DNA from: Promethearchaeota archaeon
Lineage (GTDB): Archaea > Asgardarchaeota > Lokiarchaeia > Sigyniarchaeales > SOKP01
Reading direction: 5' to 3'
Assembly (NCBI GenBank): GCA_020343655.1
Contig: CP070805.1
Location: 1,955,145 to 2,019,144, forward strand
DNA length: 64,000 nt
Shown here: piece by piece, positions 1-64,000 of the stretch
How the letters are laid out: every line of letters starts with the position of its first letter
Position numbering within the stretch: the first letter of the stretch is position 1
Notes under the pieces: generated by a model
Told to the model about the DNA's origin: nothing
What the model saw: the letters and a program-made list of their open reading frames with translations, nothing else
The model's database searches: none
Translations under genes and position numbers: made by a program

Positions 1-90
1 AAATTCTACAATTATTTTTTCATATTTGTGTAATTTCTTATTAAAAAGATGACTATAAGTTTCAGTCTCCTTATCTTCTTCAACAGTCAT
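1..90 (-). CDS. 5' end of a winged-helix (GbsR/MarR-like) regulator that runs off the left edge; paralog of 5265..5783
   Basis: ATG at 90 opens MTVEEDKETETYSHLFNKKLHKYEKIIVEF to the window edge; HLFNKKLHKYEKIIVEF aligns by eye with HIFEGKIKEYEQILIDF of the 5265..5783 protein. Not in the ORF track. Confidence 0.7.
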   Translation of the reverse strand, partial: MTVEEDKETETYSHLFNKKLHKYEKIIVEF

Positions 91-128
91 TTCTTAATTA
101 TATATAGGTTAGAAGCCTATTTAAATGT

Positions 129-145
129 TTTCATGAAATTTGAAA
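129..145. promoter_or_regulatory. Putative operator TTTCATGAAATTTGAAA
   Basis: 15/17 match to TTTCATGAAAAATGAAA at 5830..5846; both lie just upstream of paralogous regulators. Confidence 0.55.
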
Positions 146-233
146 ATTGAAAAATTAAAAAATTTAATACCAAATAAGCCTCAATATTTTAAGGTCAAAT
201 TAAAAAAAGAAAAAGAGATTTTAAGTTTCAGAC

Positions 234-932
234 TTAATAGATAAATGGAAATAATTTTTTGGTTCGCTTCATGTAATTCCTATAATCATCGCCAAATGTC
301 CCTATCAACGTTTCTTCTTCAATTTGAATTCGTATTTTCATTAGAAATGTATACAATATCATCATGCCAATTAATACAAATATTGATCTAAAAGCAAAAT
401 ATGGGCCTAACGTCATAAAAATTGCGCCAAAATACATGGGATGTCGTACTATTTTATATAATCCTTTAGTTACTAATTTATGCTCTTCTCCTGTATGAAC
501 TACTGGAGTTCCATATTTTCCAAGTTGAACTCTGCTTATAATCATAATCATGCCTCCGATGATCATAAATATGATACCTATATACGCGACTGTGGGATCA
601 TTCCAAATAGGAATAAAGGGAGCAATTATATTCAAATTTTCAATATAAGCAAGGATTAATAGAAAAGGTTGTAATAATCCCATTAATGCAATCATTTTCT
701 CTACAGTTGTAATTTTAACTTTTTCTGGAATAGGCCGTATCATAATATCTATAGATCCTACTATATAAAATATGATAAGTACTGTTAGATTAATAGGATT
801 TGTAAAAATTTGTGGAACAATCAACCAAAACATCAGGTTATAATACACCAGCATTATTAAAACTACTGCGATCAGCTTTCTTATTAAGATTGTTATACTA
901 AAACGTTTAGGTTCGCTTATTTTTATCACCAT
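234..932 (-). CDS. Isoprenylcysteine carboxyl methyltransferase (ICMT/PEMT) family membrane protein
   Basis: Multi-TM protein with HKLVTKGLYKIVRHPMY, EEETL and YRNYMKRTKKLFPFIY family motifs. Confidence 0.9.
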   Translation of the reverse strand: MVIKISEPKRFSITILIRKLIAVVLIMLVYYNLMFWLIVPQIFTNPINLTVLIIFYIVGSIDIMIRPIPEKVKITTVEKMIALMGLLQPFLLILAYIENLNIIAPFIPIWNDPTVAYIGIIFMIIGGMIMIISRVQLGKYGTPVVHTGEEHKLVTKGLYKIVRHPMYFGAIFMTLGPYFAFRSIFVLIGMMILYTFLMKIRIQIEEETLIGTFGDDYRNYMKRTKKLFPFIY

Positions 933-941
933 TTTTAGTTT

Positions 942-1022
942 GAATCGATTCGACTCGAATTAAAAAAATTCATGATTAAAATATTTTTAAAATTATTTAA
1001 AGCTATCGAATCGATTCGACTC
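942..1022. promoter_or_regulatory. Two copies of a TetR-type operator (GAATCGATTCGACTC)
   Basis: Exact 15-bp direct repeat at 942..956 and 1008..1022, each with palindromic core GAATCGATTC (14-bp palindrome TCGAATCGATTCGA at 1006..1019), between divergent ICMT and TetR genes. Confidence 0.75.
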
Positions 1023-1087
1023 AAAAAATTTATATAAAAGTTAGTTTACTAGTTTAATTAGTTAAAAATCTTAATTTATTTCTGATT

Positions 1088-1705
1088 ATGATGAAAGGAA
1101 CGGTCAAAGAAAAAATTATCGAAATAGCGAAAAAATTGTTTAAAGAAGAAGGTTTTGTTAATACCTATGTCAAGCAAATTGCAGCCAAAGCAAATGTAAG
1201 TATAGGAACTTTATATTATCATTTTCCTCAAGGAAAATTATCAATTTTTCAAGAAATTGGAAACGCATCTACCTCTGATTATACTCCTAAATTAAGAAAG
1301 TATGGATATTCAATTGAAAATGACTATGATTCCATAATGGATGCATTAAATGATTTAATTCTCGCACTTATTAGGATACATGGTGAGGAACGTGATTTTA
1401 TACTTGCAATCCATGCAGAATTATTTTCTAAACTTGATGAATATCTTAAAATTAAGAAGGATATTGCAATACAGGAACAAATGAAGGCACAAATTGAACT
1501 TTTCTTAAAGCCATTTCGGGAACTAATAACAAAATTCCCTAAAGAAGGGTTGGCTCTTGATGGCAAAGAAATTCAAGTGTTTAATGTGGTAGATATTCTA
1601 ATCCATCGCTATACATTCATTAATAGTACTTTCGGAACTGAAGAAGAATTTGTTAAGATGATGACTCGAATTGTTCTGGCTCTATTAAAACCAGATAACC
1701 AATAA
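1088..1705 (+). CDS. TetR/AcrR family transcriptional regulator
   Basis: N-terminal HTH KIIEIAKKLFKEEGF...IAAKANVSIGTLYYHFP. Confidence 0.92.
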   Translation: MMKGTVKEKIIEIAKKLFKEEGFVNTYVKQIAAKANVSIGTLYYHFPQGKLSIFQEIGNASTSDYTPKLRKYGYSIENDYDSIMDALNDLILALIRIHGEERDFILAIHAELFSKLDEYLKIKKDIAIQEQMKAQIELFLKPFRELITKFPKEGLALDGKEIQVFNVVDILIHRYTFINSTFGTEEEFVKMMTRIVLALLKPDNQ

Positions 1706-1821
1706 GAATTAGTTTTATATATAATTACTTTACTTCTTGAAATTTTTTTTCTATCTTATTTGAAATCATCTAAAACTTTCTTAAAGTTTTCATTTATAAA
1801 ATAATGATATTCTTCTACTTA

Positions 1822-2397
1822 TTAGGTTCCCAATCCTCTCATTATTTTAATAATCATATCCATGAATTTTTCATCAGAGCCGTAAAGATTCCTAAAAATT
1901 ATATGCTGACGTATAATGGCTTTCCAAACTGCCAGCATATCTAACAATTTCTCATATTCTATTGAATGTCCACAGATGTATTCTACAAGTTGTTTAAATA
2001 AATTGAAATCTATATCAGAAATATATTTTCTTGCTTTCATAATAAAACTATCTGGATTTTTTAAAGTTTCGAGTTGAAGTGCGATAAGGAATTTTCTTCT
2101 CTTTCGTCCAATATCCAAAGAAGCATAGAAGAAATCTCTTAAACTATTATCATCGAATTTTTTGTATTGTTCTTCAAATTGATCCTTAAAACTCTTCAAT
2201 ATTTCCAGTAATACATCTTCTTTCCCATCAGGAAAATCCTTATATAAGGTCCCTATAGGAATTTCAGTTCGTTTATGCAATAAATTCATTGAAAGATTGT
2301 CATAATCCTCATTTTCAATTATTTCCTGTGAGATCTTTACAACTTGGGCAATTCTTTCCTCCTTATCTCTTGCATAACGTTTTCTATGAGAAGACAT
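1822..2397 (-). CDS. TetR-like transcriptional regulator (divergent)
   Basis: LSMNLLHKRTEIPIGTLYKDFPDGKEDVL HTH; C-terminus (NLYGSDEKFMDMIIKI) resembles the neighbouring TetR (STFGTEEEFVKMMTRI). Confidence 0.8.
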   Translation of the reverse strand: MSSHRKRYARDKEERIAQVVKISQEIIENEDYDNLSMNLLHKRTEIPIGTLYKDFPDGKEDVLLEILKSFKDQFEEQYKKFDDNSLRDFFYASLDIGRKRRKFLIALQLETLKNPDSFIMKARKYISDIDFNLFKQLVEYICGHSIEYEKLLDMLAVWKAIIRQHIIFRNLYGSDEKFMDMIIKIMRGLGT

Positions 2398-2401
2398 AAT
2401 T

Positions 2402-2495
2402 GTGGGAACTATTCACTTTTATTTAAATATTGGTCATCAAAACATTTAAATATTCTGTCTAAATACAATTATTGAAAGTGAATACTACTCACTTT
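2402..2495. promoter_or_regulatory. Pair of related operator sites between TetR-like gene and acyltransferase
   Basis: Imperfect palindrome AAAGTGAATACTACTCACTTT (2475..2495); its reverse complement resembles GTGGGAACTATTCACTTT at 2402..2419. Confidence 0.55.
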
Positions 2496-2526
2496 AACAT
2501 CAATGTAAATTATTAGGTCTTAAAAT

Positions 2527-3942
2527 ATGTTGGAAGAGATTGAATTGAATAATCAATATTTTAAAAGAAAATTAAATCAAAGAGAAAGAACCCACTCAAA
2601 AGTACCAAATTCAAATATATCCATGATAGCAACTATTCTAGGGAATGTTTCAATTGATGAATTGAAGAAAGTAATCAAAAAAATGCAGCAACGGCATCCT
2701 ATACTTAATACATACTTGAAACATGAAGAAAAAGCACTTTTTCTTTTAGCAAATAAAATTTTAGAAATTCCCTTAAAAGTAATCAAGCGTATTTCTGATG
2801 ACCAATGGAGGGATGAAATTATTCAGCAACATAAAATTCCATTTGAAATGGAGCAGGGACCTTTAATTAGGCTTATATTACTACATTCCCCTGACATTTC
2901 AGATCTAATTATCTTTTGTCAACATACTATATGTGATGGTATGTCCTTGGCATATTTAGCAAGAGATATTATGGTATATTTAGGGGATCCCCAGAAAAAG
3001 GTTGAATTGCTGCCCCCTGCTCCATTGGTTAACGAAGATAATATACCTTCTGATATTAAGCCTAGTTTAGTGATGCGAATTTTTAGCAAAACAATTAATA
3101 AAAAATGGGAAAAAAGTGAATTACTCTTTAATTATGATGATTTTTATGCTCTACACGATGTTTATTGGAATAACTATACTTATAAAGCACATTTATATGA
3201 GCTTTCCAAAGAAGATACAGAAGCACTGGTTATGGCTTGCCATAAAAAGGGGGTTACTGTGAACACGGCACTGATGATTGCCTTTGCTATTGCTCAAAAT
3301 CAAATAAATCCAGAATCTCCAAAATATTTACAGAATATTTCATTTGCTGTTAATTTAAGAGATCTCCTCAATAATCCTGCTGGCGAACAATTTGGCTTTT
3401 TCGCGGGCGGAATGCAACTGAATTTTAAATATTCTGATCAAAATGATTTCTGGGAGGCGACTAAAAAGATTCACCTTAAAACAACACCCAATAAAGCAAG
3501 AAAACAAGCGTTAGTAGGCACTTTAAATGCCCTTGCCTTAAGTCCAACTTTATATGAAGCCCAAATCTTCACTGCTTTTGGTGCACTCATCCTATCAACT
3601 TCAAAAAGCTATAATAAAATTCAAGCATTTCTCTCTGATAAAAAAAATATAGTAAATAAAATAGTCGAGAAAAAAATTTCAAAAGGATTCGCAATGGCCC
3701 AAATAATGACAAATCTTGGTATAACGGGCTTTCCAGAAAAATATGGAGATTTATTCCTGAAGAATCTCATTTTGATGCCGTCTTGTTCACCCTACACTGA
3801 ATTAGTATTAGGTGTAGTTACGCATAGAGGAACTCTGAGTATTACTTTGAATCATATGGAAGAATCAATCTCGTCAGAAAAAATTTTAAAAATCAGAGAT
3901 AGAGCGAATCAAATATTAATGGAAGCAATAAAAGGTAAATAA
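2527..3942 (+). CDS. Stand-alone condensation-domain / CoA-dependent acyltransferase (PapA5 / alcohol acetyltransferase-like)
   Basis: RHPIL, PFEMEQGPLIRL, HxxxDG motif QHTICDGMS, GVTVNTAL, AVNLR, TNLG. Confidence 0.85.
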   Translation: MLEEIELNNQYFKRKLNQRERTHSKVPNSNISMIATILGNVSIDELKKVIKKMQQRHPILNTYLKHEEKALFLLANKILEIPLKVIKRISDDQWRDEIIQQHKIPFEMEQGPLIRLILLHSPDISDLIIFCQHTICDGMSLAYLARDIMVYLGDPQKKVELLPPAPLVNEDNIPSDIKPSLVMRIFSKTINKKWEKSELLFNYDDFYALHDVYWNNYTYKAHLYELSKEDTEALVMACHKKGVTVNTALMIAFAIAQNQINPESPKYLQNISFAVNLRDLLNNPAGEQFGFFAGGMQLNFKYSDQNDFWEATKKIHLKTTPNKARKQALVGTLNALALSPTLYEAQIFTAFGALILSTSKSYNKIQAFLSDKKNIVNKIVEKKISKGFAMAQIMTNLGITGFPEKYGDLFLKNLILMPSCSPYTELVLGVVTHRGTLSITLNHMEESISSEKILKIRDRANQILMEAIKGK

Positions 3943-4071
3943 TTATTCTAATCAAATTTTTTTATTTTTTTTTTAATTATGAATTATTTATTAAAACCTA
4001 GATTTCAATAACTGAAACTTATCAAGAAAAAAGACTAATATAATTAAAAGTGATGAACGTTATTTTTATCT

Positions 4072-4752
4072 ATGCCTAAACAAATAACTAAACCATTATT
4101 ATTAATAGTTGTTTATATGGTTACCATATTCCTTGGACTAGGCTTATTTCTTCCAGCTGAGAATTTTCTTTGGCTTGAAGCTTGGATTTATCTTGTAATT
4201 TTTTCAATCTTTTTTACAGTAGTAGTATTGTATTTTAGCAAACATGACCCTGAAATGCTTCAGAAAAGAGCTAAACCCAAATTCGTAGAAAAATGGGATA
4301 AGATTATCATGGTGTTAATGGGGTTTGGATTTTTTCCAACATTTATTATTCCAGGATTTGAAAAGAAATATGGGTGGTCATATGTTCCATTCTATGTTGA
4401 AATTATCGGATTTGTAGTGCTTTCCTTAGGATTAATAATAATATTTTTAGTAATGAAAGAAAACACATTTTTGTCAAAAGCAGTCGAGATTCAAAAAGAT
4501 CGAGGTCACATCGTGATTACAACTGGACCCTATAGAATTGTACGTCATCCAATGTACTTGGGATTTATTCTATTTATAGTGTTTTATTGTTTAGCACTTG
4601 GTTCTCTTTATTCACTTATACCTACTGCGCTTGGTGTTGTTGGATTAGTGATCCGTACAATTTTAGAAGATAGAAAGCTCCATAAAGAACTTGAAGGATA
4701 CACGGAATATGCCCAAAAAACTAAGAAAAAATTAATTCCATTAATTTGGTAG
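4072..4752 (+). CDS. ICMT/PEMT family membrane methyltransferase
   Basis: VITTGPYRIVRHPMY, EDRKLHKELEGYTEY, KLIPLIW. Confidence 0.9.
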   Translation: MPKQITKPLLLIVVYMVTIFLGLGLFLPAENFLWLEAWIYLVIFSIFFTVVVLYFSKHDPEMLQKRAKPKFVEKWDKIIMVLMGFGFFPTFIIPGFEKKYGWSYVPFYVEIIGFVVLSLGLIIIFLVMKENTFLSKAVEIQKDRGHIVITTGPYRIVRHPMYLGFILFIVFYCLALGSLYSLIPTALGVVGLVIRTILEDRKLHKELEGYTEYAQKTKKKLIPLIW

Positions 4753-5262
4753 GGATCCACTTTCATATTTTTTTTTTAGTTCTTCCCAAAGTTTTAATAT
4801 CCTCTTGAATCCTGCAAATCTCCTTAAATTTTCTTCAAGAAAATCCTTCACCTTATCATATCCGTTAAAATTTTTAAGTTCTTCCTCATTTACTTCCATC
4901 TCTTTTTTCATTTCAAGAAATTTTGGTTCCCATTTGAGATTTGATTTAAGGAGATTAATCGCCCTACTAAATGTTTCTGTTACTACGGATTCCATAGAAT
5001 ATACCCATGGTTTTGAATTTTTGGATACCTTTATTAAATTAAACTCTAAAAAATCATTAAGTTCTTGCGATATCTTGCCTGCAGAAAATCCTGTTAAGTT
5101 CTGGAGTTTTGACTGAGTCAAATGTTTCCGAGTGATAAAGTAGAAAAGAATTGTTGATGTTATTTCGCCCCGAATAGAAAAAATAGTATAATCTAATAAA
5201 TTTTCAATTATCTCACTTTCTATCTTTTTAATTTCAGGAGCAAATTTCTCTTCTTTTTTCAT
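4741..5262 (-). CDS. GbsR/MarR-like winged-helix regulator
   Basis: LTQSKLQNLTGFSAGKISQELNDF wHTH followed by a long helix. Confidence 0.75.
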   Translation of the reverse strand: MKKEEKFAPEIKKIESEIIENLLDYTIFSIRGEITSTILFYFITRKHLTQSKLQNLTGFSAGKISQELNDFLEFNLIKVSKNSKPWVYSMESVVTETFSRAINLLKSNLKWEPKFLEMKKEMEVNEEELKNFNGYDKVKDFLEENLRRFAGFKRILKLWEELKKKYESGSLPN

Positions 5263-5264
5263 GA

Positions 5265-5783
5265 TTAATTTTCTTTATTCTGCTGTGTAAAAATAAACTC
5301 AATATCTGACCAGATCTTTTGAACGGTTTCAAAAGTTTTAGTTAAACCTTTTAATCGCTTAGCAAGAAAATTTGCTCCGTTTTTATCATTCAGCTTCTCA
5401 AGCTCAATTATTTTTTTTTTAAGAAATTCATTAATTTTTGTGAAATCCTCCAAAGTTGTATCGGCGATATTTCCATATGATTCAGGCGTATTAACATAGA
5501 GATATTCATTAGTTTTTGGAATTCTTTTTTTTTCTACAACACGTAAGGCTAATATATCTCTTAATTTTTTAGATATAGTTCCTGTTGAGAGTCCTGTTAA
5601 ATCTTTTAACTGTTTCTGAGTTAATCTTTTGTGTATTCCAATATAACCAAGAACTAATTGAAGATTTGGATCAACACTCTTCGCTCTTCCAGAATCTAAT
5701 ACAAAATCAATTAGTATTTGCTCATATTCTTTAATCTTTCCTTCAAATATATGATTTTCAAGCAAATGTTTCTTATCTATCAT
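5265..5783 (-). CDS. GbsR/MarR-like winged-helix regulator
   Basis: LTQKQLKDLTGLSTGTISKKLRDI wHTH; 2 bp from its downstream paralog. Confidence 0.78.
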   Translation of the reverse strand: MIDKKHLLENHIFEGKIKEYEQILIDFVLDSGRAKSVDPNLQLVLGYIGIHKRLTQKQLKDLTGLSTGTISKKLRDILALRVVEKKRIPKTNEYLYVNTPESYGNIADTTLEDFTKINEFLKKKIIELEKLNDKNGANFLAKRLKGLTKTFETVQKIWSDIEFIFTQQNKEN

Positions 5784-5822
5784 TCCTTAATATTATTAAG
5801 GTGGAAAAAACTATTTATAATT

Positions 5823-5909
5823 TTTCATCTTTCATGAAAAATGAAAGATTTATATATGCAGTTTCATATTATTTTAATGGGTTTTTTATTATTCATGAAA
5901 AATAAAAAA
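5823..5909. promoter_or_regulatory. Two extended palindromic operators with TTCATGAA core
   Basis: TTTCATCTTTCATGAAAAATGAAA (5823..5846) and TTTTTTATTATTCATGAAAAATAAAAAA (5882..5909), each with one mismatched pair, between divergent regulators and the ABC operon. Confidence 0.7.
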
Positions 5910-5925
5910 TCTAAGGCAGATTAAA

Positions 5926-6882
5926 ATGAACGCTATAGAAGTTAAAAACTTAATAAAGTATTATGATCATGGTAAGGTAAAAGCTGTTGATGATATATCA
6001 TTTGAAGTACCCCAAGGGTCTCGATTTGGTTATTTAGGACCAAATGGAGCTGGAAAAACTACCACGATTCGATGTATACTTGGTTTTCTTAATGCTGATG
6101 CTGGCGAGATTACAATTTTAGGTGAAAAGATTAATCCAAAAAAAGATGTAAAGGTTAAGAATCGAATTGGGTATTTACCAGGGGAATTGGGAATATATAA
6201 AAATATGACAGCATATCAACTGATAAACTATTTTGCTAAGCTTTATGATATTGAAATAGATTGGAGATTCGTTGATGACGTTGTAGAGCGCCTTAAATTA
6301 GATTTAGAACGAAAAATGGGAGTTTTAAGTAAGGGAAATAAACAAAAAGTTGGCGTATTAACAGCTCTGATGGGTAAATTTGATCTACTAATTATGGATG
6401 AGCCGACTTCTGGACTTGATCCTTTAATGCAATCAGAATTTTACCGAATTGTGTCTGAGCGCCAGAAAGAATCGAAATGTACTGTATTTGTCTCTTCTCA
6501 CGTTTTACCTGAAATTGAAAAATTCTGTAATAAAGTAGCAATAATAAAAAAAGGTAAAATTGCAGAGATTTCAGATGTTAAGGATCTTAAAGCGAAGAAT
6601 TTGAAAAATGTTGAATTGATCTTTGAAACACCGAAAGGTTTAGAATTATTTACGAACTATTTATCATCTGAGGTTCCAGAAGCAATTGTGAAACAATCCT
6701 ACCATGTTGAGCTTCAATTTTTAGTCTCTCCAAAACAAACTAGAAAAGTTTTACACGATATTAGTGAAAAAAAATGGGATGGGGCACCTATAAGAGATAT
6801 ATCAGTTACACATTCTACATTAGAGAATATTTTTATGCAATATTATAAAAATAGTACAACAGAAGGAGGTGAAGCAGCATGA
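5926..6882 (+). CDS. ABC-2 type exporter ATP-binding subunit
   Basis: Walker A GPNGAGKTT, signature LSKGNKQ, Walker B LLIMDEPTSGLD, H-loop SSH. Confidence 0.95.
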   Translation: MNAIEVKNLIKYYDHGKVKAVDDISFEVPQGSRFGYLGPNGAGKTTTIRCILGFLNADAGEITILGEKINPKKDVKVKNRIGYLPGELGIYKNMTAYQLINYFAKLYDIEIDWRFVDDVVERLKLDLERKMGVLSKGNKQKVGVLTALMGKFDLLIMDEPTSGLDPLMQSEFYRIVSERQKESKCTVFVSSHVLPEIEKFCNKVAIIKKGKIAEISDVKDLKAKNLKNVELIFETPKGLELFTNYLSSEVPEAIVKQSYHVELQFLVSPKQTRKVLHDISEKKWDGAPIRDISVTHSTLENIFMQYYKNSTTEGGEAA

Positions 6883-7694
6883 AGTCAATAAGGATTATGC
6901 TGAAGCAAATCACGACAAGTAAGAAAGGTATTATTTTGTATACAACATTGATGGGCCTATTTTACATGTGGTTTGTCTCAATTTTTGACCCTATCTTTTT
7001 TGAGGATTTTGAAGCTTTACTAGAGTCTTATCCAGAAGCAATAAGGCAGATGATTGGTGAATTTTACTCGCTTAGCACAATTGGGGGATTAATGAATATT
7101 TATCTTTTTTCGATGTCTCTATTCTTTTTTGGAGTTTATTTCACTCTAAAGGCTTCTCAAGACATTCCAAGAGAGATAGATAATAAAACTATCGATATAA
7201 TGCTGTCTAAACCTATTAAACGATGGGAATTTTCACTAGGAAAATATTTATATCATATTGTAAGTGCAGTTATAATATTGTTAGGAGTAATGTTGGCTGT
7301 GATCTTGGGTATTTTGATTATGCCAACTGTTGCGCCCAATGAGGTTCCATGGGCAGAATTCTTGACAGCTTTCCTTGTAATGATCTTATTGAATCTATGT
7401 ATCATTAGCACAGGATTTTTCTTCTCGACATTTTTGGACACTAAGAAATCTCTTGTCTTAAGTTTTGGAGTAATAATCTTTTTCTATGCAGTTGGTCAAT
7501 TCTGGCAGAGTTTTGGTGAGAATATGGAAGGCATTAAATATATCAGTATTTTCTACTATTCTGATATGTCGAATTTGCTTGTAAATAGTAATTGGGAATT
7601 GGTTCCATTAAAAATTTCGTTTCTTTCAATTTATTCTATTGGATTAACTGTTGCTTCAGTAATAATCTTCAATAAACGGGATATTCCAGTCTAA
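6879..7694 (+). CDS. ABC-2 type exporter permease
   Basis: About 6 TM segments, EIDNKTIDIMLSKPIKR motif, C-terminal FNKRDI; ATGA overlap with the ATPase gene. Confidence 0.9.
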   Translation: MKSIRIMLKQITTSKKGIILYTTLMGLFYMWFVSIFDPIFFEDFEALLESYPEAIRQMIGEFYSLSTIGGLMNIYLFSMSLFFFGVYFTLKASQDIPREIDNKTIDIMLSKPIKRWEFSLGKYLYHIVSAVIILLGVMLAVILGILIMPTVAPNEVPWAEFLTAFLVMILLNLCIISTGFFFSTFLDTKKSLVLSFGVIIFFYAVGQFWQSFGENMEGIKYISIFYYSDMSNLLVNSNWELVPLKISFLSIYSIGLTVASVIIFNKRDIPV

Positions 7695-7749
7695 ATTTTC
7701 TATTTTTTCTTTTTTTTTTAAATTTTATAACTTCAAAAAAAAAAGGAAA

Positions 7750-8775
7750 TTATTGTTCCTGATCAGTCTTAGAGCTTAATTTATCAATACTAAGAATAAA
7801 AAACGGTATGGCAAAAATGAAGAATGCCCAAAAGAAGCGAAAAGACATATCAGCAAACAAAAAAGCATAAATAAAAGGTATTAAAAAACAGGCCATTCCT
7901 AATATCAATTTCCACATAATTTTTGATTTTTTTACAATTTGAAAGTAATTTCCATAAACCCCAATCAACAATAGAAATGTTAATTGGGCAATTGTAGCCA
8001 AAGTTCTCTCATCGAATAAATCTCCAAAATTACTAATTATTCTAGAAAGACTAATTCCACTTATAGTTAAAGGGCCAATAAATATAATTAGTATTAGATA
8101 TATAATCACAGGAATTAACCCAATACCAATAATAAATTGAAATAATAACTTCCATTGAATTCTTTCATCGATAATTCTCCATAAAACTATAACAGGAATA
8201 ACAAATATTACGGTTTCTCTAGCAAGAACACCCAATCCTATAATAAGTCCGATCATTATGTAAATTTTAAGATTGTTTCTTGATGGTTTTTCATTCAATT
8301 TACCATATAGATAAAGAGAAAAAATGGTGAAAAACATGCTAGCTGAATCGGTTAGAGGTGTAAATCCTAAAACTATAGTTGGTGCAGTAAAGATATAGAT
8401 TAAAGTTCCCAAAAATTGTTGTTTAGGAGTGATTTGAAAAAAAGACAAGAATTGATAGAAGAAAAAGACAGCTAAAAGGTTAAAAATAAGACTTACTATA
8501 TTTAAAGACATATATGCATCCCCTGGTATTATAGATGCAATAAGAGGCACCAAAATCCTTATTCTCCAAGCACTTGGTACATCAAATAAATTTGCATTTC
8601 CCCTAAAAGATTCTACTATAGTAGCATAATGTACAGCATCAGGCATATCTGCTATAGAATAGCCTAAAATGAGTAATATAGGTCTAATTAACGATAACAA
8701 GAAAGAAATTGCTAATAATAAAATTAATTTAATATATGGTGATTTTAATGATTGCAAATTAATTTTAATCTTCAT
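7750..8775 (-). CDS. GT-C fold (PMT/ArnT-like) membrane glycosyltransferase-like protein
   Basis: Multi-TM; DAVHY loop, RILVP, LTDS, GLGVLARE pattern. Confidence 0.6.
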   Translation of the reverse strand: MKIKINLQSLKSPYIKLILLLAISFLLSLIRPILLILGYSIADMPDAVHYATIVESFRGNANLFDVPSAWRIRILVPLIASIIPGDAYMSLNIVSLIFNLLAVFFFYQFLSFFQITPKQQFLGTLIYIFTAPTIVLGFTPLTDSASMFFTIFSLYLYGKLNEKPSRNNLKIYIMIGLIIGLGVLARETVIFVIPVIVLWRIIDERIQWKLLFQFIIGIGLIPVIIYLILIIFIGPLTISGISLSRIISNFGDLFDERTLATIAQLTFLLLIGVYGNYFQIVKKSKIMWKLILGMACFLIPFIYAFLFADMSFRFFWAFFIFAIPFFILSIDKLSSKTDQEQ

Positions 8776-9040
8776 ATGATTCTCATCTTGCGACTTTATG
8801 ATTTAAATTTAATTTAATATGATTCTTATTATTTTATAGTAAATATAAAGATTGATATTTTCTTTTACTCAATAAACCTATCGAATTATCATTACGGGAA
8901 TCTTTATAATTGCAATTTTAGAAGTAATTTTCAATTCATAACAAAATTTTATAAGGGGTATTTTCTTTATTATTAAAATTCAAAATTTATTTATTAATTC
9001 GAAATTTCATAATTAAATCAGTTAAAATCGGTGATTATTA

Positions 9041-10516
9041 GTGTCAAATTATTATCGTAAAAAAATTCACTCAAATGAACTTATAGCCACGTTTGATGAC
9101 GTTTTAATACTCCCTGGTTTTACAAATTTCGCCCCAGACGAGGTTGATATATCTTCAAGTTTAGGAAAATACCATTTTAATTTACCCATAATGTCTTCTG
9201 CGATGGATACAGTCACTGAAGAATTAATGGCAATAAATATGGCTTTACATGGTGGTCTTGGAGTTTTACATCGAAATTGTTCTTACGAGAGACAATTAGA
9301 AATGTGTAGAATTGTAAAACGAGCTAGATCTTTTGTAATTGATGATACGCATGTAGCAACAATTAATCCTAATGCAGGAGTTGCAAAAGCCAAATTCATG
9401 ATGGAAAACTATAATATAAGTGGTATTGTAGTAACTAATGAGAACAAAAAAGTTTGTGGGATTTTTACTAAAAGAGATATTCCATTTTTTGAGCATGATA
9501 TACAAAATGGTATTGTAAAAGATTATATGACTAAAGATGTTATATCTATTAAACCTGGTACTTCTAGAGAAGAAGCTTTAAAAATCTTGTATAAATCACG
9601 TAAGGAAAAATTACCAATTATAGACGATCAAGGATATCTGAAAGGATTAATTACAAAAAAGGATTTAGCGCCAGAATTTCCCTTCGCTTCTAAAGATGAT
9701 GAGGGACATCTTCTATGTGCGCTAGCATTATCTCCTAAATTTCCTGAATCCTCTCAGAATCAAGAGTTATTGAAAGAGATCGATACATATGTTGATATTT
9801 TCTTCATTGACGTAGCTGATTTTTATAAGAAAGCAGATATTGAGGGTACAGAAAAACTAATGAAATTTTTGGATTCAGATTTTGTATTAGGGAATGTGGG
9901 AACATATGAGGCAGCAGAATATTTAATAACTAAATGTGATTTTTTAGAAGAAAAATTTATTGCTTTAAAAGTTGGTATGGGATCAGGTTCAATATGTACT
10001 ACTTCAATACAAACAGGAGTAGGCGCACCTACTCTCTTTGCAACTGCTCAAGTTGCAGATGCAATTACAGATTATAACTCGAGAATAGGATTAATCGCTG
10101 ATGGAGGATTTAAGAATCCTGGGGATCTACCAAAAGCATTTGCTGCTGGTGCCGATCTTATAATGTCAGGACATTTCTTTGCTGGTACTGAAGAATCCCC
10201 TGGCTTTATTGATAATATTGCAGGGAGAAAGGTAAAAGTATACCGTGGTATGGGAAGTAAAGAAGCACGAACATCTGGTTATATCTCAGATCGTTATACA
10301 GAGGGTTCAAAAATGTTAACAGAGGGAGTTTCTAATTATGTTCCCTATGTGGGAGATGTTTACGGAGTTTTAGCAACTTTGAAAGAAGGTTTAGCTAATG
10401 GGATGATTTATGCAGGTGCAAAATCTATACAGGATATGAAAAAAGTCTCATTAGGAATAATATCTATTGTAGGATCACGTGAAACTCAACCCCATGATCT
10501 TATTGGTAAATTTTAA
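9041..10516 (+). CDS. guaB: IMP dehydrogenase with CBS pair
   Basis: [19 protein letters not shown], catalytic [20 protein letters not shown]; GTG start after GGTGAT. Confidence 0.93.
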
Positions 10517-10711
10517 TAATTTTCTCTAGATTAATATTAAATTATTTAGTAAAAAACCAAATTTACATTAATTTATGGGATTTTATCAAAATTCAAAATC
10601 TTATTTCTAGTTTCCCTTATTATAAATATATTAATTAGATTTTAACAACAATAAACTTTTCTTTGTAATTAATATTTTTTAATATAAACAAAATAATTAA
10701 ATTGAATTTTT

Positions 10712-12316
10712 ATGAAAAAAATTAGAAGAGCAATTTTTAGTGTCTATGATAAGAGCGGCATTATTGAATTTGCTAAAGTGTTAAATTATGAATTTGGAGT
10801 TGAAATTTTATCTACTGGCGGTACCGGTCAATTATTGGAAAGAAATAAAATAAAATATACAAAAATTTCTGATTTTACTGAGTCACCAGAGATGTTTGAT
10901 GGTAGAATTAAAACATTACATCCAAAAATTGGAGGCGGTATTTTATATCGTAGAGGTTTAAAGAAAGATATTGATGACGCTAATAAATATAATATTAAAC
11001 CTATTGATATGGTTGTTTGTAATTTATACCAATTTAAAGAAGCAATTGAAAAACCAGGTATAGCGCTTGATGATGCATTAGAAATGATAGATATCGGAGG
11101 ACCAACGATGATTCGCGCTGCAGCGAAAAATTTTCCTGACGTTATCGTGGTCCCAAGCCCAGAATATTATGAGGAAATTATTGAAGAACTCAGAGAAAAT
11201 AAGGGAGCTATTACTGAAAGATCTCGAATTATCCTCGCACAAGACGTATTTTCAATCATGGCAGATTATAATGCTGCGATAGCCAACTATCTCCAAAAAT
11301 ATTATAATCCAGAAGCTTTATTACCAAATACAATGATAAAAGTATATGAAAAGATACAAGATTGTAGATATGGAGAAAATTGGGATCAAGTAGCAGCTTA
11401 TTATAATGACACTTCCGCTAAGTATGGTCTTCATAATTTAAAAAAACTTGGTGGGAAAGAAATCTCTTTTAACAATTATTTGGATATTGATTCCTGTATG
11501 CAAATTCTTCTAGATTTTGGTGCTGAGCATTATGTTACGGCAATTTTAAAGCATACCAGTCCTAATGGAGTAGCAATTGATAAAAAAAATCAGTTAACAT
11601 CGGTAAAAAAAGCATTCAATACAGATCCTTTATCTGCTTTTGGAGGAATCTGGGGAGTTAATAAAGAATTGAAAAAAGAAGTAGCTGATTTTATCATTAA
11701 TAAGGAAAAAATTTTTATAGACGTTATAATGGCACCTTCCTTTGAACAAGAGGCTCTAGAAATATTAAAACAAAAGGAAAATTTAATTATTATAGATTAT
11801 AAAGATTTACTTGATAAAAGAAATGATATATATAAAAACCTAGAAATTAGAGGAGTATTGGGGGGAATTCTCGTTCAAGAATATGATAGTAAACCAGTTA
11901 TCAAAGAATGGAATGTAGTAAGTAGAAAAAAAGTAAATGATCTTCAAAAGGAAGCTCTTATTTTTGCTTACAAAATTTCAAAATGGGCGAAATCGAATTC
12001 AGCATGTTTTGCTCAAATTTATGATAATGGAGTTTATACAATTGGAATTGGTGCTGGACAACAGAGCAGAGTTCATGTGGTTAAATTAGCAGCTCAAAAA
12101 GCAGTTGAATTTGGCCACAAAGAAGAATTAAAAAATTCATTTATGGGAACAGATTCCTTCTTTCCTTTCCCTGATGGTCTAGAAGCGGCTGTAGAAGTTG
12201 GAACAACAGCTATTATAAACCCAGGCGGATCGATTAGAGATGAAGCTGTCATCAAACGTGCTGACGAATTAGGCTGTGCTTTAGTGTTTTGTGGCAAAAG
12301 AGTTTTTCGACATTAG
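10712..12316 (+). CDS. purH: Bifunctional AICAR transformylase / IMP cyclohydrolase
   Basis: SVYDK, STGGT, GRIKTLHP, IDIGGPTMIRAAAKN, KHTSP, GIGAGQQSR, DSFFPFPD, RVFRH. Confidence 0.96.
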   Translation: MKKIRRAIFSVYDKSGIIEFAKVLNYEFGVEILSTGGTGQLLERNKIKYTKISDFTESPEMFDGRIKTLHPKIGGGILYRRGLKKDIDDANKYNIKPIDMVVCNLYQFKEAIEKPGIALDDALEMIDIGGPTMIRAAAKNFPDVIVVPSPEYYEEIIEELRENKGAITERSRIILAQDVFSIMADYNAAIANYLQKYYNPEALLPNTMIKVYEKIQDCRYGENWDQVAAYYNDTSAKYGLHNLKKLGGKEISFNNYLDIDSCMQILLDFGAEHYVTAILKHTSPNGVAIDKKNQLTSVKKAFNTDPLSAFGGIWGVNKELKKEVADFIINKEKIFIDVIMAPSFEQEALEILKQKENLIIIDYKDLLDKRNDIYKNLEIRGVLGGILVQEYDSKPVIKEWNVVSRKKVNDLQKEALIFAYKISKWAKSNSACFAQIYDNGVYTIGIGAGQQSRVHVVKLAAQKAVEFGHKEELKNSFMGTDSFFPFPDGLEAAVEVGTTAIINPGGSIRDEAVIKRADELGCALVFCGKRVFRH

Positions 12317-12533
12317 AATAATATTAATATTCATTAATTTTTTATTAAACTTGGCTTTAAATTTTGTTAAAAACCTCTTTTCTAATTCTTTTCTTTTTTG
12401 GATAAAAAAAGTTTATAAAGTTCTAGACATAATTTTATTATACTTAAAAAAATCAATTAAACTTTTTAAATTAATATTTTAAATGAGGAGACTATATCTA
12501 ATTGTATTTTAGTAAGGGGGAAATCTGTTAAAT

Positions 12534-12827
12534 ATGGATTTTTTTCAGAAGAATTTAAAGGATACACTTGAAGCGATAAATAAATTAATAGATAACAATG
12601 TAACCATTGTAAATACTAAAAGGATTAGAAGATGCTACAATATTAAATCTTCAAATCGCTCTAAGATTAATTTCATTTGGAGAGCTCTAAAATATTGTGA
12701 AAAAGAAGGAATTTTAACCCTAAATGGGGTAACAAATCCTAAAACTTACAAAATTATGATAAAGGAAAAAATTGATGTTGACAATTTGCTTTCCCAAATC
12801 GATAAGAACAAAAAAAATGAATCTTAA
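12534..12827 (+). CDS. Small basic hypothetical protein, possible winged helix
   Basis: 97 aa with AAGGGGG upstream; IWRALKYCEKEGILTL...PKTYKI resembles recognition helix plus wing. Confidence 0.6.
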   Translation: MDFFQKNLKDTLEAINKLIDNNVTIVNTKRIRRCYNIKSSNRSKINFIWRALKYCEKEGILTLNGVTNPKTYKIMIKEKIDVDNLLSQIDKNKKNES

Positions 12828-15550
12828 GTCAAGTCTAGCTCCTCTAACAAATCATTCAACTTATTTTCTGATTCCTTATCATTCATATTGTTTATCAAAC
12901 GTTTTTGGTAAAATATTAAACTTGGATATTTTAATTCGAGTTTATTAAATCTTCTTATCCATGTTTTAAAGTTATTTAAATATTCATGTACTTCAGGGTC
13001 TTCATCTAAAGCTTTAATCTCTTTTTTGTTTTCTTTAGTAAAAAGATTCTTATATTTTTTTATACTAATCCCTTGATCTCTTAATAATTTTTTATTAGCT
13101 CTATAAATAAATTCTTCTAAACCATTTCTCCAACTAACATATTTTTCATTAATTTTATCGATAGTTTCTTGAATGACTTTTATCTCTTGGGGAAAAATAG
13201 TTTCTGTCTTCTTAATTAATATGTTCTTTATTTTTTGAAATTCAATTTCAAACTTATTAGTGTAATTGCTAACCATCTTCTCAAATTCGAAGAGAACTGT
13301 ATTATAATCTTTAGCAAATATAACTTCGTCACTAGAAAAAGTTAATGATTCTTCATCGAAATTCCCTTTGATCTTCTTATTTTTTATTAAATTATCAAAG
13401 ATTTCTCTTATCAATTCAATCTCTGATTGATTCAAATCTTTACCGTAAAATAAATCATGAAAAGAAAATAGAAAACTATTTTCCAACATCAAGTTGCGAA
13501 TTCCTCGCTCGGTATAAAAAAGAATCTCTCCATCATTTTCATAAAAAATTCCCTTTAATTTTTCTTCACTTAATAAATCATTAATTAAATCTTCAATTAG
13601 ACTTGGAGGAATATCATAAGTGCCTAAAGATATATAATCATCAGATTTTGATTTATCAATTAAAATATACTTGATTTCATTCTTTGCTTCTTCAATTTTT
13701 TCAGGTTTAAATATTAGCAAATCTGCTTTTTTAAAATACGAGACACCCGTATCATCAATAAGTTTCATGAAAACATCTATATCCGTTCCAGTTTTTTCAA
13801 GGTATTCGCTAATTTTTATCTTTTCTTTTTGTTTTATCTCTTCAGCAATTAATTGTAAGTTTTCATTGATTTTAGCTAAAAAATGATTTTTGTCAATATT
13901 AAGCTCCTTAGAAATTCTATCAATTTGGTCAAATTTTTCTTTTTCGTCAGAGATTTTGCTAATCACATTGATTTTATCTTTTAAATATTTAGAGTAATAG
14001 AAAATATTATTTTTCTTATTCCAAATCCCACTTCTATAATCTATTAATTGATCGAAAACATCTAAAAGTAGAATATCGTTTATATTTAGTTTTTCTGAAA
14101 TTTTAGTTATATTAAAATAGCCCACAATTTTAGAGTTTTTAACTTCATTTGTAACTTTCTGTGTGCCTAGATTAGTTAGCCACTGCGTACCTTTATGAAA
14201 TTTTGATAAGTATTCTCTTGGTATATTTTTTATTAATTTTATGAATTCCTCTTCTAATAAAATCTCACGAAATTGTTTCAAATCTACGATATTTTCTTTT
14301 GCTGCTTCCAAATTAATTTTATTTTGAATATCTTTTAATGAGAAATATTTTTCTTGATTTTTACTCTTTAAAAACTTTTGTCCAGTAGATTTGGAAATAT
14401 CCTTGATAATTATATCAATAAAATTTTGTGGTAGGAAATTATAACTCTTTAGTTCTATATAACCATTTAATTGTAAATCATCTAAGAAATTGGCTTTTAT
14501 ATAATTATATGGGTAAAAAAATCCAATATTAGAATAATAACCATTAATTATTTGTAATTTAATTAATGTTTTTACAAAAATCTTTAATTCTGGGACATTA
14601 TCTATAATTTGAGAAAAATTTTTAAGAATTATTCTAGCAGACATTTTACTTCCTTCGTCGAAAAATCTTTTTAATTTAGATTTTTCTAGCTCATAAATAT
14701 AAATTAAGTTCTCCTTCGTTTTTATATAGAAATAAACTTTTTTATCCTTAAGATTTGATTTAGCAAGTATTTTTAGATATTCTTTTAAATTTATGCTCGA
14801 ATTCTTACTAAATTCAGTGAAATTGTGTTTTTTCATTAAAAATTGATTTTCTAATAAGTTTATTACATTTTTAACTTCTTGATTCTCCAGATCAAATTCT
14901 TTAAGTGAGGGAAAAAATTTTTTGATTTGAATTATTAATTTAACAAAAAGTTTAGATGTTCTTTTATTTTCAAATGATTTAATTAGAGATTTTGAAATAT
15001 TTCTAAAATGATATATTTGATCAAAATTTAAATCTTCACAGTAATCTAGAAAATTTAATAGAGAAATGATATTATCCTCGTTTTCTTCTATTATTAGACT
15101 TTCTAATATAATATCTATATCGGAATTTACTAAAAATGCTTTTCTTTTAACTAATTCTAGCAGAAAATAATGACCGTTATTCCTAATATCTTTAGATTTA
15201 TCTTTTAGAAATTTTACAAATTCGTGCAAATATTTCTCAAGATATTTTGAATTTGCTAACATTGCAAACCCAATTATTATCAATGAATTAATTTTTAACT
15301 TCACGTTTTCAGACTGAAGAAAAACTTCAATCTTTTGTAATAATCCTTCCGAAATGAGTTCTATCCTATTCTCTGATAAAATTGATAATATGTATGTTAT
15401 AGGTACAGTAAGTTCCTGTTGATCTAATAAACCTTCAAGTTCATTAACTATTTTTGATATTTTATCAGTTTTATTCTTGCTTAGATATTTGTTAAGTTTA
15501 TCAAGTTTTTCAAGAATTAGATTATTTTCAAATTCTTCAAGATTAAACAT
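12824..15550 (-). CDS. HEAT/ARM-like N-terminus followed by tandem winged-helix (PCI/UFL1-like) repeats
   Basis: 908 aa; HEAT-like FLQSENVKLKINSL, FLKDKSKDIRNNG; repeated units such as LIKLQIINGYY, LLSEEKLKGIF, LIKNKKIKGNFD. Confidence 0.6.
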   Translation of the reverse strand: MFNLEEFENNLILEKLDKLNKYLSKNKTDKISKIVNELEGLLDQQELTVPITYILSILSENRIELISEGLLQKIEVFLQSENVKLKINSLIIIGFAMLANSKYLEKYLHEFVKFLKDKSKDIRNNGHYFLLELVKRKAFLVNSDIDIILESLIIEENEDNIISLLNFLDYCEDLNFDQIYHFRNISKSLIKSFENKRTSKLFVKLIIQIKKFFPSLKEFDLENQEVKNVINLLENQFLMKKHNFTEFSKNSSINLKEYLKILAKSNLKDKKVYFYIKTKENLIYIYELEKSKLKRFFDEGSKMSARIILKNFSQIIDNVPELKIFVKTLIKLQIINGYYSNIGFFYPYNYIKANFLDDLQLNGYIELKSYNFLPQNFIDIIIKDISKSTGQKFLKSKNQEKYFSLKDIQNKINLEAAKENIVDLKQFREILLEEEFIKLIKNIPREYLSKFHKGTQWLTNLGTQKVTNEVKNSKIVGYFNITKISEKLNINDILLLDVFDQLIDYRSGIWNKKNNIFYYSKYLKDKINVISKISDEKEKFDQIDRISKELNIDKNHFLAKINENLQLIAEEIKQKEKIKISEYLEKTGTDIDVFMKLIDDTGVSYFKKADLLIFKPEKIEEAKNEIKYILIDKSKSDDYISLGTYDIPPSLIEDLINDLLSEEKLKGIFYENDGEILFYTERGIRNLMLENSFLFSFHDLFYGKDLNQSEIELIREIFDNLIKNKKIKGNFDEESLTFSSDEVIFAKDYNTVLFEFEKMVSNYTNKFEIEFQKIKNILIKKTETIFPQEIKVIQETIDKINEKYVSWRNGLEEFIYRANKKLLRDQGISIKKYKNLFTKENKKEIKALDEDPEVHEYLNNFKTWIRRFNKLELKYPSLIFYQKRLINNMNDKESENKLNDLLEELDLT

Positions 15551-15569
15551 ATTTCATGTAATTGAGTGT

Positions 15570-16295
15570 TTAATCCAATAAGAATTTTTTGAATTGTTCA
15601 ATTTCTAATATGTTCTTAATATCTGGGAGTAAAAAGGTAGGATTAGATTTTTCTAAATCTTCTTTTGTACCATGACCAGAGAGTAAAGCAATACTATTGA
15701 TATTTGCATTCTTAGCACATTCAATATCTGCCGGAAGATCACCAATATAATAAACATTATCTTTATTTATTGAATGATTGACTTTTTGCTTAAATTTAAT
15801 TAAGGATGATATTATCGGGTATGGATTAGGTTTTCTATAGGGAGTCTCATCACGGGAAATAAATACAGAAAAAAATTTATCTAAATTTAATTTCTGTCTA
15901 AAAATATTTAATCTTCTTTTACTAGTGTTGGAGACAATTCCTAATTCAAATCCACCTTTTTTAAGTTTTTTCAAAACTTCTTTTAGATTAGGTTTTAAAC
16001 TTTCAAACTGTTCATAATTCGGATACATACGTTTAAATTTTATAAAAAATAAATTTCGCTTCCAAATATTTGGTATAATAGGTTTGTAGACTTTATTAAT
16101 TTGTCTTAATGCCAATAATCGATTTTTTGAATCTGATTCCTCAAAAAGTCTCGCAAAATCTATTAATCTCATATTTTCTATGTTTTTCCATCCATAAAAT
16201 CTTTTTTTGATTAACTTAGATGCTGTATATTCAAGAGATTTTTGAGTAATTATAACCCCATCAAAGTCAAAAAGTAATATTGGTGGATGAGACAT
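15570..16295 (-). CDS. HAD family hydrolase (phosphoglycolate phosphatase-like)
   Basis: FDFDG, IVSN, KPNP, YIGDLPADIECA. Confidence 0.92.
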   Translation of the reverse strand: MSHPPILLFDFDGVIITQKSLEYTASKLIKKRFYGWKNIENMRLIDFARLFEESDSKNRLLALRQINKVYKPIIPNIWKRNLFFIKFKRMYPNYEQFESLKPNLKEVLKKLKKGGFELGIVSNTSKRRLNIFRQKLNLDKFFSVFISRDETPYRKPNPYPIISSLIKFKQKVNHSINKDNVYYIGDLPADIECAKNANINSIALLSGHGTKEDLEKSNPTFLLPDIKNILEIEQFKKFLLD

Positions 16296-16394
16296 CAGTG
16301 AATTTTAAAGTACTATTTTACAAATAAAGTTATCCATATTTGTTTTAACATTAAAAAAAATAAAAAATTAAAAAAAATTGATTTATTTCAATTT

Positions 16395-17063
16395 TTATTG
16401 ATCAATTTCATCTGGTTCAACTGACACGTGAGAAAGCAACCAATCAAGATGCTGTTCTTTTTTATTGATATTGAGCACAGTGGGTAATATCATTACTTCA
16501 TCTGCTTTCCCTGGCATTATTGTCAGGCGCCCAGCGCGAAGCATGAAGAATTCAAAAACATCAGGAATCTCTTTTTTAAATCGCAAACTTTTTACTGGAA
16601 ATCGCTCAGCCGAACTAAAGATACCTGTTTTATGAATAATTTCGTTTCTTTCGATTTTATAGTATTCAAACCTTGTGCTAAGTACTATAATCCCTAATAT
16701 AAATGCTAATATCAAAGTCATTAATAGATAAAATTCATGAGATAATGCTAGATTGAGTTCAATTCCTGTGAGTGAAAAGGAATAATACGGTAAAACTAAA
16801 AAAACTACAATTAAAACAACTATTACTATAGCCAATATTAGTACAAAGAATTTAGTTGAAGAGAAATCAAATGCAGTTACAAAAATATTTACAAAAAACA
16901 CAATGAACCAAATGTATCCTAATACCACGCTAGGGGGTGTGAATAATTGAATTAACCAGAGAAAAAAAGATGCGATAAGCAAAGGAAAGAAGAAGATTAC
17001 TTTTGGATAAGAGCGAATAAATATTTCACTTGGGTGCTTAACTGGTTTTTTTTGTTCAGACAT
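16395..17063 (-). CDS. 4TM membrane protein with C-terminal soluble (bacterial PH-like) domain
   Basis: Four hydrophobic segments, then YYKIERNEIIHKTGIF...AGRLTI beta-rich region. Confidence 0.6.
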   Translation of the reverse strand: MSEQKKPVKHPSEIFIRSYPKVIFFFPLLIASFFLWLIQLFTPPSVVLGYIWFIVFFVNIFVTAFDFSSTKFFVLILAIVIVVLIVVFLVLPYYSFSLTGIELNLALSHEFYLLMTLILAFILGIIVLSTRFEYYKIERNEIIHKTGIFSSAERFPVKSLRFKKEIPDVFEFFMLRAGRLTIMPGKADEVMILPTVLNINKKEQHLDWLLSHVSVEPDEIDQ

Positions 17064-17235
17064 TATAAAATTTCACTATTTATTTTTTTTTAATTTAAAG
17101 AGGATTATAAAAATAATAGATAGATGTGTTATTTAAATATTAGTATCTTTTAGATTTAATTTTTAAGTTAATTGAAGAGATTTTATTTATTATTAATACT
17201 TAAATCTCTCAGAATTACTAATTTTTTTAGAATAG

Positions 17236-17985
17236 CTAATAAAAGGAACTAATAGATTGTATCATTCTATAAGAAAATGCAATTTGTTCGTTGCCCTGAT
17301 TACTAATTCCCATATGTCCTGGAAGGAGATATTTTACATCCAAATTATTCACATACTTTATCGAATTGACTAATGCATTTAATGATCCTCCTGGAAAATC
17401 ATACCTTCCAAAACTTCCTCCAGTAAAAACCAAATCCCCCGGAATTAATAACTTATTTGTAAAATCATAATAGCATATTGATCCGAGAGAATGACCTGGA
17501 GTATAATGAATTTGAAAATTAAAGTCTGGGGAAACTTTTACATTATTCGAATTAATTAGTTCATTAACTTTTAAAGGAATAATCTCGATTCCAAACATTG
17601 TGAGATCTATACCTAGTATATCTGGACAAATCTGAGATTTTTCTCCTTTTTCCAAAATTTTAACAGTTTCACCAAAAGCATAAATCTCAGGCGGATTCTC
17701 TTTCAATTTTACCATTAATGGGTACAAACCTAAGACATGATCGATATGTTCATGAGTTAAAAACACTCTTGTAATATTAGAAGGATCAAGGTTAAATTTT
17801 TCCATGCCTTTAAATAAACCTTTAAGTGACATACCATTTCCCGCATCAAATAGAGCTAATTCATCTGTATTCGAATCTTCAATGACATATTGATTACAAT
17901 CTAGCATTTGATTTTCTGAAAAATAATAGAGATTTTTAATTACTTTTTTACCCCTTTTTTCAGATTCACTTCCAGAAAAGAACAT
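17236..17985 (-). CDS. MBL-fold metallo-hydrolase (glyoxalase II-like)
   Basis: THEHIDH, TPGHSLGS, GDLVF, PGH. Confidence 0.92.
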   Translation of the reverse strand: MFFSGSESEKRGKKVIKNLYYFSENQMLDCNQYVIEDSNTDELALFDAGNGMSLKGLFKGMEKFNLDPSNITRVFLTHEHIDHVLGLYPLMVKLKENPPEIYAFGETVKILEKGEKSQICPDILGIDLTMFGIEIIPLKVNELINSNNVKVSPDFNFQIHYTPGHSLGSICYYDFTNKLLIPGDLVFTGGSFGRYDFPGGSLNALVNSIKYVNNLDVKYLLPGHMGISNQGNEQIAFSYRMIQSISSFY

Positions 17986-18100
17986 TGTAATTATTTCAAT
18001 TACATTTAACTTTTTAAAATTAAAAACTTATCCTTATTTTAATTTTTTTCTCTTACAATATCGAATAAATTATTTAATACAAGAGAACCAATTATATATT

Positions 18101-18484
18101 ATGGAATCAAGTGAACCCAATATTGAAAAATCAAAATCTAAAATAAGTTTGGGAATAAAATTTTGGTTAGAATTTGAAAATAGAAGTATTTTGGGTTCTG
18201 GATGGGCGGAGCTGTTAAAAAATATCGAAAAAAACAAAGAAGGGTCGCTAACACAAGCAGCAAAAGAATGCAATTATTCTTATAAGTATGCATGGAATAT
18301 TTTAAAAAGAATAGAGAAAAGAACTAGTATCCCTGTCGTAATAACGGGTAAAGGCGGACGAGGAGGAGGTGGATGGGTAAAACTCAATAATTGGGGTCAA
18401 TATCTCCTAAAAATCTATAATGATTACCTCAAAGAAATAATAAAAATCGAGAAAAAACTCGGAGAGACAATAAGAATTAACTAA
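18101..18484 (+). CDS. ModE-type winged-helix regulator (no molybdate-binding domain)
   Basis: GSLTQAAKECNYSYKYAW, GGRGGGG wing. Confidence 0.85.
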   Translation: MESSEPNIEKSKSKISLGIKFWLEFENRSILGSGWAELLKNIEKNKEGSLTQAAKECNYSYKYAWNILKRIEKRTSIPVVITGKGGRGGGGWVKLNNWGQYLLKIYNDYLKEIIKIEKKLGETIRIN

Positions 18485-18575
18485 TAAATATATTTTAATT
18501 ATAATAATGATTACTTCTCCTAAGGAAATCAGAAATACAATTTTTTCGATAAGTTTCTAACTATGGAGTTTTGAA

Positions 18576-19004
18576 ATGGAAGACAACTTAAAGCATTTAA
18601 GTGAACTAAAAGTATCAAATATCATGATAAAAGATCCACTTTTTACTTTTCCGAATGAAAAAATTAGTACCACTGAACTTTTAATGGTAAGGAAAAATAT
18701 TGGCGGACTTCCGGTTGTTAAAGATGGTAAGAATAAGCAACTTATGGGTATAATTACTCAAAGAGACATACGTCTTGCTAGGTTTGCAATGAACTTAAAA
18801 TCACCAAATACAACTGTTAAGGATTTAATGACACGAGAACCTTATGTTGTAAAAAAGGATGACACATTAATCCGCATATTAGAAATTATGTTTGAGAGAA
18901 AAGTTCAGAGATTACCTGTAGTAAATGAAAATAATGAACTAATTGGCTTAGTTTTACAGAACCAAATTTTAAAAACACTTTATGACTATATGAAAAAAAA
19001 TTAA
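18576..19004 (+). CDS. CBS-pair protein
   Basis: IGGLPVV...GIITQRDI and VQRLPVVNENNELIGLV. Confidence 0.92.
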   Translation: MEDNLKHLSELKVSNIMIKDPLFTFPNEKISTTELLMVRKNIGGLPVVKDGKNKQLMGIITQRDIRLARFAMNLKSPNTTVKDLMTREPYVVKKDDTLIRILEIMFERKVQRLPVVNENNELIGLVLQNQILKTLYDYMKKN

Positions 19005-19102
19005 AAGAATTCTTATTTATAAATTTTATAAAATAATTATAAAAACTGTTAATTTTAGATTATTAATAGAAAATACCAAAAAAAATAATTTATTGATATA
19101 AA

Positions 19103-20626
19103 ATGGCACTACCTTTACCTGGAACACCGATTATAATTGATATCGGTTCCGCATATGTGAAAATCGGATTTGCAGGAGAACCCGGACCAAGATTTGTATT
19201 TCCCTGCATTACTGGAACCGAGAAATATAAATCTGTGATGGTTGATGTAAGTGCTAGAAGTATATATGTTGGAAATGACGTATCTCGTATGCGTGGCGTT
19301 CTTAAAATTAAGCATCCAATAATCCGTGGAGAAATTATGGATTGGGACAGCTACTACGAGATTTTGAATTATATTTTTTATTCATTGCTAAGAATTGAAG
19401 ATCTTTCTATTTATCCTGTTTTCTATTGTGAATCTCCATTCATGCATAAAGAAACTAAGGAATTTATTGCCCGCGTTTTTTTTGAAACACATCAAGTTAG
19501 AAGTCTAATAATGATGCCAACACCTTTATTATCATTATTCAGTGTTGGATTAACGTCAGGGCTAGTTATAGAGTCTGGAGACGGACTTACTTGGATTGTT
19601 CCTATTATAAATGGAACAATAATCCAACATGCGGTTCAGAAACTTCATCTTGCAGGAGTTGACGTTAATCATAATTTGAAAAGTCTTTTAATGAGAGAAG
19701 GTATTAGTATTACCTCTAGCGCCGCGGATGAAATATTACAAGATATAAAAGAAAAAAATTGTTATTTTGTGTTAGATCCTAATAAACCACCAAAAACGGG
19801 AGAGATGTTTAGTGTTCCAATGCCAGATGGTTCAGTAATTAAAGTTCCAACATACATTCTCTTTCAAGCTCCAGAAGTATTATTCAATCCCGGGATGCTG
19901 GGCTATGGAAATGTGATGAATATCCCACAAGGGATAATTGAATGTTTGAGAGGGATTGATAATCATTATTGGCATGATCTTTTATCTCACATTGTATTTT
20001 CAGGAGGTAATCTTTCATATAGTGGTTTTCAAGAACGATTTGAGTCAGAGCTAGATCCACTTCTACCACAATTAGGTAAAATTCCTAAACCAGTTGCACC
20101 CCTTTCTGCTGTTAAAAGTGAATTAATAAAACTCCAAGCCGTAGAAATTTCGAAGAAGAAGGAAGATACTTGCCCACATTGTGGGGCTTTTATCCATCTT
20201 AGCGATGAAATTGAGTTATGTCCTTCTTGTGAGGGCGTATTAGTTCTACCTGAAATAAAAATTAAAACACTAGGAGAAGACAAACAAAAAATAAAAGAAA
20301 TAGGAAAATGTACACATTGTAATAAAGATATTGCTGATACAGAATCATTATTTTGTCCTTATTGTGGAAAACCTATAGACTCTTTTAAAACTGTTGATAA
20401 ACCAGAAGAAATAATAGAAAAAACACCTGCTCAAGAATTTTCTGAATTTATGGAGTCGGCCACTAAGATTCTCAAATTCTTTATACCTGATAATCTTCAA
20501 TTTGCTATTTTTAATGGTGCTGCCATTTTAGGAAGTTTACCTTCATTCCAGCAGCTTTTTATCACATATGACCAATTCCAAACGAATAGAGAATTATTAT
20601 ATCGAGATATTAGCGAGATTCTTTAA
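19103..20626 (+). CDS. Actin-family (Asgard actin-related) protein with inserted zinc ribbons
   Basis: IIDIGSAYVKIGFAGE-PRFVFP, HPIIRGEIMDWD, VIESGDGLT, IKEKNCY, APEVLFNP, SGGN, GAAILGSLPSFQQ; insert with CPHC/CPSC and CTHC/CPYC. Confidence 0.93.
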   Translation: MALPLPGTPIIIDIGSAYVKIGFAGEPGPRFVFPCITGTEKYKSVMVDVSARSIYVGNDVSRMRGVLKIKHPIIRGEIMDWDSYYEILNYIFYSLLRIEDLSIYPVFYCESPFMHKETKEFIARVFFETHQVRSLIMMPTPLLSLFSVGLTSGLVIESGDGLTWIVPIINGTIIQHAVQKLHLAGVDVNHNLKSLLMREGISITSSAADEILQDIKEKNCYFVLDPNKPPKTGEMFSVPMPDGSVIKVPTYILFQAPEVLFNPGMLGYGNVMNIPQGIIECLRGIDNHYWHDLLSHIVFSGGNLSYSGFQERFESELDPLLPQLGKIPKPVAPLSAVKSELIKLQAVEISKKKEDTCPHCGAFIHLSDEIELCPSCEGVLVLPEIKIKTLGEDKQKIKEIGKCTHCNKDIADTESLFCPYCGKPIDSFKTVDKPEEIIEKTPAQEFSEFMESATKILKFFIPDNLQFAIFNGAAILGSLPSFQQLFITYDQFQTNRELLYRDISEIL

Positions 20627-20778
20627 GTAAATAAGAAGGGTCTTATTAATTACTTTTTATCATTAAAATATGGAATGTTAAAATTTTATTTCAAGGTCTT
20701 AAAAGATTTAGTTAATTTTTAATTTCAAGGTAGATTTAAGAAATTAAGTTTTAATTTATCAGAATCAGGTATCTATAA

Positions 20779-21876
20779 TTGAAGCACAGATATCGGAATT
20801 TAATTATCACCGTATTTATATTATTTATAACAATAGGTACAATTCCGTATGCGTTAGGAAAAACACGAGAATCATATTTAACAAGTTTTATTATAAATAA
20901 TGAAATTGCGAGTAGAGGCTTTTCCAATGGGATTGATGAGGATAATCCTGTTTCTCTTGAAGCAACTGTTTATGCTTTGGGTATAATAAAATCTTTTGGA
21001 ATAAGTCCGCAAGAAATTGAGGCACTTCAAACTAATTTAGAGAATATAATACAAGTTATGTTTGACAATAAAACAGTAGATATATACAATTTATACTTTT
21101 TATTGGAATCACTAAATATTTTAGAATTTTCAATTGGTCTTAATTTAATAAATAATATTTATAGTTTTCTGAATGGTACTGAACAGATTGGTGGGGGATT
21201 TTCTTTCTCAAATACTTCCACATCTATAAGTTTAACTTCCACATATTATGTCATTCAACTTTATAGATTGATTAATAAAACTATTGAAAATAAGACACTT
21301 CATAAGAATTGGGTCTTAAATTGTAATAATAGTGACGGAGGATACGGAGGAAATCAAACCTTGTCAAGTACTTTAGTGAATACTTATTTTGCAGCTTTAA
21401 TTTTAGATGAGATGGGAGATATTAATGCCCTTGCCGATGTTAATATGACACTGACATACCTTAATTCTTTCTATGTTGATAATCCATCAGATCTTAATAA
21501 TTTTGGTGGATATTTTTCTGATGAAATTACTACACATGCACAATTAAGTAGTACATATTTTTGTTTAAAAGCAATTTCTTTAATAAATCCTGATCTATTA
21601 TACAGTGATCCTACAGTAAGATGGATATTAGACCGTCAAAACTTTCAGGATGGAGGATTTGCAGATGATACTGAAGGATACGATCAAAAATCATCTTCAG
21701 TTATATCCACTTATTATGCTTTTGAAACCTTAAAAATATTAGATCCTTCTTTATCCACATTATCCATGGAAATTTGGATAGTAGAATTTAATTACTGGAT
21801 CTTAATCATTTTATTAGGTTCTATTGGTTTAATTTTAGGAATTGTAGTTTATATATACCGTAAAAGAAGGATATAA
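20779..21876 (+). CDS. Membrane-anchored prenyltransferase/squalene-oxidase repeat (alpha-alpha toroid) protein
   Basis: Signal peptide; repeats EQIGGGF..STYY, CNNSDGGY..NTYFA, RQNFQDGGF..STYYA; C-terminal TM plus RKRR. Confidence 0.82.
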   Translation: MKHRYRNLIITVFILFITIGTIPYALGKTRESYLTSFIINNEIASRGFSNGIDEDNPVSLEATVYALGIIKSFGISPQEIEALQTNLENIIQVMFDNKTVDIYNLYFLLESLNILEFSIGLNLINNIYSFLNGTEQIGGGFSFSNTSTSISLTSTYYVIQLYRLINKTIENKTLHKNWVLNCNNSDGGYGGNQTLSSTLVNTYFAALILDEMGDINALADVNMTLTYLNSFYVDNPSDLNNFGGYFSDEITTHAQLSSTYFCLKAISLINPDLLYSDPTVRWILDRQNFQDGGFADDTEGYDQKSSSVISTYYAFETLKILDPSLSTLSMEIWIVEFNYWILIILLGSIGLILGIVVYIYRKRRI

Positions 21877-21969
21877 AGTATTTTCTAAATTACTTATATT
21901 AATACAGTAATATTTTTAATTTTTCAATTACCTCTAAATTTTTTATATACATCTATTAATCTAAAAGTT

Positions 21970-22839
21970 ATGAATGATAAAATATTAGATGGGAAAAAAT
22001 TAGCAGACAAATTAAATACAGAATTGAAAGAAAAAATTAAAAGAGCAGTAGAAAAAACGGGGATCAAACCAAATTTGGCTACAATATTAGTTGGAAAGGA
22101 TCCTGCTTCAAAAGTATATGTAAATATAAAAAATAAAACATGTGAACAAGTAGGAATAGATTCTACAATCATAGAATTAGATGAGGATTTCACAAAAAAA
22201 AAAATTTTAGACGAGATTGATAAACTAAATAGAGAACCTACAATTCATGGAATTTTGTTGCAATTACCTTTACCAGAGCATTTAAGAGATGATACCGCAA
22301 AGATTTTAGAAAATATATCACCAATAAAAGACGCAGATGGATTAAATCCAGTTAATAAAGGAAGACTTTTTGATTATAATGAAGAATTAGCTCCTTGTAC
22401 CCCCAAAGGAATAATTGCCCTTTTAGAACATTATAATATTGAACTTAAGGGTAAAGATGCTGTAATAGTAAATCGATCAAATCTAGTTGGTAAACCACTT
22501 ATCTTTATGTTATTAAAGAGGAATTCTACTGTATCGGTATGCCATACTTCGACGAGAGATATTGATAGATATCTTAAAAATGCAGATATATTAATAGTTG
22601 CTGTAAGAAAACCAAAATTTATAACAAAAGAGAGAATTAAGGAAGGTGTAATAATCATCGATGTCGGTATAAACAGATTTGAGGGTAAATTATGTGGTGA
22701 TGTCGATTTTGATGATGTCTTCGATAAATGTGCTGCAATCACCCCTTCTCCAGGGGGAGTGGGTCCACTCACGGTTCATTTTCTACTCTCTAATACGTTT
22801 TTTACATATAAGAAACAATTGAATTTAACTGAATTTTAA
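21970..22839 (+). CDS. folD: Methylene-THF dehydrogenase/cyclohydrolase
   Basis: ILDGK, GILLQLPLP, KDADG, PCTP, RSNLVGKP, DVGIN, GDVDF, PGGVGP. Confidence 0.96.
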   Translation: MNDKILDGKKLADKLNTELKEKIKRAVEKTGIKPNLATILVGKDPASKVYVNIKNKTCEQVGIDSTIIELDEDFTKKKILDEIDKLNREPTIHGILLQLPLPEHLRDDTAKILENISPIKDADGLNPVNKGRLFDYNEELAPCTPKGIIALLEHYNIELKGKDAVIVNRSNLVGKPLIFMLLKRNSTVSVCHTSTRDIDRYLKNADILIVAVRKPKFITKERIKEGVIIIDVGINRFEGKLCGDVDFDDVFDKCAAITPSPGGVGPLTVHFLLSNTFFTYKKQLNLTEF

Positions 22840-23024
22840 TGATTTTACTTTTTTTTAAATGAAAAATAACTCTAGTAATAATAGTTTTTATCTTGAAAAA
22901 CAATAAAAATAATATTAATTAAAACTTAAAAAAAAATAGATAAAGAATTATTTATTATTGACTATAAAACAATTAAACGAATTATTACAATCTATTAAAG
23001 TCAGAATAAAGTTCCTTTTGAAAA

Positions 23025-23480
23025 ATGGCCATTCTTGAAGTAGGGATCAATTTAGGTATGCATAATCTTGTTGAGATTAGATATTATTCATCTTCGGATA
23101 ACATTTTAGATCCAAATTTGCGTGCTGGTTTCCTAACAGCCTTAGAATCGTTTACCTCCGAGGTTTTTGGCGATGACATCAATGTTATCTCCCTTGCCAG
23201 TTTTAAATTAGTTTGCTGCTGCGAAATGATTACACTACCAAATGATGATGAAACTAATAAGCAACCTCTATTGTCATATGCCATTATTGAAAAAGGTACA
23301 GATGCAACAGTAGTAAAAGAACAATTAAATCAAATTATATCTTCTTTCCTCAATCGCTACCCTCTAAATGATATATTTTCAAAAAAGCCTAAGTATTTCA
23401 AAAATTTTGAGAGTCGAATTAATGAAATATTGGGAGATCTACGACTGAAGACAGAGGATCGGTTTCGCTCATTATTTTAA
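23025..23480 (+). CDS. Small longin/roadblock-like protein
   Basis: 151 aa; LRAGFLTALESFTSEVFG helix and terminal FKNFESRINEIL, pattern typical of longin-like folds. Confidence 0.55.
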   Translation: MAILEVGINLGMHNLVEIRYYSSSDNILDPNLRAGFLTALESFTSEVFGDDINVISLASFKLVCCCEMITLPNDDETNKQPLLSYAIIEKGTDATVVKEQLNQIISSFLNRYPLNDIFSKKPKYFKNFESRINEILGDLRLKTEDRFRSLF

Positions 23481-23501
23481 ATTAATTCATAAGGTTATTA
23501 T

Positions 23502-24698
23502 TTGAGCTCCAATTTACCACCCCAAGCAAAAGCTAAATATCAAGAATATCTTGATGCTGGTTCTTTAGAAGAAAGAATTAAGAAATTAGAGGAATTTTTA
23601 TCATTAGTTCCCAAACATAAGGCTACTGAAAGAATAGTTGCGCTTAATAAATCCCGTTTAGCAAAAATGAAGCGTGAATTGGAGGATCGAAAACAAAAAC
23701 AAAAAATTACACAAAAAGGGCTTATCAGTCCATTTTCAATAAAAAAGGAAGGAATTCAAGTAATATTTATTAGTGTTTATCATACACCTGGAGTTGGTAA
23801 AACTTCTCTCTTGAAATATTTATCAGGAGCAGCAGAAGAGAAAATAGGAAGATTTACATCCATTCCAGAAATTGGGATTTATAAATACAACAAAATCAGA
23901 TTTCAAATTGTTGATATGCCTTCAATTATGGAAGGAGCTTCTGACGGAGTTGGAAATGGAAAAGAAATACTTTCACAACTTAGAGCAGCCGATTTATTAT
24001 GTTTTTGTATTGATTTATCAAGAAATATTAAAGAACAAATGGATTTGTTAATATATGAATTATCTAAAGCTGATATTCGAATTAATTTACCTCCACCTCC
24101 CCTTATAATTGAAAAAACGGGAGCAAATAAAATACAGGTCTTATATTTAACTAAAGAAGCAAAAAATACTAATGAGATCGAAGAATTGACAGAAAGGATA
24201 AAAGAGGTTGTATATGAAAATGGAATACGTAATGGCATTGTTAAAATCTATGGTGAAATTACTATTGATAATGTTATTGACGCTTTAACTCCTTCTGTGG
24301 TATATAAAAAAGTAATAGTATTAGGAACTAAAGGTGATCTTCCACAAACACAGGAGTCTTTTAATTTCCTAAAACAGAATTATCGTGATAAATTTCCTTT
24401 AATTTTAGGAACAAGTGTCGTGAAAAATAATTTTCCAAAGGATTTTGGCGAAATAATTTTGAAATTTTTAAAAAAAATTAGAATATATACTATGAGTAGT
24501 GGAAGAGTTGCCGAAAAGCCATTAGTTATGGATGAGAATCCTTCTATTAAAGATGTAGCACTAAAAGTTCATCGAAGTTTTTTTGATTCTTTTGATCATG
24601 CAATTGTTATAAGGGAAGGAGAACGTCAGAAGCGAAAAAAAGTCGGCTTAGATTATATATTAAAAGATAAGGATATAATAGAAATACACACTACTTAA
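23502..24698 (+). CDS. OBG/DRG-family GTPase with TGS domain
   Basis: PKHKATE, GVGKTS, DMPSIMEGA..G.G.G, TKGD, IRIYT, C-terminal KVGLDYILKDKDIIEI. Confidence 0.9.
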   Translation: MSSNLPPQAKAKYQEYLDAGSLEERIKKLEEFLSLVPKHKATERIVALNKSRLAKMKRELEDRKQKQKITQKGLISPFSIKKEGIQVIFISVYHTPGVGKTSLLKYLSGAAEEKIGRFTSIPEIGIYKYNKIRFQIVDMPSIMEGASDGVGNGKEILSQLRAADLLCFCIDLSRNIKEQMDLLIYELSKADIRINLPPPPLIIEKTGANKIQVLYLTKEAKNTNEIEELTERIKEVVYENGIRNGIVKIYGEITIDNVIDALTPSVVYKKVIVLGTKGDLPQTQESFNFLKQNYRDKFPLILGTSVVKNNFPKDFGEIILKFLKKIRIYTMSSGRVAEKPLVMDENPSIKDVALKVHRSFFDSFDHAIVIREGERQKRKKVGLDYILKDKDIIEIHTT

Positions 24699-27361
24699 TA
24701 TTTGATTCTATCTATTAATTCTGGTATTTCTTTAATTTCTTTTTTATAATTCTCATCTAAGTTGGTTATACCTTCTGCAATATTTTTAATACTTTCCAAA
24801 CTATAGATTAAATTTTCTAAATAATCAATTAAATCTCCTTTAAAAATTATTATTTTGTATTCTTCTGCCAAATAATTGGAAATCTCTTTAATTTTCATAT
24901 TTTCTTTAATACGCAAATTAAGTATTAGCTTTTCTAGATTCACTCGTCCACATTCACAATATGGATTATCTTTGCAGTTACAATTAAATATTTTATTAGT
25001 TAATTTCATAATAAAGTCTATAAAATCGCGTGAGAATGCTTTTCTCTTGCGAACGTACTCAGCGTTCATTAAAGATAACACACTTGCGCTGAATAAGTTA
25101 TTTGAAAAATATTTCATATTAATATTTTTTGATAAATCAGCCACAATTTTTTTGGATAAATATACATTTCTTAGATATTTCAAATCTAAAGTTATATCTA
25201 TTGGATTTTCTAACTTATTCTGTAATTTCTCAATTATTTCAATGCTCTCATTTACACTTAAAAATGAACTCGCAACTGCCTTTCCTAAACGGGTTGCTTT
25301 AATAGTTAAGTTTTCTTTTATCCTTATTAATTTAAGATTATTTAAACTTTTCAAAATTTCTTCTAAATCAAAATCATTGTTAATTAAAATGTTATAGAAA
25401 TCGAACACAATTTCTTTTGGAATCCACTGATTAAACATAGAAATAAATGCAAGAATTTCTGTTTTTGATTTATTTTCGTCAGGGATGAGTTCATAATCTT
25501 TAATCTTTCCATTTAAGAGTTTTATTGCTATATTTTCTTCAGTATTTTTCATTTTAGGAGAATATATTTTTCCCGGTTCAACAAGTATGTAAACCAATCC
25601 CTTTTCATGCTTTTTCAATCTCCCTGCTCTTCCGAGCATTTGTTCAAATTCTGCAACAGATAACCAATTTATTCCCATAGCTAAAGACTCAAAAATAACT
25701 TGACGTGCTGGAAGGTCAACCCCTGCTGCTAATGCTGCTGTCGCTACTACTCCCGCTATTCTCTGAGATTGAAAATCTTCCTCAATAATTTTCCTTTCTT
25801 CATTTGTTAATCCCGAGTGATAAGCTGATACATTAATTCCATTTTTTTGTAAATAGTATGTAATCGATTCGCACTTTTTTCGAGTATTTGAAAATACAAT
25901 TGATTGGCCTTTAAAGCCATAAACAGACTTTTTATAAAAGGCAGCCTTTACTAATTTTGAAATAAATTTTTGTTTTTGAGCTTCATTTAGGCATAATAAT
26001 AAATGACGTTCAACTGGAACTGGGCGATTATTATATTTTATTAATTGACAATTCAATTTTTCAGCTAAATGCTCTGGTTCCCCTAGAGTTGCGCTTAAAT
26101 ATAGAAATTGAGAACTATATTGTGTTTTCAACCTAGCTATTAACCCATCTAATATAAATCCGCGTTCTGGATCGATTAATGTTTGAATCTCATCAATAAT
26201 TATTGTACCAAAATTTCCTAAAAGATCTTTATTCCCGCTTCTTAAAATGTAGTCGATTGCTTCATAAGTGGCAATTATAACATTGGCATTGGTTAAATCC
26301 TCTAAAGTGTTTTCTTCTTTTTTTCCAAATAAAGATTCTCCCACTTTTTTAATGATTTTTAAATTTGTGGATTTATATTTTTCTTTGAATTCTTCCGTTC
26401 TTATATTTGCTAAAGCCACAATAGGAACCAAATATAGCATTTTAGCGCTTTTATCATTTAATACTCTTGAGATTCCGGCTAATTCCCCTACTAAAGTCTT
26501 CCCTCCAGAAGTTGGAGCCATGATTAATTGATTGCTTCGTTCTGTTAATAAACCTTTTTCAACTGATATTGCTTGGATTGGTAATAAAACTGATAAATTT
26601 AATCCTTGTAATACCCTTTTAAATACAGAAGGAAGTTCCAAATTTTCTATTTTTTTATTGAGGTATTTTTTACTAATTGTAGGTTTTTGTTCAATATCAT
26701 AAAGGGTTATTTCCTTTTTGTTTACTGGATCAAAATCTGCTTTAAAAGCACTTAATACCTTTTTTACATCTCGAAATTTGAGTATCATATGCATAAAAAA
26801 ATTCTTTAATTTTGGACTGATTTTCTCCTGAGAAATTAATCCAGTAAGCTTAATTCTATTTAATATAATATTATAAGCGCATTCAGAACAAACTATTTGA
26901 TCTTTATATGATTTAATTTGAAGATTTTCACTTATTAGAGTGAATTTATGTTTATCCATACAAGAATTACATAAAGTTAAAGTAATTATCTTGTCTTTAT
27001 CAAATTGAAAATTATTTAACATTTCTTTTACTGGTGAAACATCCTGAGAAGGCGTTTGGCTTGAAAAAGCAATAAATTTATTTTTATCTGAAAGTATGAA
27101 TTTCCTTAGTAAATGAGGATTAATTGGCTTGGAACGTCCATCTTTCTCAATTTTATTGAAATTTAGAGGACGCATTTTATTTTTGAAATCTAACCCAAAT
27201 ATTGCCGTTCCTCGAAAAAATGGTTCACTTACATAAGAAAAAGTAAATCTCTTTTTCTTAAATGATTTAAGATAAAAGAAATTTATATTAAAAAGTAATT
27301 CCTTTTGATGTTCTCGATTTCTATCCAAAACAATGAAAAAATTTCTTGAAGGAATACTCAA
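24695..27361 (-). CDS. Archaeal Ski2-like DEAD/DEAH helicase (ASH-Ski2 type)
   Basis: APTSGGKT, DEIQ, SAT, YHSGL, TAALAAGVDLPA, QMLGRAGR; Cys clusters CNSC/CSEC and CNC..PYCECG. Confidence 0.9.
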   Translation of the reverse strand: MSIPSRNFFIVLDRNREHQKELLFNINFFYLKSFKKKRFTFSYVSEPFFRGTAIFGLDFKNKMRPLNFNKIEKDGRSKPINPHLLRKFILSDKNKFIAFSSQTPSQDVSPVKEMLNNFQFDKDKIITLTLCNSCMDKHKFTLISENLQIKSYKDQIVCSECAYNIILNRIKLTGLISQEKISPKLKNFFMHMILKFRDVKKVLSAFKADFDPVNKKEITLYDIEQKPTISKKYLNKKIENLELPSVFKRVLQGLNLSVLLPIQAISVEKGLLTERSNQLIMAPTSGGKTLVGELAGISRVLNDKSAKMLYLVPIVALANIRTEEFKEKYKSTNLKIIKKVGESLFGKKEENTLEDLTNANVIIATYEAIDYILRSGNKDLLGNFGTIIIDEIQTLIDPERGFILDGLIARLKTQYSSQFLYLSATLGEPEHLAEKLNCQLIKYNNRPVPVERHLLLCLNEAQKQKFISKLVKAAFYKKSVYGFKGQSIVFSNTRKKCESITYYLQKNGINVSAYHSGLTNEERKIIEEDFQSQRIAGVVATAALAAGVDLPARQVIFESLAMGINWLSVAEFEQMLGRAGRLKKHEKGLVYILVEPGKIYSPKMKNTEENIAIKLLNGKIKDYELIPDENKSKTEILAFISMFNQWIPKEIVFDFYNILINNDFDLEEILKSLNNLKLIRIKENLTIKATRLGKAVASSFLSVNESIEIIEKLQNKLENPIDITLDLKYLRNVYLSKKIVADLSKNINMKYFSNNLFSASVLSLMNAEYVRKRKAFSRDFIDFIMKLTNKIFNCNCKDNPYCECGRVNLEKLILNLRIKENMKIKEISNYLAEEYKIIIFKGDLIDYLENLIYSLESIKNIAEGITNLDENYKKEIKEIPELIDRIKY

Positions 27362-27493
27362 TTAAGGAACCATTTAAAAGTCAAGATAATAATAAATTAA
27401 AATGAAAATTACCAATTCAATTTTACTAATTAGGTGAATTAAAACTAATAGAATACGTACTAAAAACTAAGATAATAAAAAAGAAATTAAAAA

Positions 27494-27655
27494 TTAAAAG
27501 CCAAAAACTTGTTTAATTTTATCATAAACCTCCTTAATTTGTCTAAGCTTTGTTTCATCGCCCTGATTTAGAAAATGTTCCAACCATTGCGAAAGACCTT
27601 GATTTCTAATCCATTCAAGGAAGTATTCCACTGATTTTTTCTCTTCTGCAGACAT
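27494..27655 (-). CDS. 53-aa hypothetical protein, SAM-domain-like N-terminal half
   Basis: ATG 27655 to TAA 27494: MSAEEKKSVEYFLEWIRNQGLSQWLEHFLNQGDETKLRQIKEVYDKIKQVFGF; below the ORF-track cutoff. Confidence 0.65.
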   Translation of the reverse strand: MSAEEKKSVEYFLEWIRNQGLSQWLEHFLNQGDETKLRQIKEVYDKIKQVFGF

Positions 27656-27794
27656 TTTTTTCTACTTTTTTGGTGATTTATTTTCATTTTTTATTTTCTT
27701 CTATAAAAAATATATATAATTCTATTTTATATTTTTTTATAATTCCAAATCAATTAAATAAAATTAACGAAAAATTTAATTAAAATAAAAAAAT

Positions 27795-28760
27795 GTGAGG
27801 AAAATGTCGGTAAGAATTAAAACGCCGAATCTTGACGAAATATTTGAAAAATGGAAGCAAAAAGCAGCAAGATCGGATCGAAAAAAGATGGAAAAACAAT
27901 TTGGAACAAAAGGAGCAGTTTTTTCTTTGGATGTCATAAGTGCTGCAGAATATGTTAAAGATACAATGAAAGAGGCAGCTATATATTTCGCTATTAAGAA
28001 ATCTCTTGGTCCAGCACCAACGGGGAAAGATGAAAATTTAGTCACAGCACCACGAGTTGGGAGAGAACAATTTTATTCCTTTAAAGGAGGGGGGAAGATA
28101 GATAAAGAGCAATGGAAAGGCGATGAAAAAGTTCCTCAATTTGAGTCAATTCAAGCTGTTGCTTGTAAAAATTGTAGAGGTAAAGGATATTTAGAAAATA
28201 AATGTAAGACTTGTAAAGGAACTGGAAAAATTGAAGAAACTTTCACGGTTTTGGTGGGCGAAGAACAGAAAAAAGAGAAGAAACCCTTTTCTTACCCTTG
28301 TGGAGCATGTTATGGGACTGGAAACAGAACAGAACCATGCAAAGAATGTGGTGGTCATAAAAATATGTATAAATATGATATTCTTCCAGTTCCTTTTAAA
28401 ACAGTAGTAACTGGTATTCCTGTTCTACATAGTAGTGCTCAAACTAAATATGAAAAGGAAATTGGAGAAGACCTTCATAATATGATTGAAGATGTAGAAG
28501 GAATTAGATTTAGCGATTTTAAAGAATTGGAGTCTAAGGCAGAGGCTTCATTGGGATATATGAATAAGAATATTAGTAAGACCATAGGAGCTGCAAGAAG
28601 CGATTATAAAAAATATGAAAAAGACAAAGATTCTCAAATAACCACACAAATTTACTTGTTTCCCATGATTCAAATGTTCTGTGAGACGAAACGAGGAAGT
28701 AAATTTGAATTATATAGTTTAGGCTCCGGAAACAAATTTATGACTTATTCAAACTTTTAA
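27795..28760 (+). CDS. DnaJ-type CxxCxGxG zinc-finger protein without J domain (SSUH2-like)
   Basis: CKNCRGKG, CKTCKGTG, CGACYGTG, CKECGG; no HPD motif. Start may be ATG at 27804. Confidence 0.8.
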   Translation: MRKMSVRIKTPNLDEIFEKWKQKAARSDRKKMEKQFGTKGAVFSLDVISAAEYVKDTMKEAAIYFAIKKSLGPAPTGKDENLVTAPRVGREQFYSFKGGGKIDKEQWKGDEKVPQFESIQAVACKNCRGKGYLENKCKTCKGTGKIEETFTVLVGEEQKKEKKPFSYPCGACYGTGNRTEPCKECGGHKNMYKYDILPVPFKTVVTGIPVLHSSAQTKYEKEIGEDLHNMIEDVEGIRFSDFKELESKAEASLGYMNKNISKTIGAARSDYKKYEKDKDSQITTQIYLFPMIQMFCETKRGSKFELYSLGSGNKFMTYSNF

Positions 28761-28917
28761 ATCTTTTTTTTTCCTATAAAGAAACCTTCTTATTTTTCAT
28801 TAAATAATTATCCCACTCCTACTTAAGCTCCAAATCTGAACATTTAAATATAAGAAGAGATAAACATAAGTTGAAACTTATTATAAGTCCAAACTTATAC
28901 ATTCGAAGTGAGAAAAT

Positions 28918-29553
28918 GTGAAAGAGGAAAGTGAATTAGTGAAAGAAAAAAAAGCTTTTAAATCTAAAAGTCTAATAGGATATTTCTTACCTAGCAATGT
29001 ATTATCCATTTCAATTATAGGTATATTTGCGGCATTGGTTTGTGTATTAACAATTATAATAAGAATACCAGTTCCCGTAACTACAGGATATATAAATATA
29101 GGTGATTTTGGCGTAATGTTATCTGGTTTATATTTTGGTCCAATTATAGGAGGGCTTGCTGGAGGGATTGGATCTTCCATAGCAGATATTATTGGATTTC
29201 CACAATTTGCTATTCCAACCTTAATAATTAAAGGTTTAGAAGGATTTATTGTTGGACTAATTAGCAATCCAAAAAAGAAAGTATTAAAAATTGATTATAG
29301 AGATGTTATTGCTGTAATTATTGGTGGATTCATAATGGTTACTGGTTATTTTCTAGTTGAGTTACCAATATATGGGCTAGGAGATGCTTTGTTTGAATTA
29401 CCTGGAAACTTATTTCAATTTGGGTTTGGAGTCATCGGGTCATTAATATTAATAGCTGCCACTCGTAAGATTCTAACAGTTAATTTACCTCAAGTTTTTG
29501 ATAAAATCTTTATTTCTATTGATAATGAAGAGCTAGTTTCTGAACATACTTAA
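28918..29553 (+). CDS. ECF transporter S component
   Basis: AALVCVLT..IRIP...GYINIGD, GGIGSSIAD, TLIIKGLEG. Confidence 0.88.
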   Translation: MKEESELVKEKKAFKSKSLIGYFLPSNVLSISIIGIFAALVCVLTIIIRIPVPVTTGYINIGDFGVMLSGLYFGPIIGGLAGGIGSSIADIIGFPQFAIPTLIIKGLEGFIVGLISNPKKKVLKIDYRDVIAVIIGGFIMVTGYFLVELPIYGLGDALFELPGNLFQFGFGVIGSLILIAATRKILTVNLPQVFDKIFISIDNEELVSEHT

Positions 29554-30986
29554 AGTAATGTAATTAGAACGTCTAAAGCATCCAAGACTTTATTACCACT
29601 ATCTGTTATAAAATATAAAACATTTTTTCCTTCTTTTTTTCTAGATATCAAGCCTTTTGTTTCTAACTCTTTTAGATGTTGATAAATAGCGGCTAGACTT
29701 ATGCTCCCCATAGTTTCCTTGATTTTTGTCCCAGATATTCCTTGAATACTTGAAATTGAAATCTGAGATAATATTTTTAGTTTTGTGATAATTATAGAAC
29801 CCTTTCCTGTAGTTTTAGTTTGTGATGAGATTGCTTCTAAAACATAAGGTGCTTTTAATCCACTCCCAGTAATAAGACATACTATTTTATCTTTAGGTTC
29901 AAACATTTGTTTTTGATCTAATAATTGTACAGCTGATAAAGTTAAAGCCGAAGCGGGTTCTGCAAATATTCCTTCACTTCTTACTAATTCCTCAATTGAA
30001 CTTAATATTAATTTTTCAGGAATAGCGATGACCGTTCCTTCACTTTCTTTTATGCATTTTATTGCTAAATCTTTAAATAGAGGTTTTTTTACTAAAATTC
30101 CTAAAGCTATTGGTTTAACATTTTGTGTTGGTTTTATTTTATGCTCAGATTCCTTAAGAAATTCATTTACAATTGGGGATGAAGATTGAGATTGAACACC
30201 TATTAATTTTGGAACATCGTTAATAATATTAATTTCTTTAAGCTCATTAAAACCTTTCCAAAGACTAACTAATAATTCTCCACTCCCCATAGGGATTATA
30301 ACCCATTTAGGTTTCTCAGTTTGATTAATAATCTCATATGCTATTATTTTTTGAGCCTCTAGCGTTAATGGATTCAATTCCGAGGTACATTGATAATAAT
30401 TTTCAAAATCATTTTGATTTAAAATATAATCTATTGCATCATCAACAGTTTCTCCAACTATTTTTATTTCAGAATTATAGGCGATCATTTGAGCTTTTTT
30501 ACCTATATCAATTTCCTTTGGAATTATATTTAAACATTCAATTCCTTCAAGAGAACAATAAGCCGCAATTGAAGCACCTTGATTACCATTCGAGGCACAG
30601 ATTATTTTATCAAATTCCCAACTACGTGCATGAGAAATTAACAATGCTGCAGTGCGATCTTTAAAAGAATTTGTTGGATTTTGAGTTTCATCTTTAAAAT
30701 ATAGATTTTTTATTCCTAATTTTTCTCCAAATTGTTTTGAACTTCTACAGGGGGTTCCGCCCTCTCCTAATGAAATAATAAAATCCTCTTCTATCTCAGG
30801 AAATGCAAATTTGTAATCCCAAAATTTGTTATTAATTTTAATCTGAGAGAATTTCTGTTTGATTTTTTCTAAATCGAGTTCAAACCACAATAAACTTTCA
30901 CATTCAGGACACCTATATTGAATAGATGTAAATTCAAACTTTTTTTGGCATTCAATACAAGTTAGGATTAGTGGTTTTTTAATAAT
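29550..30986 (-). CDS. thrC: Threonine synthase-like PLP enzyme with N-terminal Zn ribbon and C-terminal winged helix; probable ATT start
   Basis: SLGEGGTP, NPTNSFKDR, ASNGN, PMGSG, EGIFAEPASA, TGSGLK. Frame is open upstream of the tracked TTG (30890) to ATT ATT (30986/30983), adding CIEC..CPEC, behind GAGGT. Confidence 0.8.
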   Translation of the reverse strand: MIKKPLILTCIECQKKFEFTSIQYRCPECESLLWFELDLEKIKQKFSQIKINNKFWDYKFAFPEIEEDFIISLGEGGTPCRSSKQFGEKLGIKNLYFKDETQNPTNSFKDRTAALLISHARSWEFDKIICASNGNQGASIAAYCSLEGIECLNIIPKEIDIGKKAQMIAYNSEIKIVGETVDDAIDYILNQNDFENYYQCTSELNPLTLEAQKIIAYEIINQTEKPKWVIIPMGSGELLVSLWKGFNELKEINIINDVPKLIGVQSQSSSPIVNEFLKESEHKIKPTQNVKPIALGILVKKPLFKDLAIKCIKESEGTVIAIPEKLILSSIEELVRSEGIFAEPASALTLSAVQLLDQKQMFEPKDKIVCLITGSGLKAPYVLEAISSQTKTTGKGSIIITKLKILSQISISSIQGISGTKIKETMGSISLAAIYQHLKELETKGLISRKKEGKNVLYFITDSGNKVLDALDVLITLL

Positions 30987-31187
30987 GAAATTACCTCATT
31001 GATAGACAATAATTTTGATTTAATTATTAATTGGTTTTTCTCATTATTAAGTTCTCTTAACAACCTTTTTCCTTATGAGACAGAAGATAACAGAATTGAT
31101 TATATAGAAATTTACGATCAATCGTAAATTTTATATTTATAATAAAACTAAATAAAACAATTTAAAATCTTGTCAAGGTGATAAAAA

Positions 31188-31949
31188 ATTCTTGAATGGG
31201 TAATATTATTCAGCATTTTAGGAAGTGTAGGAGCAATTACCGCTGCGGGGAGCTTTATGTTTTTAAATGAGAAATATCAAAAGAGTCTTATACCAATTTT
31301 AATTGCATTTGCTACAGGAGTACTTCTAACAGTAGCATTTTTAGGATTAATTCCAGAAGCTGTTGAAGGAGTAGAAGGAGAACCTCATATTATTATGCCT
31401 TTTATATTAGGAGGTATCCTTTTTTTCTTTATAATGGAAAAGATTGTGATCTGGAGAAATTGTCGTAATAAAGAATGTGAAGTGCATTCACACGCTTCTG
31501 GACCTATTATCCTTATTGGTGACTCATTACATAATCTAACAGATGGTATTGTGATCGCAGCTGCATTTTTAACCAACCCAACCAATCCTAATCTTGGAAT
31601 TGTAGCTGGATTCACTATTATATTTCATGAATTAGCGCACGAAACTGGGGATTTTGGTGTACTGTTACATTCAGGATATTCAAAAAAGAAAGCATTTGTT
31701 TATAATATCATCTCAAGTTCAACTACAATACCTGCTGCGATTATATCTTATTTTCTTTTAGATTCAATTGCGTTTATCGTGCCATTTTTATTAGCTATTG
31801 CCGCTTCAAGTTTCATTTACATAGCACTTTCAGATTTAACTCCAGATCTTCATCAACACACAGATATAAAATATATTGTTCGCCAATTAGCTGTAATAAT
31901 AATTGGTATTCTATTGATGGCACTATTACTGTCAATAGGAGGTCATTAA
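31188..31949 (+). CDS. ZIP family metal transporter; probable ATT start
   Basis: GDSLHNLTDG, HELAHETGDF, FIYIALSDL; first TM (ILEWVILFSILGSVGAITAAGSF) lies upstream of tracked ATG 31257, beginning at ATT after GGTGAT. Confidence 0.9.
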   Translation: MLEWVILFSILGSVGAITAAGSFMFLNEKYQKSLIPILIAFATGVLLTVAFLGLIPEAVEGVEGEPHIIMPFILGGILFFFIMEKIVIWRNCRNKECEVHSHASGPIILIGDSLHNLTDGIVIAAAFLTNPTNPNLGIVAGFTIIFHELAHETGDFGVLLHSGYSKKKAFVYNIISSSTTIPAAIISYFLLDSIAFIVPFLLAIAASSFIYIALSDLTPDLHQHTDIKYIVRQLAVIIIGILLMALLLSIGGH

Positions 31950-32000
31950 TACTGAAACTATATTTTTTTTTGAAAAAGTAATAATTGTGGTATTTAAGCC

Positions 32001-32414
32001 ATGTTAGATATTGATTATAAAGTTTTGAGAATACTACATCGGAATGATCCCCTGAAAGTAGGTAGTATTGCTAAAAAAATAGGTTTACCTCACTCTACAG
32101 TGGGAAGTTGTATTAAAAGATTAGAGAATAATGGTTATGTAGTATATCAACGCTATAATCCAGTTATTTTAACAGATAAAGGGACAGATTTAGCTATTGA
32201 ATTGAATCGTCATGCTCATCTACTTGAAATGTTACTAATCAATGAGCTCGAAATAGAAGCCAATGATGCTCATGCTGAGTGTGAAAAATTCAATTTACTT
32301 TTTTCATGTAATGTAATAAAGAAAATTTGTGAAAGATATAAACATCCAAAAGAATGTTCTTGCGGCGAAGAAATTTCAAATTCTTCAGATTGCTTTTGTG
32401 AAAAAGAAATTTAA
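32001..32414 (+). CDS. DtxR/MntR family metal-dependent regulator
   Basis: IAKKIGLPHSTV..IKRL, LTDKG, RHAHLLE; next to ZIP transporter; Cys-rich tail. Confidence 0.88.
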   Translation: MLDIDYKVLRILHRNDPLKVGSIAKKIGLPHSTVGSCIKRLENNGYVVYQRYNPVILTDKGTDLAIELNRHAHLLEMLLINELEIEANDAHAECEKFNLLFSCNVIKKICERYKHPKECSCGEEISNSSDCFCEKEI

Positions 32415-32511
32415 AAAATTAACTTGTAAGATCATCAGAAGGTTTCCCTTATTTATCGTTATGATCTAAAAAAAGAGTGGTTGAGATTTTGCTTTATAAG
32501 ATATCATTCCA

Positions 32512-32988
32512 TTATTTAATGATCTCGTCAGACGCAAACGCAATTAGAATCCGCCCATAGAAAAAATGATGACTTTTCAAATCCGATTTAGATGTGTAGA
32601 TAATTTGACATTCATAACTTAAAATACAATCTTTTATTGTGGGTACTTTTGTTCTTTTTCCGGGAATGGTTTCCAATCCCGCTTCTTTAAATTTATCAGT
32701 ATTTCTCCCTGAATAAGACCCTGCGATATATACTGCGTTATACATTTTATCTGAAGGTATGTTTACAGTAAATTCATTTACGCCCTCGGTAAGTAATTTA
32801 TAAGTATATCGACTATAATCTACTTGTGCTCTAATTACTGGAACATCCTCGAATTCTTGAATAGTCTTCCAATCCAATGCCATAACATTGGGTTTTCTAT
32901 TTTTATCCATCGATACTAATAATCCTGTATTTCTCTTAAAAGACTCAATAAATTCATATGGTCCGATTTCTTTTCTATTATAAGACAT
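32512..32988 (-). CDS. Flavin reductase-like (flavoredoxin) protein
   Basis: PNVMA, EFTVNIP, GSYSGRNTDKF, HHFFYGRI. Confidence 0.88.
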   Translation of the reverse strand: MSYNRKEIGPYEFIESFKRNTGLLVSMDKNRKPNVMALDWKTIQEFEDVPVIRAQVDYSRYTYKLLTEGVNEFTVNIPSDKMYNAVYIAGSYSGRNTDKFKEAGLETIPGKRTKVPTIKDCILSYECQIIYTSKSDLKSHHFFYGRILIAFASDEIIK

Positions 32989-33041
32989 TTTCTTTTATTT
33001 TTTACTTAGTTTTGATAAATCCTTTTTGAACAGAATAAAGA

Positions 33042-33881
33042 TTAAGGAAGTCCAGCCCCGGGAATATCGACCTTTACGTATTCTATCCGTCCTTTTACTC
33101 TCTCAGCGGTTGATGTTGCTATAAAAAGTATATCACGGTTAGGACCACCAAGCATACAAGCATAAGAATCTGTTTCAATTTTTACTACATCAGTAATTTT
33201 ACCACCTTCGAGAACACGTACAACCCTATGGCGTCCTGGAGCAGAAGACCAAATTGCACCTTCAGCATCCAAACATATTCCATCAGGAGCAGTTGATCTA
33301 GGTTTAGCCCATAATCTACGTTCTGTAAGAGAACCATCTTCCATGATATTAAATGCCGTAAGACGTTGAGCAAAAGTTTCTGCAACAATAAGAGTCTTAC
33401 CATCTGGAGTAATAACCATTCCATTCGGGAAAGCCATGTTATCAGCAACAATTCTAGCATCTCCTTCGGGGGTTACAAGAATAATCTCAGCTGGAGTAAA
33501 TTTTGGATTAGGACTAAAAAAGTTAAATCCCATATTTCCTACATACACTCTCCCTTTATCGTCAACAACCATATCGTTGCAGTTTAAAGTGGCAAGAACA
33601 CTCAAGTCTGCATGTTTTGTTAATCCTTCGGGATCAAGACGAAGTATCCTACTATTTTCCATTGATACTATTAATAATGTACCATCAGGGAGCCAACCTA
33701 AACCAGAAGTTCGGTTCGCTATCTCCAATATCGTTTCTGTGTTTCCATTCAGATCCACGGTCACTACTTTATGAGCATCCATTTCGGAGAACCATAGTTT
33801 ACCATTATGCCAACGTGGGCTTTCTGGCCATAATAAACCTTCAAGAAGGATTTCTGTTGTCAAAATTACCATTAATTTCAC
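33042..33881 (-). CDS. SMP-30/gluconolactonase family protein
   Basis: PESPRWH, CNDMVVD, FPNGM, PDGICLDAEG; likely start ATG 33872. Confidence 0.92.
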   Translation of the reverse strand: MKLMVILTTEILLEGLLWPESPRWHNGKLWFSEMDAHKVVTVDLNGNTETILEIANRTSGLGWLPDGTLLIVSMENSRILRLDPEGLTKHADLSVLATLNCNDMVVDDKGRVYVGNMGFNFFSPNPKFTPAEIILVTPEGDARIVADNMAFPNGMVITPDGKTLIVAETFAQRLTAFNIMEDGSLTERRLWAKPRSTAPDGICLDAEGAIWSSAPGRHRVVRVLEGGKITDVVKIETDSYACMLGGPNRDILFIATSTAERVKGRIEYVKVDIPGAGLP

Positions 33882-34043
33882 ATATTTTAATTTTCTTAAT
33901 GTTAAAATTTTATTTAAAGTTTAAATTTTTTATCGTGAATTAATTTATCTATAGCGAGAAGACAAGTTTCTCGGTTTTTATGAGAAATATAATAGAATAA
34001 GGAAAAAAAATAATATAAGTATTTATTTTGATTATAACTAAAC

Positions 34044-35081
34044 TTATACTATATATGAACTAGCTTCTTTCAACCTTTTTTCAGCAGACTTAATGATATC
34101 ATTAATGATGTCCTGAACACTCTCAATCGAGTTAATAATACCTATACTTTGTCCCAACAGGACTGCTCCATCAATAATATTACCGTCATAAATCATTTCA
34201 TAATGCTTTTGATCTTCCATAGCCATCTCAGGAGTTATCTGTGCTTCTAATGCCATTTTTTCTTCTTTAGTGGAAACGACTCCATGGTGTAAAGAATAAT
34301 TATTTTTCCACAGGCGAATTGGACCCAAAACTCCAGTGACGTATATAGTGTCGCTTGCTTTTGCTGGAGGTACTACATTTTTATAATTTTCATTAAATTC
34401 ACTTTCTTTTGAGGCAATAAATCTAGATCCCATTGCAATAGCTCCTGCTCCCACTGCTAAAGCTGAAGCTAAACCCTCACCGCTCGCAAAGCCTCCACAT
34501 GCTATGATTGGTAGATCTGGATATTTTTGTTTAACCTGTTGAAGAAGAACTAATGTACTGATCTTTTCATAAGATTGATGTCCTCCACCTTCATACCCAG
34601 TTAATACAACACCATCAACTCCCGCATCAACACACTTTGTAGCAAGCCATAATGCTGGAGCAACATGAAAATGTTTAATATTAGAACCACTTTCTATCAA
34701 TCTTTGGTATGGTTTCATTTTTGGCAATGTTTTAGCTGACCCTGCACTTGTAATTGCATAAATACATTGCTCTTTTAATTTCGAATTATCCATAATAAAT
34801 CTTGAAATTCCACGACAGAGTCCTGGAGCATCAAGTTGTAATCTGGATGTTCTTACATTAAATCCAAAAGGTTTGTCTGTGTGCTCAATTACATACTCCA
34901 TATCCTTCTTCATTTCTTCTAAACTACTTTTCCCAAATAGATTAGTATGACTTAAGACACCCAAACCACCTGCTTCAGAAATCGCAACAGCTAACTCCTT
35001 AGTGTAAAATGGGCCCATAGGAGCAGCAACAATCGGATGTTTAATTCCGAGCATTTTAGTAATGTTTGTTTCTAAAACCAA
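34044..35081 (-). CDS. Nitronate monooxygenase / FabK-like FMN oxidoreductase
   Basis: LGIKHPIVAAPM, SEAGGLG, GYEGGGH, GAGAIAMGSRF, GQSIG. Confidence 0.9.
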   Translation of the reverse strand: MVLETNITKMLGIKHPIVAAPMGPFYTKELAVAISEAGGLGVLSHTNLFGKSSLEEMKKDMEYVIEHTDKPFGFNVRTSRLQLDAPGLCRGISRFIMDNSKLKEQCIYAITSAGSAKTLPKMKPYQRLIESGSNIKHFHVAPALWLATKCVDAGVDGVVLTGYEGGGHQSYEKISTLVLLQQVKQKYPDLPIIACGGFASGEGLASALAVGAGAIAMGSRFIASKESEFNENYKNVVPPAKASDTIYVTGVLGPIRLWKNNYSLHHGVVSTKEEKMALEAQITPEMAMEDQKHYEMIYDGNIIDGAVLLGQSIGIINSIESVQDIINDIIKSAEKRLKEASSYIV

Positions 35082-35400
35082 ATTCTTATACCCTTTTTTA
35101 TTCTTTTTATTCTTTTTAAAGATATTATATTGTTGATAATGAAAAATAAGAACATTATATAAATTTTTTATAGATTTAAAAACGATTAAATAGATTATAT
35201 TCTCTTTTAAGAAATATTGATTTAATCAATTAAATAGTTCTGAATAATATATAAGAAGTTATTAAAAGTTGGTTTCTAAATATATTTAAATATAACTTTC
35301 TTTTTTGTTTTTATAAGCTAATTAATTCTTAATTAATGGTCTAAAGCCATATAATTTTCACCTCAAGTGTTTTACAAATATTTTTTAGGCGATAAATAAG

Positions 35401-36414
35401 TTGGATACTATTAATTTAAAATTAGTTGTCCTTGGAGAAGGAGAGGTTGGGAAAACTTCTATTATAAATGCCTTTCTTCGAAAAGAAATCCCTATGCAAT
35501 ATTTACCAACAATTGGTAGTATCACAACTAAAAAAGAATATGTGATAAAAGAAAATCAAAATGAAGTTAGGATTATACTTTCAATTTGGGATGCAGGGGG
35601 GCAAAGGTCTTTTAATCCTCTAAATCCTGCAATTTATGCTGATTTAGACATAGTTCTTTTAGTATTTGATCTATCCAGACCAAAAGAAACACTGAAAAAC
35701 CTTAAAAGTGAATTTTTAGAAAATGCGAATCGATATTCTGAAGAAATTCTTTCAATTCTAGTTGGGAACAAATTAGATTTACTTTCTGTTAATGATGAAG
35801 TGAAAGAAACCATCAAAAGTTTTTTAACTAAAAATGACAATTTAATTTTCATTTCGGCAAAAACAAGTGAAAATATCACTGAATGTATTGAATTGTTGAT
35901 TTATACATTTTTAAGAAAGGCAGAGATTTTGTATCCTGATGTTGTTCTTACTAATATATCTCAACTTTTTCTAAAATTAATCAATAAAAATGAAAAACAA
36001 TTAAAGAGCCGATTGATAAATTTAAAAAATATAGATAAGGTTTTCCAAAAAGTTGAACCAAAGCTTAAAGTTAAAAAAGCAACTGATATAGAGAAAAAGG
36101 ATAAAGATCTAGTTTATTACGATTTTCTTAAGCAAGAACTAAATAATAATGATATTCAAAAAAATGAAGTTATGGATAGATTTTTAATTAATCTTACTGA
36201 ACTTAACAAAACAATTCAACACATAAAAAAATCCCAATCTACCTCGGTTGAAGAATCATTTATAGACTTAAAAGATTTTTTAATGAATGCTAAAAAAGAG
36301 TTTGAAATGAATTTAGAATTAATGACAAAATTAAATAGAGAGGAATTTGAATTAGTAAAAATTATAACCAAATTTAGAGAAGAACACTCAAAACTAGAGA
36401 TAGGAGCGTTCTAA
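35401..36414 (+). CDS. Rab/Ras-like small GTPase with C-terminal helical extension
   Basis: G1 GEGEVGKTS, G2 PTIG, G3 WDAGGQ, G4 NKLD, G5 SAK; about 160-aa helical tail; no C-terminal Cys. Confidence 0.9.
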   Translation: MDTINLKLVVLGEGEVGKTSIINAFLRKEIPMQYLPTIGSITTKKEYVIKENQNEVRIILSIWDAGGQRSFNPLNPAIYADLDIVLLVFDLSRPKETLKNLKSEFLENANRYSEEILSILVGNKLDLLSVNDEVKETIKSFLTKNDNLIFISAKTSENITECIELLIYTFLRKAEILYPDVVLTNISQLFLKLINKNEKQLKSRLINLKNIDKVFQKVEPKLKVKKATDIEKKDKDLVYYDFLKQELNNNDIQKNEVMDRFLINLTELNKTIQHIKKSQSTSVEESFIDLKDFLMNAKKEFEMNLELMTKLNREEFELVKIITKFREEHSKLEIGAF

Positions 36415-36455
36415 TAAATAATTAACGAATTAAGAAACTATTTAAATTAAAAAGG

Positions 36456-37469
36456 GTGAAAAAGATACCTGAAGAAATTTCTTTAAAAGATTTCCAGAAA
36501 TTAAAAGAACAAGTTAATAAGCTTAATCAGAAATTAAATGACCAAATTAAAACATTTGAACAAAAAGAAAGAGATAACATCAAAAATCTCGAAAAAAAAT
36601 TGATAGAACAAATTAATAACTTAGATCAAACTCTGAATGATAAAATAAATAATTTAGAAAAGAATTCAAGCGAACAGGTGAAAAAAATTGATCAAACACT
36701 AAATGAACAAGTTAAAAATCTAGATAAGAACCTAAATGATAATATTAGTAAAGTAGAAAAAAAATCAACTGAAGAGATTAATAAGTTAGACCAAAAAGTG
36801 AAGACCCAATTCACACGGCTGGATCAGAAAATTGATGAACAGGGGAAGACAACTAATAAGAAAATGGGAGATTTAGCAAATATGTTTGAAGGAGAATTAA
36901 ACGAAAAATTTACTACTCTTGATAAAAAATTGGAGGAAGACTTTAAAGCACTTAATTTAGAAATTGAAAATATATTTAAAACAATCAATCAAAAATTGAA
37001 TGATTATGTTAATGATCTCAAAAATGAGATAAAATCTCTCACTGATAACATAAAAACTAATAATGAAGATTTTAAAACAAGATTGAAGAATTTTAAGGAA
37101 GAATTTGATATTAAAGAAGATGTTATTAGAGATATGTTTAAAAAATTCGAAGAGGAAAATATAGAATTTAAAAATAATCTTAAACCAGTGTTAGAAACCC
37201 TCAAGAGTCAGCAAGATTTAGTCAAAATAACCCTTGATGTACAAAAAAAACAAATATTTGAAAGTGCTAAAAAATGGATTGATGATGAAATAAAATTAGC
37301 ATGTAAAAATAAAGAAAAAGAAATTCTCATGAATTTGTGGATTGATGAATTAAAAGACATTATTAGCAATTTAGATAAATTAAAAGAAATAAATCCTAAA
37401 GATTTAAAGCTTCATATTAATGAAATATCGAGTACTATTGATTCATTTAAACAAAAATTCATAAAATAA
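36456..37469 (+). CDS. Coiled-coil protein with 11-residue repeats
   Basis: LEKKLIEQINN LDQTLNDKINN LEKNSSEQVKK IDQTLNEQVKN LDKNLNDNISK VEKKSTEEINK LDQKVKTQFTR. Confidence 0.8.
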   Translation: MKKIPEEISLKDFQKLKEQVNKLNQKLNDQIKTFEQKERDNIKNLEKKLIEQINNLDQTLNDKINNLEKNSSEQVKKIDQTLNEQVKNLDKNLNDNISKVEKKSTEEINKLDQKVKTQFTRLDQKIDEQGKTTNKKMGDLANMFEGELNEKFTTLDKKLEEDFKALNLEIENIFKTINQKLNDYVNDLKNEIKSLTDNIKTNNEDFKTRLKNFKEEFDIKEDVIRDMFKKFEEENIEFKNNLKPVLETLKSQQDLVKITLDVQKKQIFESAKKWIDDEIKLACKNKEKEILMNLWIDELKDIISNLDKLKEINPKDLKLHINEISSTIDSFKQKFIK

Positions 37470-37587
37470 TTCTTTTTTGTTTATTTATTAGTATTAGAAA
37501 ATGATATTTTAAAATATTAAGAAACTGTTTTTTTTATTTAAAGAAATTTTAAAAGACTAATAATTGAAAAATCTCTAATGGTAAAAA

Positions 37588-38547
37588 ATGAACCCTGATA
37601 TTATTTCACTAGGGGAGTTATTAATTGAAATTATGCGCACCGATTTGGATATTCCACACGGAATGATTGGAGCAACATATAGAGGACCATTTCCAAGTGG
37701 AGCCCCTGCTATATTTATTGATTCTGCAGCTAGGATGGGAAAAATTTTTCAACTAACTACGGGCTTTTTTGGAGTAATAGGAAATGATGAATTTGGTAAT
37801 TGCATAATTGAGAAATTACAGAAAGATAATGTTGATATATCTCAAATTAGAGTTGCTAATGGATTTACTACTGGAATTGCCTTCAATCAATATAATACTG
37901 ATGGTTCTCGTAAATTCATTTTTGCGAAGGGGGCTGCGGGGGAAACTTCTCCAGAAGATATTAAAGAAGAATATTTTAAGAACATAAAAAATGTCCATAT
38001 TATGGGAAGTGCCCTTTCCATTAGTAATAAATCTCGAGATGCATGTTATAAAGCTATAAATTTAGCAAAAAAAAATAATCCAGAGGTACTTATATCATTT
38101 GATCCAAATCTTAGAACTGAAATGTTAGATTTAGATAAGATTCTGAAAATTAGCATGCCAATTTTAGAAGAAACAGATATTTTGCTTCCAAGTCATGAAG
38201 AAGCTGAAATGCTAGCTGAAACAAATGGATCAAAAGAAGCTTGCCAAAAATTAATCGAAATGGGACCTAAAGTTATCGTATTGAAACAAAAAAAAGAAGG
38301 TTGTACAATTTTTACCTCAGATAATCTTGAGGGACTTAAAGTAGAAGGTTTTAAGGCAACCGAGAGAGATCCTACTGGTGCAGGTGATTCTTTTGGGGGT
38401 GCTTTTATCGTTGGATACTTAGTTGGTTGGGATTTAAAAAAGACTGCTAGATTCGCAAATGCTGTAGGTGCACTTAAAGTTGAATCTTTTGGACCCATGC
38501 CTGATACTTCATATAAAGATGTTGTTGAATTAATGAGAAAAAATTGA
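37588..38547 (+). CDS. PfkB family sugar kinase
   Basis: SGAPA, GNDEFG, FDPNLR, DPTGAGDSFGG, ANAVGA. Confidence 0.94.
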   Translation: MNPDIISLGELLIEIMRTDLDIPHGMIGATYRGPFPSGAPAIFIDSAARMGKIFQLTTGFFGVIGNDEFGNCIIEKLQKDNVDISQIRVANGFTTGIAFNQYNTDGSRKFIFAKGAAGETSPEDIKEEYFKNIKNVHIMGSALSISNKSRDACYKAINLAKKNNPEVLISFDPNLRTEMLDLDKILKISMPILEETDILLPSHEEAEMLAETNGSKEACQKLIEMGPKVIVLKQKKEGCTIFTSDNLEGLKVEGFKATERDPTGAGDSFGGAFIVGYLVGWDLKKTARFANAVGALKVESFGPMPDTSYKDVVELMRKN

Positions 38548-38558
38548 ATTTAGATTGG

Positions 38559-38636
38559 CTTATTGTGTTTGTTCATACGCGAACCACAGATAAAGTTTTA
38601 CCTATATCTTTCAATCCGGTCAAAAAACACAATAAG
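38559..38636. repeat. 12-bp inverted repeat enclosing smaller hairpins
   Basis: CTTATTGTGTTT (38559..38570) pairs with AAACACAATAAG (38625..38636); inner GTTC-ATACGC-GAAC and AGATA...TATCT stems. Confidence 0.6.
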
Positions 38637-38946
38637 TCCATATTTAGGGATTAATTGATTTATAAAAATCCAATTTACCATTTAAAACATAATCATTTAT
38701 AAAGTTATTCCTTCATTATGTTCAAATATTCAAATATATGAGAGAAAAAATCAACATTTAAATATCTGAAATAAGTATATTTCATAAGATACAAATAAGA
38801 TGTGTGCAAAACAATGTTCTATTTATATCGATATCTATTTGACCAAAATAGATTTTATAAATACAAAAAAAATTGCACAAATTAATTAAATTTTCATATT
38901 CTAATTCTATATGAGGTATTAAATATCATAATCCAATATTCATAAA

Positions 38947-40401
38947 ATGACAGACGAATTTAAAGGAGAAGAAAAGGAAAGTAAATCGGAAAGGGAAACG
39001 GATAGAGTAGATAAGGAATTCTTATCTAAAGCTAAAAACTCAAGAGACATGATTGACAAAAAACTCAGAACGTTTGAAAATAGTATTGAAGATATATCGG
39101 AAACCATTACAAATGCAGAAACAGCGGAAAAAAAAGAGACTGAGAAGAAAGCTATAGAAGAAATTAGTGATGAGATAAAACAAGCACAAGAAAAACTTGA
39201 TAATATTGTAAAAAAGATAGATGATAAAGAAGAATATCTTACTGCGATTGAAGAGACTCTAAAACAGCTTGAAGAAAAATATAATAGAAAAACAGAAGAG
39301 ATGGATAACTTAGAAAATAGATTAAATATTACCCAAGAAAGTAAAGATAATTTAGAGCAAGAATATATGGAGCTTTTGAAAAATAATGAACAATTAGTTA
39401 AACAATATGAAACAAGGCAAGTAGACTTAATTGTACTAACAGATTCAATAAAAGAGAAAGTTACTACTCAAGAGGAACTTCGTAACAAAATTTCAAAAAT
39501 GAATCAAGAGATCCAAATAAACGAAGAACTACTTGAAAAACAAAGAGAAGAAGTTGAAGCAATAGAAAAAAAATTAAAAAGCCAACGAGCTGAAAATGAG
39601 ACATTAAGAGTATCAATTGGTAAAAATAAAATTGAATTAGAGCATTCTAATACTGAAATTGAAGCAAAGGAAGAAGAGAAGAACCTTCTGACTGAGCAAA
39701 TTGATAAGAAAGAAAAGAGAATTAAAGAGATTGAGCTAAAACTTGAAGAATATCAAGAAGGATTTCCTGAAATGGAAAAACAAAGAGAAACATACGAAGA
39801 ACTTCTTGCTAAGTATAAGGTACAGTTAACAGATAAACAACAACAAATGATTGATATTGAATCACGAATACAAGAATTGAATGATACAACTAATTCTTTA
39901 ATTGAACAAATTATCACTAAAGAAAACCTAATTGAGGCAAATGAAAAAAGAATAGCGGATTTAAAAAAGGATATTGATGCTTCCAACACAGAGTATCTTG
40001 AACGCGAACAAAGATTAGATGCATTAACTGAAAAATTAAAACATATGGAAGCTGAACACGAAAAATTGAATAAAGCAAAAGAATCAATTGAAAGTAGCAC
40101 AAATGATTCTAGAATAATTTTACAGAAATTAAAAATAGAATTAGAAAATCAAGAAAAAGAAATCAGAGATAAAGAAAGTCGAATTCATAGATTAGAAGTC
40201 TTATCTGCTATATATAGAGCTTCTAAATTTTTTGGTGGAATATTGATTGGAATTGGTGTGTTTTTTATAATATGGGCGATTGGTGTGTTTTTTCAATTTA
40301 TTGATTTAGGTGATATCAATAATTTTTTGATGAGCTTATTTCTATTAATTGGAGCTAGCTTATCGATTATTTCGGGAATTTTCCACCTAGAAAAATCATG
40401 A
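38947..40401 (+). CDS. Long coiled-coil protein with C-terminal two-TM anchor
   Basis: About 420 aa E/K-rich heptads, then FFGGILIGIGVFFIIWAIGVF and FLMSLFLLIGASLSIISGIF. Confidence 0.8.
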   Translation: MTDEFKGEEKESKSERETDRVDKEFLSKAKNSRDMIDKKLRTFENSIEDISETITNAETAEKKETEKKAIEEISDEIKQAQEKLDNIVKKIDDKEEYLTAIEETLKQLEEKYNRKTEEMDNLENRLNITQESKDNLEQEYMELLKNNEQLVKQYETRQVDLIVLTDSIKEKVTTQEELRNKISKMNQEIQINEELLEKQREEVEAIEKKLKSQRAENETLRVSIGKNKIELEHSNTEIEAKEEEKNLLTEQIDKKEKRIKEIELKLEEYQEGFPEMEKQRETYEELLAKYKVQLTDKQQQMIDIESRIQELNDTTNSLIEQIITKENLIEANEKRIADLKKDIDASNTEYLEREQRLDALTEKLKHMEAEHEKLNKAKESIESSTNDSRIILQKLKIELENQEKEIRDKESRIHRLEVLSAIYRASKFFGGILIGIGVFFIIWAIGVFFQFIDLGDINNFLMSLFLLIGASLSIISGIFHLEKS

Positions 40402-40467
40402 ATTGTTAATATTAATAAAACATATAACAATTTTAATTTTTTATATTGGATATATATAGGAATAAAT

Positions 40468-42357
40468 TTGACTGAAAAAGATCAAGAACAAATTCTCCCA
40501 ACTCGTAATGTTGGATTGTTAGCTGGAATTTTATATGGAATTGGTTGTGGGATTGGAGGGTCAATATTTATTCTATTAGGTACAGCAATTGAAGAAGCTA
40601 ATTCCGGAGTTTTAATCAGTTTAATACTTGGAGGGATTTTGATTATCTTGATTGCACTTAATTATAGTGAACTTTCTACTAGCTTACCTATTTCAGGGGG
40701 TGCTTATAATTTTAGTAAAGAAGCTTTAGGAGGATTTTTAGCATTTATTATTGGATTCTTCCTATGGATTGCGAATATTGCATCATTTTCTTTTTCTGCT
40801 CAGGCATTTGCTGTAGTTATTGATGCTTTTTTTCCTTTCTCATTATTGCCCCCAATATTTCTTACAATTGCCATTATATCAATAATATTTACCGCAATTA
40901 TTGCATTTAGACCTCAAAGATTAGCAATGAGGGCTTTAATTATTTCAACAATCATTTTATTAATAATTTTTGCTATTTTTATTATTGCAGGGCTGTGGAT
41001 AGCTCCAGTTATCAATAGTCCAAGTTATAATCCGCAATTTCTTTTATCTGAAACAAACTTTTTTAGTGTGATTTCAATGTTTTCTTTAATGTTTATTTTT
41101 TTTACAAGCATTACTTCAAATTTAGCATATTTAAATGCTGATTTAAAAAATCCTTCAAAAAATATTTTAAAGGTCAATATATTCGCCATATTTATAACTT
41201 TATTTATTTACTTGTCTATAACGGTAGTAGTTTTAATCAATATTGGAAATACTTCAACTGGACTAAGCGAAACGCCCATCCTATTGGCGGTAGTATTGAG
41301 TAATATTCTTGGGTCACCTGGATTAATACTTATGGGAATTGCAGCAGCAATCTCGACACTAATAGCAATGAATGCTGCCTTAGGTTCTGCCGTAAGTATT
41401 ATGTATGCATTAGCACGAGATAATTATGTTTCAAAAAAATTGTTAAAAACTAGTAAAAAGACTAAAGTACCAACAATGATATTGATCCTAACAACATCAA
41501 TAGCTATTATTTTTACATTTTTATCAATATTATTTGCGAATATTGGATTCTCAGCAAATATAACTACATTCATTTATTTTATAGGATTAGCATTGATTAA
41601 TTATGCTGCAGTTAACTTAAGACGTAAAAGAAAGGAATTAGATCGCCCTTTTAAAGCTCCCTTTTTTCCATATCTTCCAATTGTAGTTATGTCTTTCTGT
41701 TTTATACTTGCATTATTTTTGGAGTGGACAGCAATAGTTTTAGGGGTATTTATTTTCTTTATAGGGATTACATACTATTTAGTAACAATCGCAGACCGCC
41801 ATTCGATCATTCTAACGATTGCGGGATTAAAATTTTTTGCTATAATTTTAGTTGGAATTTTTATCTGGATTATAAATAATTTGAGCGTTTTAAGTTCTCC
41901 TATACTAGGATTTACTTCAATTTTCTATGATATTTTACTACGGATTCTGATATTCATAAGTATTTTTACAATCGGTACTATTTTTTTTGATATTGTACCA
42001 TTAAAAGAATTGGTTTATTTTTTTATAAAGAGAGTAAACAAAAAAGAAGTAGCTATTGATATCGGAATTGGTCAGATTATCGAACTGAAAAAAAGTAAGG
42101 CAAAAATCATTTATTATATTAATATAATTATAGGTATTATTCAAATTTTCTCTTCAATATTTATCTTTACTCTAATCTCCTTGTTTGCACTCGATATTAT
42201 TTCAATAGAAAACATTATTTTTGGTAGTACAATTATTCCACAAGCTACAGGGGAATATTTATTATTTGGATTTTTAATTTTTCTTGGCACAATTTTATTA
42301 TTTAGTGGCCCGTTTAGTTTGTATTTAAATAAGGAAACAAAATCATTAGGAATTTAA
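40468..42357 (+). CDS. APC family amino acid permease with extra C-terminal TM segments
   Basis: GIGGSIF, YSELSTSLPISGGAY, LKNPSKN, YALARD, RPFKAP. Confidence 0.9.
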   Translation: MTEKDQEQILPTRNVGLLAGILYGIGCGIGGSIFILLGTAIEEANSGVLISLILGGILIILIALNYSELSTSLPISGGAYNFSKEALGGFLAFIIGFFLWIANIASFSFSAQAFAVVIDAFFPFSLLPPIFLTIAIISIIFTAIIAFRPQRLAMRALIISTIILLIIFAIFIIAGLWIAPVINSPSYNPQFLLSETNFFSVISMFSLMFIFFTSITSNLAYLNADLKNPSKNILKVNIFAIFITLFIYLSITVVVLINIGNTSTGLSETPILLAVVLSNILGSPGLILMGIAAAISTLIAMNAALGSAVSIMYALARDNYVSKKLLKTSKKTKVPTMILILTTSIAIIFTFLSILFANIGFSANITTFIYFIGLALINYAAVNLRRKRKELDRPFKAPFFPYLPIVVMSFCFILALFLEWTAIVLGVFIFFIGITYYLVTIADRHSIILTIAGLKFFAIILVGIFIWIINNLSVLSSPILGFTSIFYDILLRILIFISIFTIGTIFFDIVPLKELVYFFIKRVNKKEVAIDIGIGQIIELKKSKAKIIYYINIIIGIIQIFSSIFIFTLISLFALDIISIENIIFGSTIIPQATGEYLLFGFLIFLGTILLFSGPFSLYLNKETKSLGI

Positions 42358-42383
42358 AAAATATTATTTTTTTTCTATATAGT

Positions 42384-43118
42384 ATGCTGTTTCCAAAAAT
42401 GAATCTGCATATTCATTCGAATTATTCTGATGGAAGACAAACAATCACACAAATTGTAAAAAGTGCAATTAAACTCGAATTAGATTATATTGCGATAACT
42501 GATCATTTTACTAACTCATGGAAAGCGTGGGTTTCTACTTTAAATAATTATGAAACCATTTCAGCATATTTAGAAGAAATTTCAGATTGCCAAAAATATT
42601 TAACAAAATCTAATAAACAATTATCACTTCTAAAAGGAATTGAAGTTGATTTAGGAAGTTCTGAGCGATTTATTAGAAATTATATACAAATAGACAAATT
42701 TGACTTGATTTTATTTGAGTATCTTGAAAATTATGAATCTATTGCTTTTATTAGAAATATAATATATTATTGGAAAAACAAATTAACTGATTTTAACAAA
42801 TTTCCAGTTTTAGGCTTAGCGCATTTTGATCCTTCTTACTTCTTAACGGGAAATCTTGAGATTCTAATGAGATTTCTTAAAAAAAATAATATCTATTTCG
42901 AATTTAACTCTAGTTATCCATTATTTTATTCTCGTAAAAATGAATTCTTTTTTAAAAAATTAAAGGAATACCAGATCCCTGTTGCAATAGGCTGTGATTC
43001 TCATAGACTTTCAAATTTGAATGATATTGAAGAACCTATGGAAATGATAAAATATTATAATCTTGAGATAAATTTTGAGATTCTACTAAATACTTTAAAA
43101 TTCTTAGAGTTAGGGTAA
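42384..43118 (+). CDS. PHP domain phosphoesterase
   Basis: HIHSNYSDG, ITDH, GIE, AH, GCDSH. Confidence 0.9.
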   Translation: MLFPKMNLHIHSNYSDGRQTITQIVKSAIKLELDYIAITDHFTNSWKAWVSTLNNYETISAYLEEISDCQKYLTKSNKQLSLLKGIEVDLGSSERFIRNYIQIDKFDLILFEYLENYESIAFIRNIIYYWKNKLTDFNKFPVLGLAHFDPSYFLTGNLEILMRFLKKNNIYFEFNSSYPLFYSRKNEFFFKKLKEYQIPVAIGCDSHRLSNLNDIEEPMEMIKYYNLEINFEILLNTLKFLELG

Positions 43119-43210
43119 TTTATACGATCTTTAAGAATTATTTTTGCTAGAATAGCTAAGGAAAAGTTTGAAAGCCTTTTCAAAAAATTTTAATTTTTAA
43201 AAAAATTTGA

Positions 43211-44020
43211 ATGAAAGTAATTAACAAAAATCTTTTAAACCGTACTTTTTTTATGTCTTTTATGGATTTAGAAGAAAAAATTAATCTTGCTGCCAAATGG
43301 ATAGCTGAATCAGAACGGTTAGTAGTCTTCACTGGTGCAGGTTGCTCAACAGGTAGTGGGCTACCTGATTATAGGGGTCCAAATGGTGTGTGGACCAGAC
43401 GCGATAAGGGACTACCACCCCCTAAACCAAAAGTTGCATGGGATCAAGTAAAACCAAATCCTAACCATTTTGCAATTGTGGAGTTAATGGAGATGGGAAA
43501 GTTGAATTATATCATTTCCCAAAATGTGGATGGTTTGCACGCTAAATCGGGAATACCTTTTGATATGCTAGCTGAACTTCATGGGAATCAGTTTTTCATG
43601 AAATGTTTATCATGTAATAAAAAAATGTTATTCGAAGAAGTTGGTTGGGATAAAGAAAAATGGGGACCAGGATATCGGACACACCCTACTCGAGATGGTC
43701 AGCCAACATGTCCACATTGTGAAGGGCGCTTGATTTCGAGTATTGTAAATTTCGGTGATCCTCTTCCTTATGATGAGCTTCAAGAATCAATCATACGATC
43801 TGAGAATGCTGATGTTTTTTTTGTAGTTGGCTCATCTTTAGTAGTTACACCTGCTGCTAATATGCCAGGAATCGCAAAACAAAATGGTGCTAAATTGATT
43901 CTTATTAATAAGGGTGATACACCCTATGATCATGTAACCGATATAAGATTCGATAATTTGATTGAAGATGTACTCCCACCAATAATGGAAAAATTAAGAG
44001 AATTGTTAAAAAGTAGTTAA
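43211..44020 (+). CDS. Sir2-family NAD-dependent deacylase (class IV / SIRT6-like motifs)
   Basis: GAGCSTGSGLPDYRGPNGVWT, SQNVDGLH, LAELHGN, CxxC..CxxC, GSSLVV, INKGDT; true start probably ATG 43262. Confidence 0.93.
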   Translation: MKVINKNLLNRTFFMSFMDLEEKINLAAKWIAESERLVVFTGAGCSTGSGLPDYRGPNGVWTRRDKGLPPPKPKVAWDQVKPNPNHFAIVELMEMGKLNYIISQNVDGLHAKSGIPFDMLAELHGNQFFMKCLSCNKKMLFEEVGWDKEKWGPGYRTHPTRDGQPTCPHCEGRLISSIVNFGDPLPYDELQESIIRSENADVFFVVGSSLVVTPAANMPGIAKQNGAKLILINKGDTPYDHVTDIRFDNLIEDVLPPIMEKLRELLKSS

Positions 44021-44066
44021 TCTACTATGATTTCTTGCTTTAATAATTAACGAGATTAATATTGGA

Positions 44067-45731
44067 TTATTTTAATTTTCCATAAATATCTTTGTTATTA
44101 TTTAATTCTTTTAATATCTTTTTAGCTTCCTTATTTGAAAGTGAAAGAGAAATATCGCTATTACGACTTAAAGAACCTGTAAAAATCTGTTGATTATCTG
44201 CGAAGATAACAATATTTTGACTAGAAAATTCAGGATTTGCTCTGATAATGATTTTTTGTTTTTTTATCTCAATATCCAAATTGATCCTCTCATCTTTCTT
44301 CTTTCTACTTGATTGAAATCCTTTTGTTCTTGCTTGATATTTAGAACTGATAGGATTCACAACAACATCATTACCAAAGTTATAAATCTCAAATTCAAGC
44401 CTATCATTCTTAAAATCCCTTACCTCCACCACTGGTCGCGCTAAATCCTTATCTCTAAATCCATGGGGCACTTTAACAGTCATTTTTAATATCAAAACTG
44501 TTGAAATATCTCCACCTTCAATGAAGATAATTGTATCTATAATTGATGGAAGCATTCCAAGCTCTATTCGGCCTATAAATCTTTGAATTGCGTCTATTGC
44601 TGAAGATGAATGAACTACACCAACCATCCCAACTCCAGATAAACGAAAATCTGAATAAATTTGGAAATCTTTTGTAGTCCTCACTTCATCAAAAATTGTA
44701 AAATCTGGTCTTACAAGCAAAAGTATATCTGCTGAATTCTCAAGATTGCCTTCCAATTTAGTGTATTGAGTTATTTCGGGTTCAACTTGTAAATCTCTTA
44801 CACTTTCAAGTGTTTTAATTACTTTATCTTGCTTCAAGTAATAATTTGCTAGTGCTGCTGAAAAGGTAGATTTTCCCGCTCCTGGTGATCCACATACTAA
44901 AATTCCCTCCGCTTTTTGTAACCTCTCTTTAAGTCTTGGATCAATGGAATAATCTGATAAGGTTAAACTTACAAGAGGGCGAGTGACGGTAATTTCTACA
45001 TCATTAGAGAAAGGGGGTCTAGCAATAACGATCCTAAATTCCCGCAATTGAGCAACCACAGCACCTTCTTTTTCTATTTCTATAAATGAGTGCTCATCTT
45101 CTCGTACATTTTCTATTATCTCTAATGCGATATCTTCAATCATTTGAGAATTCAATGATTCATCTTGGATTTTTTCGAGCCTCCAATTTCCAGGAGATCC
45201 TTTTTTTGCATATGGTGATAAATTCCGCTTTAGGTGAACGCTCATTGTTGAGTCATCAAAAAACTCTAATAGTTTTAAAGAAAGGGGTTCTTTTTCTTTT
45301 GAGATTTTTTTCTCCCAGGCATACATCACATCTAATCCTTCAAAAATGGCTACATCTCCTTGTATACGATCTGCGGTTATAAGCACAGCGTTATTTTGTT
45401 TCGCAGATTCTCTTATTAAGGCATCAAGTTCCCCTCCAGGTGCCATTTTTATTTCTTCTCTTGTTGGTCTTTTCCCTATAACATGAAGAGTGATCACACT
45501 TTCATTATGGAGCTGTCTCAGCTGCTTTAAAACATTTAATCCGAAGAAACCAATTTCCTTATGAATATTCGTTCTATATTCAACTTCTGCGATAACTATG
45601 TTTGAGATAAAAATTTCTGGTTTTTCTCCTAATTCTCCATCTTCAATCAAGTTAAGGATCTGACCGTTAAAAATAATAGACGTATCACACGCAAATTTAT
45701 CTGACATTATTCTCTTCGTCTCTCCTTCCAT
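44067..45731 (-). CDS. PINA-type ATPase (PIN domain plus P-loop ATPase)
   Basis: DTS PIN start, GSPGAGKST, RPDFTIFDEVR, SGVGMVGVVH; likely start ATG 45707. Confidence 0.9.
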   Translation of the reverse strand: MEGETKRIMSDKFACDTSIIFNGQILNLIEDGELGEKPEIFISNIVIAEVEYRTNIHKEIGFFGLNVLKQLRQLHNESVITLHVIGKRPTREEIKMAPGGELDALIRESAKQNNAVLITADRIQGDVAIFEGLDVMYAWEKKISKEKEPLSLKLLEFFDDSTMSVHLKRNLSPYAKKGSPGNWRLEKIQDESLNSQMIEDIALEIIENVREDEHSFIEIEKEGAVVAQLREFRIVIARPPFSNDVEITVTRPLVSLTLSDYSIDPRLKERLQKAEGILVCGSPGAGKSTFSAALANYYLKQDKVIKTLESVRDLQVEPEITQYTKLEGNLENSADILLLVRPDFTIFDEVRTTKDFQIYSDFRLSGVGMVGVVHSSSAIDAIQRFIGRIELGMLPSIIDTIIFIEGGDISTVLILKMTVKVPHGFRDKDLARPVVEVRDFKNDRLEFEIYNFGNDVVVNPISSKYQARTKGFQSSRKKKDERINLDIEIKKQKIIIRANPEFSSQNIVIFADNQQIFTGSLSRNSDISLSLSNKEAKKILKELNNNKDIYGKLK

Positions 45732-46326
45732 TATATTCTTCTTTATTTAAAATCTGAAACTTTTTAACGCTGTAGTAAATGGGTTTACTCAATCTATCAA
45801 CTGTTGCTACAATTAAATCCTTTCGAGAACTCATAGCAACTCTGGACATTTTATCCAAATCTCTTAATTCAATAGGGTTCCCCTCAAATACTGGAAATAT
45901 TAAAAACCTTGCTGAATCTTTTTCAAAATCAGCCCCCCTCTTATATACGCGAAAATCTAAACCATTACCATACCCAGTGCGAACGATATACCCTCTTTTT
46001 CTTAAATCCATGTAAACTATGTATTTATGAAACAGCTTTTCATCAAATTGGGTAAAATATGTTAATAAACTCTCAAAATCGTATAATTTTTTATTCTTAT
46101 CGTTATCTTCCCATAATAATATTCTATTCCTTTCACATAACAATAAAACTTCAATGGAGTCAATGATTAGGACTTCTTGTCCTTTACTATTTTTCTCAAC
46201 TGAACCTATATATGAAGTATTATAAAATTCTTCAATTCCCTTTATATCAGTAATAATAACTTTATCATTTTCAATTATTCCTTCTAATTGAACTTTCTCA
46301 GGTTTCTCAGTTAAATCTTCCGTCAT
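45697..46326 (-). CDS. endA: tRNA-intron endonuclease subunit
   Basis: IEVLLL, YIVYMDLRKRGYIVRTGYGNGLDFRVY, RVAMSSRKDLIVA. Confidence 0.85.
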   Translation of the reverse strand: MTEDLTEKPEKVQLEGIIENDKVIITDIKGIEEFYNTSYIGSVEKNSKGQEVLIIDSIEVLLLCERNRILLWEDNDKNKKLYDFESLLTYFTQFDEKLFHKYIVYMDLRKRGYIVRTGYGNGLDFRVYKRGADFEKDSARFLIFPVFEGNPIELRDLDKMSRVAMSSRKDLIVATVDRLSKPIYYSVKKFQILNKEEYNGRRDEENNVR

Positions 46327-46380
46327 ATAATATTAAATATGAATTAATTATAATTAATGAATTTATCCATCTACTTTTCT

Positions 46381-46500
46381 CTAATGAACGTTTTTTAATT
46401 TTCCATTTAATTCCCCTTTAAAATATCCTATATCTAAATGATTTATAATCTCATGGAAATTTCCTTTAGAAATGGGCTCTTCCTCTTCTTTTTTATCCAA
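46381..46500 (-). pseudogene. Possible truncated PAS-domain gene remnant (39 codons)
   Basis: TTG 46500 to TAG 46381: MDKKEEEEPISKGNFHEIINHLDIGYFKGELNGKLKNVH, resembling the start of a PAS domain. Confidence 0.3.
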
Positions 46501-46578
46501 ATTTTATTGCCTTTTTTATTATTGGAGGTTAATTTTAGTGAGAATTGAATTTCGATTTTCCTAATTTAGTTAATTATT

Positions 46579-47211
46579 ATGCATTTTTTTTTTTGTCAAA
46601 TTTTACATTGGTGTTTTAAAATATTAATGATTTATGTAATTATGGAAGAGATGCTTAACACACTATTATTTAAGTTAAAGGGGGCAATAAAAGTTGTTTT
46701 TATGGGTATTGGAGAAGAAAAATTAAGTGATGATGGATTTGGACCTTATATAATAAGCGAACTCCTAAAATATTCGAATGAGAAATACCTATTTATAAAT
46801 GCCGGCATTGATCCTATGAGTAGAATTGATGATGTTATTACTTTTCAAGCATCACATCTAATATTTTTAGATACCTGTACTTTAAACAAACCTCCTGGCA
46901 CTGTTGCTATAATTGAACGGGAAAGTATTAAAGAATACGTGCCAATCTCATCACATACAATCCCAATTCATATAGTTGTTGATTTATTAGTTGAAAAATT
47001 ACCAAATTTAAAGGTTTTTATGATTGGGATTGTGCCAGAAAGCCTTGAAGGATTCTCTGAGCTAGTTTTATATAAAAAGGATAAACTTTCACTCGAAGAG
47101 CGAAGTGAGAATAAAGATCTTCCATTTTTTGAATTTAATCTCACAGATACTATTAAAAATGTAGCAGATGAGATTATTGAGATTATTGAAAAAATAATAC
47201 AGAACCTATGA
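46579..47211 (+). CDS. Hydrogenase maturation protease (HycI-like)
   Basis: GIGEEKLSDDGFG, FLD, SSHTIP, IGIVP; true start probably ATG 46642. Confidence 0.85.
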   Translation: MHFFFCQILHWCFKILMIYVIMEEMLNTLLFKLKGAIKVVFMGIGEEKLSDDGFGPYIISELLKYSNEKYLFINAGIDPMSRIDDVITFQASHLIFLDTCTLNKPPGTVAIIERESIKEYVPISSHTIPIHIVVDLLVEKLPNLKVFMIGIVPESLEGFSELVLYKKDKLSLEERSENKDLPFFEFNLTDTIKNVADEIIEIIEKIIQNL

Positions 47212-47215
47212 AAAT

Positions 47216-47416
47216 CTATTCTTTCTTCTGCGAAATTTTAGAAATATAATCTGTAATTATATCAATTGCTTTAGATATATTTTTCTGTTCATCAGAATTT
47301 AAATCTTCTTTAAGATTTTCTAAAAACGCCGTAACTCTATCTGCTTCCCTTAGCTTTCTAATATAATCAGAGCCATTTTTATTAAGTGATCCTCCCCATG
47401 CCATATTAAACACCAC
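47216..47416 (-). CDS. Small hypothetical protein
   Basis: 66-aa ORF with protein-like helical composition; likely start ATG 47404 (MAWGG). Confidence 0.55.
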   Translation of the reverse strand: MVFNMAWGGSLNKNGSDYIRKLREADRVTAFLENLKEDLNSDEQKNISKAIDIITDYISKISQKKE

Positions 47417-47566
47417 ATTTCAATAGAAAAGCATATAATAGTTAAGAATAAACAATAATTATTTAATTGATTCTTTTGAATAAGTAAGTTTAAATCTTAG
47501 CTTTTAATTTGAAACTAATAATAAAAATTTGTGGAAAAGTGGAATATTATTATTTTTTAGCAAAAA

Positions 47567-47584
47567 TGAATGAAGATTCATTCA
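47567..47584. promoter_or_regulatory. 18-bp palindrome TGAATGAAGATTCATTCA
   Basis: 8-2-8 inverted repeat in the divergent intergenic region upstream of the second FabK-like gene. Confidence 0.65.
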
Positions 47585-47830
47585 GTAATGATCTATAACG
47601 ATACTTCACAAATCCTAAAGGAAAAACCTTGAATTAGTTGTTTAATAAAAAAGAAACGAATTTTTAATAACAGCTTTGATAAAATAATACTTTTAATATT
47701 GTGTTTTCAAGTAAAAGTTTTATAAATAAACCTTTGATAAAAATAACTAATCATTTGATCTTATAATTAAAGGTTTGATCCATCAAATCTTTTGATTTAA
47801 ATTTATCAGATGAGAAAAAAGTGATTTAGA

Positions 47831-48883
47831 ATGGTAATCGAAACGAATATTACAAAAATGTTAGGGATTAAGCATCCGATACTAAGTGCTCCTATGGGAC
47901 CATTTTATACTACTAAATTAACAGTTGCGGTATCAGAAGCGGGTGGTTTAGGTGTTTTAAGTCATGTTACCTTACATGGAACTATAACTATAGATGAAAT
48001 GAAAAAAAGTATGGAATATGTTGTTGAATATACTGATAAGCCTTTCGGTTTTAACATTAGAACAGCTAGATTACAACCAGACGCTATTAAACTTTGTAGG
48101 CAACTTCCGAGGTTTATTATGGAAAATCCAAAAATAAGAGAACAATGTGTCTATTTACTTACTAGCGCAGGGTCTCCAAGGATGATATATAACAAACATT
48201 TTGAAAAACTAAGAGAAAGTGGTTCAAATATAAAGCATTTCCATGTAGCTCCGACAGTGTATTTGGCTGAAAAGTTGGTTAATAGTGGTATTGATGGGCT
48301 TGTTGTTACCGGAACCGAAGGTGGAGGTCATCAATCTTATGATAATGTAAGTACTCTAGTCTTATTACAACAGATAAGAAAAAAATTACCGGATCTTCCC
48401 ATAATTGCTTCTGGAGGTTATGCCACGGGTGAAGGGCTAGCTTCTGCATTATCTATGGGTGCAGGAGCTATCGCAATGGGATCTAGGTTTATATCTTCCA
48501 AAGAATGTGAATTTCACGAGAATTATAAAAAAATAGTAGTTAATTCAGATGCTTCAGATACTGAGCTTAAAACAGGGATTTTTGGACCTGCAAGAGTATG
48601 GAAGAATAAAATGGCCGAAAAACACGATCTTGTAGCAAGTAAAGAAGAAAAACAAGCTGGAGAGATTTCGATGGCAAAAGTTGAAAAAGAATTAGCTGAA
48701 TTAGAAAGAACTTATGAAGGAAACATTGAGGAAGGAATAGCCTATTTAGGACAAAGTGTTGGATTAATAAATAGTATAGAAAGTGTCTCAGAAATAATAA
48801 ATACTATAGTTGTTGATGCTGAACAATGCTTAAAAGCAGCCTATAATACAATTAAGAAAATTTCTATAGAACAAATAATTTAA
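47831..48883 (+). CDS. Nitronate monooxygenase / FabK-like FMN oxidoreductase (paralog of 34044..35081)
   Basis: Same motifs; shares long identical blocks such as ETNITKMLGIKHPI, APMGPFYT, ESGSNIKHFHVAP. Confidence 0.9.
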   Translation: MVIETNITKMLGIKHPILSAPMGPFYTTKLTVAVSEAGGLGVLSHVTLHGTITIDEMKKSMEYVVEYTDKPFGFNIRTARLQPDAIKLCRQLPRFIMENPKIREQCVYLLTSAGSPRMIYNKHFEKLRESGSNIKHFHVAPTVYLAEKLVNSGIDGLVVTGTEGGGHQSYDNVSTLVLLQQIRKKLPDLPIIASGGYATGEGLASALSMGAGAIAMGSRFISSKECEFHENYKKIVVNSDASDTELKTGIFGPARVWKNKMAEKHDLVASKEEKQAGEISMAKVEKELAELERTYEGNIEEGIAYLGQSVGLINSIESVSEIINTIVVDAEQCLKAAYNTIKKISIEQII

Positions 48884-49179
48884 AATTCATTTTTATTGTA
48901 AATATCTTTTTTTAACTTATAATATTGTTAATGTTAATATTGTTAAATTCGATAATAGAACAATCTCAATTTTAGTATTAAACAGATAATAACAATATAA
49001 ATATTCAAATTATACAGATATTTCTATTGAAAATATTATTTGGAATTAAATAAATTTCAAAATAAAATTTCAAAAATAACTTATAAAATAAGTTAGTTGA
49101 TAAGACGTATCTGCTATTTAGATTAAATAAGAATATATTATAATAATTAAGAAAGACTTGCAACGTTAAAAGGGCTAAA

Positions 49180-49605
49180 ATGATCCAAGAATTAATGATA
49201 ATTAATCAAGCAGGAATAGCTTTATTTTATCATGATTTTTTGAATAACAATAGATTAGATGATGAACAATCCCTAGCTAGCTATTTTGATATAATTTGCC
49301 GGTTTACAAAACGAGAATTTAAAGAAAGCCTGAAAATGTTAACGTTAGATAGTTTTATCTTTTTCTTTTTTAACCACAGCTCTGGTTTTCATTTAGTTCT
49401 TAAATGCGATAATAAAGATATTGATAAAAGACAGCTAGAATCCTTTTCTGAAACCATAATTGATGACTTCTTACTAAGATATAAAGGTATACTAAAAGAT
49501 TTTAATGGAGAAATTTCTCAATTTAAATCTTATTCCACTTATATTATACAATTTCTTGATACTAAATTCAAGAATTTCAAGAAGACTCGTTATATAGAAC
49601 TCTAA
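49180..49605 (+). CDS. Longin-like domain protein
   Basis: MIQELMIINQAGIALFYHDF start, LASYFDIICRF helix, FNGEISQF end. Confidence 0.65.
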   Translation: MIQELMIINQAGIALFYHDFLNNNRLDDEQSLASYFDIICRFTKREFKESLKMLTLDSFIFFFFNHSSGFHLVLKCDNKDIDKRQLESFSETIIDDFLLRYKGILKDFNGEISQFKSYSTYIIQFLDTKFKNFKKTRYIEL

Positions 49606-49698
49606 TAAAAATATTAGCAAAAAAAAAATAAGAGAAAAATTAGTCGGCTTTTTCTCCTTACAACCCCGTGATAAATACGTCTCTACTTAATGGATTAC

Positions 49699-49953
49699 TT
49701 AAACTCCGCCTGCTTGTGTAGCCATTACTGTTATTACGTCCTTTTTTGGATGAATTCCGATCTTCGAGAATTTTAGTTGGTCAGGTAAAACTTTTCCTTT
49801 GAATATAAATTGTATTGCTAATATTGGATTTAATTTATACTCACGCTGTACAGTTTTTTTAATTTCTGCTATTGAGTTGTTTGGATCTAATTCGATAAGT
49901 TTGATGGCTTGATCTGGGGGGACTCCGGTTAACCTAAACCTATATTGGGTAAT
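49699..49953 (-). CDS. Ubiquitin-like (beta-grasp) protein ending GG-V; probable ATT start
   Basis: 84 aa: (M)TQYRFRLTGVPPDQAIKLIELDPNNSIAEIKKTVQREYKLNPILAIQFIFKGKVLPDQLKFSKIGIHPKKDVITVMATQAGGV; GGGTGTGAT 5 nt upstream; in-frame stops just before. Absent from ORF track. Confidence 0.88.
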   Translation of the reverse strand: MTQYRFRLTGVPPDQAIKLIELDPNNSIAEIKKTVQREYKLNPILAIQFIFKGKVLPDQLKFSKIGIHPKKDVITVMATQAGGV

Positions 49954-50054
49954 TGTTTATCACACCCTTTTTATAATTTCTAAATTGATTTTTTTAAATA
50001 TTAATTATCAAATTTATTAATTAAGGATTTTCGTTCAACAAACCGAACTTTAGT

Positions 50055-50082
50055 TTAAAAAAGGCGGATATACCTTTTTTAA
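50055..50082. terminator. Hairpin with A/T-tract arms, possible terminator
   Basis: TTAAAAAAGG-CGGATATA-CCTTTTTTAA, perfect 10-bp stem about 25 bp downstream of the 50107..50310 stop. Confidence 0.5.
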
Positions 50083-50106
50083 CTTAAAACATTTCATAAA
50101 AATATT

Positions 50107-50310
50107 TTAAAATCGAAAAGGCTCTGGAGGAGGTCCTGGTGGACCCGGCGGTCCTGGAGGGTGTATAGGGCTGGGTTTTGGTGATGGAGGAGATGGAAAC
50201 CGCCCGAATTTGTTTTCTAAACTTGACAAACGTTCTTCAATTCTATCTAACCTTTCTTCAATTCTTTTTATTCGCTTTAAAATATTCGGATCTTCTATTG
50301 TCATATGCAA
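50107..50310 (-). CDS. Small coiled-coil plus polyproline/(GPP)3 protein
   Basis: RIKRIEERLDRIEERLSSLE then PSPPSPKPSPIHPPGPPGPPGPPPEPFRF; likely start ATG 50304. Confidence 0.75.
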   Translation of the reverse strand: MHMTIEDPNILKRIKRIEERLDRIEERLSSLENKFGRFPSPPSPKPSPIHPPGPPGPPGPPPEPFRF

Positions 50311-50493
50311 TTAAATTATCAATTAATTTTGAATAAATTCCAATTTCTAACATTAAATTCTTATTTATAAAATTTTACTTATTATTATTCTTAATATATA
50401 CTAAAATAGTTAATATTTGTATTTTTATATTTTTTTAGTCTAAGTCCAAAAAAAAAGTATATATTTATATATCTTGGTTTATACTTTTTTATT

Positions 50494-51594
50494 ATGGAAA
50501 GCTGGAATATTTCAAAAAAATTAAAGACTGAATTATTAAAAAAATCTAGCAATATCGAAGACAATAGCAGGAGAATATTATTCATTCTTAGAAATTTGGG
50601 TCCTCAAAGATTTACAAATTTAGTGAGATATTCGAATTTAAGTAGATCCACCGTTTCCAAATATCTTACTCTTCATAGAAAAAATAAAAATATAGAACAA
50701 AGGTTAATAACAGACAGAAAAACAAACAAGCAGTATAGGAATTATGTAATTACTGAAAAAGGAATAGAAAAACTCGGAGAAGAACCTTTAAAACTAAAAG
50801 ATGAGTTATTTATTGTTAATGAGTTAAAGGAAAATGTCAGGAAACTCGAGGATTTAATAGATTTTTATAAAGAAATAAATGTAGAAGATGCCTTCATAAT
50901 TCAAATCGTAAGGATCATTTCTAAAATAGGAGATAATTTTTTTGAATTACAACAAGATAGAGATCTTTATTTATCCCTTTTTTACATTTTTTATAACTCA
51001 ATTTTAGGACAGGGAGCTTTTGCAAGAAAGTATTGGCGTTTTGATGAATCAAGTTCTCAAAAATTTGGTGGTTACAAATTGAATATAGACCAATATTGTG
51101 AAGTTTATAATGTTTCAAGAGAGGCAATTAATTATTTAGCGAGGTCTAAACTAATTAAGAATGATTTTGGATTTTATTTAATTAAACGTGAAAAGAATGA
51201 TTTTTTCTTTCATGAGGAGGATTTATTAGGGACAACAACACTCAGACTCATCAAAGATAAATTAATAGATGAGATAATTAATCTCCAAGAAGGTATCTAT
51301 GAAATGATTTATGATCTGGATATTATAGCTGATGAAATAACTAGCCAGTTAAAAGAAATGGGTTTAATATGGGATGCCATTCAAGAACAATTTCAATTAT
51401 TGGTTTTAAACCTAATTATCAAGAATGCTATAGAAATGGGTTTTTTAGATATAGAACGAGAAAAATTAATGGAAGGAGTTGCAAAATCACAAAAATTACC
51501 TATGTCACTAGAAGGTAAAATGCTCCAGGAAGCCATTTTAAATAGTTCAAAATTAGAGTTAAATTTTAACATATTAACTTCTACATTTTCTTAA
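50494..51594 (+). CDS. Winged-helix (ArsR/MarR-like) protein with large helical C-terminal domain
   Basis: GPQRFTNLVRYSNLSRSTVSKYL...YVITEKG. Confidence 0.72.
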   Translation: MESWNISKKLKTELLKKSSNIEDNSRRILFILRNLGPQRFTNLVRYSNLSRSTVSKYLTLHRKNKNIEQRLITDRKTNKQYRNYVITEKGIEKLGEEPLKLKDELFIVNELKENVRKLEDLIDFYKEINVEDAFIIQIVRIISKIGDNFFELQQDRDLYLSLFYIFYNSILGQGAFARKYWRFDESSSQKFGGYKLNIDQYCEVYNVSREAINYLARSKLIKNDFGFYLIKREKNDFFFHEEDLLGTTTLRLIKDKLIDEIINLQEGIYEMIYDLDIIADEITSQLKEMGLIWDAIQEQFQLLVLNLIIKNAIEMGFLDIEREKLMEGVAKSQKLPMSLEGKMLQEAILNSSKLELNFNILTSTFS

Positions 51595-51693
51595 AAGAAT
51601 TTTGAGTAGTTGAAAAAATAGAGGTTTTAATATACCTAAAAAAGAATTATTATTGCATTAGTTCTTTTGAAAAAATCCCTCATCATTTAAACT

Positions 51694-53226
51694 ATGCTTG
51701 AAATTCAATTTTTTTTTTTATCAATAATCCTAATCTGTGTTTTATATATAAGCATTAGAACTACAAATAGAATAAAAGAATTTATAATAAACAAATATTT
51801 AAAACTAAAATTAGAAAACAGGAGAACTAATATTTATGTAAATAATAGATTATTTCGACAGTGTATGTACCTCTTGTTAAATATTCCTGTTAATAGAGTA
51901 GAGGATTATGATGAGATTGAATCGATTGATGAAGCTGTTGAAATATTGGATAGATCTATGGAAAGAAATCCAGCTATTAGGGGAAAGGTTTCTCCTGAAG
52001 AAGAGTTCTTAGGACATTGTTCAAATTTACAAGCTTGGGAGGATAATGGATATGACACACGGATCTTACATAGAAATTTAGCTTTCCCATTACTCAAAAA
52101 ACTTACTGATGTAGGAGATCCAATTGCTAAAAGGAAGTTTAAGGAAGAGATAGCTATTAGATATGCGAGTGGACACCCAACAGTAATGAGGTTTTTAATA
52201 CAGAATGGGTATTTAAAATATCTAAGTGATGAAGAATTTGAAACTATTTTAGATGATATAAAATCTCCATTGTTTGATGAAATTAGCGGGCAAATAGAAA
52301 AAAACCTAAAACACAGCTTAAATCAGGATGCAATTAAAAATATTAACTTGCAAATCACAAAATTATTTAGATTTTTTCGTTTCAACAGGAATTATATGTT
52401 TTTATTTCAAATTGTAAAGAGAATCTCAAGAGGATATAGACAAAGATTTGTAGAGATAGTTTTGAATAGATTTCGCAATACCTATAGATTTCCTATGGTT
52501 CAATTTATGGAATATCTGTTAAATAATTTTGAAGATATAAAAATTGAATATGTGAAATATAATGGAAGGATTATCGGTTTTTTAAACAATGAAATTTTAA
52601 TTTTGAAAAAGAAGAACATTAGAGATATTGACAGTATAGAAGGCATAAGAGATTTTTCTGATAAAATTATAGAACTAGATTTGAGTTATAATAATATTTC
52701 AGAAATAAAAGGGCTTGAAAATTTAAAAAATTTAAGAAAATTAAATTTGAGAAACAATCTAATAACTCAGATTAAAGGTATAGATCTTTTAAAAAAATTA
52801 GAATATATAGACTTATCAGGAAATATCAATATCTCCGAAATACCTGATATTTTAAATGATTTGCCAGATTTGAAAACCATTAAATTATCTGGTTGCAGAA
52901 TAAATAAGTTTTCTGATGCTGTATCAAAGTTTTTTTGGATGGGAGATAATTATAGATGTTATACAAAATACATAATTGAAGATATTGAGTATTATGAAAA
53001 ACATCATAAAGGAAAAGCAAAATCAAATAATAAATTGTACAAAAATTTTGTAAAATGGCTCTTTAAATTGAGTTCATTACGAAAGGAATATAAATTCTCA
53101 TATAGAGATATTAAAAGCTTTGAATCTGAAACTGATCTAAAAGCAATCTGGTCTGGTAAGCTAAGTGTTGCATTTAAAAAATGGCTTATTGATAAAAAGC
53201 AAAAAAAAATTACTTCTTTTATTTAA
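51694..53226 (+). CDS. Leucine-rich repeat protein with uncharacterised N-terminal domain
   Basis: SDS22-like LRRs LDLSYNNISEIKGLENLKNLRKLNLRNNLITQIKGI; N-terminal EEEFLGHCSNLQAW..YDTRILHRNLAFPLL block. Start uncertain. Confidence 0.85.
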   Translation: MLEIQFFFLSIILICVLYISIRTTNRIKEFIINKYLKLKLENRRTNIYVNNRLFRQCMYLLLNIPVNRVEDYDEIESIDEAVEILDRSMERNPAIRGKVSPEEEFLGHCSNLQAWEDNGYDTRILHRNLAFPLLKKLTDVGDPIAKRKFKEEIAIRYASGHPTVMRFLIQNGYLKYLSDEEFETILDDIKSPLFDEISGQIEKNLKHSLNQDAIKNINLQITKLFRFFRFNRNYMFLFQIVKRISRGYRQRFVEIVLNRFRNTYRFPMVQFMEYLLNNFEDIKIEYVKYNGRIIGFLNNEILILKKKNIRDIDSIEGIRDFSDKIIELDLSYNNISEIKGLENLKNLRKLNLRNNLITQIKGIDLLKKLEYIDLSGNINISEIPDILNDLPDLKTIKLSGCRINKFSDAVSKFFWMGDNYRCYTKYIIEDIEYYEKHHKGKAKSNNKLYKNFVKWLFKLSSLRKEYKFSYRDIKSFESETDLKAIWSGKLSVAFKKWLIDKKQKKITSFI

Positions 53227-53251
53227 AATAGTAGATCAAATTACTTTTTTT

Positions 53252-54196
53252 TTAAGAAAAATCTAGCATCTTCTCAATAGGTTTTAAAGCTTTTTTTGCT
53301 ATCTCAAGGGGTACTTTAACTTCAAAAGCTTTATCATCTAAATTTTCTAAAAGATATTTTATTAGTTCTAAGTTATGTTTCTTCATATTATAGCATACTA
53401 ACTTATCTTTTGCTAAGTAAAAACTCTTTTCTGGAAAATCCTGGGCCATACGTTCTAATAATCCTACTTCTGTCCCTATTATGAACTCTTTTTCTTCAGA
53501 AGAACTATCTCTAACATAATTATACATTCGTGAAGTGGAACCTACATAATTTGCTAACTCTCTTACTCCTCTAATACATTCGGGATGAACAATAAGTTTT
53601 GCTTTAGGATATTTTTCTTTAACAGTTTTTATATCCTCTATAGTAATCTGAGAGTGCACGTAACAATGCCCAGATTCAGGCATATTAATACAATTAATTC
53701 CCGAGATTTGTTCGGTGTAATCTGCTAAGTTAGCATCTGGTCCAAATAATACTGAATCAACCTCAAATTCGTTACTAATTTTTTTCACTATTTCAACTGC
53801 ATTAGCAGATGTGCAACAAATATCCGATTCAGCTTTAACAGCGGCAGTTGAATTGACATATATAACAGCAGGTAATCCTGGATTATTTCTTTTAAACTCT
53901 TTGACCATTTCAGGAGTAAGAAATGCTGCCATTGGACAACATGATTCATAATTAGGTATTAAAACATGCTTGTCTTGATTTAGTATTGAGGCGGTTTCTG
54001 CCATGAAGTCTACTCCTGCAAATATAATATATTCTGTATTTGCTTTTTCTTTTGCTGTTCGAGATAATCCAAGAGAATCACCTATAAAGTCAGCTATTTC
54101 CTGTATTTCGATGGATTGATAATAATGAGCAAGTACTAATACATCATTTTGATTTTTTAAGTTCAAAATATCTTCTTGTAATTGCTTAACAGTCAT
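53252..54196 (-). CDS. nadA: Quinolinate synthase
   Basis: LAHYYQ, GDSLGL, GVDFMAE, CPMA, YVNS, CTSANA, CYVH, HPEC, GST, CYNM. Confidence 0.96.
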   Translation of the reverse strand: MTVKQLQEDILNLKNQNDVLVLAHYYQSIEIQEIADFIGDSLGLSRTAKEKANTEYIIFAGVDFMAETASILNQDKHVLIPNYESCCPMAAFLTPEMVKEFKRNNPGLPAVIYVNSTAAVKAESDICCTSANAVEIVKKISNEFEVDSVLFGPDANLADYTEQISGINCINMPESGHCYVHSQITIEDIKTVKEKYPKAKLIVHPECIRGVRELANYVGSTSRMYNYVRDSSSEEKEFIIGTEVGLLERMAQDFPEKSFYLAKDKLVCYNMKKHNLELIKYLLENLDDKAFEVKVPLEIAKKALKPIEKMLDFS

Positions 54197-54352
54197 TTTT
54201 ACAAAAAGGAAATAGTGTTTCTTATAAAATAAAAAGATTTTAGTAAAAATAAGTTGTTGGTTTATAAAAATTAAAACGCTTTATTTATTGATTTTATAAA
54301 AAAGAATAAAAAAATTTTTGGAATGAAAGAAGAACACAGTCTCAAATTAAAA

Positions 54353-57300
54353 TTAATCCTCACTCATGCATTTTTTTAATATTAAATTATAGAGTTGAAC
54401 TACATTCTTCTCGAAATCCATTAAATCGAATTTAAGTCCCAACCTTGGTTTAAGAAGTGGGGGGATATGATCTTGATCTAAAAATACAGGAATTATAGAT
54501 TTGCCCATCATATCCGCTGTAGTCCATTCCTTATCAACCGGTATAGAATTTAAAGCATTTTCAGAACAAAATAAGATCATTGCATTACATCTTCCAAGAT
54601 TATTACTCATATAGAGTATAATATTATCTTTCACATGTTCTCCCCAATATAATACCTCCTTAATTTCGTCGTATGCGCTTAATCTCTTTGCTAATTCCTC
54701 TATTTTAAACAATTCAGCATCTGCTGTAGCATAACTTATAAATATTACTAAATCCTCTATTTTCTGAGCAGTCTTTGGTCTTTTTTCTCTCAATGGATAA
54801 TTTCTAAATTCAGTGATAAAACCTCCATCCTTTAGAAACTTACCAATCTTTTTTGCAGTTTTAAAATCATATCCTAATCCTATTATTAAATGATATAAGG
54901 AGGGCTTAATGGATTCTTTTAATATTTTCGTCCCTAATGCCTCTAAATTATTAATGTCAGACTCATCATACGGTATAGGTTGTTTTAATAAATTTTCATA
55001 ATATTCTGTGTCTGAGATTTCTATATTAAGTTGGTTAACCATCTCAGCTTTAGTGATATCTCTCTGATTTTCAAACTCAAATTCTAGAATCTTTTTAACA
55101 ATCTTTAGAGTTTCTTTCGGGTCCCTTAAATTCTTCAGTTTTTCAAAAGCAATCTCTTTAATTTCTTCAAAATTAAACAACTCAGCGGATTCTAGAACAT
55201 AATTTAGCTGTTCAATAGCTTCTGAATATTCATTATTAACAATTAACTGTTCTACACTTGATAATTTTTTTCGTAGTTCTTTTAGAAGTTCTGCTTGTTC
55301 TTCTATTAATAAATCCCATATTAAAACATCGCCAGAATTGTATCCTGCAATTATTTGGTCTCTATTGGGAATAAATTTTGCTGAATTAATTTTTGATAAG
55401 TAATAATAAGATGTTTGATGCTTCTCCATAAAATCCCATAATCTAACAAAATTATCTGCTGTTCCACAAGCCACATATAATCCATCAGTTGAAAATGTGA
55501 CTGATGTAACTGGGCTATTTATTTTTTCAAATGTATAATCTAACTCACCAGTTTCAAACTTCCATATTTTAACAGTTTGATCCTTAGAACCACTTGCAAT
55601 ATATTGCCCATCTGGAGAAAACTCAATTGAAGTTACAACATCATTATGGCCCTCAAGAGTGCGAATTTGCTTTCCCTTCTTCATACTCCATATTTTAATA
55701 GTAGTATCTTCTGAACCAGTTGCTATATATTCCCCATTTGATGTAATATCGACTGATGTTATTGCTTTTGAGTGTCCTTTTAATTTTTTCTTTAAGTTAC
55801 CTGTATGTGTCTCCCAAATTATAGCAGTATTATCTTTCGAACCACTAACAATATAATCTTTATCAGGAGATGCTGCTACAGAAGTCACAGCTTGATCATG
55901 GCCACTAAGTGTCCACAATATTTCACCACTTTCAATTTCCCATATTTTTAATGTATTGTCATAAGAACCACTAACAACAAATTTTCCTCCTGGTGAAAAT
56001 GCCACAGAACTGATAATATCTGTATGGCCCTTTAGAGTTTTGATCAAATTTCCATTTGAGAGATCCCACACTATTAAAGACTTATTTGATAAACCGCTCA
56101 CAGCATATTTTCCATTTGATGAAACTGCTACGGAATTCACATTTTCAGAATGACCTTTAATATATTTGAATACACCACCAAAATCAAGTGCCCAAATCTT
56201 TAGTGAGCCGTCCTGAGAACCGCTTATAGCATATTTCCCATCTGGAGTTATTCCTACAGATGATACTTTATCTGAATGACCTTCAAAAGTCTGGATAAGC
56301 TCATACTTATTATCCCACACTTTTAGTGTTTGATCATTTGAAGAACTAATAAAACAATTACCTATTGGAGAAAAAGAAACACCTGAGACAATATCAGAAT
56401 GTTGTTCAAGACTATCTATTAAATCTCCTGTATAGAAATCCCAGATTTTTATAGATTTATCATCAGAACTACTGCAGATATTTGCTCCATTTGGGGAAAT
56501 TGCTAATGATAATATATTTCCTTTATGACCACTAAGATCTTTAATTACTTCCTTTGAATTGAAATCCCATATCTTTATGTGTTTATCTTCGGCACCGGTT
56601 ACAAAATATCTCCCATTAGGTGTGAATTTTATTGAGGTTATGGGGCCCTTATGAACTTTTGATTCCCATATGAAATCATTATTCTGAAGGTCCCAGATTT
56701 TTAGTGTGCTATTGTTTAAGCCCATAACTATTTGTTTATCGCTAGGAGTAAATGTTAATGAATTTACAATCTGTCCTATTTTATCTAAAGTTACTATTGG
56801 TTTTGTATTTATAAGATCCCATATGATTACTTTCTTATCTAAAGAACTGCTAACAAGATAATTACCATCGGAAGAAAAAGCAATTGCATTAATAGGTTTT
56901 TTATAGTCTGTAAGAGTTCTTATCAAATTTAAACTCTTAAAATCCCATATTTTAAGTGTTTTGTCGTTTGACCCTGTTCCAATAAAATCTCCATTCTGAG
57001 AAATTGATAAAACGTTTATCCCATCTGTATGAGCATTTATGGTTTGCTCTAATCTACCTTCCATAAACTCCCAAACCATCAAATCATTATCTGTAGAACC
57101 TGTGATTATATATTTACTATCAGGAGAAAAAGCAATTGATAATACAATACCAGTATACTTTCTTAATGTCCTAATGATTTTACCTGTTGATAAATCCCAA
57201 AATTTAATAGTTTTATCATCAGAACCACTTGCTAATAACTTTCCATTTGGTGATATTGCTACAGATCGAACAATTTCTGAATGACCTTCAAGGATAGAAA

Positions 57301-58027
57301 TAATTTTAGACTTCGTTAAGTCCCATATTCTTATTGCATTATCATTTGATCCACTAGCCATAAACTTCCCATCAGGAGAAACTGCTAAAGAAGTTATAGC
57401 ACCAGAATGCCCTTTAAGAGTACGTTCGAATTTTTCTTTCTTTAAATTCCATATATTGATGGTTCCATCATCTGTTCCGCAAACTAAGTATTCTCCGTCA
57501 TTGAATAAAGCAATTGAGGTTACACCACTTTTATGTTGAAAAGTGTGCACAGGTTTTGCGCCCAAGATATCCCATATGATAACCCTTTTATCCATAGAAC
57601 CGCTTATAATATACTTCCCACCAGGAGGGACTACTAATGAGGTAATTGAATCGGTATGTTCTTTAAATTCATTAATAAAATTACCTCGTCTTGTTCCCCA
57701 TATTTTTATCGAATTATCAGTAGAACCGCTAAAAATATAATTATCATCTAATGAAATTGCTACTGATAATATTGACTGACTATGAGCTTCTATTGTTCTT
57801 AAAAGATTTCCTGTTGAAAAATCCCAAATTTTTAAAGTTTTATCTTCTGATCCGCTAATAATATAATCGCCTTTATTAGTAATAGCAACCTGATTTACGC
57901 TACTAGTATGACCAAAACTTTGAGCCATATGAAAAGCTTTTGCGAGTCCTTTCCTTTTAGGATATAAATGTTGGGGATATTCAAAACTGTCTTTAATTCT
58001 TTTTTTCTGGAACTCAACTTGCACCAA
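54353..58027 (-). CDS. WD40-repeat (21 repeats) protein with C-terminal TIR domain
   Basis: 21 countable GH..SGS.D..IKIWD-type repeats, helical linker, TIR IFISYATAD...LFCSENALNSIPVDKEW...IIPVF..IPPLL. Confidence 0.93.
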   Translation of the reverse strand: MVQVEFQKKRIKDSFEYPQHLYPKRKGLAKAFHMAQSFGHTSSVNQVAITNKGDYIISGSEDKTLKIWDFSTGNLLRTIEAHSQSILSVAISLDDNYIFSGSTDNSIKIWGTRRGNFINEFKEHTDSITSLVVPPGGKYIISGSMDKRVIIWDILGAKPVHTFQHKSGVTSIALFNDGEYLVCGTDDGTINIWNLKKEKFERTLKGHSGAITSLAVSPDGKFMASGSNDNAIRIWDLTKSKIISILEGHSEIVRSVAISPNGKLLASGSDDKTIKFWDLSTGKIIRTLRKYTGIVLSIAFSPDSKYIITGSTDNDLMVWEFMEGRLEQTINAHTDGINVLSISQNGDFIGTGSNDKTLKIWDFKSLNLIRTLTDYKKPINAIAFSSDGNYLVSSSLDKKVIIWDLINTKPIVTLDKIGQIVNSLTFTPSDKQIVMGLNNSTLKIWDLQNNDFIWESKVHKGPITSIKFTPNGRYFVTGAEDKHIKIWDFNSKEVIKDLSGHKGNILSLAISPNGANICSSSDDKSIKIWDFYTGDLIDSLEQHSDIVSGVSFSPIGNCFISSSNDQTLKVWDNKYELIQTFEGHSDKVSSVGITPDGKYAISGSQDGSLKIWALDFGGVFKYIKGHSENVNSVAVSSNGKYAVSGLSNKSLIVWDLSNGNLIKTLKGHTDIISSVAFSPGGKFVVSGSYDNTLKIWEIESGEILWTLSGHDQAVTSVAASPDKDYIVSGSKDNTAIIWETHTGNLKKKLKGHSKAITSVDITSNGEYIATGSEDTTIKIWSMKKGKQIRTLEGHNDVVTSIEFSPDGQYIASGSKDQTVKIWKFETGELDYTFEKINSPVTSVTFSTDGLYVACGTADNFVRLWDFMEKHQTSYYYLSKINSAKFIPNRDQIIAGYNSGDVLIWDLLIEEQAELLKELRKKLSSVEQLIVNNEYSEAIEQLNYVLESAELFNFEEIKEIAFEKLKNLRDPKETLKIVKKILEFEFENQRDITKAEMVNQLNIEISDTEYYENLLKQPIPYDESDINNLEALGTKILKESIKPSLYHLIIGLGYDFKTAKKIGKFLKDGGFITEFRNYPLREKRPKTAQKIEDLVIFISYATADAELFKIEELAKRLSAYDEIKEVLYWGEHVKDNIILYMSNNLGRCNAMILFCSENALNSIPVDKEWTTADMMGKSIIPVFLDQDHIPPLLKPRLGLKFDLMDFEKNVVQLYNLILKKCMSED

Positions 58028-58283
58028 AAATCACATTTTATTTGTCATTGAATTAACAATTTCTTCAGATCTTAATAAAATAAAATTCAATATAAATATT
58101 TGGACAATATTGTTTTAGACATAATGGTAGAATTAGAATACTTTATGAAGATATTAGAAAACCATTTTCTTAAAAGCGAGTAAAGATGGAAATTTACAGA
58201 TCTGATACCTACTTTAAAAATGAGAATTTAATTAACAAAAAAAATATTATTTAGAATTTATGTTATTATTGTCTTTATTTAAA

Positions 58284-58703
58284 TTAATCAAATCTCTTAC
58301 GTGTAATTATTAAGTATATAATTCCAAACACTCCCATACAAAATGCAAGTATAATAATATAATTTGGCCAATAAGCAAAATCAAATATACCTGGATTTAT
58401 TATCCAACTTAATATTGCATTAATTGTAATCACAACCATTAAGCTTAGAAGTACTAGTGCTTGTCCCATTGCCCACTCTGCTTCTTTAAACAATCCTATT
58501 CCCGATATCAAACACCAGATGCCTAAAACTATTGAGAGGAGCCATTGTCCACCAATACCAATTACTGGATCCCAACCTGGAGGAACTAATATTCCGATCA
58601 CTGGCAAGAACTCAAGAATTCCCTTGAAAATGAAAACTGCTCCTAAAGCGATTAATAAAATATTAAAAAGCCCACTTGATCCTTTTACTTTACTTGTACT
58701 CAT
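58284..58703 (-). CDS. Small 4TM membrane protein
   Basis: Four hydrophobic segments; GIGLFKEAEWA loop. Confidence 0.75.
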   Translation of the reverse strand: MSTSKVKGSSGLFNILLIALGAVFIFKGILEFLPVIGILVPPGWDPVIGIGGQWLLSIVLGIWCLISGIGLFKEAEWAMGQALVLLSLMVVITINAILSWIINPGIFDFAYWPNYIIILAFCMGVFGIIYLIITRKRFD

Positions 58704-58885
58704 TTTAAATTTACCCTCTAATTATTGATAAAAATTGAATTTAATTATTAAAAAATTGTTATATAAATATTTAAAGATTTATCTTTACTTCAAAACAAAT
58801 AGAAATCGATATTATTTTTATCTGTTTTTATATAGAAATAATGTAAAAATAAAAAGAAAAAATAAATAAAAAAATTATATTTTTT

Positions 58886-60613
58886 TTATAAAACTCCAGC
58901 ATCTTTTAATATTTGCTTGTGATCAAAGGCTAAATCCATCAATTTGATCTTATCAATTTCTATAGCCTCAGCAACAATAGCATCGTCTCCTCCTTTTAAT
59001 CTTGAAACATCTTTTACTATACGACATTGATATGCTGTTGATACAATTCTTCCACGTGGGTCTCGGCCTTTTTGATCATATGTCCCAATCTTTTTTATGA
59101 TCTCTACAGCTAGACCGGTTTCCTCTCTCACTTCTCTTATTATAGCTTGTTCCGGATCTTCATTGTATTTTATGAATCCACCAGGGAGGGCATATTTTCC
59201 TTTGTAAGGAGCATACTTTCTTTTAATTAATATTACATTTTGGTTATCATCTTGAATGACGGCATCAGCCGTATGTCCCAGTTCTGAAGCTTTTGAAACT
59301 ATTCTGACATATATAGTATATCCTACAATAATTATGACGAATGCTCCTAAAATTATCGAAAGTATTGTATGCAGTAACGGCGATGGTTGAACTGTTTCTT
59401 CTATGGCAAAAGAAACTCTTATTGCATTAGCAAATTCCACTATAAATCCTAAGCCAAATAGGACATTCAAGTAGTATATAGCCTTTTTTGTTCTTTTTTG
59501 GGTCTCTTCACTTCTCTTTAAATATAACTCTTGCAAAGAATCATATAGCATCGTGAATTTTTCATTTATTCTTCGTATAACTTCTTCAATACGAAATTTC
59601 CTAATTAAGTGGGTTAATATCCTTTTATAATGTTGACGTTGATTCCGATCCAACTCATTATAAATAAGGCTCATCTTAGTCTGAATCATTCCTCTTAAAA
59701 ATCTTAAATTTTTAGTTTTGTCTTCAATTCTCTCTAAGCTCATAAAGACATCGGAATATCTCTTCATAAATAAAACATCAAGAGAATGATTAATTGTCAT
59801 TAGCGCGAATAATACTGCTCTAATTTTTGTTGCTGGTTCTAATATATGTTCTATCATATATGGAAATTCTGATTCATAGTTTCTTTCTGCCATATAAATA
59901 AACCCAGAATTTCTCTTGATATAATGCAATTCAGATAACCGATTTGATAAATTCTTTTTAACCCTTCTTTCAAAAAGATCATCACTATAATCACGCCATT
60001 GACCAGCGTAAATTTGAGTCCAATATCCAAGAACTTTTCTATTCTTGTATACATTTTCCTCATCCCATTGAATTTCCATCGGTGTGGTTTTTGTGGATAT
60101 CACGAAAAGATAAATTGGGCTGTCTGTATCAAGAAGTAAATATTGATTTTCTTTTTTCTTACTAAATTCCTTTAAGATATCAAGTACTATAAATGGTACT
60201 TGTTGGATTAAGTCTGGTTTAATTTTCTCTTTTTTAAATGACTCATTTTTGAAATATTCTACTTCGAATTTAAAATAACCTAAAGTATTGTAAATCAAAT
60301 CTTTGTCATCTTCCGTATATGGATTATCCTCATCGATATAGGGGAAATTTTGGAAAAATGGTTCCCAATCACATTCAATTGAAATTGATTTAGCCATTTC
60401 TATTAAGATGTCTTTCTTTTCTTCAGCATAGGGAGTTTTTTCTAAAAATGTGAATACTTTTTTTAAATCATTATCACTTAGATCTTTTAATCTTTTTAAT
60501 AATAGAGCTTCTATTTCTTCTGCTTTAGTTTCTCCAATAAATTCATTTGTATTAATGAATGCACTAACATACCAGTATTCTTTTCTATATATAAATTGTA
60601 AATTTCCTTCCAT
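58886..60613 (-). CDS. CorA-like soluble domain plus 2TM fused to a C-terminal Nudix hydrolase
   Basis: Nudix box GGFIKYNEDPEQAIIREVREETGL with RDPRG, GDDA, LAFDH; two TM helices preceded by a long helix. The CorA-like call is by architecture only. Confidence 0.8.
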   Translation of the reverse strand: MEGNLQFIYRKEYWYVSAFINTNEFIGETKAEEIEALLLKRLKDLSDNDLKKVFTFLEKTPYAEEKKDILIEMAKSISIECDWEPFFQNFPYIDEDNPYTEDDKDLIYNTLGYFKFEVEYFKNESFKKEKIKPDLIQQVPFIVLDILKEFSKKKENQYLLLDTDSPIYLFVISTKTTPMEIQWDEENVYKNRKVLGYWTQIYAGQWRDYSDDLFERRVKKNLSNRLSELHYIKRNSGFIYMAERNYESEFPYMIEHILEPATKIRAVLFALMTINHSLDVLFMKRYSDVFMSLERIEDKTKNLRFLRGMIQTKMSLIYNELDRNQRQHYKRILTHLIRKFRIEEVIRRINEKFTMLYDSLQELYLKRSEETQKRTKKAIYYLNVLFGLGFIVEFANAIRVSFAIEETVQPSPLLHTILSIILGAFVIIIVGYTIYVRIVSKASELGHTADAVIQDDNQNVILIKRKYAPYKGKYALPGGFIKYNEDPEQAIIREVREETGLAVEIIKKIGTYDQKGRDPRGRIVSTAYQCRIVKDVSRLKGGDDAIVAEAIEIDKIKLMDLAFDHKQILKDAGVL

Positions 60614-60820
60614 TTTTATTTGCCCTTAATTGTTTAAAGAGGTTAAATTATTATTAAAATACTATTCTATTTATTACTTTTTTTTTAAAATTAGCTTTAT
60701 TTTTTTTTTTTAGTTTCCAATTTTTCTGAGCTGATTTCAAGCTGTTTTAAAAGGTTTATATACAATAGCACTTTCACTTTAATTAATTAGATTTCCAATA
60801 TTAAATTTGAGTTGACACAA

Positions 60821-63800
60821 ATGACTAAAAAGAAGCAAATATTTAATTTATTAATAGTTTTCTTTATTATTTTGATAATTGGATATCTAGGTGAAAATCT
60901 AGCTACAAATTATGCAGAAACAGTAGAAGATAAAACACAAAAGAACCTTAGGAATTCTGGTTATTGGGTACTTGATTTTATACATGTTAAGGGTAATTGG
61001 ACTCAAACAAATTCTACCTTTGATTGGTGTTCTGGTTCCGGAACAGAAATTGATCCGTATTTGATTGAAAATGTTGTTATAGATGGCCAAAATTCAAGCA
61101 GTTGTATAATAATTGAAAATACAAGAGAATATTTTGAAATAAAAAATTGTACTTTATATAATGCGGGAGCCGAACAAATTCCAGAATATGATTGTGGAAT
61201 CAGAATAGAAAATTGTAGTAATGGAAAATTAATTAATAATAATATTTCATTTAATAATTTCATCGGTATGTATCTTGATGATTGTAATAATACTGTTATT
61301 CAAGGTAATAATGTTTCACACAATGAATGGAGTGCAATTTATCTATTATTCTGTCAAGACTGTAAGATTGTTGGAAATAATGTATATAATAATTCTCGAG
61401 AAGGAGCCTATCTTACACGTTCTGATTACTTAACTGTATTAGATAATACATTTATTAATAATTCTGAGAGTGGTGTAAGTTCATATCAAAGTGACCATTG
61501 TTACTTCAAAAATAATACAGCCTCATTTAATTTAGAGTCCGGATTTCAACTATTGTCGATATTTAATAATACAGTGATTAATAACACCATAAATAACAAT
61601 GGTGCTCACGGATTATTGTTAAATGATGCTAATAATTGTACCATTATAAGAAATATAGCAAATAATAATACTGGAACTATGGCTGCGGGAATTTTCTTGG
61701 GCAATGGTAATTATAATTCATTCTTAGGCAATATAGCAGAATTTAATTATTGGGCTGGGATTTTCTTTCAAGGAACCTGTCTTTTTAATAATGTAACAAG
61801 AAATAATTTGACTTATAGTGGTGTAACTGGGTTATATTTTTGGGGTGCATTTGGACCTATTGAACAAAATATTATTTCAGGAAACAATATAACTAATCCT
61901 GGTGAGGAGGGGATACAACTAGCAGTCTGTCAATTTAATACAGTTGTAGGAAACAATATCGATGATAATAATTATGGGGTGCTCTTAAACAGTTGTAATA
62001 ATACCTCTATTTCTGGAAATACAATAAAAAATAGTTTCAATAACGGAATATATTTAGTAAATTTTAATGAGAATAATACTATCTCAGGAAATGTTATTGT
62101 CAATCAAAGTTGGGGGATACGTATAATAAACAGAAATAAGAATAATAAAATAATTAATAATAATATTTCAGAGAGTCGGAGTTCAGGTATTCATGTTGAT
62201 TTCTTAAATGATTTAAATATTATCTCTGGAAATATTATAGATAATAGCGATGAGGATGGTATATACCTTTCTGATGAGTGTACAAAAAATGTCATTTCTG
62301 GAAATACTATTGATAATAACAGTCTTAATGGAATTCTATTAGAGGATGAGTGCAATAATAATACAATTATGGGTAATACTATAAAAAGCAATGATAATAA
62401 TGGGATTTCTCTAGATAATAACTGTTATAATAATACTATAATTGGAAATAATATTTATAATAACTCGAATTTTGGGCTTTATTTAGATGACCATTGTGAA
62501 AGAAACGAAATTTCTGGTAATAATCAAATATGGAACAATTCTAACGGGATTTTCCTCTATACCTGTGATCATACTATAATAAATAACAATGATATTTACA
62601 ACAATAGCGGATATATAGCATGGATGCAATATAACAACTATACAACCTTTTGTAATAATAATATATATGAAAATGATTTATACATGTATATTCATAGTTG
62701 TTATTTTAGCAATTATTCTGACAATATAATTATAAATAACGCAGATCACGGATTATATCTTCTAAGTTGTGAAAATAATACTATTTCAGGAAATACCATA
62801 ACTAATAATGAAAAAAATGGAATTTATTTAAGAAATAGTATTAATCATACCATTACTGGTAATATTATCAAGTATAATGATGAAAAGGGAATTTATGTAG
62901 AGAATAGTAATAATACTAGTCTTACTGGGAATATTATTACAGATAATGGTGAAAACGGAATATATTTACTAACCAGTAATTATAATAATATTACCGGAAA
63001 TTATCTGATTTGTTATTTGGAATGCATTTTAGAGGATACATGTGTAGGAAATATTATAGAAAATAATGAGTATTACGTAAATCTCACCAGCATTCCTGTT
63101 TTCATAGATGGTAATAGTCAATGGAGTTCTATTGCAAGTTCAGAGTTTTGGTGTAGCGGTTCTGGAACTTTTAATGATCCATACGTTATATCTCATGTTT
63201 ATATCAATGGACAAGATTCCGGCTCCTGTATCTTAATCCAAAACACTACAGCTTATTTTACAATCGAGGAAAGTATTATATTTAATTCAGGATCAGGGAA
63301 TTATGACGCTGGTATCAAATTTATTAATGTAACCAATGGAAATATAATAAATAATAATTGTTCATTAAATCTTGGTTCAGGGATTATATTGTTATATTGC
63401 TCCAATATGACGATTTTAAACAATATCATGGAAAATAACCCTAATAGTTATGGATGTTGGCTAATTTGGAGTGATAATAATAATCTTACTGGAAACACTG
63501 CGTATAATAATAATATTGGAATTGGTCTGAATTATAGTAACTTTAATGATATCATTGGTAATTTTTTAGATTTTAATAGCTACGGTGTGACACTAGGGCA
63601 TAGTAATAACAATACTATTATGGGAAACACCTTAAATAATAATTCCTTACATGGTATCTTTTTATATTTCAGTGATTACAACTTCATTTCAGGGAACATC
63701 ATAAATGGTAATGAACACTATGGAGTATATCTATTTTCAAGCGATTATAACACGATTTCATTTAACACATTTATTTTTAATGTGGAAGGGATTGTTGAAA

Positions 63801-64000
63801 ACGGAACTAGCACTGGAAATGTTTTTGAAGATAATGATATTGTAAATAGAGATAGTGATGGTGACGGGTTACCAGTCCAACCTGATAACTTAATATTTAT
63901 TATAATTGCTGCTGCTGGAATTAGCGTGGGAGTAATGGGAACTATTATTTATACACAATATAGAAGAATTAAACGAAGAAAAAGAACCGATTGGGTTAAA
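60821..64000 (+). CDS. Large surface right-handed parallel beta-helix (NosD/CASH-like) protein, type I membrane, runs off the right edge
   Basis: ATG 60821, signal-like hydrophobic stretch, many GIYL..NNTISGN repeats, two WCSGSGT..DPY caps (about 61025 and 63148), TM LIFIIIAAAGISVGVMGTIIY then RRIKRRKR; no stop seen. Absent from ORF track. Confidence 0.88.
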   Translation, partial: MTKKKQIFNLLIVFFIILIIGYLGENLATNYAETVEDKTQKNLRNSGYWVLDFIHVKGNWTQTNSTFDWCSGSGTEIDPYLIENVVIDGQNSSSCIIIENTREYFEIKNCTLYNAGAEQIPEYDCGIRIENCSNGKLINNNISFNNFIGMYLDDCNNTVIQGNNVSHNEWSAIYLLFCQDCKIVGNNVYNNSREGAYLTRSDYLTVLDNTFINNSESGVSSYQSDHCYFKNNTASFNLESGFQLLSIFNNTVINNTINNNGAHGLLLNDANNCTIIRNIANNNTGTMAAGIFLGNGNYNSFLGNIAEFNYWAGIFFQGTCLFNNVTRNNLTYSGVTGLYFWGAFGPIEQNIISGNNITNPGEEGIQLAVCQFNTVVGNNIDDNNYGVLLNSCNNTSISGNTIKNSFNNGIYLVNFNENNTISGNVIVNQSWGIRIINRNKNNKIINNNISESRSSGIHVDFLNDLNIISGNIIDNSDEDGIYLSDECTKNVISGNTIDNNSLNGILLEDECNNNTIMGNTIKSNDNNGISLDNNCYNNTIIGNNIYNNSNFGLYLDDHCERNEISGNNQIWNNSNGIFLYTCDHTIINNNDIYNNSGYIAWMQYNNYTTFCNNNIYENDLYMYIHSCYFSNYSDNIIINNADHGLYLLSCENNTISGNTITNNEKNGIYLRNSINHTITGNIIKYNDEKGIYVENSNNTSLTGNIITDNGENGIYLLTSNYNNITGNYLICYLECILEDTCVGNIIENNEYYVNLTSIPVFIDGNSQWSSIASSEFWCSGSGTFNDPYVISHVYINGQDSGSCILIQNTTAYFTIEESIIFNSGSGNYDAGIKFINVTNGNIINNNCSLNLGSGIILLYCSNMTILNNIMENNPNSYGCWLIWSDNNNLTGNTAYNNNIGIGLNYSNFNDIIGNFLDFNSYGVTLGHSNNNTIMGNTLNNNSLHGIFLYFSDYNFISGNIINGNEHYGVYLFSSDYNTISFNTFIFNVEGIVENGTSTGNVFEDNDIVNRDSDGDGLPVQPDNLIFIIIAAAGISVGVMGTIIYTQYRRIKRRKRTDWVK

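Follow-up and report, generated by a model that had tools for sequence, protein, structure and literature searches.

Three genes in one stretch of an Asgard archaeal genome of the Lokiarchaeia type give a complete product only if translation starts at ATT, which raises the question of whether ATT is used as a start codon here and, if so, whether this is an exception or a habit of the lineage. The stretch, called the window in the following, comprises 64,000 nt of contig CP070805.1, and all coordinates are window positions. It belongs to a MAG of 2.27 Mb with a G+C content of 29%, which is 82% complete and consists of about 138 pieces bridged by 100-N runs. Orthologs were compared across the genus, in as many as 24 genomes at species level. 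For the SD duplex energies, the automatic offset mis-registers indel-bearing rows from outside the genus; these rows were read by eye and left out of the SD-energy means. An Rfam scan of the 64,000-nt window gave no match.

The first of the three genes is the threonine synthase gene thrC (29550..30983, minus strand), which encodes an N-terminal zinc ribbon and a C-terminal winged-helix domain. The SD-like motif GAGGTAAT (30990..30997, minus strand), which matches GAGGTGAT with one mismatch, is followed by TTC and two ATT codons at 30986 and 30983, and an in-frame TGA lies upstream at 30998-30996. The first canonical start is a TTG at 30890, 31 codons downstream and behind the CxxC...CxxC zinc ribbon. 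The earlier note had offered both ATT codons as the start. Among 17 genus loci the codon at 30983 is ATT in 13, ATG in three (L072, L074 and L075) and ATC in one, whereas the first ATT (30986-30984) is replaced by ATC, ACT or CCT in orthologs and stands one codon past a TAA in four loci. This codon comparison places the start at the second ATT (30981..30983, minus strand), so that the ATT initiation is retained and 30986 is dropped. Read-through of the TGA 5' of thrC was considered and rejected, as it adds only eight codons, none of them ATG, before a TAA, and a TAA precedes the ATH pair in four orthologs. The product scores 217 bits with PALP and 173.2 with the TIGR00260 equivalog, above the cut-off of 167.1, which identifies it as a threonine synthase; with the longer model NF004170 it reaches 337.7, under the cut-off of 421. 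Position 2 of NF004170 aligns with residue 11 of the stop-to-stop translation, indicating that the homologs begin before the CxxC.

The second gene encodes a ZIP/ZupT-type metal transporter (31188..31949, plus strand). Its SD motif AAGGTGAT (31175..31182, plus strand) contains GGTGAT at 31177-31182 and is separated by the spacer AAAAA, thus by 5 nt, from the ATT at 31188..31190, with in-frame TGA TAA directly upstream. The SD has a run length of 7 and a duplex energy of -9.9. The first canonical start is the ATG at 31257, 23 codons into the gene. The homologous codon in 19 genus orthologs is ATT in 11, ATG in six, and ATC and TTG in one each. With 115.4 bits the product is well above the cut-off of 35.1 for the ZIP family (Pfam: PF02535), and with 52.7 it is under the cut-off of 252 for the ZupT equivalog, the profile position 14 of which aligns with residue 14. 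We also considered an indel: reading GG in place of GGG would bring the ATG at 31196, which is out of frame, into the frame of the gene. This was rejected because orthologs such as L041 do not have that ATG and still have ATT in frame; moreover, the ATG would sit 13 nt from the SD. The ZIP gene is followed by a DtxR-type repressor gene at 32001-32414.

The third gene is a ubiquitin-like (Ubl) gene of 84 codons ending in AGGV (49699..49953, minus strand). The motif GGGTGTGAT (49959..49967, minus strand) stands 5 nt, with the spacer AAACA, ahead of the ATT at 49951..49953 (minus strand), and TGA TAA is found upstream. The sole in-frame canonical start is an ATG 76 codons downstream of the ATT and 9 codons ahead of the stop. 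The product scores 36.9 bits with the ubiquitin family (Pfam: PF00240; cut-off 25.4) and carries the C-terminal Gly-Gly of that family within AGGV. At 20 loci of the same genus the start codon is ATT in 16, ATG in three and ATA in one, and a second copy of the gene in G007 has ATT too. Outside the genus, ATG is found at 15 of 15 loci.

All three sites are present in the sequence as the earlier note had described them, and so are the canonical starts with which it compared them, guaB with GGTGAT-TATTA-GTG at 9030 and GTGAT-TTAGA-ATG at 47831. The shared spacing also held: GTGAT-type motifs precede the three ATT codons by 5-6 nt, and GTGAT in the genome is most frequent at -10/-9 relative to first ATGs, which makes a 5-nt spacing normal; the 3' end of the 16S rRNA, to which the motifs are complementary, is GGATCACCTCCA. 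The in-frame stops, to which the note had pointed as well, do lie 1-4 codons upstream, but as evidence they are largely a by-product, since the TGA within GGTGAT is always in frame at 5-nt spacing. The SD is a weak signal across the genome as a whole, with runs of at least 5 at 7.1% of first ATGs compared to 2.1% of internal positions. An ATA start at 51772, suspected in the same note for a leucine-rich repeat (LRR) gene, was abandoned: it has no SD, and an ATG at 51694 directly follows the upstream stop and opens a hydrophobic N-terminal stretch. We therefore assign the LRR gene (51694..53226, plus strand) an ordinary ATG start, outside the phenomenon. At thrC, ZIP and Ubl, by comparison, the ATT occupies the start position of the orthologs at the distance expected from the SD, and no complete product can be obtained from a canonical codon.

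Sequencing or assembly errors at the ATT codons, or decay of the three genes into pseudogenes, would give a similar picture, and the many N-joined pieces and incompleteness of the MAG speak for such an artefact, as does the odd in-frame TAA in aEF-2, an essential gene elsewhere in the genome. However, for each gene between 11 and 22 independent assemblies, each at species level, share the same ATT, and the synonymous sites around it vary in genes whose proteins are conserved; in Ubl, numerous synonymous changes accompany an amino-acid identity of 95-99% within the genus. We regard an artefact as having next to no probability. The comparison with homologs proposed in the earlier note places ATT at exactly the codon where other species have ATG, and the species that have ATG are different ones for each gene, which indicates that the ATT/ATG switches are independent events.

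Besides the genes in the window, ATT and related codons stand at the start of other genes. The gene for aIF1, the start-codon proofreading factor (Pfam: PF01253, 62.7 bits), starts with ATT in all 22 genus loci. Outside the genus TTG was found in three loci, GTG in one and ATA in three, so that ATG opens none of the 29 aIF1 loci read in the order, and the first methionine codon of the gene lies near the C-terminus. An E1-like gene starts with ATT in 15, ATC in five and ATA in one of 21 genus loci and with ATG in 7 of 7 loci outside the genus; its first canonical codon is 62 codons in. For the ribosomal protein uL15, 16 of 25 loci have only ATT, ATC or ATA at the N-terminus, and an ATG is retained 11-12 codons in. 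ACG was seen at the start position of another gene.

These genes bear on a further explanation, in which the next canonical codon downstream is the start and the conserved sequence ahead of it is either leader RNA or lost. Such codons exist in thrC (TTG 30890), ZIP (ATG 31257) and uL15, but Ubl has no usable one, the E1-like gene has its first only at codon 62, and the first methionine codon of aIF1 comes only near the C-terminus. From the ATT to the first canonical codon, moreover, the DNA evolves as coding sequence: its synonymous fraction in frame is 0.54 for ZIP and 0.39 for thrC, compared to 0.14 and 0.21, respectively, in frame +1. The extensions restore the parts that the earlier note had expected of them, as the zinc ribbon of thrC and the first membrane helix of the ZIP product, both covered by family profiles, lie in the extensions. 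Together with the ATG of sister species exactly at the ATT position, this makes a downstream start as the general explanation very unlikely. In thrC, ZIP and uL15 the downstream canonical codon may nevertheless yield a shorter product as a second isoform.

A special decoder at ATT, be it an additional initiator tRNA whose anticodon differs or isoleucine as the first residue, would also account for full-length products. Among the 24 tRNAs detected by ARAGORN in this incomplete MAG, no initiator-type tRNA with a non-CAU anticodon was found, and although a further tRNA could be missing from the assembly, the sole initiator-type tRNA has the anticodon CAT. It is ordinary in its A1:T72 pair and in the three G:C pairs of the anticodon stem. 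The interchange of ATT, ATC, ATA and ATG at the same positions, and ACG elsewhere, fits one mismatch-tolerant tRNA better than a dedicated AUU reader, and we give little credence to a special decoder.

The start at thrC, ZIP and Ubl is thus most probably the ATT, with an SD-placed AUU read by the ordinary initiator Met-tRNA, as judged from comparative sequence data. The SD duplex would set the P site of the ribosome over the AUU, and pairing of this codon with the initiator tRNA (anticodon CAU) is predicted even though the third position is mismatched, so that methionine would be the first residue. Initiation is probably weaker than at AUG, by analogy with reporters in S. aureus, where AUU and AUA were about 10% as productive as AUG in the data available from that report (bioRxiv 10.1101/2025.06.19.660503). 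A strong SD would make up for the weak codon, and in Ubl and thrC the SD is stronger beside ATT than beside ATG. In Ubl, GGGTGTGAT is kept in the ATT-bearing orthologs with duplex energies of -8.4 to -12.2, and the mean is -9.2 for the ATT loci against -3.8, -3.8 and -0.9 for the ATG loci within the genus. In thrC, AGAGGTnAT is kept in the ATT-bearing orthologs, and the energy of the duplex with the anti-SD averages -7.5 kcal/mol in these orthologs compared to -3.4 in those with ATG. The energies barely differ for ZIP (-6.2 with ATT and -5.4 with ATG).

To see how widespread such starts are, ORFs were judged as coding-like by a home-made hexamer score. In a genome screen for coding-like stretches with no canonical start, 19 of the 30 SD-positioned openers were ATT, ATA or ATC, compared to 4 of 30 and 2 of 18 in shifted-SD controls, so that the pattern goes beyond chance. 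Among 2,084 coding-like ORFs of the MAG, an SD-based screen detected at least 26 ATT, ATA or ATC starts next to 172 SD-led canonical starts, counts which are approximate given the home-made model and the 26 other codons that passed the same screen with at most two hits each. AAG was discarded as an additional start: two of the AAG hits stand behind a TGA that is in frame in SelD/PurM-like paralogs (x-C-K-L), and as the genome has a tRNA-Sec, the TGAs are probably selenocysteine codons. Extended ORFs picked without the SD criterion point in the same direction: 17 of 37 have ATT, ATA or ATC with an SD energy of -6.5 or lower, while just 10.6% of first-ATG genes have energies down to -7. In 1.2 Mb of two genus genomes we found 16 SD-led ATT, ATA or ATC starts and 99 SD-led canonical ones, whereas two genomes from a different family, with a G+C content of 31%, gave 0 and 79 in 0.8 Mb (Fisher p = 0.0002, with the reservation that full independence holds neither for the genes of one genome nor for related genomes). 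The outgroup sample consisted of three genomes with 400 kb each, and the third, G030, yielded two candidates, a weak ATT and an ACG. On the sample taken, ATT starts appear to be habitual throughout the genus.

The earlier note had ascribed this to relaxed start-codon selection in the lineage. As a usage pattern, which separates the genus from the other family, relaxed selection is borne out; as a biochemical property it is not, and neither the initiator tRNA, which looks ordinary, nor aIF1 has a change that would account for lowered stringency. Inspection of aIF1, which the note had suggested, revealed no evident fidelity substitution between the genus and seven outgroup sequences: of five genus-fixed differences, four are conservative and one is a K for Y/F adjoining CASGGT, and the loop RKWGR is unchanged. 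A lowered initiation stringency in the genus, possibly via the dosage of aIF1, could have enabled the habit. The aIF1 gene is a fidelity-factor gene opened by a codon that its own product disfavours, as is known for infC. We tentatively suggest, as a doubtful but possible extension, that stringency is low throughout the genus, that the AUU start of aIF1 holds the factor at a level which leaves AUU, AUA and AUC usable behind a strong SD, and that the near-cognate genes form an aIF1-responsive regulon. If true, the regulon would comprise dozens of genes, among them those for the ubiquitin-like protein and its E1, a ribosomal protein, transporters and enzymes, and would be an archaeal counterpart of bacterial infC control and of eukaryotic eIF1-tuned near-cognate initiation. 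A tie between the aIF1 start codon and the genome-wide habit found no support, as the aIF1 of G030 apparently starts with ATA, yet this genome has few candidates.

The same mechanics may also operate with no regulatory meaning, if A+T pressure decays ATG to ATT or ATA wherever a strong SD permits it. This is a real possibility, although short of probable, and it is in line with the low G+C content, the lack of a common function among the affected genes and start codons that flip to and fro among species. On the other hand, the two outgroup genomes with a G+C content of 31% have no such start in 800 kb, and ATT is fixed in aIF1 (22/22) and held in Ubl (16/20) while the neighbouring synonymous sites vary.

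Such starts matter for annotation. A gene finder that accepts ATG, GTG and TTG only would overlook the ubiquitin-like gene and those for aIF1 and the E1-like protein, and it would clip the zinc ribbon, the membrane helix and other N-termini, leaving the proteomes and 'eukaryotic signature protein' inventories of these Asgard archaea systematically incomplete. Furthermore, the lineage offers a natural system for how proofreading of the aIF1/eIF1 type is tuned, and it bears on the evolution of start-codon stringency in the archaeal relatives of eukaryotes.

Near-cognate, SD-led initiation is already known in bacteria; NCBI translation table 11 lists ATT, ATC and ATA as possible starts, and the gene pcnB starts with AUU. 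An ATT start is also described for ebpA of Enterococcus faecalis (PMC4447247), and non-canonical starts for Deinococcus deserti (PMC2830850). Such codons thereby have a place among the starts occasionally used in prokaryotes, but they are regarded as exceptions. A review of archaeal translation names AUG, GUG and UUG only, in its sections consulted here (PMC7531240). In the Asgard archaea, AtubA, a tubulin gene in a Kariarchaeaceae MAG, has been suggested to have a 'rare ATT start codon' (PMC13394414). There, too, the deposited protein lacks a part, its first strand, which is restored by an upstream ATT at a plausible ribosome-binding-site distance; as presented in the available text, AtubA is a single gene of another Asgard family, with no comparative or genome-wide test.

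In S. aureus, extended-SD starts are reported for infC, citZ and ccpN (AUA) and cvfC1 (AUU) (bioRxiv 10.1101/2025.06.19.660503). These share with our genes the conservation of AUU/AUA among species, the strong SD and the fixed spacing; the excerpted report covers four sites in a bacterium, mapped by ribosome profiling, whereas here dozens are predicted from sequence in an Asgard genus. The bacterial infC gene, which encodes IF3, has an AUU start and is autoregulated, according to the portion of the source used (PMC4705826). As in infC, a near-cognate AUU stands behind an SD and the factor that rejects such codons starts at one, here aIF1, although IF3 and aIF1 are unrelated proteins. E. coli has only a couple of genes with such starts, compared to at least 26 here, in an archaeon and with an aIF1 feedback that is hypothetical. 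A parallel in the factor itself is given by Sulfolobus solfataricus aIF1, which discriminates against AUU, and by eukaryotic eIF1, whose own start lies in a poor context (PMC4705826, PMC6237735). In this genus, too, near-cognate start codons would be policed by this archaeal and eukaryotic fidelity factor, and eukaryotic eIF1 limits its own synthesis via its weak start; in the passages of these sources drawn on, the start is an AUG in a weak context or lies on in-vitro model mRNAs, whereas in this genus it is the codon itself that is weak.

Three genes in the window have ATT as their predicted start codon, each behind a Shine-Dalgarno (SD) motif. In the ZIP transporter gene on the forward strand, the SD GGTGAT (31177-31182) is followed by AAAAA and ATT 31188, with TGA TAA in frame directly upstream; the first canonical start (ATG, GTG or TTG) is ATG 31257, 23 codons downstream. 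The ubiquitin-like gene (Ubl), on the reverse strand, has the SD GGGTGTGAT (49967-49959), AAACA and ATT 49953, again with TGA TAA upstream, and its frame holds no canonical codon except an ATG at nine codons from the stop; the predicted Ubl product begins Met-Thr-Gln-Tyr-Arg. In the threonine synthase gene thrC, also on the reverse strand, the SD GAGGTAAT (30997-30990) precedes TTC and two consecutive ATT codons, 30986 and 30983; a TGA is located upstream and the first canonical start, TTG 30890, is downstream of the CxxC...CxxC zinc ribbon. All three sites were confirmed in the sequence as described in the earlier note, and the GTG and ATG starts at the same spacing, with which it compared them, are present in the window as well. 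Our own scan of the 64-kb window found no further near-cognate start cases. A fourth case, put forward as weak, was the LRR gene with a start at ATA 51772; it was rejected, as ATG 51694 directly follows the upstream stop.

The studied genome, of which the window spans bases 1955145-2019144, is a metagenome-assembled genome of 2.27 Mb with a G+C content of 29.4% and a completeness of 82%; its ~138 pieces are linked by stretches of 100 N. Besides the ubiquitin-like gene, it has genes for aIF1 and for tRNAs with introns. The 3' end of its 16S rRNA is GGATCACCTCCA, which gives the SD consensus GGAGGTGATC. GTGAT before first ATGs peaks at -10/-9, so that 5 nt is the local SD spacing. The SD is a minority signal in this genome: a run of at least five matches is found before 7.1% of the first ATGs vs 2.1% of internal positions. 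The TGA within the SD GGTGAT is always in frame with a start 5 nt after GTGAT (window 31177-31184, 49959-49964 and other ATT genes), and SD-led genes at the optimal spacing thus carry an upstream in-frame stop automatically. The upstream stops that were cited for the three genes do exist at each site, but being mostly SD-internal TGAs they are not independent evidence.

The N-terminal extensions restore parts that are expected of the proteins, as had been proposed. Family profiles reach into them: position 2 of the threonine synthase model NF004170 aligns with residue 11 of the thrC open frame and position 14 of the ZupT model with residue 14 of ZIP, while the ubiquitin fold requires the strand right after the Ubl ATT. 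The stretch from ATT to the first canonical start shows an in-frame excess of synonymous differences in ZIP and thrC, with a synonymous fraction of 0.54 in frame vs 0.14 in frame +1 for ZIP (five orthologs passing a gap-free filter) and of 0.39 vs 0.21 for thrC (14 orthologs). At its other end the thrC product has a C-terminal winged-helix domain, HxlR/PadR-like (residues ~405-478, window 29550-29800), which is also covered by NF004170. Directly after the ZIP gene lies a gene for a DtxR-family metal-dependent repressor (window 32001-32414), which suggests a metal-homeostasis pair.

The codon homologous to each ATT was read across species-level genomes, 24 from the same genus and 16 from other genera of the order. 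For Ubl, the 20 loci of the genus have ATT (16), ATG (3) or ATA (1), and all 15 loci outside the genus have ATG; second copies start with ATT in G007 and, in a divergent copy, with ATG in G008. The 19 ZIP orthologs counted, with an outgroup locus and two more remote paralogs set aside, have ATT (11), ATC (1), ATG (6) or TTG (1). At the second ATT of thrC, 13 of 17 loci have ATT, three ATG and one ATC, two more loci being omitted with their 5' end missing at a contig edge. The first ATT of thrC varies across species (ATC, ACT, CCT), four of which have a TAA one codon upstream of it, so the start is at 30983; the ATT start of this gene stands, and the choice between 30986 and 30983 is narrowed to the second. 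ATG is found in G018, G024 and G004 for Ubl, in G007, G017 and G011 for thrC and in six other species for ZIP. As the carriers differ from gene to gene, the switches are separate events and not a peculiarity of one clade. The Ubl proteins are 95-99% identical with varying synonymous sites. Because ATT recurs across species and the proteins are conserved over varying synonymous sites, both sequencing error and pseudogene decay are excluded as the origin of these codons.

Start codon and SD strength are related within the genus. The SD:anti-SD duplex energy of Ubl averages -9.2 kcal/mol in the ATT orthologs vs -3.8, -3.8 and -0.9 in the three in-genus ATG orthologs, and that of thrC -7.5 (13 ATT) vs -3.4 kcal/mol (3 ATG), while the ZIP energies differ little (-6.2 ATT vs -5.4 ATG). 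This contrast is descriptive, as related species are not independent, and it uses the genus rows alone, those from outside the genus being mis-registered by indels.

Three screens were run over the genome. The first looked in ORFs of at least 120 codons for a codon that lies at most five codons from the upstream stop, is preceded at SD spacing by a run of at least five matches, opens a coding-like stretch and comes no fewer than 12 codons ahead of the first canonical start. Its 30 matches were ATT (11), ATA (7), ATC (1), AAG (4), CTG (1), ACG (1) and five others. Moving the SD window upstream gave 30 matches that included ATT (1), ATA (2) and ATC (1), and moving it onto the codon gave 18, with ATT (1) and ATC (1) among them. 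SD-led ATT, ATA and ATC openers thus exceed the shifted controls (19/30 vs 4/30 and 2/18). A wider second screen covered 2084 coding-like ORFs with a minimum of 50 codons and found 172 SD-led canonical starts (ATG 115, TTG 47, GTG 10) besides ATT (16), ATA (8), ATC (2), CTG (2), AAG (2), ACG (1) and 21 other codons with one or two cases each; the list includes thrC, ZIP, Ubl and an ACG-started THUMP gene. In the third, 37 extended ORFs were picked without an SD criterion, and in 17 of them ATT, ATA or ATC occurs within the first ten codons with an SD energy of at most -6.5, whereas only 10.6% of first-ATG genes reach -7. The screen counts are approximate, the gene model being a simple hexamer score, and they are lower bounds because a start counted only if its SD was strong and the first canonical start at least eight codons away.

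Two of the AAG matches are probably false, namely adjacent SelD/PurM-like paralogs (contig C1 of the studied genome, 1127251 and 1128520). In both, the open frame begins right behind an in-frame TGA that precedes x-C-K-L, and a tRNA-Sec (tca) is found at 739262-739354; these TGAs are probably selenocysteine codons. An in-frame stop of another kind is seen in the aEF-2 gene (C1, ~1381.9-1384.1 kb, L274), where a 30-nt in-frame insertion contains a TAA (...DSDLD*DLLFLLKDEEQERGITI). Orthologs in the congeners G006, G023 and G002 lack these 30 nt, which may stem from an assembly artefact, a small insertion or a broken copy of the gene.

Among the sampled genomes, the use of ATT, ATA and ATC is concentrated in the studied genus. 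With the second screen retrained per sequence on 400-kb samples (L194-L253 for G006, G000, G032 and G038), the congener G006 has four such starts vs 37 SD-led canonical ones and two slices of the studied genome (G000) have 5 vs 34 and 7 vs 28. In two genomes of another family with a G+C content of 31%, none was found in 400 kb each, next to 44 (G032) and 35 (G038) canonical starts. The pooled counts, from samples which are not fully independent, are 16 vs 99 for the genus and 0 vs 79 for the other family (Fisher p = 0.0002), so the relaxed start selection suspected for the lineage is found as a pattern of usage. The genus also uses SD-led TTG more often (29 TTG to 66 ATG vs 4 to 73 in the two other-family genomes), and the shift away from ATG is therefore wider than ATT, ATA and ATC. 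In a 400-kb sample of G030, from a third genus, one candidate ACG and one weak candidate ATT were found. In G032 (L194-L213) and G038 (L214-L233), single CTG or ACG codons directly after a stop and behind strong AGGAGG-type SDs open coding-like stretches. They may be near-cognate starts of a different kind, and near-cognate start use may not be zero outside the genus.

The gene of aIF1, the start-codon proofreading factor (genome 880917-881237), has no canonical start ahead of its CPxC...CxC knuckle, and its product aligns, from residue 5 onwards, with the Methanocaldococcus jannaschii protein (PDB 4MO0) from residue 3. The start codon is ATT in all 22 readable loci of the genus, with one more masked by N. 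In the seven loci beyond the genus the codon is TTG (3), GTG (1) or ATA (3, by our reading, behind GGTGA/GTGAGA), and no ATG was found among the 29 loci read in the order (L099-L128). Fidelity substitutions in the protein, which the earlier note had suggested looking for, did not emerge: only five differences from the seven outgroup sequences are fixed in the genus, none of them interpretable. The ThiF-family (PF00899) E1-like gene (C1, 2020939-2021679, L129), 1.8 kb past the window end, has ATT (15), ATC (5) or ATA (1) in 21 loci of the genus and ATG in all seven loci outside it. Both parts of the putative ubiquitin-like system, Ubl and this nearby gene, thus share a weak start. For the ribosomal protein uL15, the N-terminus has solely ATT, ATC or ATA in 16 of 25 genus loci, three of which also have an in-frame GTG within the SD, and ATG in the other nine; the downstream ATG is missing in two loci and kept by the rest.

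For many genes, neutral decay of ATG under A+T pressure, wherever a strong SD permits it, is a plausible explanation. It does not account for the fixed ATT in aIF1, nor for the absence of the habit in outgroups of like composition. Judged from the sequences, the ATT starts appear real, and relaxed start selection holds as their reading except for the LRR gene and the choice of the thrC ATT.

The comparisons show the SD and its spacing, the codon, its interchange with ATG and its dependence on a strong SD (with a small SD difference in ZIP). In the mechanism which we infer, the SD:anti-SD duplex would fix the 30S subunit and place AUU in the P site, where the ordinary initiator tRNA would pair with it at the first two positions and insert methionine, with a yield presumably below that of AUG. 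The initiator tRNA gene (genome 903345-903455) has the anticodon CAT, A1:T72, three G:C pairs and an intron. Reporters in S. aureus with AUU or AUA as the start behind an extended SD yielded ~10% of the signal obtained with AUG (bioRxiv 10.1101/2025.06.19.660503). In vitro, aIF1 of Sulfolobus solfataricus prevents an AUU model mRNA from binding, and in bacteria the AUU-started gene of IF3 is under the control of IF3 itself (PMC4705826). Together with the ATT start of aIF1, this invites a model in which aIF1 would be under feedback; the 400-kb sample of G030 gave no support for it.

In the full-text literature, with most subscription journals outside its coverage, we found no paper on routine ATT, ATA or ATC initiation in an archaeal lineage. 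The one Asgard statement found in print is a 'rare ATT start codon' proposed for AtubA in a Kariarchaeaceae MAG (PMC13394414), and a review of archaeal initiation lists no start codons other than AUG, GUG and UUG (PMC7531240). Ribosome profiling with the initiation inhibitor harringtonine has been carried out in Haloferax volcanii (PMC7261190). SD-led near-cognate starts are established in bacteria, as for infC (PMC4705826), for infC, cvfC1, ccpN and citZ in S. aureus (bioRxiv 10.1101/2025.06.19.660503), and there are further cases in ebpA (PMC4447247) and Deinococcus deserti (PMC2830850). The studied archaeal genus, near the eukaryotic stem, is predicted to use this familiar mechanism on an unusually large scale, with near-cognate starts that include the proofreading factor's own gene.

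What the first reader, a model, noticed from the sequence alone, without database searches (positions are those of the whole stretch)
53252..60613. Candidate NAD/ADP-ribose signalling or immune module: Nudix-fused CorA-like membrane protein, 4TM protein, WD40-TIR and nadA
Seen: four consecutive minus-strand genes (gaps 182, 256, 156 bp), three of which make NAD precursor (nadA), may cleave NAD (TIR with Glu in VDKEW) or may bind/hydrolyse ADP-ribose (Nudix with RDPRG/LAFDH); an LRR gene converges on them. Established: TIR domains can be NADases or make ADPR-derived signals that activate membrane effectors (e.g. Thoeris), and TRPM2 is an ADPR-gated channel with a Nudix-homology domain. Inference: a sensor (WD40) to TIR to ADPR-type signal to Nudix-gated membrane effector circuit, with NAD resupply. 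Caveat: the gaps suggest separate transcripts, so adjacency could be chance.
Basis: partly seen in the sequence, partly recalled or inferred. Interest (0 to 1): 0.82.

Follow-up and report, generated by a model that had tools for sequence, protein, structure and literature searches.

The report
Asgard TIR sensors with membrane Nudix
In this Asgard archaeon, three genes that move around genomes together (a propeller-shaped sensor ending in an NAD-cleaving-type TIR domain, a small membrane protein, and a channel-shaped membrane protein fused to an ADP-ribose-type enzyme) look like an undescribed NAD-derived signalling module, while the neighbouring NAD-synthesis gene nadA is probably a bystander.

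Summary
The four ORFs, gaps and motifs are as described. Three form a real module in Lokiarchaeia. The CorA-like–2TM–Nudix protein belongs to a paralogue clade (A) with a TIR gene within two genes in 17 of 27 other loci, against 2 of 51 for its sister clade B. WD40-TIR orthologues occur in 18 of 135 family genomes: 17 also carry clade A, 12 beside it, in five gene orders at four sites. A second, receptor-like TIR gene starts at 60812. The TIR Glu and Nudix box are intact; the Nudix best matches NrtR–ADP-ribose (Z 20.4). The CorA-like fold is only weakly supported and lacks GMN. nadA and the LRR belong to a conserved block where clade B normally sits; γ-carbonic anhydrase is linked as often. 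Best reading (about 50%): TIR-made ADPR-type signal opens a CorA-like pore and the Nudix switches it off. No step is shown biochemically, and an antiviral role is untested. Not found in the literature searches; this scan noted the same pairing earlier on other genomes.

The parts
58886..60613 (-). CorA-like soluble domain and stalk (aa 1-383), two TM helices (about aa 384-440), C-terminal Nudix hydrolase (aa 445-575); clade A paralogue; core of the module
   Evidence: ORF; Pfam; models (pLDDT 85.5, 89.1); fold searches; tree
59111..59179 (-). Intact Nudix box (G479, E485, R493, E494, E497, E498); followed by RDPR (517-520) and AFDH (562-565), shared with NrtR/NadM-type Nudix domains
   Evidence: Box residues invariant in all ungapped clade A rows (25-26 of 28) and 51 of 51 clade B rows; alignments to 2qjo and 3gz8
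59906..60022 (-). Conserved patch aa 198-236 (W198, Y202, G204, D208, Y209, R217, N221, N224, R225, E228, R234, N235, S236) in the CorA-like soluble domain; candidate ligand or subunit-interface site
   Evidence: Nearly invariant in clades A and B; most of these positions stay at 90% or more in the alignment that includes Nudix-less homologues; role inferred
58284..58703 (-). 139-aa four-TM protein of unknown family; tightest partner of WD40-TIR
   Evidence: 4 TM; no Pfam; next to the WD40-TIR in 14 of 18 orthologue genomes, 1 without, 3 cut by contig ends; cassette copies group apart from 18 stand-alone copies at SH-aLRT 86
54353..58027 (-). WD40-TIR: about 21 WD40 repeats (three propellers, aa 30-912), helical linker, TIR_2 domain (aa 1095-1222) with E1167; no TM segment
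   Evidence: 17 repeats matched by pattern, 4 more implied by the 42-aa spacing; TIR_2; Glu conserved in 52 of 52 TIR domains aligned
60812..64000 (+). Receptor-like protein divergent from the Nudix fusion: N-terminal hydrophobic segment, NosD-type beta-helix ectodomain, one TM (aa 1028-1046), then a TIR domain just beyond the window end (1424 aa, G000:C1:2015956-2020230); probable second input
   Evidence: its TIR groups with TIRs beside clade A at other loci
53252..54196 (-). nadA, quinolinate synthase; resident neighbour, probably not part of the module
   Evidence: NCBIfam equivalog above cut-off; single copy in 55 of the 56 genomes with a match, of 61 searched; linkage pattern; nadC lies about 70 kb away
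51694..53226 (+). LRR protein with N-terminal TM; part of the conserved resident block, not of the module
   Evidence: within 3 genes of 27 of 51 clade B loci but 2 of 27 clade A loci

Best explanation
A three-gene signalling cassette (CorA-like-Nudix clade A, 4TM, WD40-TIR), often extended by receptor-like membrane TIR proteins, that has inserted at the locus of an older paralogue (clade B, beside nadA) and replaced it in this lineage. Shown: the parts, intact catalytic residues, repeated linkage. Inferred mechanism: a stimulus sensed by the WD40 propellers (or by the ectodomain of a TM-TIR receptor; the 4TM may tether or co-sense) clusters the TIR domains, which convert NAD+ into ADP-ribose or a linear ADPR derivative; this binds the oligomeric CorA-like protein (most likely at the conserved soluble-domain patch, possibly also at the Nudix) and opens or deforms a cation pore; the fused, catalytically intact Nudix hydrolyses the signal and so times or resets the response, as NrN does for CRISPR CorA and NUDT9-H for choanoflagellate TRPM2. 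Whether the output is antiviral or a stress/environment response is open. I put functional coupling of the three genes at about 0.85 and this gated-pore mechanism at about 0.5.
For: TIR within 2 genes of clade A in 17 of 27 other GTDB-derived loci (13 of 17 with two genes on each side) vs 2 of 51 clade B loci, both being B copies next to an A cassette; 23 of 36 metagenome loci, many short and partly redundant with the former. Background expectation about 0.004 per locus, 0.013 in the TIR-richest genome (from counts). Reciprocal test: WD40-TIR orthologues in 18 of 135 genomes, 17 with clade A (clade A in 29 of 135), 12 within one gene on the same contig. Five gene orders, four genomic sites. 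Three separate TIR subfamilies sit beside clade A, and a distant fused homologue in G042 has TIRs on both sides. All 52 TIR domains keep the Glu. Nudix box intact; best structural match NrtR with ADP-ribose, Z 20.4, rmsd 1.9, 130 aligned. CorA heads both fold searches of aa 1-440; Atlas neighbours include a 'CorA-like' cluster at 0.95. The genome has a canonical CorA elsewhere. Precedents: type II Thoeris (10.1101/2024.01.03.573942, abstract), CRISPR CorA with adjacent or fused signal-degrading enzyme (PMC10600005, passages), TRPM2 chanzyme (10.1101/2023.03.16.533055, abstract).
Against: No biochemistry. CorA resemblance is weak (Foldseek best E 4.4e-3, TM 0.2-0.3; VIA Z 7.9, rmsd 7.1, in the range the tool calls common) and GMN is absent. 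Clade B keeps the same Nudix and patch residues with no TIR neighbour, including in genomes with no TIR_2 match (G002, G016, G017, G027, G028, G029), so the protein has a TIR-independent job. TIR-rich genomes G008, G023, G024, G030, G032 have no match to the CorA-like domain. 10 of 27 clade A loci lack a TIR within 2 genes (4 of 17 with full flanks); G020 has clade A and no TIR_2 match (92% complete); 3 of 18 WD40-TIRs lie away from clade A (G117, G140, G141). Gene orders include divergent and convergent ones, so it is not one operon. The loci are kin (three genera of one family), so Fisher values overstate. No defence genes flank the site (51 of 53 window ORFs of 120 aa or more scanned in Pfam), and WD40-TIR orthologues diverge no faster than the CorA-Nudix, which does not suggest an arms race.
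Confidence: 0.5

Rival explanations
1. Clean-up partner: the TIR proteins are the effectors or signal by another route, and the membrane-tethered Nudix removes the ADP-ribose they release (to AMP and ribose-5-phosphate) for detoxification and salvage; the CorA-like body is a scaffold or a constitutive transporter, not a gated effector.
For: Intact catalytic box; clade B persists without TIRs and beside nadA, like nrtR-nadA divergons (PMC2330246, Table 1 passage); SIR2-like NAD-consuming genes also abut some distant homologues; many TIR-rich genomes do without the protein.
Against: Stand-alone Nudix paralogues of the same type exist in these genomes, so a 440-aa conserved membrane body is not needed for clean-up; Nudix-less homologues keep the conserved patch and 3 of 10 complete ones (one genus) sit directly before a SIR2-like gene, which points to the CorA-like body as the coupled part.
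Confidence: 0.25
2. Reverse or guard wiring: the CorA-like-Nudix (or the 4TM) is the monitored component or antitoxin, and WD40-TIR is a NAD-depleting toxin released when it is disturbed.
For: WD40-TIR is almost never found without clade A (17 of 18) while clade A often occurs without it (12 of 29), the asymmetry expected of a toxin needing a partner.
Against: Several unrelated receptor-like TIRs with different ectodomains converge on the same gene, which fits many inputs to one output better; the same asymmetry is expected if sensors are exchangeable.
Confidence: 0.1
3. Hitch-hiking: the genes were neighbours once and have been inherited or moved together, or both favour the same insertion sites, without functional coupling.
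For: All clade A loci come from one family; linkage is lost in several genomes.
Against: Linkage survives five gene orders and four sites and recurs with three TIR subfamilies and in a different family (G042), while other neighbours change.
Confidence: 0.08
4. One reading: a four-gene circuit in which nadA is a dedicated NAD-resupply member.
For: nadA is adjacent here and within 3 genes of 34 of 51 clade B and 6 of 27 clade A loci; NrtR-type Nudix genes often cluster with nadA (PMC2330246).
Against: nadA is the single housekeeping copy, does not travel with the cassette to its other sites, is not linked to the fusion in the genomes outside the family where both were found, and γ-carbonic anhydrase is linked as often (38 of 51).
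Confidence: 0.07

Closest known systems
Type II Thoeris (ThsB TIR makes His-ADPR; effector with TM helices and a Macro domain)
   Same: TIR with catalytic Glu beside a membrane protein carrying an ADPR-type binding domain (10.1101/2024.01.03.573942 abstract; 10.64898/2025.12.03.692087 passages).
   Different: Nudix with an intact catalytic box in place of Macro; CorA-shaped body; TIRs are large multi-domain sensors or receptors (Pfam TIR_2; no PADLOC ThsB hit); variable gene order; not in a defence island.
Type III CRISPR-associated CorA effector with NrN/DEDD phosphodiesterase (Bacteroides fragilis Cmr, SAM-AMP)
   Same: Divergent CorA-like membrane protein with a conserved soluble-domain cluster proposed to bind the signal, adjacent or fused to an enzyme that degrades the signal (PMC10600005, passages).
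   Different: No Cas10 or CRISPR context; signal source is TIR; degrader is a C-terminal Nudix; no PADLOC match among 51 aligned members beyond scattered single hits.
TRPM2 chanzymes of choanoflagellates and invertebrates
   Same: Membrane protein with a C-terminal, catalytically active Nudix-type module; ADPR opens and hydrolysis closes (10.1101/2023.03.16.533055, abstract).
   Different: Unrelated scaffold (two TM, CorA-like, versus six-TM TRP, recalled); Nudix is of the NrtR/NadM group, not NUDT9; analogy, not homology.
NrtR regulators and NadM-Nudix ADP-ribose pyrophosphatases
   Same: Closest characterised Nudix relatives by sequence and structure.
   Different: No winged-helix DNA-binding domain, no adenylyltransferase domain; membrane-bound; far below NCBIfam cut-offs (57.7 vs 400 bits).
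CorA/ZntB/CmaX (MIT) cation channels
   Same: Alpha/beta soluble domain, long stalk helix, two C-terminal TM helices; top fold hits.
   Different: No PF01544 match, no GMN motif, 10-13% identity, fused Nudix; a canonical CorA exists elsewhere in the genome.

Membership tests
Thoeris | TIR protein with catalytic glutamate | tested here: met
   TIR_2; E1167 and the equivalent Glu in 52 of 52 aligned TIRs
Thoeris | Match to ThsB or a described Ths effector (SIR2-SLOG, TM-Macro and others) | tested here: not met
   No ThsA/ThsB model hit in PADLOC 2.0 for the window proteins or TIR domain; the library predates types V-XI, and the figure listing 29 putative types in the 2025 preprint was not seen
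Thoeris | TIR gene reproducibly adjacent to a cognate effector gene | tested here: met
   but orientations vary and it is not a fixed two-gene operon
Thoeris | TIR makes a diffusible ADPR-derived signal that activates the effector and protects against virus | not testable with these tools
   needs biochemistry and infection assays
CorA/MIT channels | CorA fold (alpha/beta domain, stalk, two TM) | tested here: inconclusive
   CorA ranks first in both searches but weakly: Foldseek E 4.4e-3, TMq 0.20-0.26; VIA Z 7.9, rmsd 7.1, 232 aligned; three more MIT chains at Z 6.4-6.7
CorA/MIT channels | GMN (GxN) selectivity motif after TM1 (motif recalled) | tested here: not met
   TM1 reads LFGLGF here, LFGAG[IV] in clade B; no GMN in the alignments
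CorA/MIT channels | Pentameric ion-conducting pore | not testable with these tools
   five copies cannot be folded with the tool; conduction needs experiment
CorA/MIT channels | Pfam PF01544 match | tested here: not met
   0 of 51 members; the genome's only PF01544 match lies elsewhere
CRISPR-associated CorA effector | Linked to a type III CRISPR locus and NrN/DEDD/SAM lyase | tested here: not met
   no cas genes among 51 of 53 window ORFs scanned
Nudix ADP-ribose pyrophosphatase (NadM/NrtR group) | Intact Nudix box GX5EX7REUXEEXGU | tested here: met
   intact signature correlates with activity in this group (PMC2330246, passage)
Nudix ADP-ribose pyrophosphatase (NadM/NrtR group) | Closest structure and motifs of the ADPR-binding group | tested here: met
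   3gz8 Z 20.4, 2qjt 18.4, 2qjo 18.1; an Aquifex protein labelled 8-oxo-dGTPase domain ties (Z 20.0) and is the best sequence hit, so specificity is not settled
Nudix ADP-ribose pyrophosphatase (NadM/NrtR group) | Hydrolyses ADP-ribose | not testable with these tools
   needs assay
NrtR | C-terminal winged-helix DNA-binding domain | tested here: not met
   protein ends with the Nudix domain
TRPM2 | TRP channel scaffold with NUDT9-H domain | tested here: not met
   only two TM segments; Nudix is NrtR/NadM-like
Quinolinate synthase NadA | Equivalog model above cut-off | tested here: met
   NF006878 362 vs 294 bits; TIGR00550 338.8 vs 262.9

The most novel reading that the evidence does not exclude
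Lokiarchaeia run a modular receptor-to-channel pathway: exchangeable Toll-like receptors (ectodomain, single TM, cytoplasmic enzymatic TIR) and a cytoplasmic WD40-TIR sensor all feed an NAD-derived second messenger into one CorA-fold channel-enzyme that is opened by the messenger and closed by its own Nudix domain. [quoted passage not shown]
Probability: 0.3. Interest if true: 0.9.

Novelty: new variant of a known kind. Interest (0 to 1): 0.72.

Why it matters
TIR enzymes signal through NAD-derived molecules in bacteria, plants and animals, but the Asgard defence surveys checked here mention no TIR-Nudix or TIR-CorA module in their main text. This cassette supplies a defined set of proteins (sensor TIRs with intact Glu, a candidate receptor-effector with its own degrading enzyme, and a TIR-free sister paralogue as a natural control) with which to ask whether Asgard archaea use TIR second-messenger signalling, what the messenger is, and whether the CorA fold has been recruited a second time as a nucleotide-gated effector. 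It would also give a non-TRP example of an ADPR channel-enzyme.

Tried and rejected
Complex prediction of four copies of aa 243-440 gave no verdict (score 0.01, own fold uncertain). Sequencing-run search listed no RNA holder; laying four DNA runs showed coverage across the region but the joints had only 20-22 letters on the short side or skipped under 70 bases, so no empty-site evidence was taken from them. Sigma-70 promoter and terminator scans gave counts at chance level and do not suit archaea. No Rfam match in 44000-64000. Repeats found are the WD40 and beta-helix coding repeats; no convincing terminal repeats or mobility genes at the cassette. Pfam, PADLOC and NCBIfam give no family for aa 1-440 or for the 4TM; the Atlas gives only unnamed clusters for the 4TM. 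No TRP-family or CRISPR-CorA structure appeared among the listed fold hits, which excludes nothing. My first reading from a 61-genome draw, that the 4TM never lies beside the fusion, was overturned by the wider sample. The first SIR2 profile failed to iterate and was rebuilt from four Pfam-confirmed proteins, so it is a narrow profile. The NrtR structure paper was not held, so individual ADPR-contacting residues were not mapped. Tree rows left out: split or short CorA-like ORFs (under 350 aligned residues), identical sequences and the metagenome loci; for the A/B counts, rows of at least 62% identity to the window protein were taken as A (the 100-support clade) and 44-54% as B, and 14 more distant rows were in neither group.
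Full report
Observation. The window lies in a Lokiarchaeia-type Asgard genome (homologues are named Promethearchaeota/Lokiarchaeota) at G000:C1:1955145-2019144, with no assembly gap inside it. Pfam confirms NUDIX, WD40, NadA and LRR and TIR_2 at aa 1095-1208 of the 1224-aa protein. Two of the genome's four TIR_2 matches therefore flank the Nudix fusion.

The Nudix fusion. AlphaFold2 models (pLDDT 85.5 and 89.1) show an alpha/beta domain, three helices, a 60-residue stalk running into TM1, a short loop, TM2 and a C-terminal Nudix. The Nudix matches NrtR bound to ADP-ribose best (3gz8, Z 20.4, rmsd 1.9, 130 aligned), with NadM-Nudix close behind and an Aquifex protein labelled 8-oxo-dGTPase domain tied. 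The Nudix box is intact and invariant in every ungapped row of both clades; in the NrtR group an intact box correlates with ADPR pyrophosphatase activity (PMC2330246, passages). Residues 1-440 have no Pfam, PADLOC or PDB sequence match. Folded alone, they return CorA first in Foldseek (E 4.4e-3, probability about 0.9, TM 0.2-0.3) and VIA-align (T. maritima CorA Z 7.9, rmsd 7.1, 232 aligned; three more CorA-family chains at Z 6.4-6.7); the Atlas gives a 'CorA-like' cluster at 0.95 and MJ1566_N at 0.92. This is concordant but weak; the GMN filter (motif recalled) is absent, and a canonical CorA lies elsewhere in the genome. A patch at aa 198-236 is nearly invariant, also in 444-aa homologues without a Nudix. 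The family is wide: 528 homologues among 5952 candidates, 88 of 135 genomes of the family, 91 representatives at 50% clustering.

Two paralogues. A tree of 93 proteins puts the window protein in a 28-row clade (A, SH-aLRT 100; 574-581 aa when whole). Most other family members (B, 557-578 aa) sit divergently from nadA in a conserved block (Sm, roadblock, ThiF, gamma-carbonic anhydrase, fusion, nadA, LRR, HTH, longin). Several genomes carry both. Clade A has a TIR gene within two genes in 17 of 27 loci other than the window (13 of 17 with two genes on each side); clade B in 2 of 51, both being B copies beside an A cassette. Of 36 metagenome loci, many short and some redundant with the former, 23 have a TIR. 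From 114 TIR_2 matches in 136 Mb of the genus the chance expectation is about 0.004 per locus.

Reciprocal test. Searching 135 family genomes with the WD40-TIR C-terminus found 18 orthologues. Seventeen of those genomes have clade A, which is present in 29 of 135 (27 long matches and 2 fragments); within the largest genus 13 of 21 clade A genomes against 1 of 21 others. In 12 of 18 the two genes are within one gene of each other on one contig; in G110, G123 and G126 a contig ends in or just after the WD40-TIR; in G117, G140 and G141 they are apart. The 4TM adjoins the WD40-TIR in 14 of 18, is missing in 1 and cannot be judged in 3; cassette copies group apart from 18 stand-alone 4TM homologues at modest support. 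Five orders occur: fusion>4TM>WD40-TIR (window, L085, L179); 4TM>WD40-TIR>fusion (L088, L093, L097, L100); the pair divergent from the fusion (L089, L098); convergent (L102); and 4TM inverted between them (L099), at four different genomic sites. Other clade A neighbours are membrane TIRs with WD40/PQQ, LVIVD, beta-helix or periplasmic-binding ectodomains, from three separate TIR subfamilies, all with the catalytic Glu. These genomes are kin, from three genera of one family, so the counts are not independent trials; the argument rests on survival of linkage through rearrangement and change of site. Outside the family, a distant fused homologue in G042 has TIR genes on both sides and a SIR2-TPR gene next, one in G051 overlaps a SIR2-like gene, and 3 of 10 complete Nudix-less homologues (one genus) precede a SIR2-like gene; most other distant copies examined have no such neighbour.

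nadA and LRR. nadA is the single housekeeping copy. It lies within 3 genes of 34 of 51 clade B loci, but gamma-carbonic anhydrase does so in 38 and ThiF in 34; for clade A it is 6 of 27, only at the resident site. L093, L095 and L163 show the A cassette inserted between gamma-carbonic anhydrase and an intact B copy; loss of B from such a state would give the window's arrangement (inference; no root or clade test was run). G015, G020 and G004 have clade A directly followed by nadA without 4TM and WD40-TIR; G006 has one contig end reading fusion then nadA start and another reading TIR 3' end then nadA, which suggests presence/absence variation among strains. An old NAD-related reason for clade B beside nadA, like nrtR-nadA divergons (PMC2330246, Table 1 passage), is not excluded.

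Mechanism. Shown: parts, intact catalytic residues, linkage. Inferred: sensor-driven TIR clustering, NAD+ cleavage, binding of the product by the fusion, pore opening, hydrolysis by the Nudix as off-switch. I favour ligand binding at the CorA-like body with the Nudix as timer because the patch outlasts the Nudix in evolution and because CRISPR CorA binds its signal and is adjacent or fused to a degrading enzyme (PMC10600005, passages). Against: clade B keeps the same residues without TIRs, even in genomes with no TIR_2 match; five TIR-rich genomes have no match to the CorA-like domain; no defence genes flank the site; the WD40 repeats are only 36% alike on average and orthologues diverge at about the rate of the fusion, so an antiviral role has no direct support and stress or environmental signalling is as likely. 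A clean-up role for the Nudix is the main rival (0.25).

Known systems and novelty. It works like type II Thoeris (10.1101/2024.01.03.573942, abstract), CRISPR CorA-NrN and the choanoflagellate TRPM2 chanzyme (10.1101/2023.03.16.533055, abstract) but fails membership tests for each. Literature searches (listings seen) returned no description of this pairing. Term searches in the main text gave 0 occurrences of Nudix and CorA in the Thoeris I-XI preprint (10.64898/2025.12.03.692087; abstract, passages and section 5) and in three Asgard papers (PMC13700489, PMC11291487, PMC12962969; passages), and 0 of CorA in PMC9503650 (passages). The preprint's Figure 1 and supplements, which list 29 putative types including a 'predicted ion channel', could not be seen and may bear on novelty; subscription papers were not searched. 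This scan's earlier notes describe the same TIR and CorA-like-Nudix pairing on other genomes; I had reached the reading before opening them, and they are not independent support. Verdict: real three-gene module plus a receptor TIR, nadA incidental; new variant of TIR-to-membrane-effector signalling; interest 0.72.

Noticed in passing
L062:9995-10240 and L063:7862-9295 (G006): One scaffold end reads Nudix fusion then nadA start; another reads the 3' end of a WD40-TIR then nadA. Suggests strains with and without the 4TM/WD40-TIR insert in one population.
   Followed up: partly
L076:8407-12579, L239, L240, L027, L064: SIR2-like (PF13289) genes lie directly after Nudix-less homologues in three genomes of one genus and after a fused homologue in G051; a second NAD-consuming domain class near the same family.
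   Followed up: partly
L092:11854-19445, L098:11806-18687, L094, L083, L089: Arrays of up to three membrane TIR proteins with different ectodomains (LVIVD/TSP3, WD40/PQQ, beta-helix plus periplasmic-binding) converge on clade A; Toll-like receptor architecture.
   Followed up: partly
L196-L212: Stand-alone homologues of the 4TM occur in many genomes in unrelated contexts, without TIR neighbours; family of unknown function.
   Followed up: partly
window:43211-44020: CobB-type sirtuin 9 kb from nadA; looks like an ordinary NAD-dependent deacylase.
   Followed up: no
window:19103-20626, 35401-36414, 49180-49605: Eukaryote-signature genes: actin-family protein with a zinc ribbon, Ras-like GTPase with a long extension, longin/sybindin-like protein.
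   Followed up: no
window:12824-15550: 908-aa ORF with no Pfam match at 1e-5 in the lowest-GC part of the window (23%).
   Followed up: no
G000:C1:172333-172605 and 1130075-1132579: The genome's other two TIR matches: a 90-aa TIR fragment and an 834-aa protein with a C-terminal TIR of a more distant type.
   Followed up: no
L080 (G012), L141, L160: Broken or split copies of the CorA-like-Nudix gene; in G012 only the Nudix part remains as an ORF.
   Followed up: no
L086, L147, L154: Records labelled as non-Asgard taxa carry Lokiarchaeia-type loci; probably mislabelled or mis-binned, so not evidence of wider spread.
   Followed up: no

Follow-up and report, generated by a model that had tools for sequence, protein, structure and literature searches.

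A predicted CorA-shaped membrane protein with a C-terminal Nudix domain, linked to TIR-domain genes in Asgard archaea

The window, that is the whole stretch of 64,000 nucleotides analysed here, contains a gene for a 575-aa protein flanked by two TIR-domain genes, neither of which was mentioned in the first-pass annotation. The features of the locus are listed below; clades A and B are described further on.

53252..54196, minus strand: nadA, quinolinate synthase (NAD biosynthesis), the usual marker of the clade B slot
54353..58027, minus strand: WD40-repeat protein with a C-terminal TIR (aa 1095-1214), 1224 aa, cytoplasmic
58284..58703, minus strand: 139-aa protein with four hydrophobic helices, without significant Pfam match
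58845..58874, minus strand: T-rich tract directly after the stop codon, a possible terminator
58886..60613, minus strand: CorA-shaped 2TM-Nudix gene of clade A, 575 aa, assigned by sequence, homologues, model and tree
58889..59278, minus strand: Nudix domain (aa 446-575), NadM/NrtR-like by Pfam, NCBIfam and fold matches
59111..59179, minus strand: intact Nudix box (G479-L501), read from the sequence
59294..59383, minus strand: TM2 (aa ~411-440), by hydropathy and alignment, with a basic stretch after it
59411..59479, minus strand: TM1 (aa ~379-401), by hydropathy, alignment and model, running on from the stalk
59480..60613, minus strand: soluble N-terminal body (aa 1-378), by models, conservation and fold matches
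60812..64000, plus strand: receptor-like protein, 1424 aa, divergent, with hydrophobic helix, beta-helix, TM and TIR

The gene is real: it forms a single uninterrupted frame of 575 aa and is backed by 528 homologues, obtained at E<=0.001 with residues 1-440 as query and all 316-1007 aa long. The long-helix sequence originally quoted, LYDSLQELYLKRSEETQKRTKK, is present in the protein, and the soluble region, put at about 370 aa, corresponds to aa 1-378. The two hydrophobic stretches that follow are also found, TM2 being strong and TM1 weak (19-residue Kyte-Doolittle hydropathy up to 2.6 and 1.63, respectively). An AlphaFold model of the whole protein, built on a 91-row alignment, reached a pLDDT of 88.8 and a pTM of 0.75. 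In the model the soluble body is composed of a beta-sheet with helices (1-241), a helical bundle (243-339) and a stalk helix starting at 342; the unbroken helix 342-401 is followed by a short loop, a helix at 411-443 and the Nudix fold. A polar/aromatic cluster of the soluble body (W183, W198, Y202, G204, D208, Y209, R217, N221-R225, E228, H230, N235, S236) is conserved in members of the family both fused and not fused to a Nudix domain. The same holds for the TM1 motif, L-N-x-x-x-G-x-G-x-x-x-[DE], with N383 kept in 75 of 91 rows, G387 in 74 and D/E393 in 77. Throughout the family, the sequence is basic before TM1 and after TM2, where 3.8 K/R are found on average versus 0.8 D/E, and the loop is acidic. 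Read by the positive-inside rule, this charge bias places both the Nudix domain and the soluble body in the cytoplasm.

A soluble alpha/beta body, a long helix entering TM1, a short loop, TM2 and a basic stretch make up the CorA-type layout, as given in PMC12933068. The 575-aa protein shares this layout with the CorA/ZntB/CmaX/MRS2 (2-TM-GxN) channels, such as those of T. maritima (2iub/3jcf) and M. jannaschii (4ev6), and displays the CorA/MIT features of a soluble alpha/beta domain, a stalk helix continuous with TM1, and a TM2. Whole-length fold matches of the membrane body were exclusively CorA-family chains. Unlike these channels, it ends in a Nudix enzyme, has a bigger soluble region, is only 5-9% identical to CorA-family chains in structural alignments, and lacks both the GMN filter and any CorA profile match. 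No CorA (PF01544) match was obtained for it in the Pfam search; the CorA profile was absent among the best 25 of 117 families listed for 91 family members, and HHalign of the family against 29 Asgard CorA sequences gave a probability of only 0.3-2.1%. The initial "CorA-like" label is upheld by fold, weakly, and not by sequence. The reported absence of the canonical GMN was confirmed, G-x-N being found nowhere in the protein; it follows TM1 in 3 of 91 family rows, once as a literal GMN, and is not conserved. Membership in CorA proper was rejected, since both GxN and a profile match are missing. The literal GMN belongs to a fused member (L073:8578-10269), where it lies just past TM1, offset by about one residue from where CorA would have it; found in 1 of 91 rows, it may be a chance coincidence. 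A separate canonical CorA for Mg2+ is encoded by the host genome. The body very likely has a CorA-type fold, and this divergent membrane protein probably oligomerises as CorA does.

The C-terminal domain (Pfam NUDIX, aa 448-570, E 1.6e-18) carries the full Nudix box described earlier, G479-x5-E485-x7-R493-E494-V-R-E497-E498-T-G500-L501, as well as RDPR and AFDH motifs, and the strict box is retained in 54 of 62 fused rows. NCBIfam matches were better for NadM (E 2.8e-16) and NrtR (1.2e-15) than for MutT (4.6e-9), all of them below the whole-protein cut-offs. By profile and by structure the closest relatives are NadM-Nudix and NrtR; the ADP-ribose pyrophosphatase domains of NadM-Nudix and NrtR/NuhA are also the closest characterised ones, joined to an adenylyltransferase or a winged helix, whereas the domain described here sits on a membrane body. 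Assignment to the ADP-ribose pyrophosphatase (NadM/NrtR) type is supported by these comparisons, and the domain is likely to be an active enzyme of that type. Nudix specificity is difficult to infer from sequence, as stated in PMC9503650, and the best PDB sequence match is titled 8-oxo-dGTPase domain, homologues being automatically named mostly "8-oxo-dGTP diphosphatase". The substrate could be a different one (oxidised nucleotides, Ap4A, NADH or capped RNA) and the vicinity of NAD-related genes fortuitous; this is highly improbable, given that NCBIfam and fold matches favour NadM/NrtR over MutT (E 1e-16 versus 5e-9) and that the family occurs in two separate NAD-related contexts, nadA and TIR.

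NUDIX was carried by 116 of 120 proteins among the matches listed (of 528): the fusion is conserved across homologues, and the concern that these might always be split genes is dispelled. Named homologues are Asgard archaea, mostly Promethearchaeota/Lokiarchaeota. The family is small, since a profile search of 1.84 billion representatives returned just 103 members; it was found in 64 of 301 genomes of the phylum and in 66 of 101 genomes of the host's taxonomic family. Two trees were built, the second on 67 selected rows. They separate clade A (~575 aa, support 100), which includes the 575-aa gene, from clade B (~558 aa, support 87), from other fused forms and from unfused forms of 390-480 aa, the latter belonging, where named, to Thorarchaeota, Heimdallarchaeota and Kariarchaeaceae. 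A branch of support 88, unstarred, sets all fused forms and a single unfused row apart from the rest, a distribution which fits a single fusion event without proving it. Clade A is patchy, being present in 22 of the 101 genomes. The codon composition of the 575-aa gene is native, its GC3 lying at the genome mean, and no relatives were found in plasmids or viral contigs.

Two sets of outlying homologues were also observed. An 849-aa protein (P0137/P0227) comes from an mmetsp source, presumably a collection of marine eukaryote transcriptomes. It shares the body and both TM helices with the family, its Nudix box is degenerate, and it has a tail of low complexity; it is 33-39% identical to Asgard members, is nested within the fused forms as one two-member cluster, and may reflect gene transfer or contamination. 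Four very distant unfused relatives (P0203, P0204, P0211, P0218; 389-454 aa) seemingly end after a single hydrophobic helix.

The linkage to TIR and nadA genes was counted on deduplicated loci, which include related, hence non-independent, genomes. Of the 28 clade A loci, 18, among them that of the 575-aa gene, have a TIR gene no more than 6 kb away, as do 13 of the 17 with at least 4 kb on both flanks. A TIR gene is equally near in 3 of the 68 fused loci outside clade A, of which two adjoin a clade A gene, and in none of 13 unfused loci; about 2% of loci would be expected for scattered TIR genes. The corresponding counts for a nearby nadA are 7/28, 36/68 and 0/13. Clade A neighbours comprise at least 8 TIR architectures, WD40-TIR occurring in four orientations. 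A WD40-TIR orthologue, defined by at least 57% identity in the middle domain (four genomes with weak matches alone were set aside), was found in 13 of 22 clade A genomes versus 0 of 79 others, and is not adjacent to the clade A gene in some of them; this co-occurrence would arise by itself if the cassette moves as a block. No TIR gene adjoins the relatives with identities of 88%, 80% and 80%, and one does adjoin a relative at 78%; the genome of the 88% relative has TIRs elsewhere, and genome G156 has none. Among 57 hand-picked genomes, TIR_2 is absent from 11 of 24 with clade B only and present in 11 of 16 without the family. Clade A is linked to TIR genes strongly, but not obligatorily. In a distant fused relative from another family, the only two TIR_2 matches of the genome above the cut-off lie on either side of the gene, accompanied by a SIR2-TPR gene. 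A 619-aa distant fused relative (L029:4729-10187) is flanked by zinc-ribbon-TIR, N-terminal TIR and SIR2-like-TPR genes, all of NAD-consuming types.

The slot by nadA and the hexapeptide gene, usually held by clade B, is taken in the present genome by clade A together with its TIR genes. Two loci (L019:6001-9566 and L042:483-3999) hold both clades in the nadA slot, tail to tail, an arrangement suggesting that the TIR cassette inserted next to the older paralogue and took its place in genomes such as the present one. The best explanation is that clade B is the widespread form, tied to NAD metabolism beside nadA, and clade A a paralogue recruited to TIR proteins. A different account would make the protein a housekeeping channel or transporter for ions or solutes other than Mg2+, tuned by NAD/ADP-ribose status, with TIRs as passengers at an insertion-prone locus. 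The CorA-like fold, the separate CorA for Mg2+, and the clade B and some clade A genes without a nearby TIR agree with it; it is nonetheless quite unlikely, as TIRs adjoin clade A and almost never clade B in the same nadA slot, and as the link outlasts four WD40-TIR rearrangements and recurs in the distant relative.

Within the window, the 575-aa gene is upstream of the 139-aa membrane protein, the WD40-TIR gene and nadA. The intergenic gaps around it measure 180-260 bp; with the T-rich tract after the stop codon, they make an operon unlikely, and the tract suggests transcription separate from that of the genes downstream. On the other side, the 1424-aa protein has an N-terminal hydrophobic helix, a beta-helix region, a TM helix (aa 1028-1046) and a TIR domain (aa 1082-1191) that falls just beyond the window end, the gene stopping ~1.1 kb further. 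The genome has four TIR_2 matches, two of which are those flanking the 575-aa gene. The Glu of the WD40-TIR protein read as catalytic is retained, as it is in every one of the 27 neighbour TIR domains aligned. The 139-aa family occurs in 62 of 101 genomes and near clade A genes in 10 of 28 loci; a second copy, parallel to the A/B pair of Nudix-fusion paralogues, was observed in 9 of the 13 genomes with a WD40-TIR orthologue. Elsewhere in the window are a Sir2-family gene (43211-44020), also NAD-consuming, ~15 kb from the 575-aa gene; a 507-aa actin-family protein with C-terminal zinc ribbons (19103-20626); a 337-aa protein (35401-36414) whose N-terminal part is a Ras-family GTPase domain, its extension being unassigned; and an ORF of 908 aa without Pfam match at E<=1e-4 (12824-15550).

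Sensor-TIR architectures on either side, together with the patchiness of clade A, call to mind an abortive antiviral effector similar to Thoeris or CRISPR-CorA, in which infection would raise a TIR signal, a pore would kill or stall the cell and the Nudix domain would reset the system; nrn-corA fusions, as described in PMC10600005, offer a precedent. Such a role is very unlikely: the wider surroundings are housekeeping genes instead of a defence island, PADLOC matched the Nudix part of the locus and nothing else, codon composition is native, no relative was found in plasmids or viral contigs, and operon structure is absent. The likeness to Thoeris is that TIR proteins retaining the presumed catalytic Glu adjoin what may be a membrane effector responding to NAD-derived signals, an arrangement present at the 18 TIR-linked clade A loci; here, however, the TIRs are parts of large fusions with sensors or receptors, and the genes are divergent or separately terminated, seemingly not operonic. 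Thoeris proper (an operon with a stand-alone ThsB-type TIR, a known effector and a defence island) was rejected on account of the sensor-TIR fusions, the housekeeping surroundings and the Nudix-only PADLOC match.

No cas genes were found among the neighbours of the 575-aa gene, and no RAMP match in the genome, which is 82% complete; a type III CRISPR CorA effector was rejected for these reasons. The parallel drawn by the first-pass annotation survives as an analogy, not as a description of the locus. According to PMC10600005, the ligand of type III CRISPR CorA is proposed to bind the soluble domain and an nrn-corA fusion is reported in A. butzleri; CorA-Csm6-2 fusions appear in PMC11229360. 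In these systems, that of B. fragilis among them, a divergent CorA-like 2TM protein is paired, and sometimes fused, with an enzyme that degrades a nucleotide signal, either an NrN/DEDD phosphodiesterase or a SAM-AMP lyase; in the present family the corresponding enzyme would be a Nudix, and the partners are TIR proteins or nadA.

TRPM2 is built on a 6-TM tetramer, a scaffold unrelated to the 2-TM CorA shape of the present protein, whose Nudix is moreover of NadM/NrtR type. A TRPM2-type chanzyme was rejected, given the two TM helices and the CorA-family chains as best body fold matches. The choanoflagellate TRPM2 chanzyme, as presented in 10.1101/2023.03.16.533055, bears NUDT9-H, an ADP-ribose-type Nudix, at the C-terminus of the pore and could in principle clear its own agonist; the likeness, an ADP-ribose-type Nudix at the C-terminus of a membrane protein, is one of analogy, not homology. 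The scheme considered here resembles the CRISPR CorA/NrN pair more closely than TRPM2, its logic being plausibly like that of CorA proper and TRPM2. Literature searches gave no paper describing the architecture, in line with the first impression that it was unfamiliar. In main text, the Thoeris survey (10.64898/2025.12.03.692087) has no occurrence of CorA or Nudix, 29 putative effector types being tabulated in its supplement; the Asgard defence paper (PMC11291487) mentions neither, and the viral NAD-ADPr survey (PMC9503650) does not mention CorA. The CorA-shaped 2TM-Nudix architecture is real, conserved and apparently undescribed.

As to function, a triggered WD40-TIR or membrane receptor-TIR would cleave NAD+, judging from its family and the kept Glu. 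By analogy with CRISPR CorA, ADP-ribose or a derivative would then most likely bind the conserved soluble cluster and switch the membrane part to another state. The fused Nudix, from its intact box and subfamily, would hydrolyse the ligand to AMP and ribose-5-phosphate, thereby ending the signal and recycling the ligand. Because the cluster is also present in unfused members, the ligand site is expected there and the Nudix would act as the off-switch. That the protein is a CorA-shaped oligomer, that its Nudix removes NAD-derived ADP-ribose and that clade A serves TIR signalling is, taken together, a reading whose chances fall slightly short of even. That the membrane part forms a conducting pore is about as likely as not. 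Gating of such a pore by the very ligand that the Nudix destroys is doubtful; equally so is the complete scheme of a CorA-based channel-enzyme gated by a nucleotide and terminating its own signal, which as the output of archaeal Toll-like signalling would be opened by the TIR product and closed by the Nudix.

The protein might instead be a membrane-tethered ADP-ribose/NAD-salvage pyrophosphatase, with the CorA-shaped body as a non-conducting anchoring or oligomerising scaffold and ADP-ribose clean-up as its only task near TIRs. This is consistent with the lack of a selectivity filter, with the nadA linkage of the widespread paralogue, with an occurrence in 66 of 101 family genomes at a GC3 equal to the genome mean, and with conservation within clade A, which is lowest in TM2 (0.57) and the loop (0.48) versus at least 0.8 elsewhere. 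It is still unlikely: unfused bodies with the same cluster persist in Thorarchaeota, Heimdallarchaeota and other lineages, which argues for an independent function of the body, and the polar N383 and D/E393 kept in TM1 are unusual in a plain anchor.

Among known prokaryotes, Asgard archaea are the most closely related to eukaryotes; their TIR fusions are many and, to our knowledge, have no known outputs. The TIR genes flanking the 575-aa gene suggest a predicted module for NAD-derived signalling or clean-up at the membrane, and the family is a testable candidate for the output and the off-switch of these fusions in one polypeptide. If the signalling reading is true, a TRPM2-like logic arose independently in Asgard archaea, from a paralogue of NAD housekeeping. 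If conducting, the protein would be a channel-enzyme from prokaryotes whose type of scaffold is not known to bear a Nudix, and an example of a CorA-shaped protein without magnesium filter put to other use; if not, it would still be an undescribed membrane-bound enzyme of ADP-ribose type. The unfused, nadA-linked fused and TIR-linked fused forms provide a built-in comparison set.
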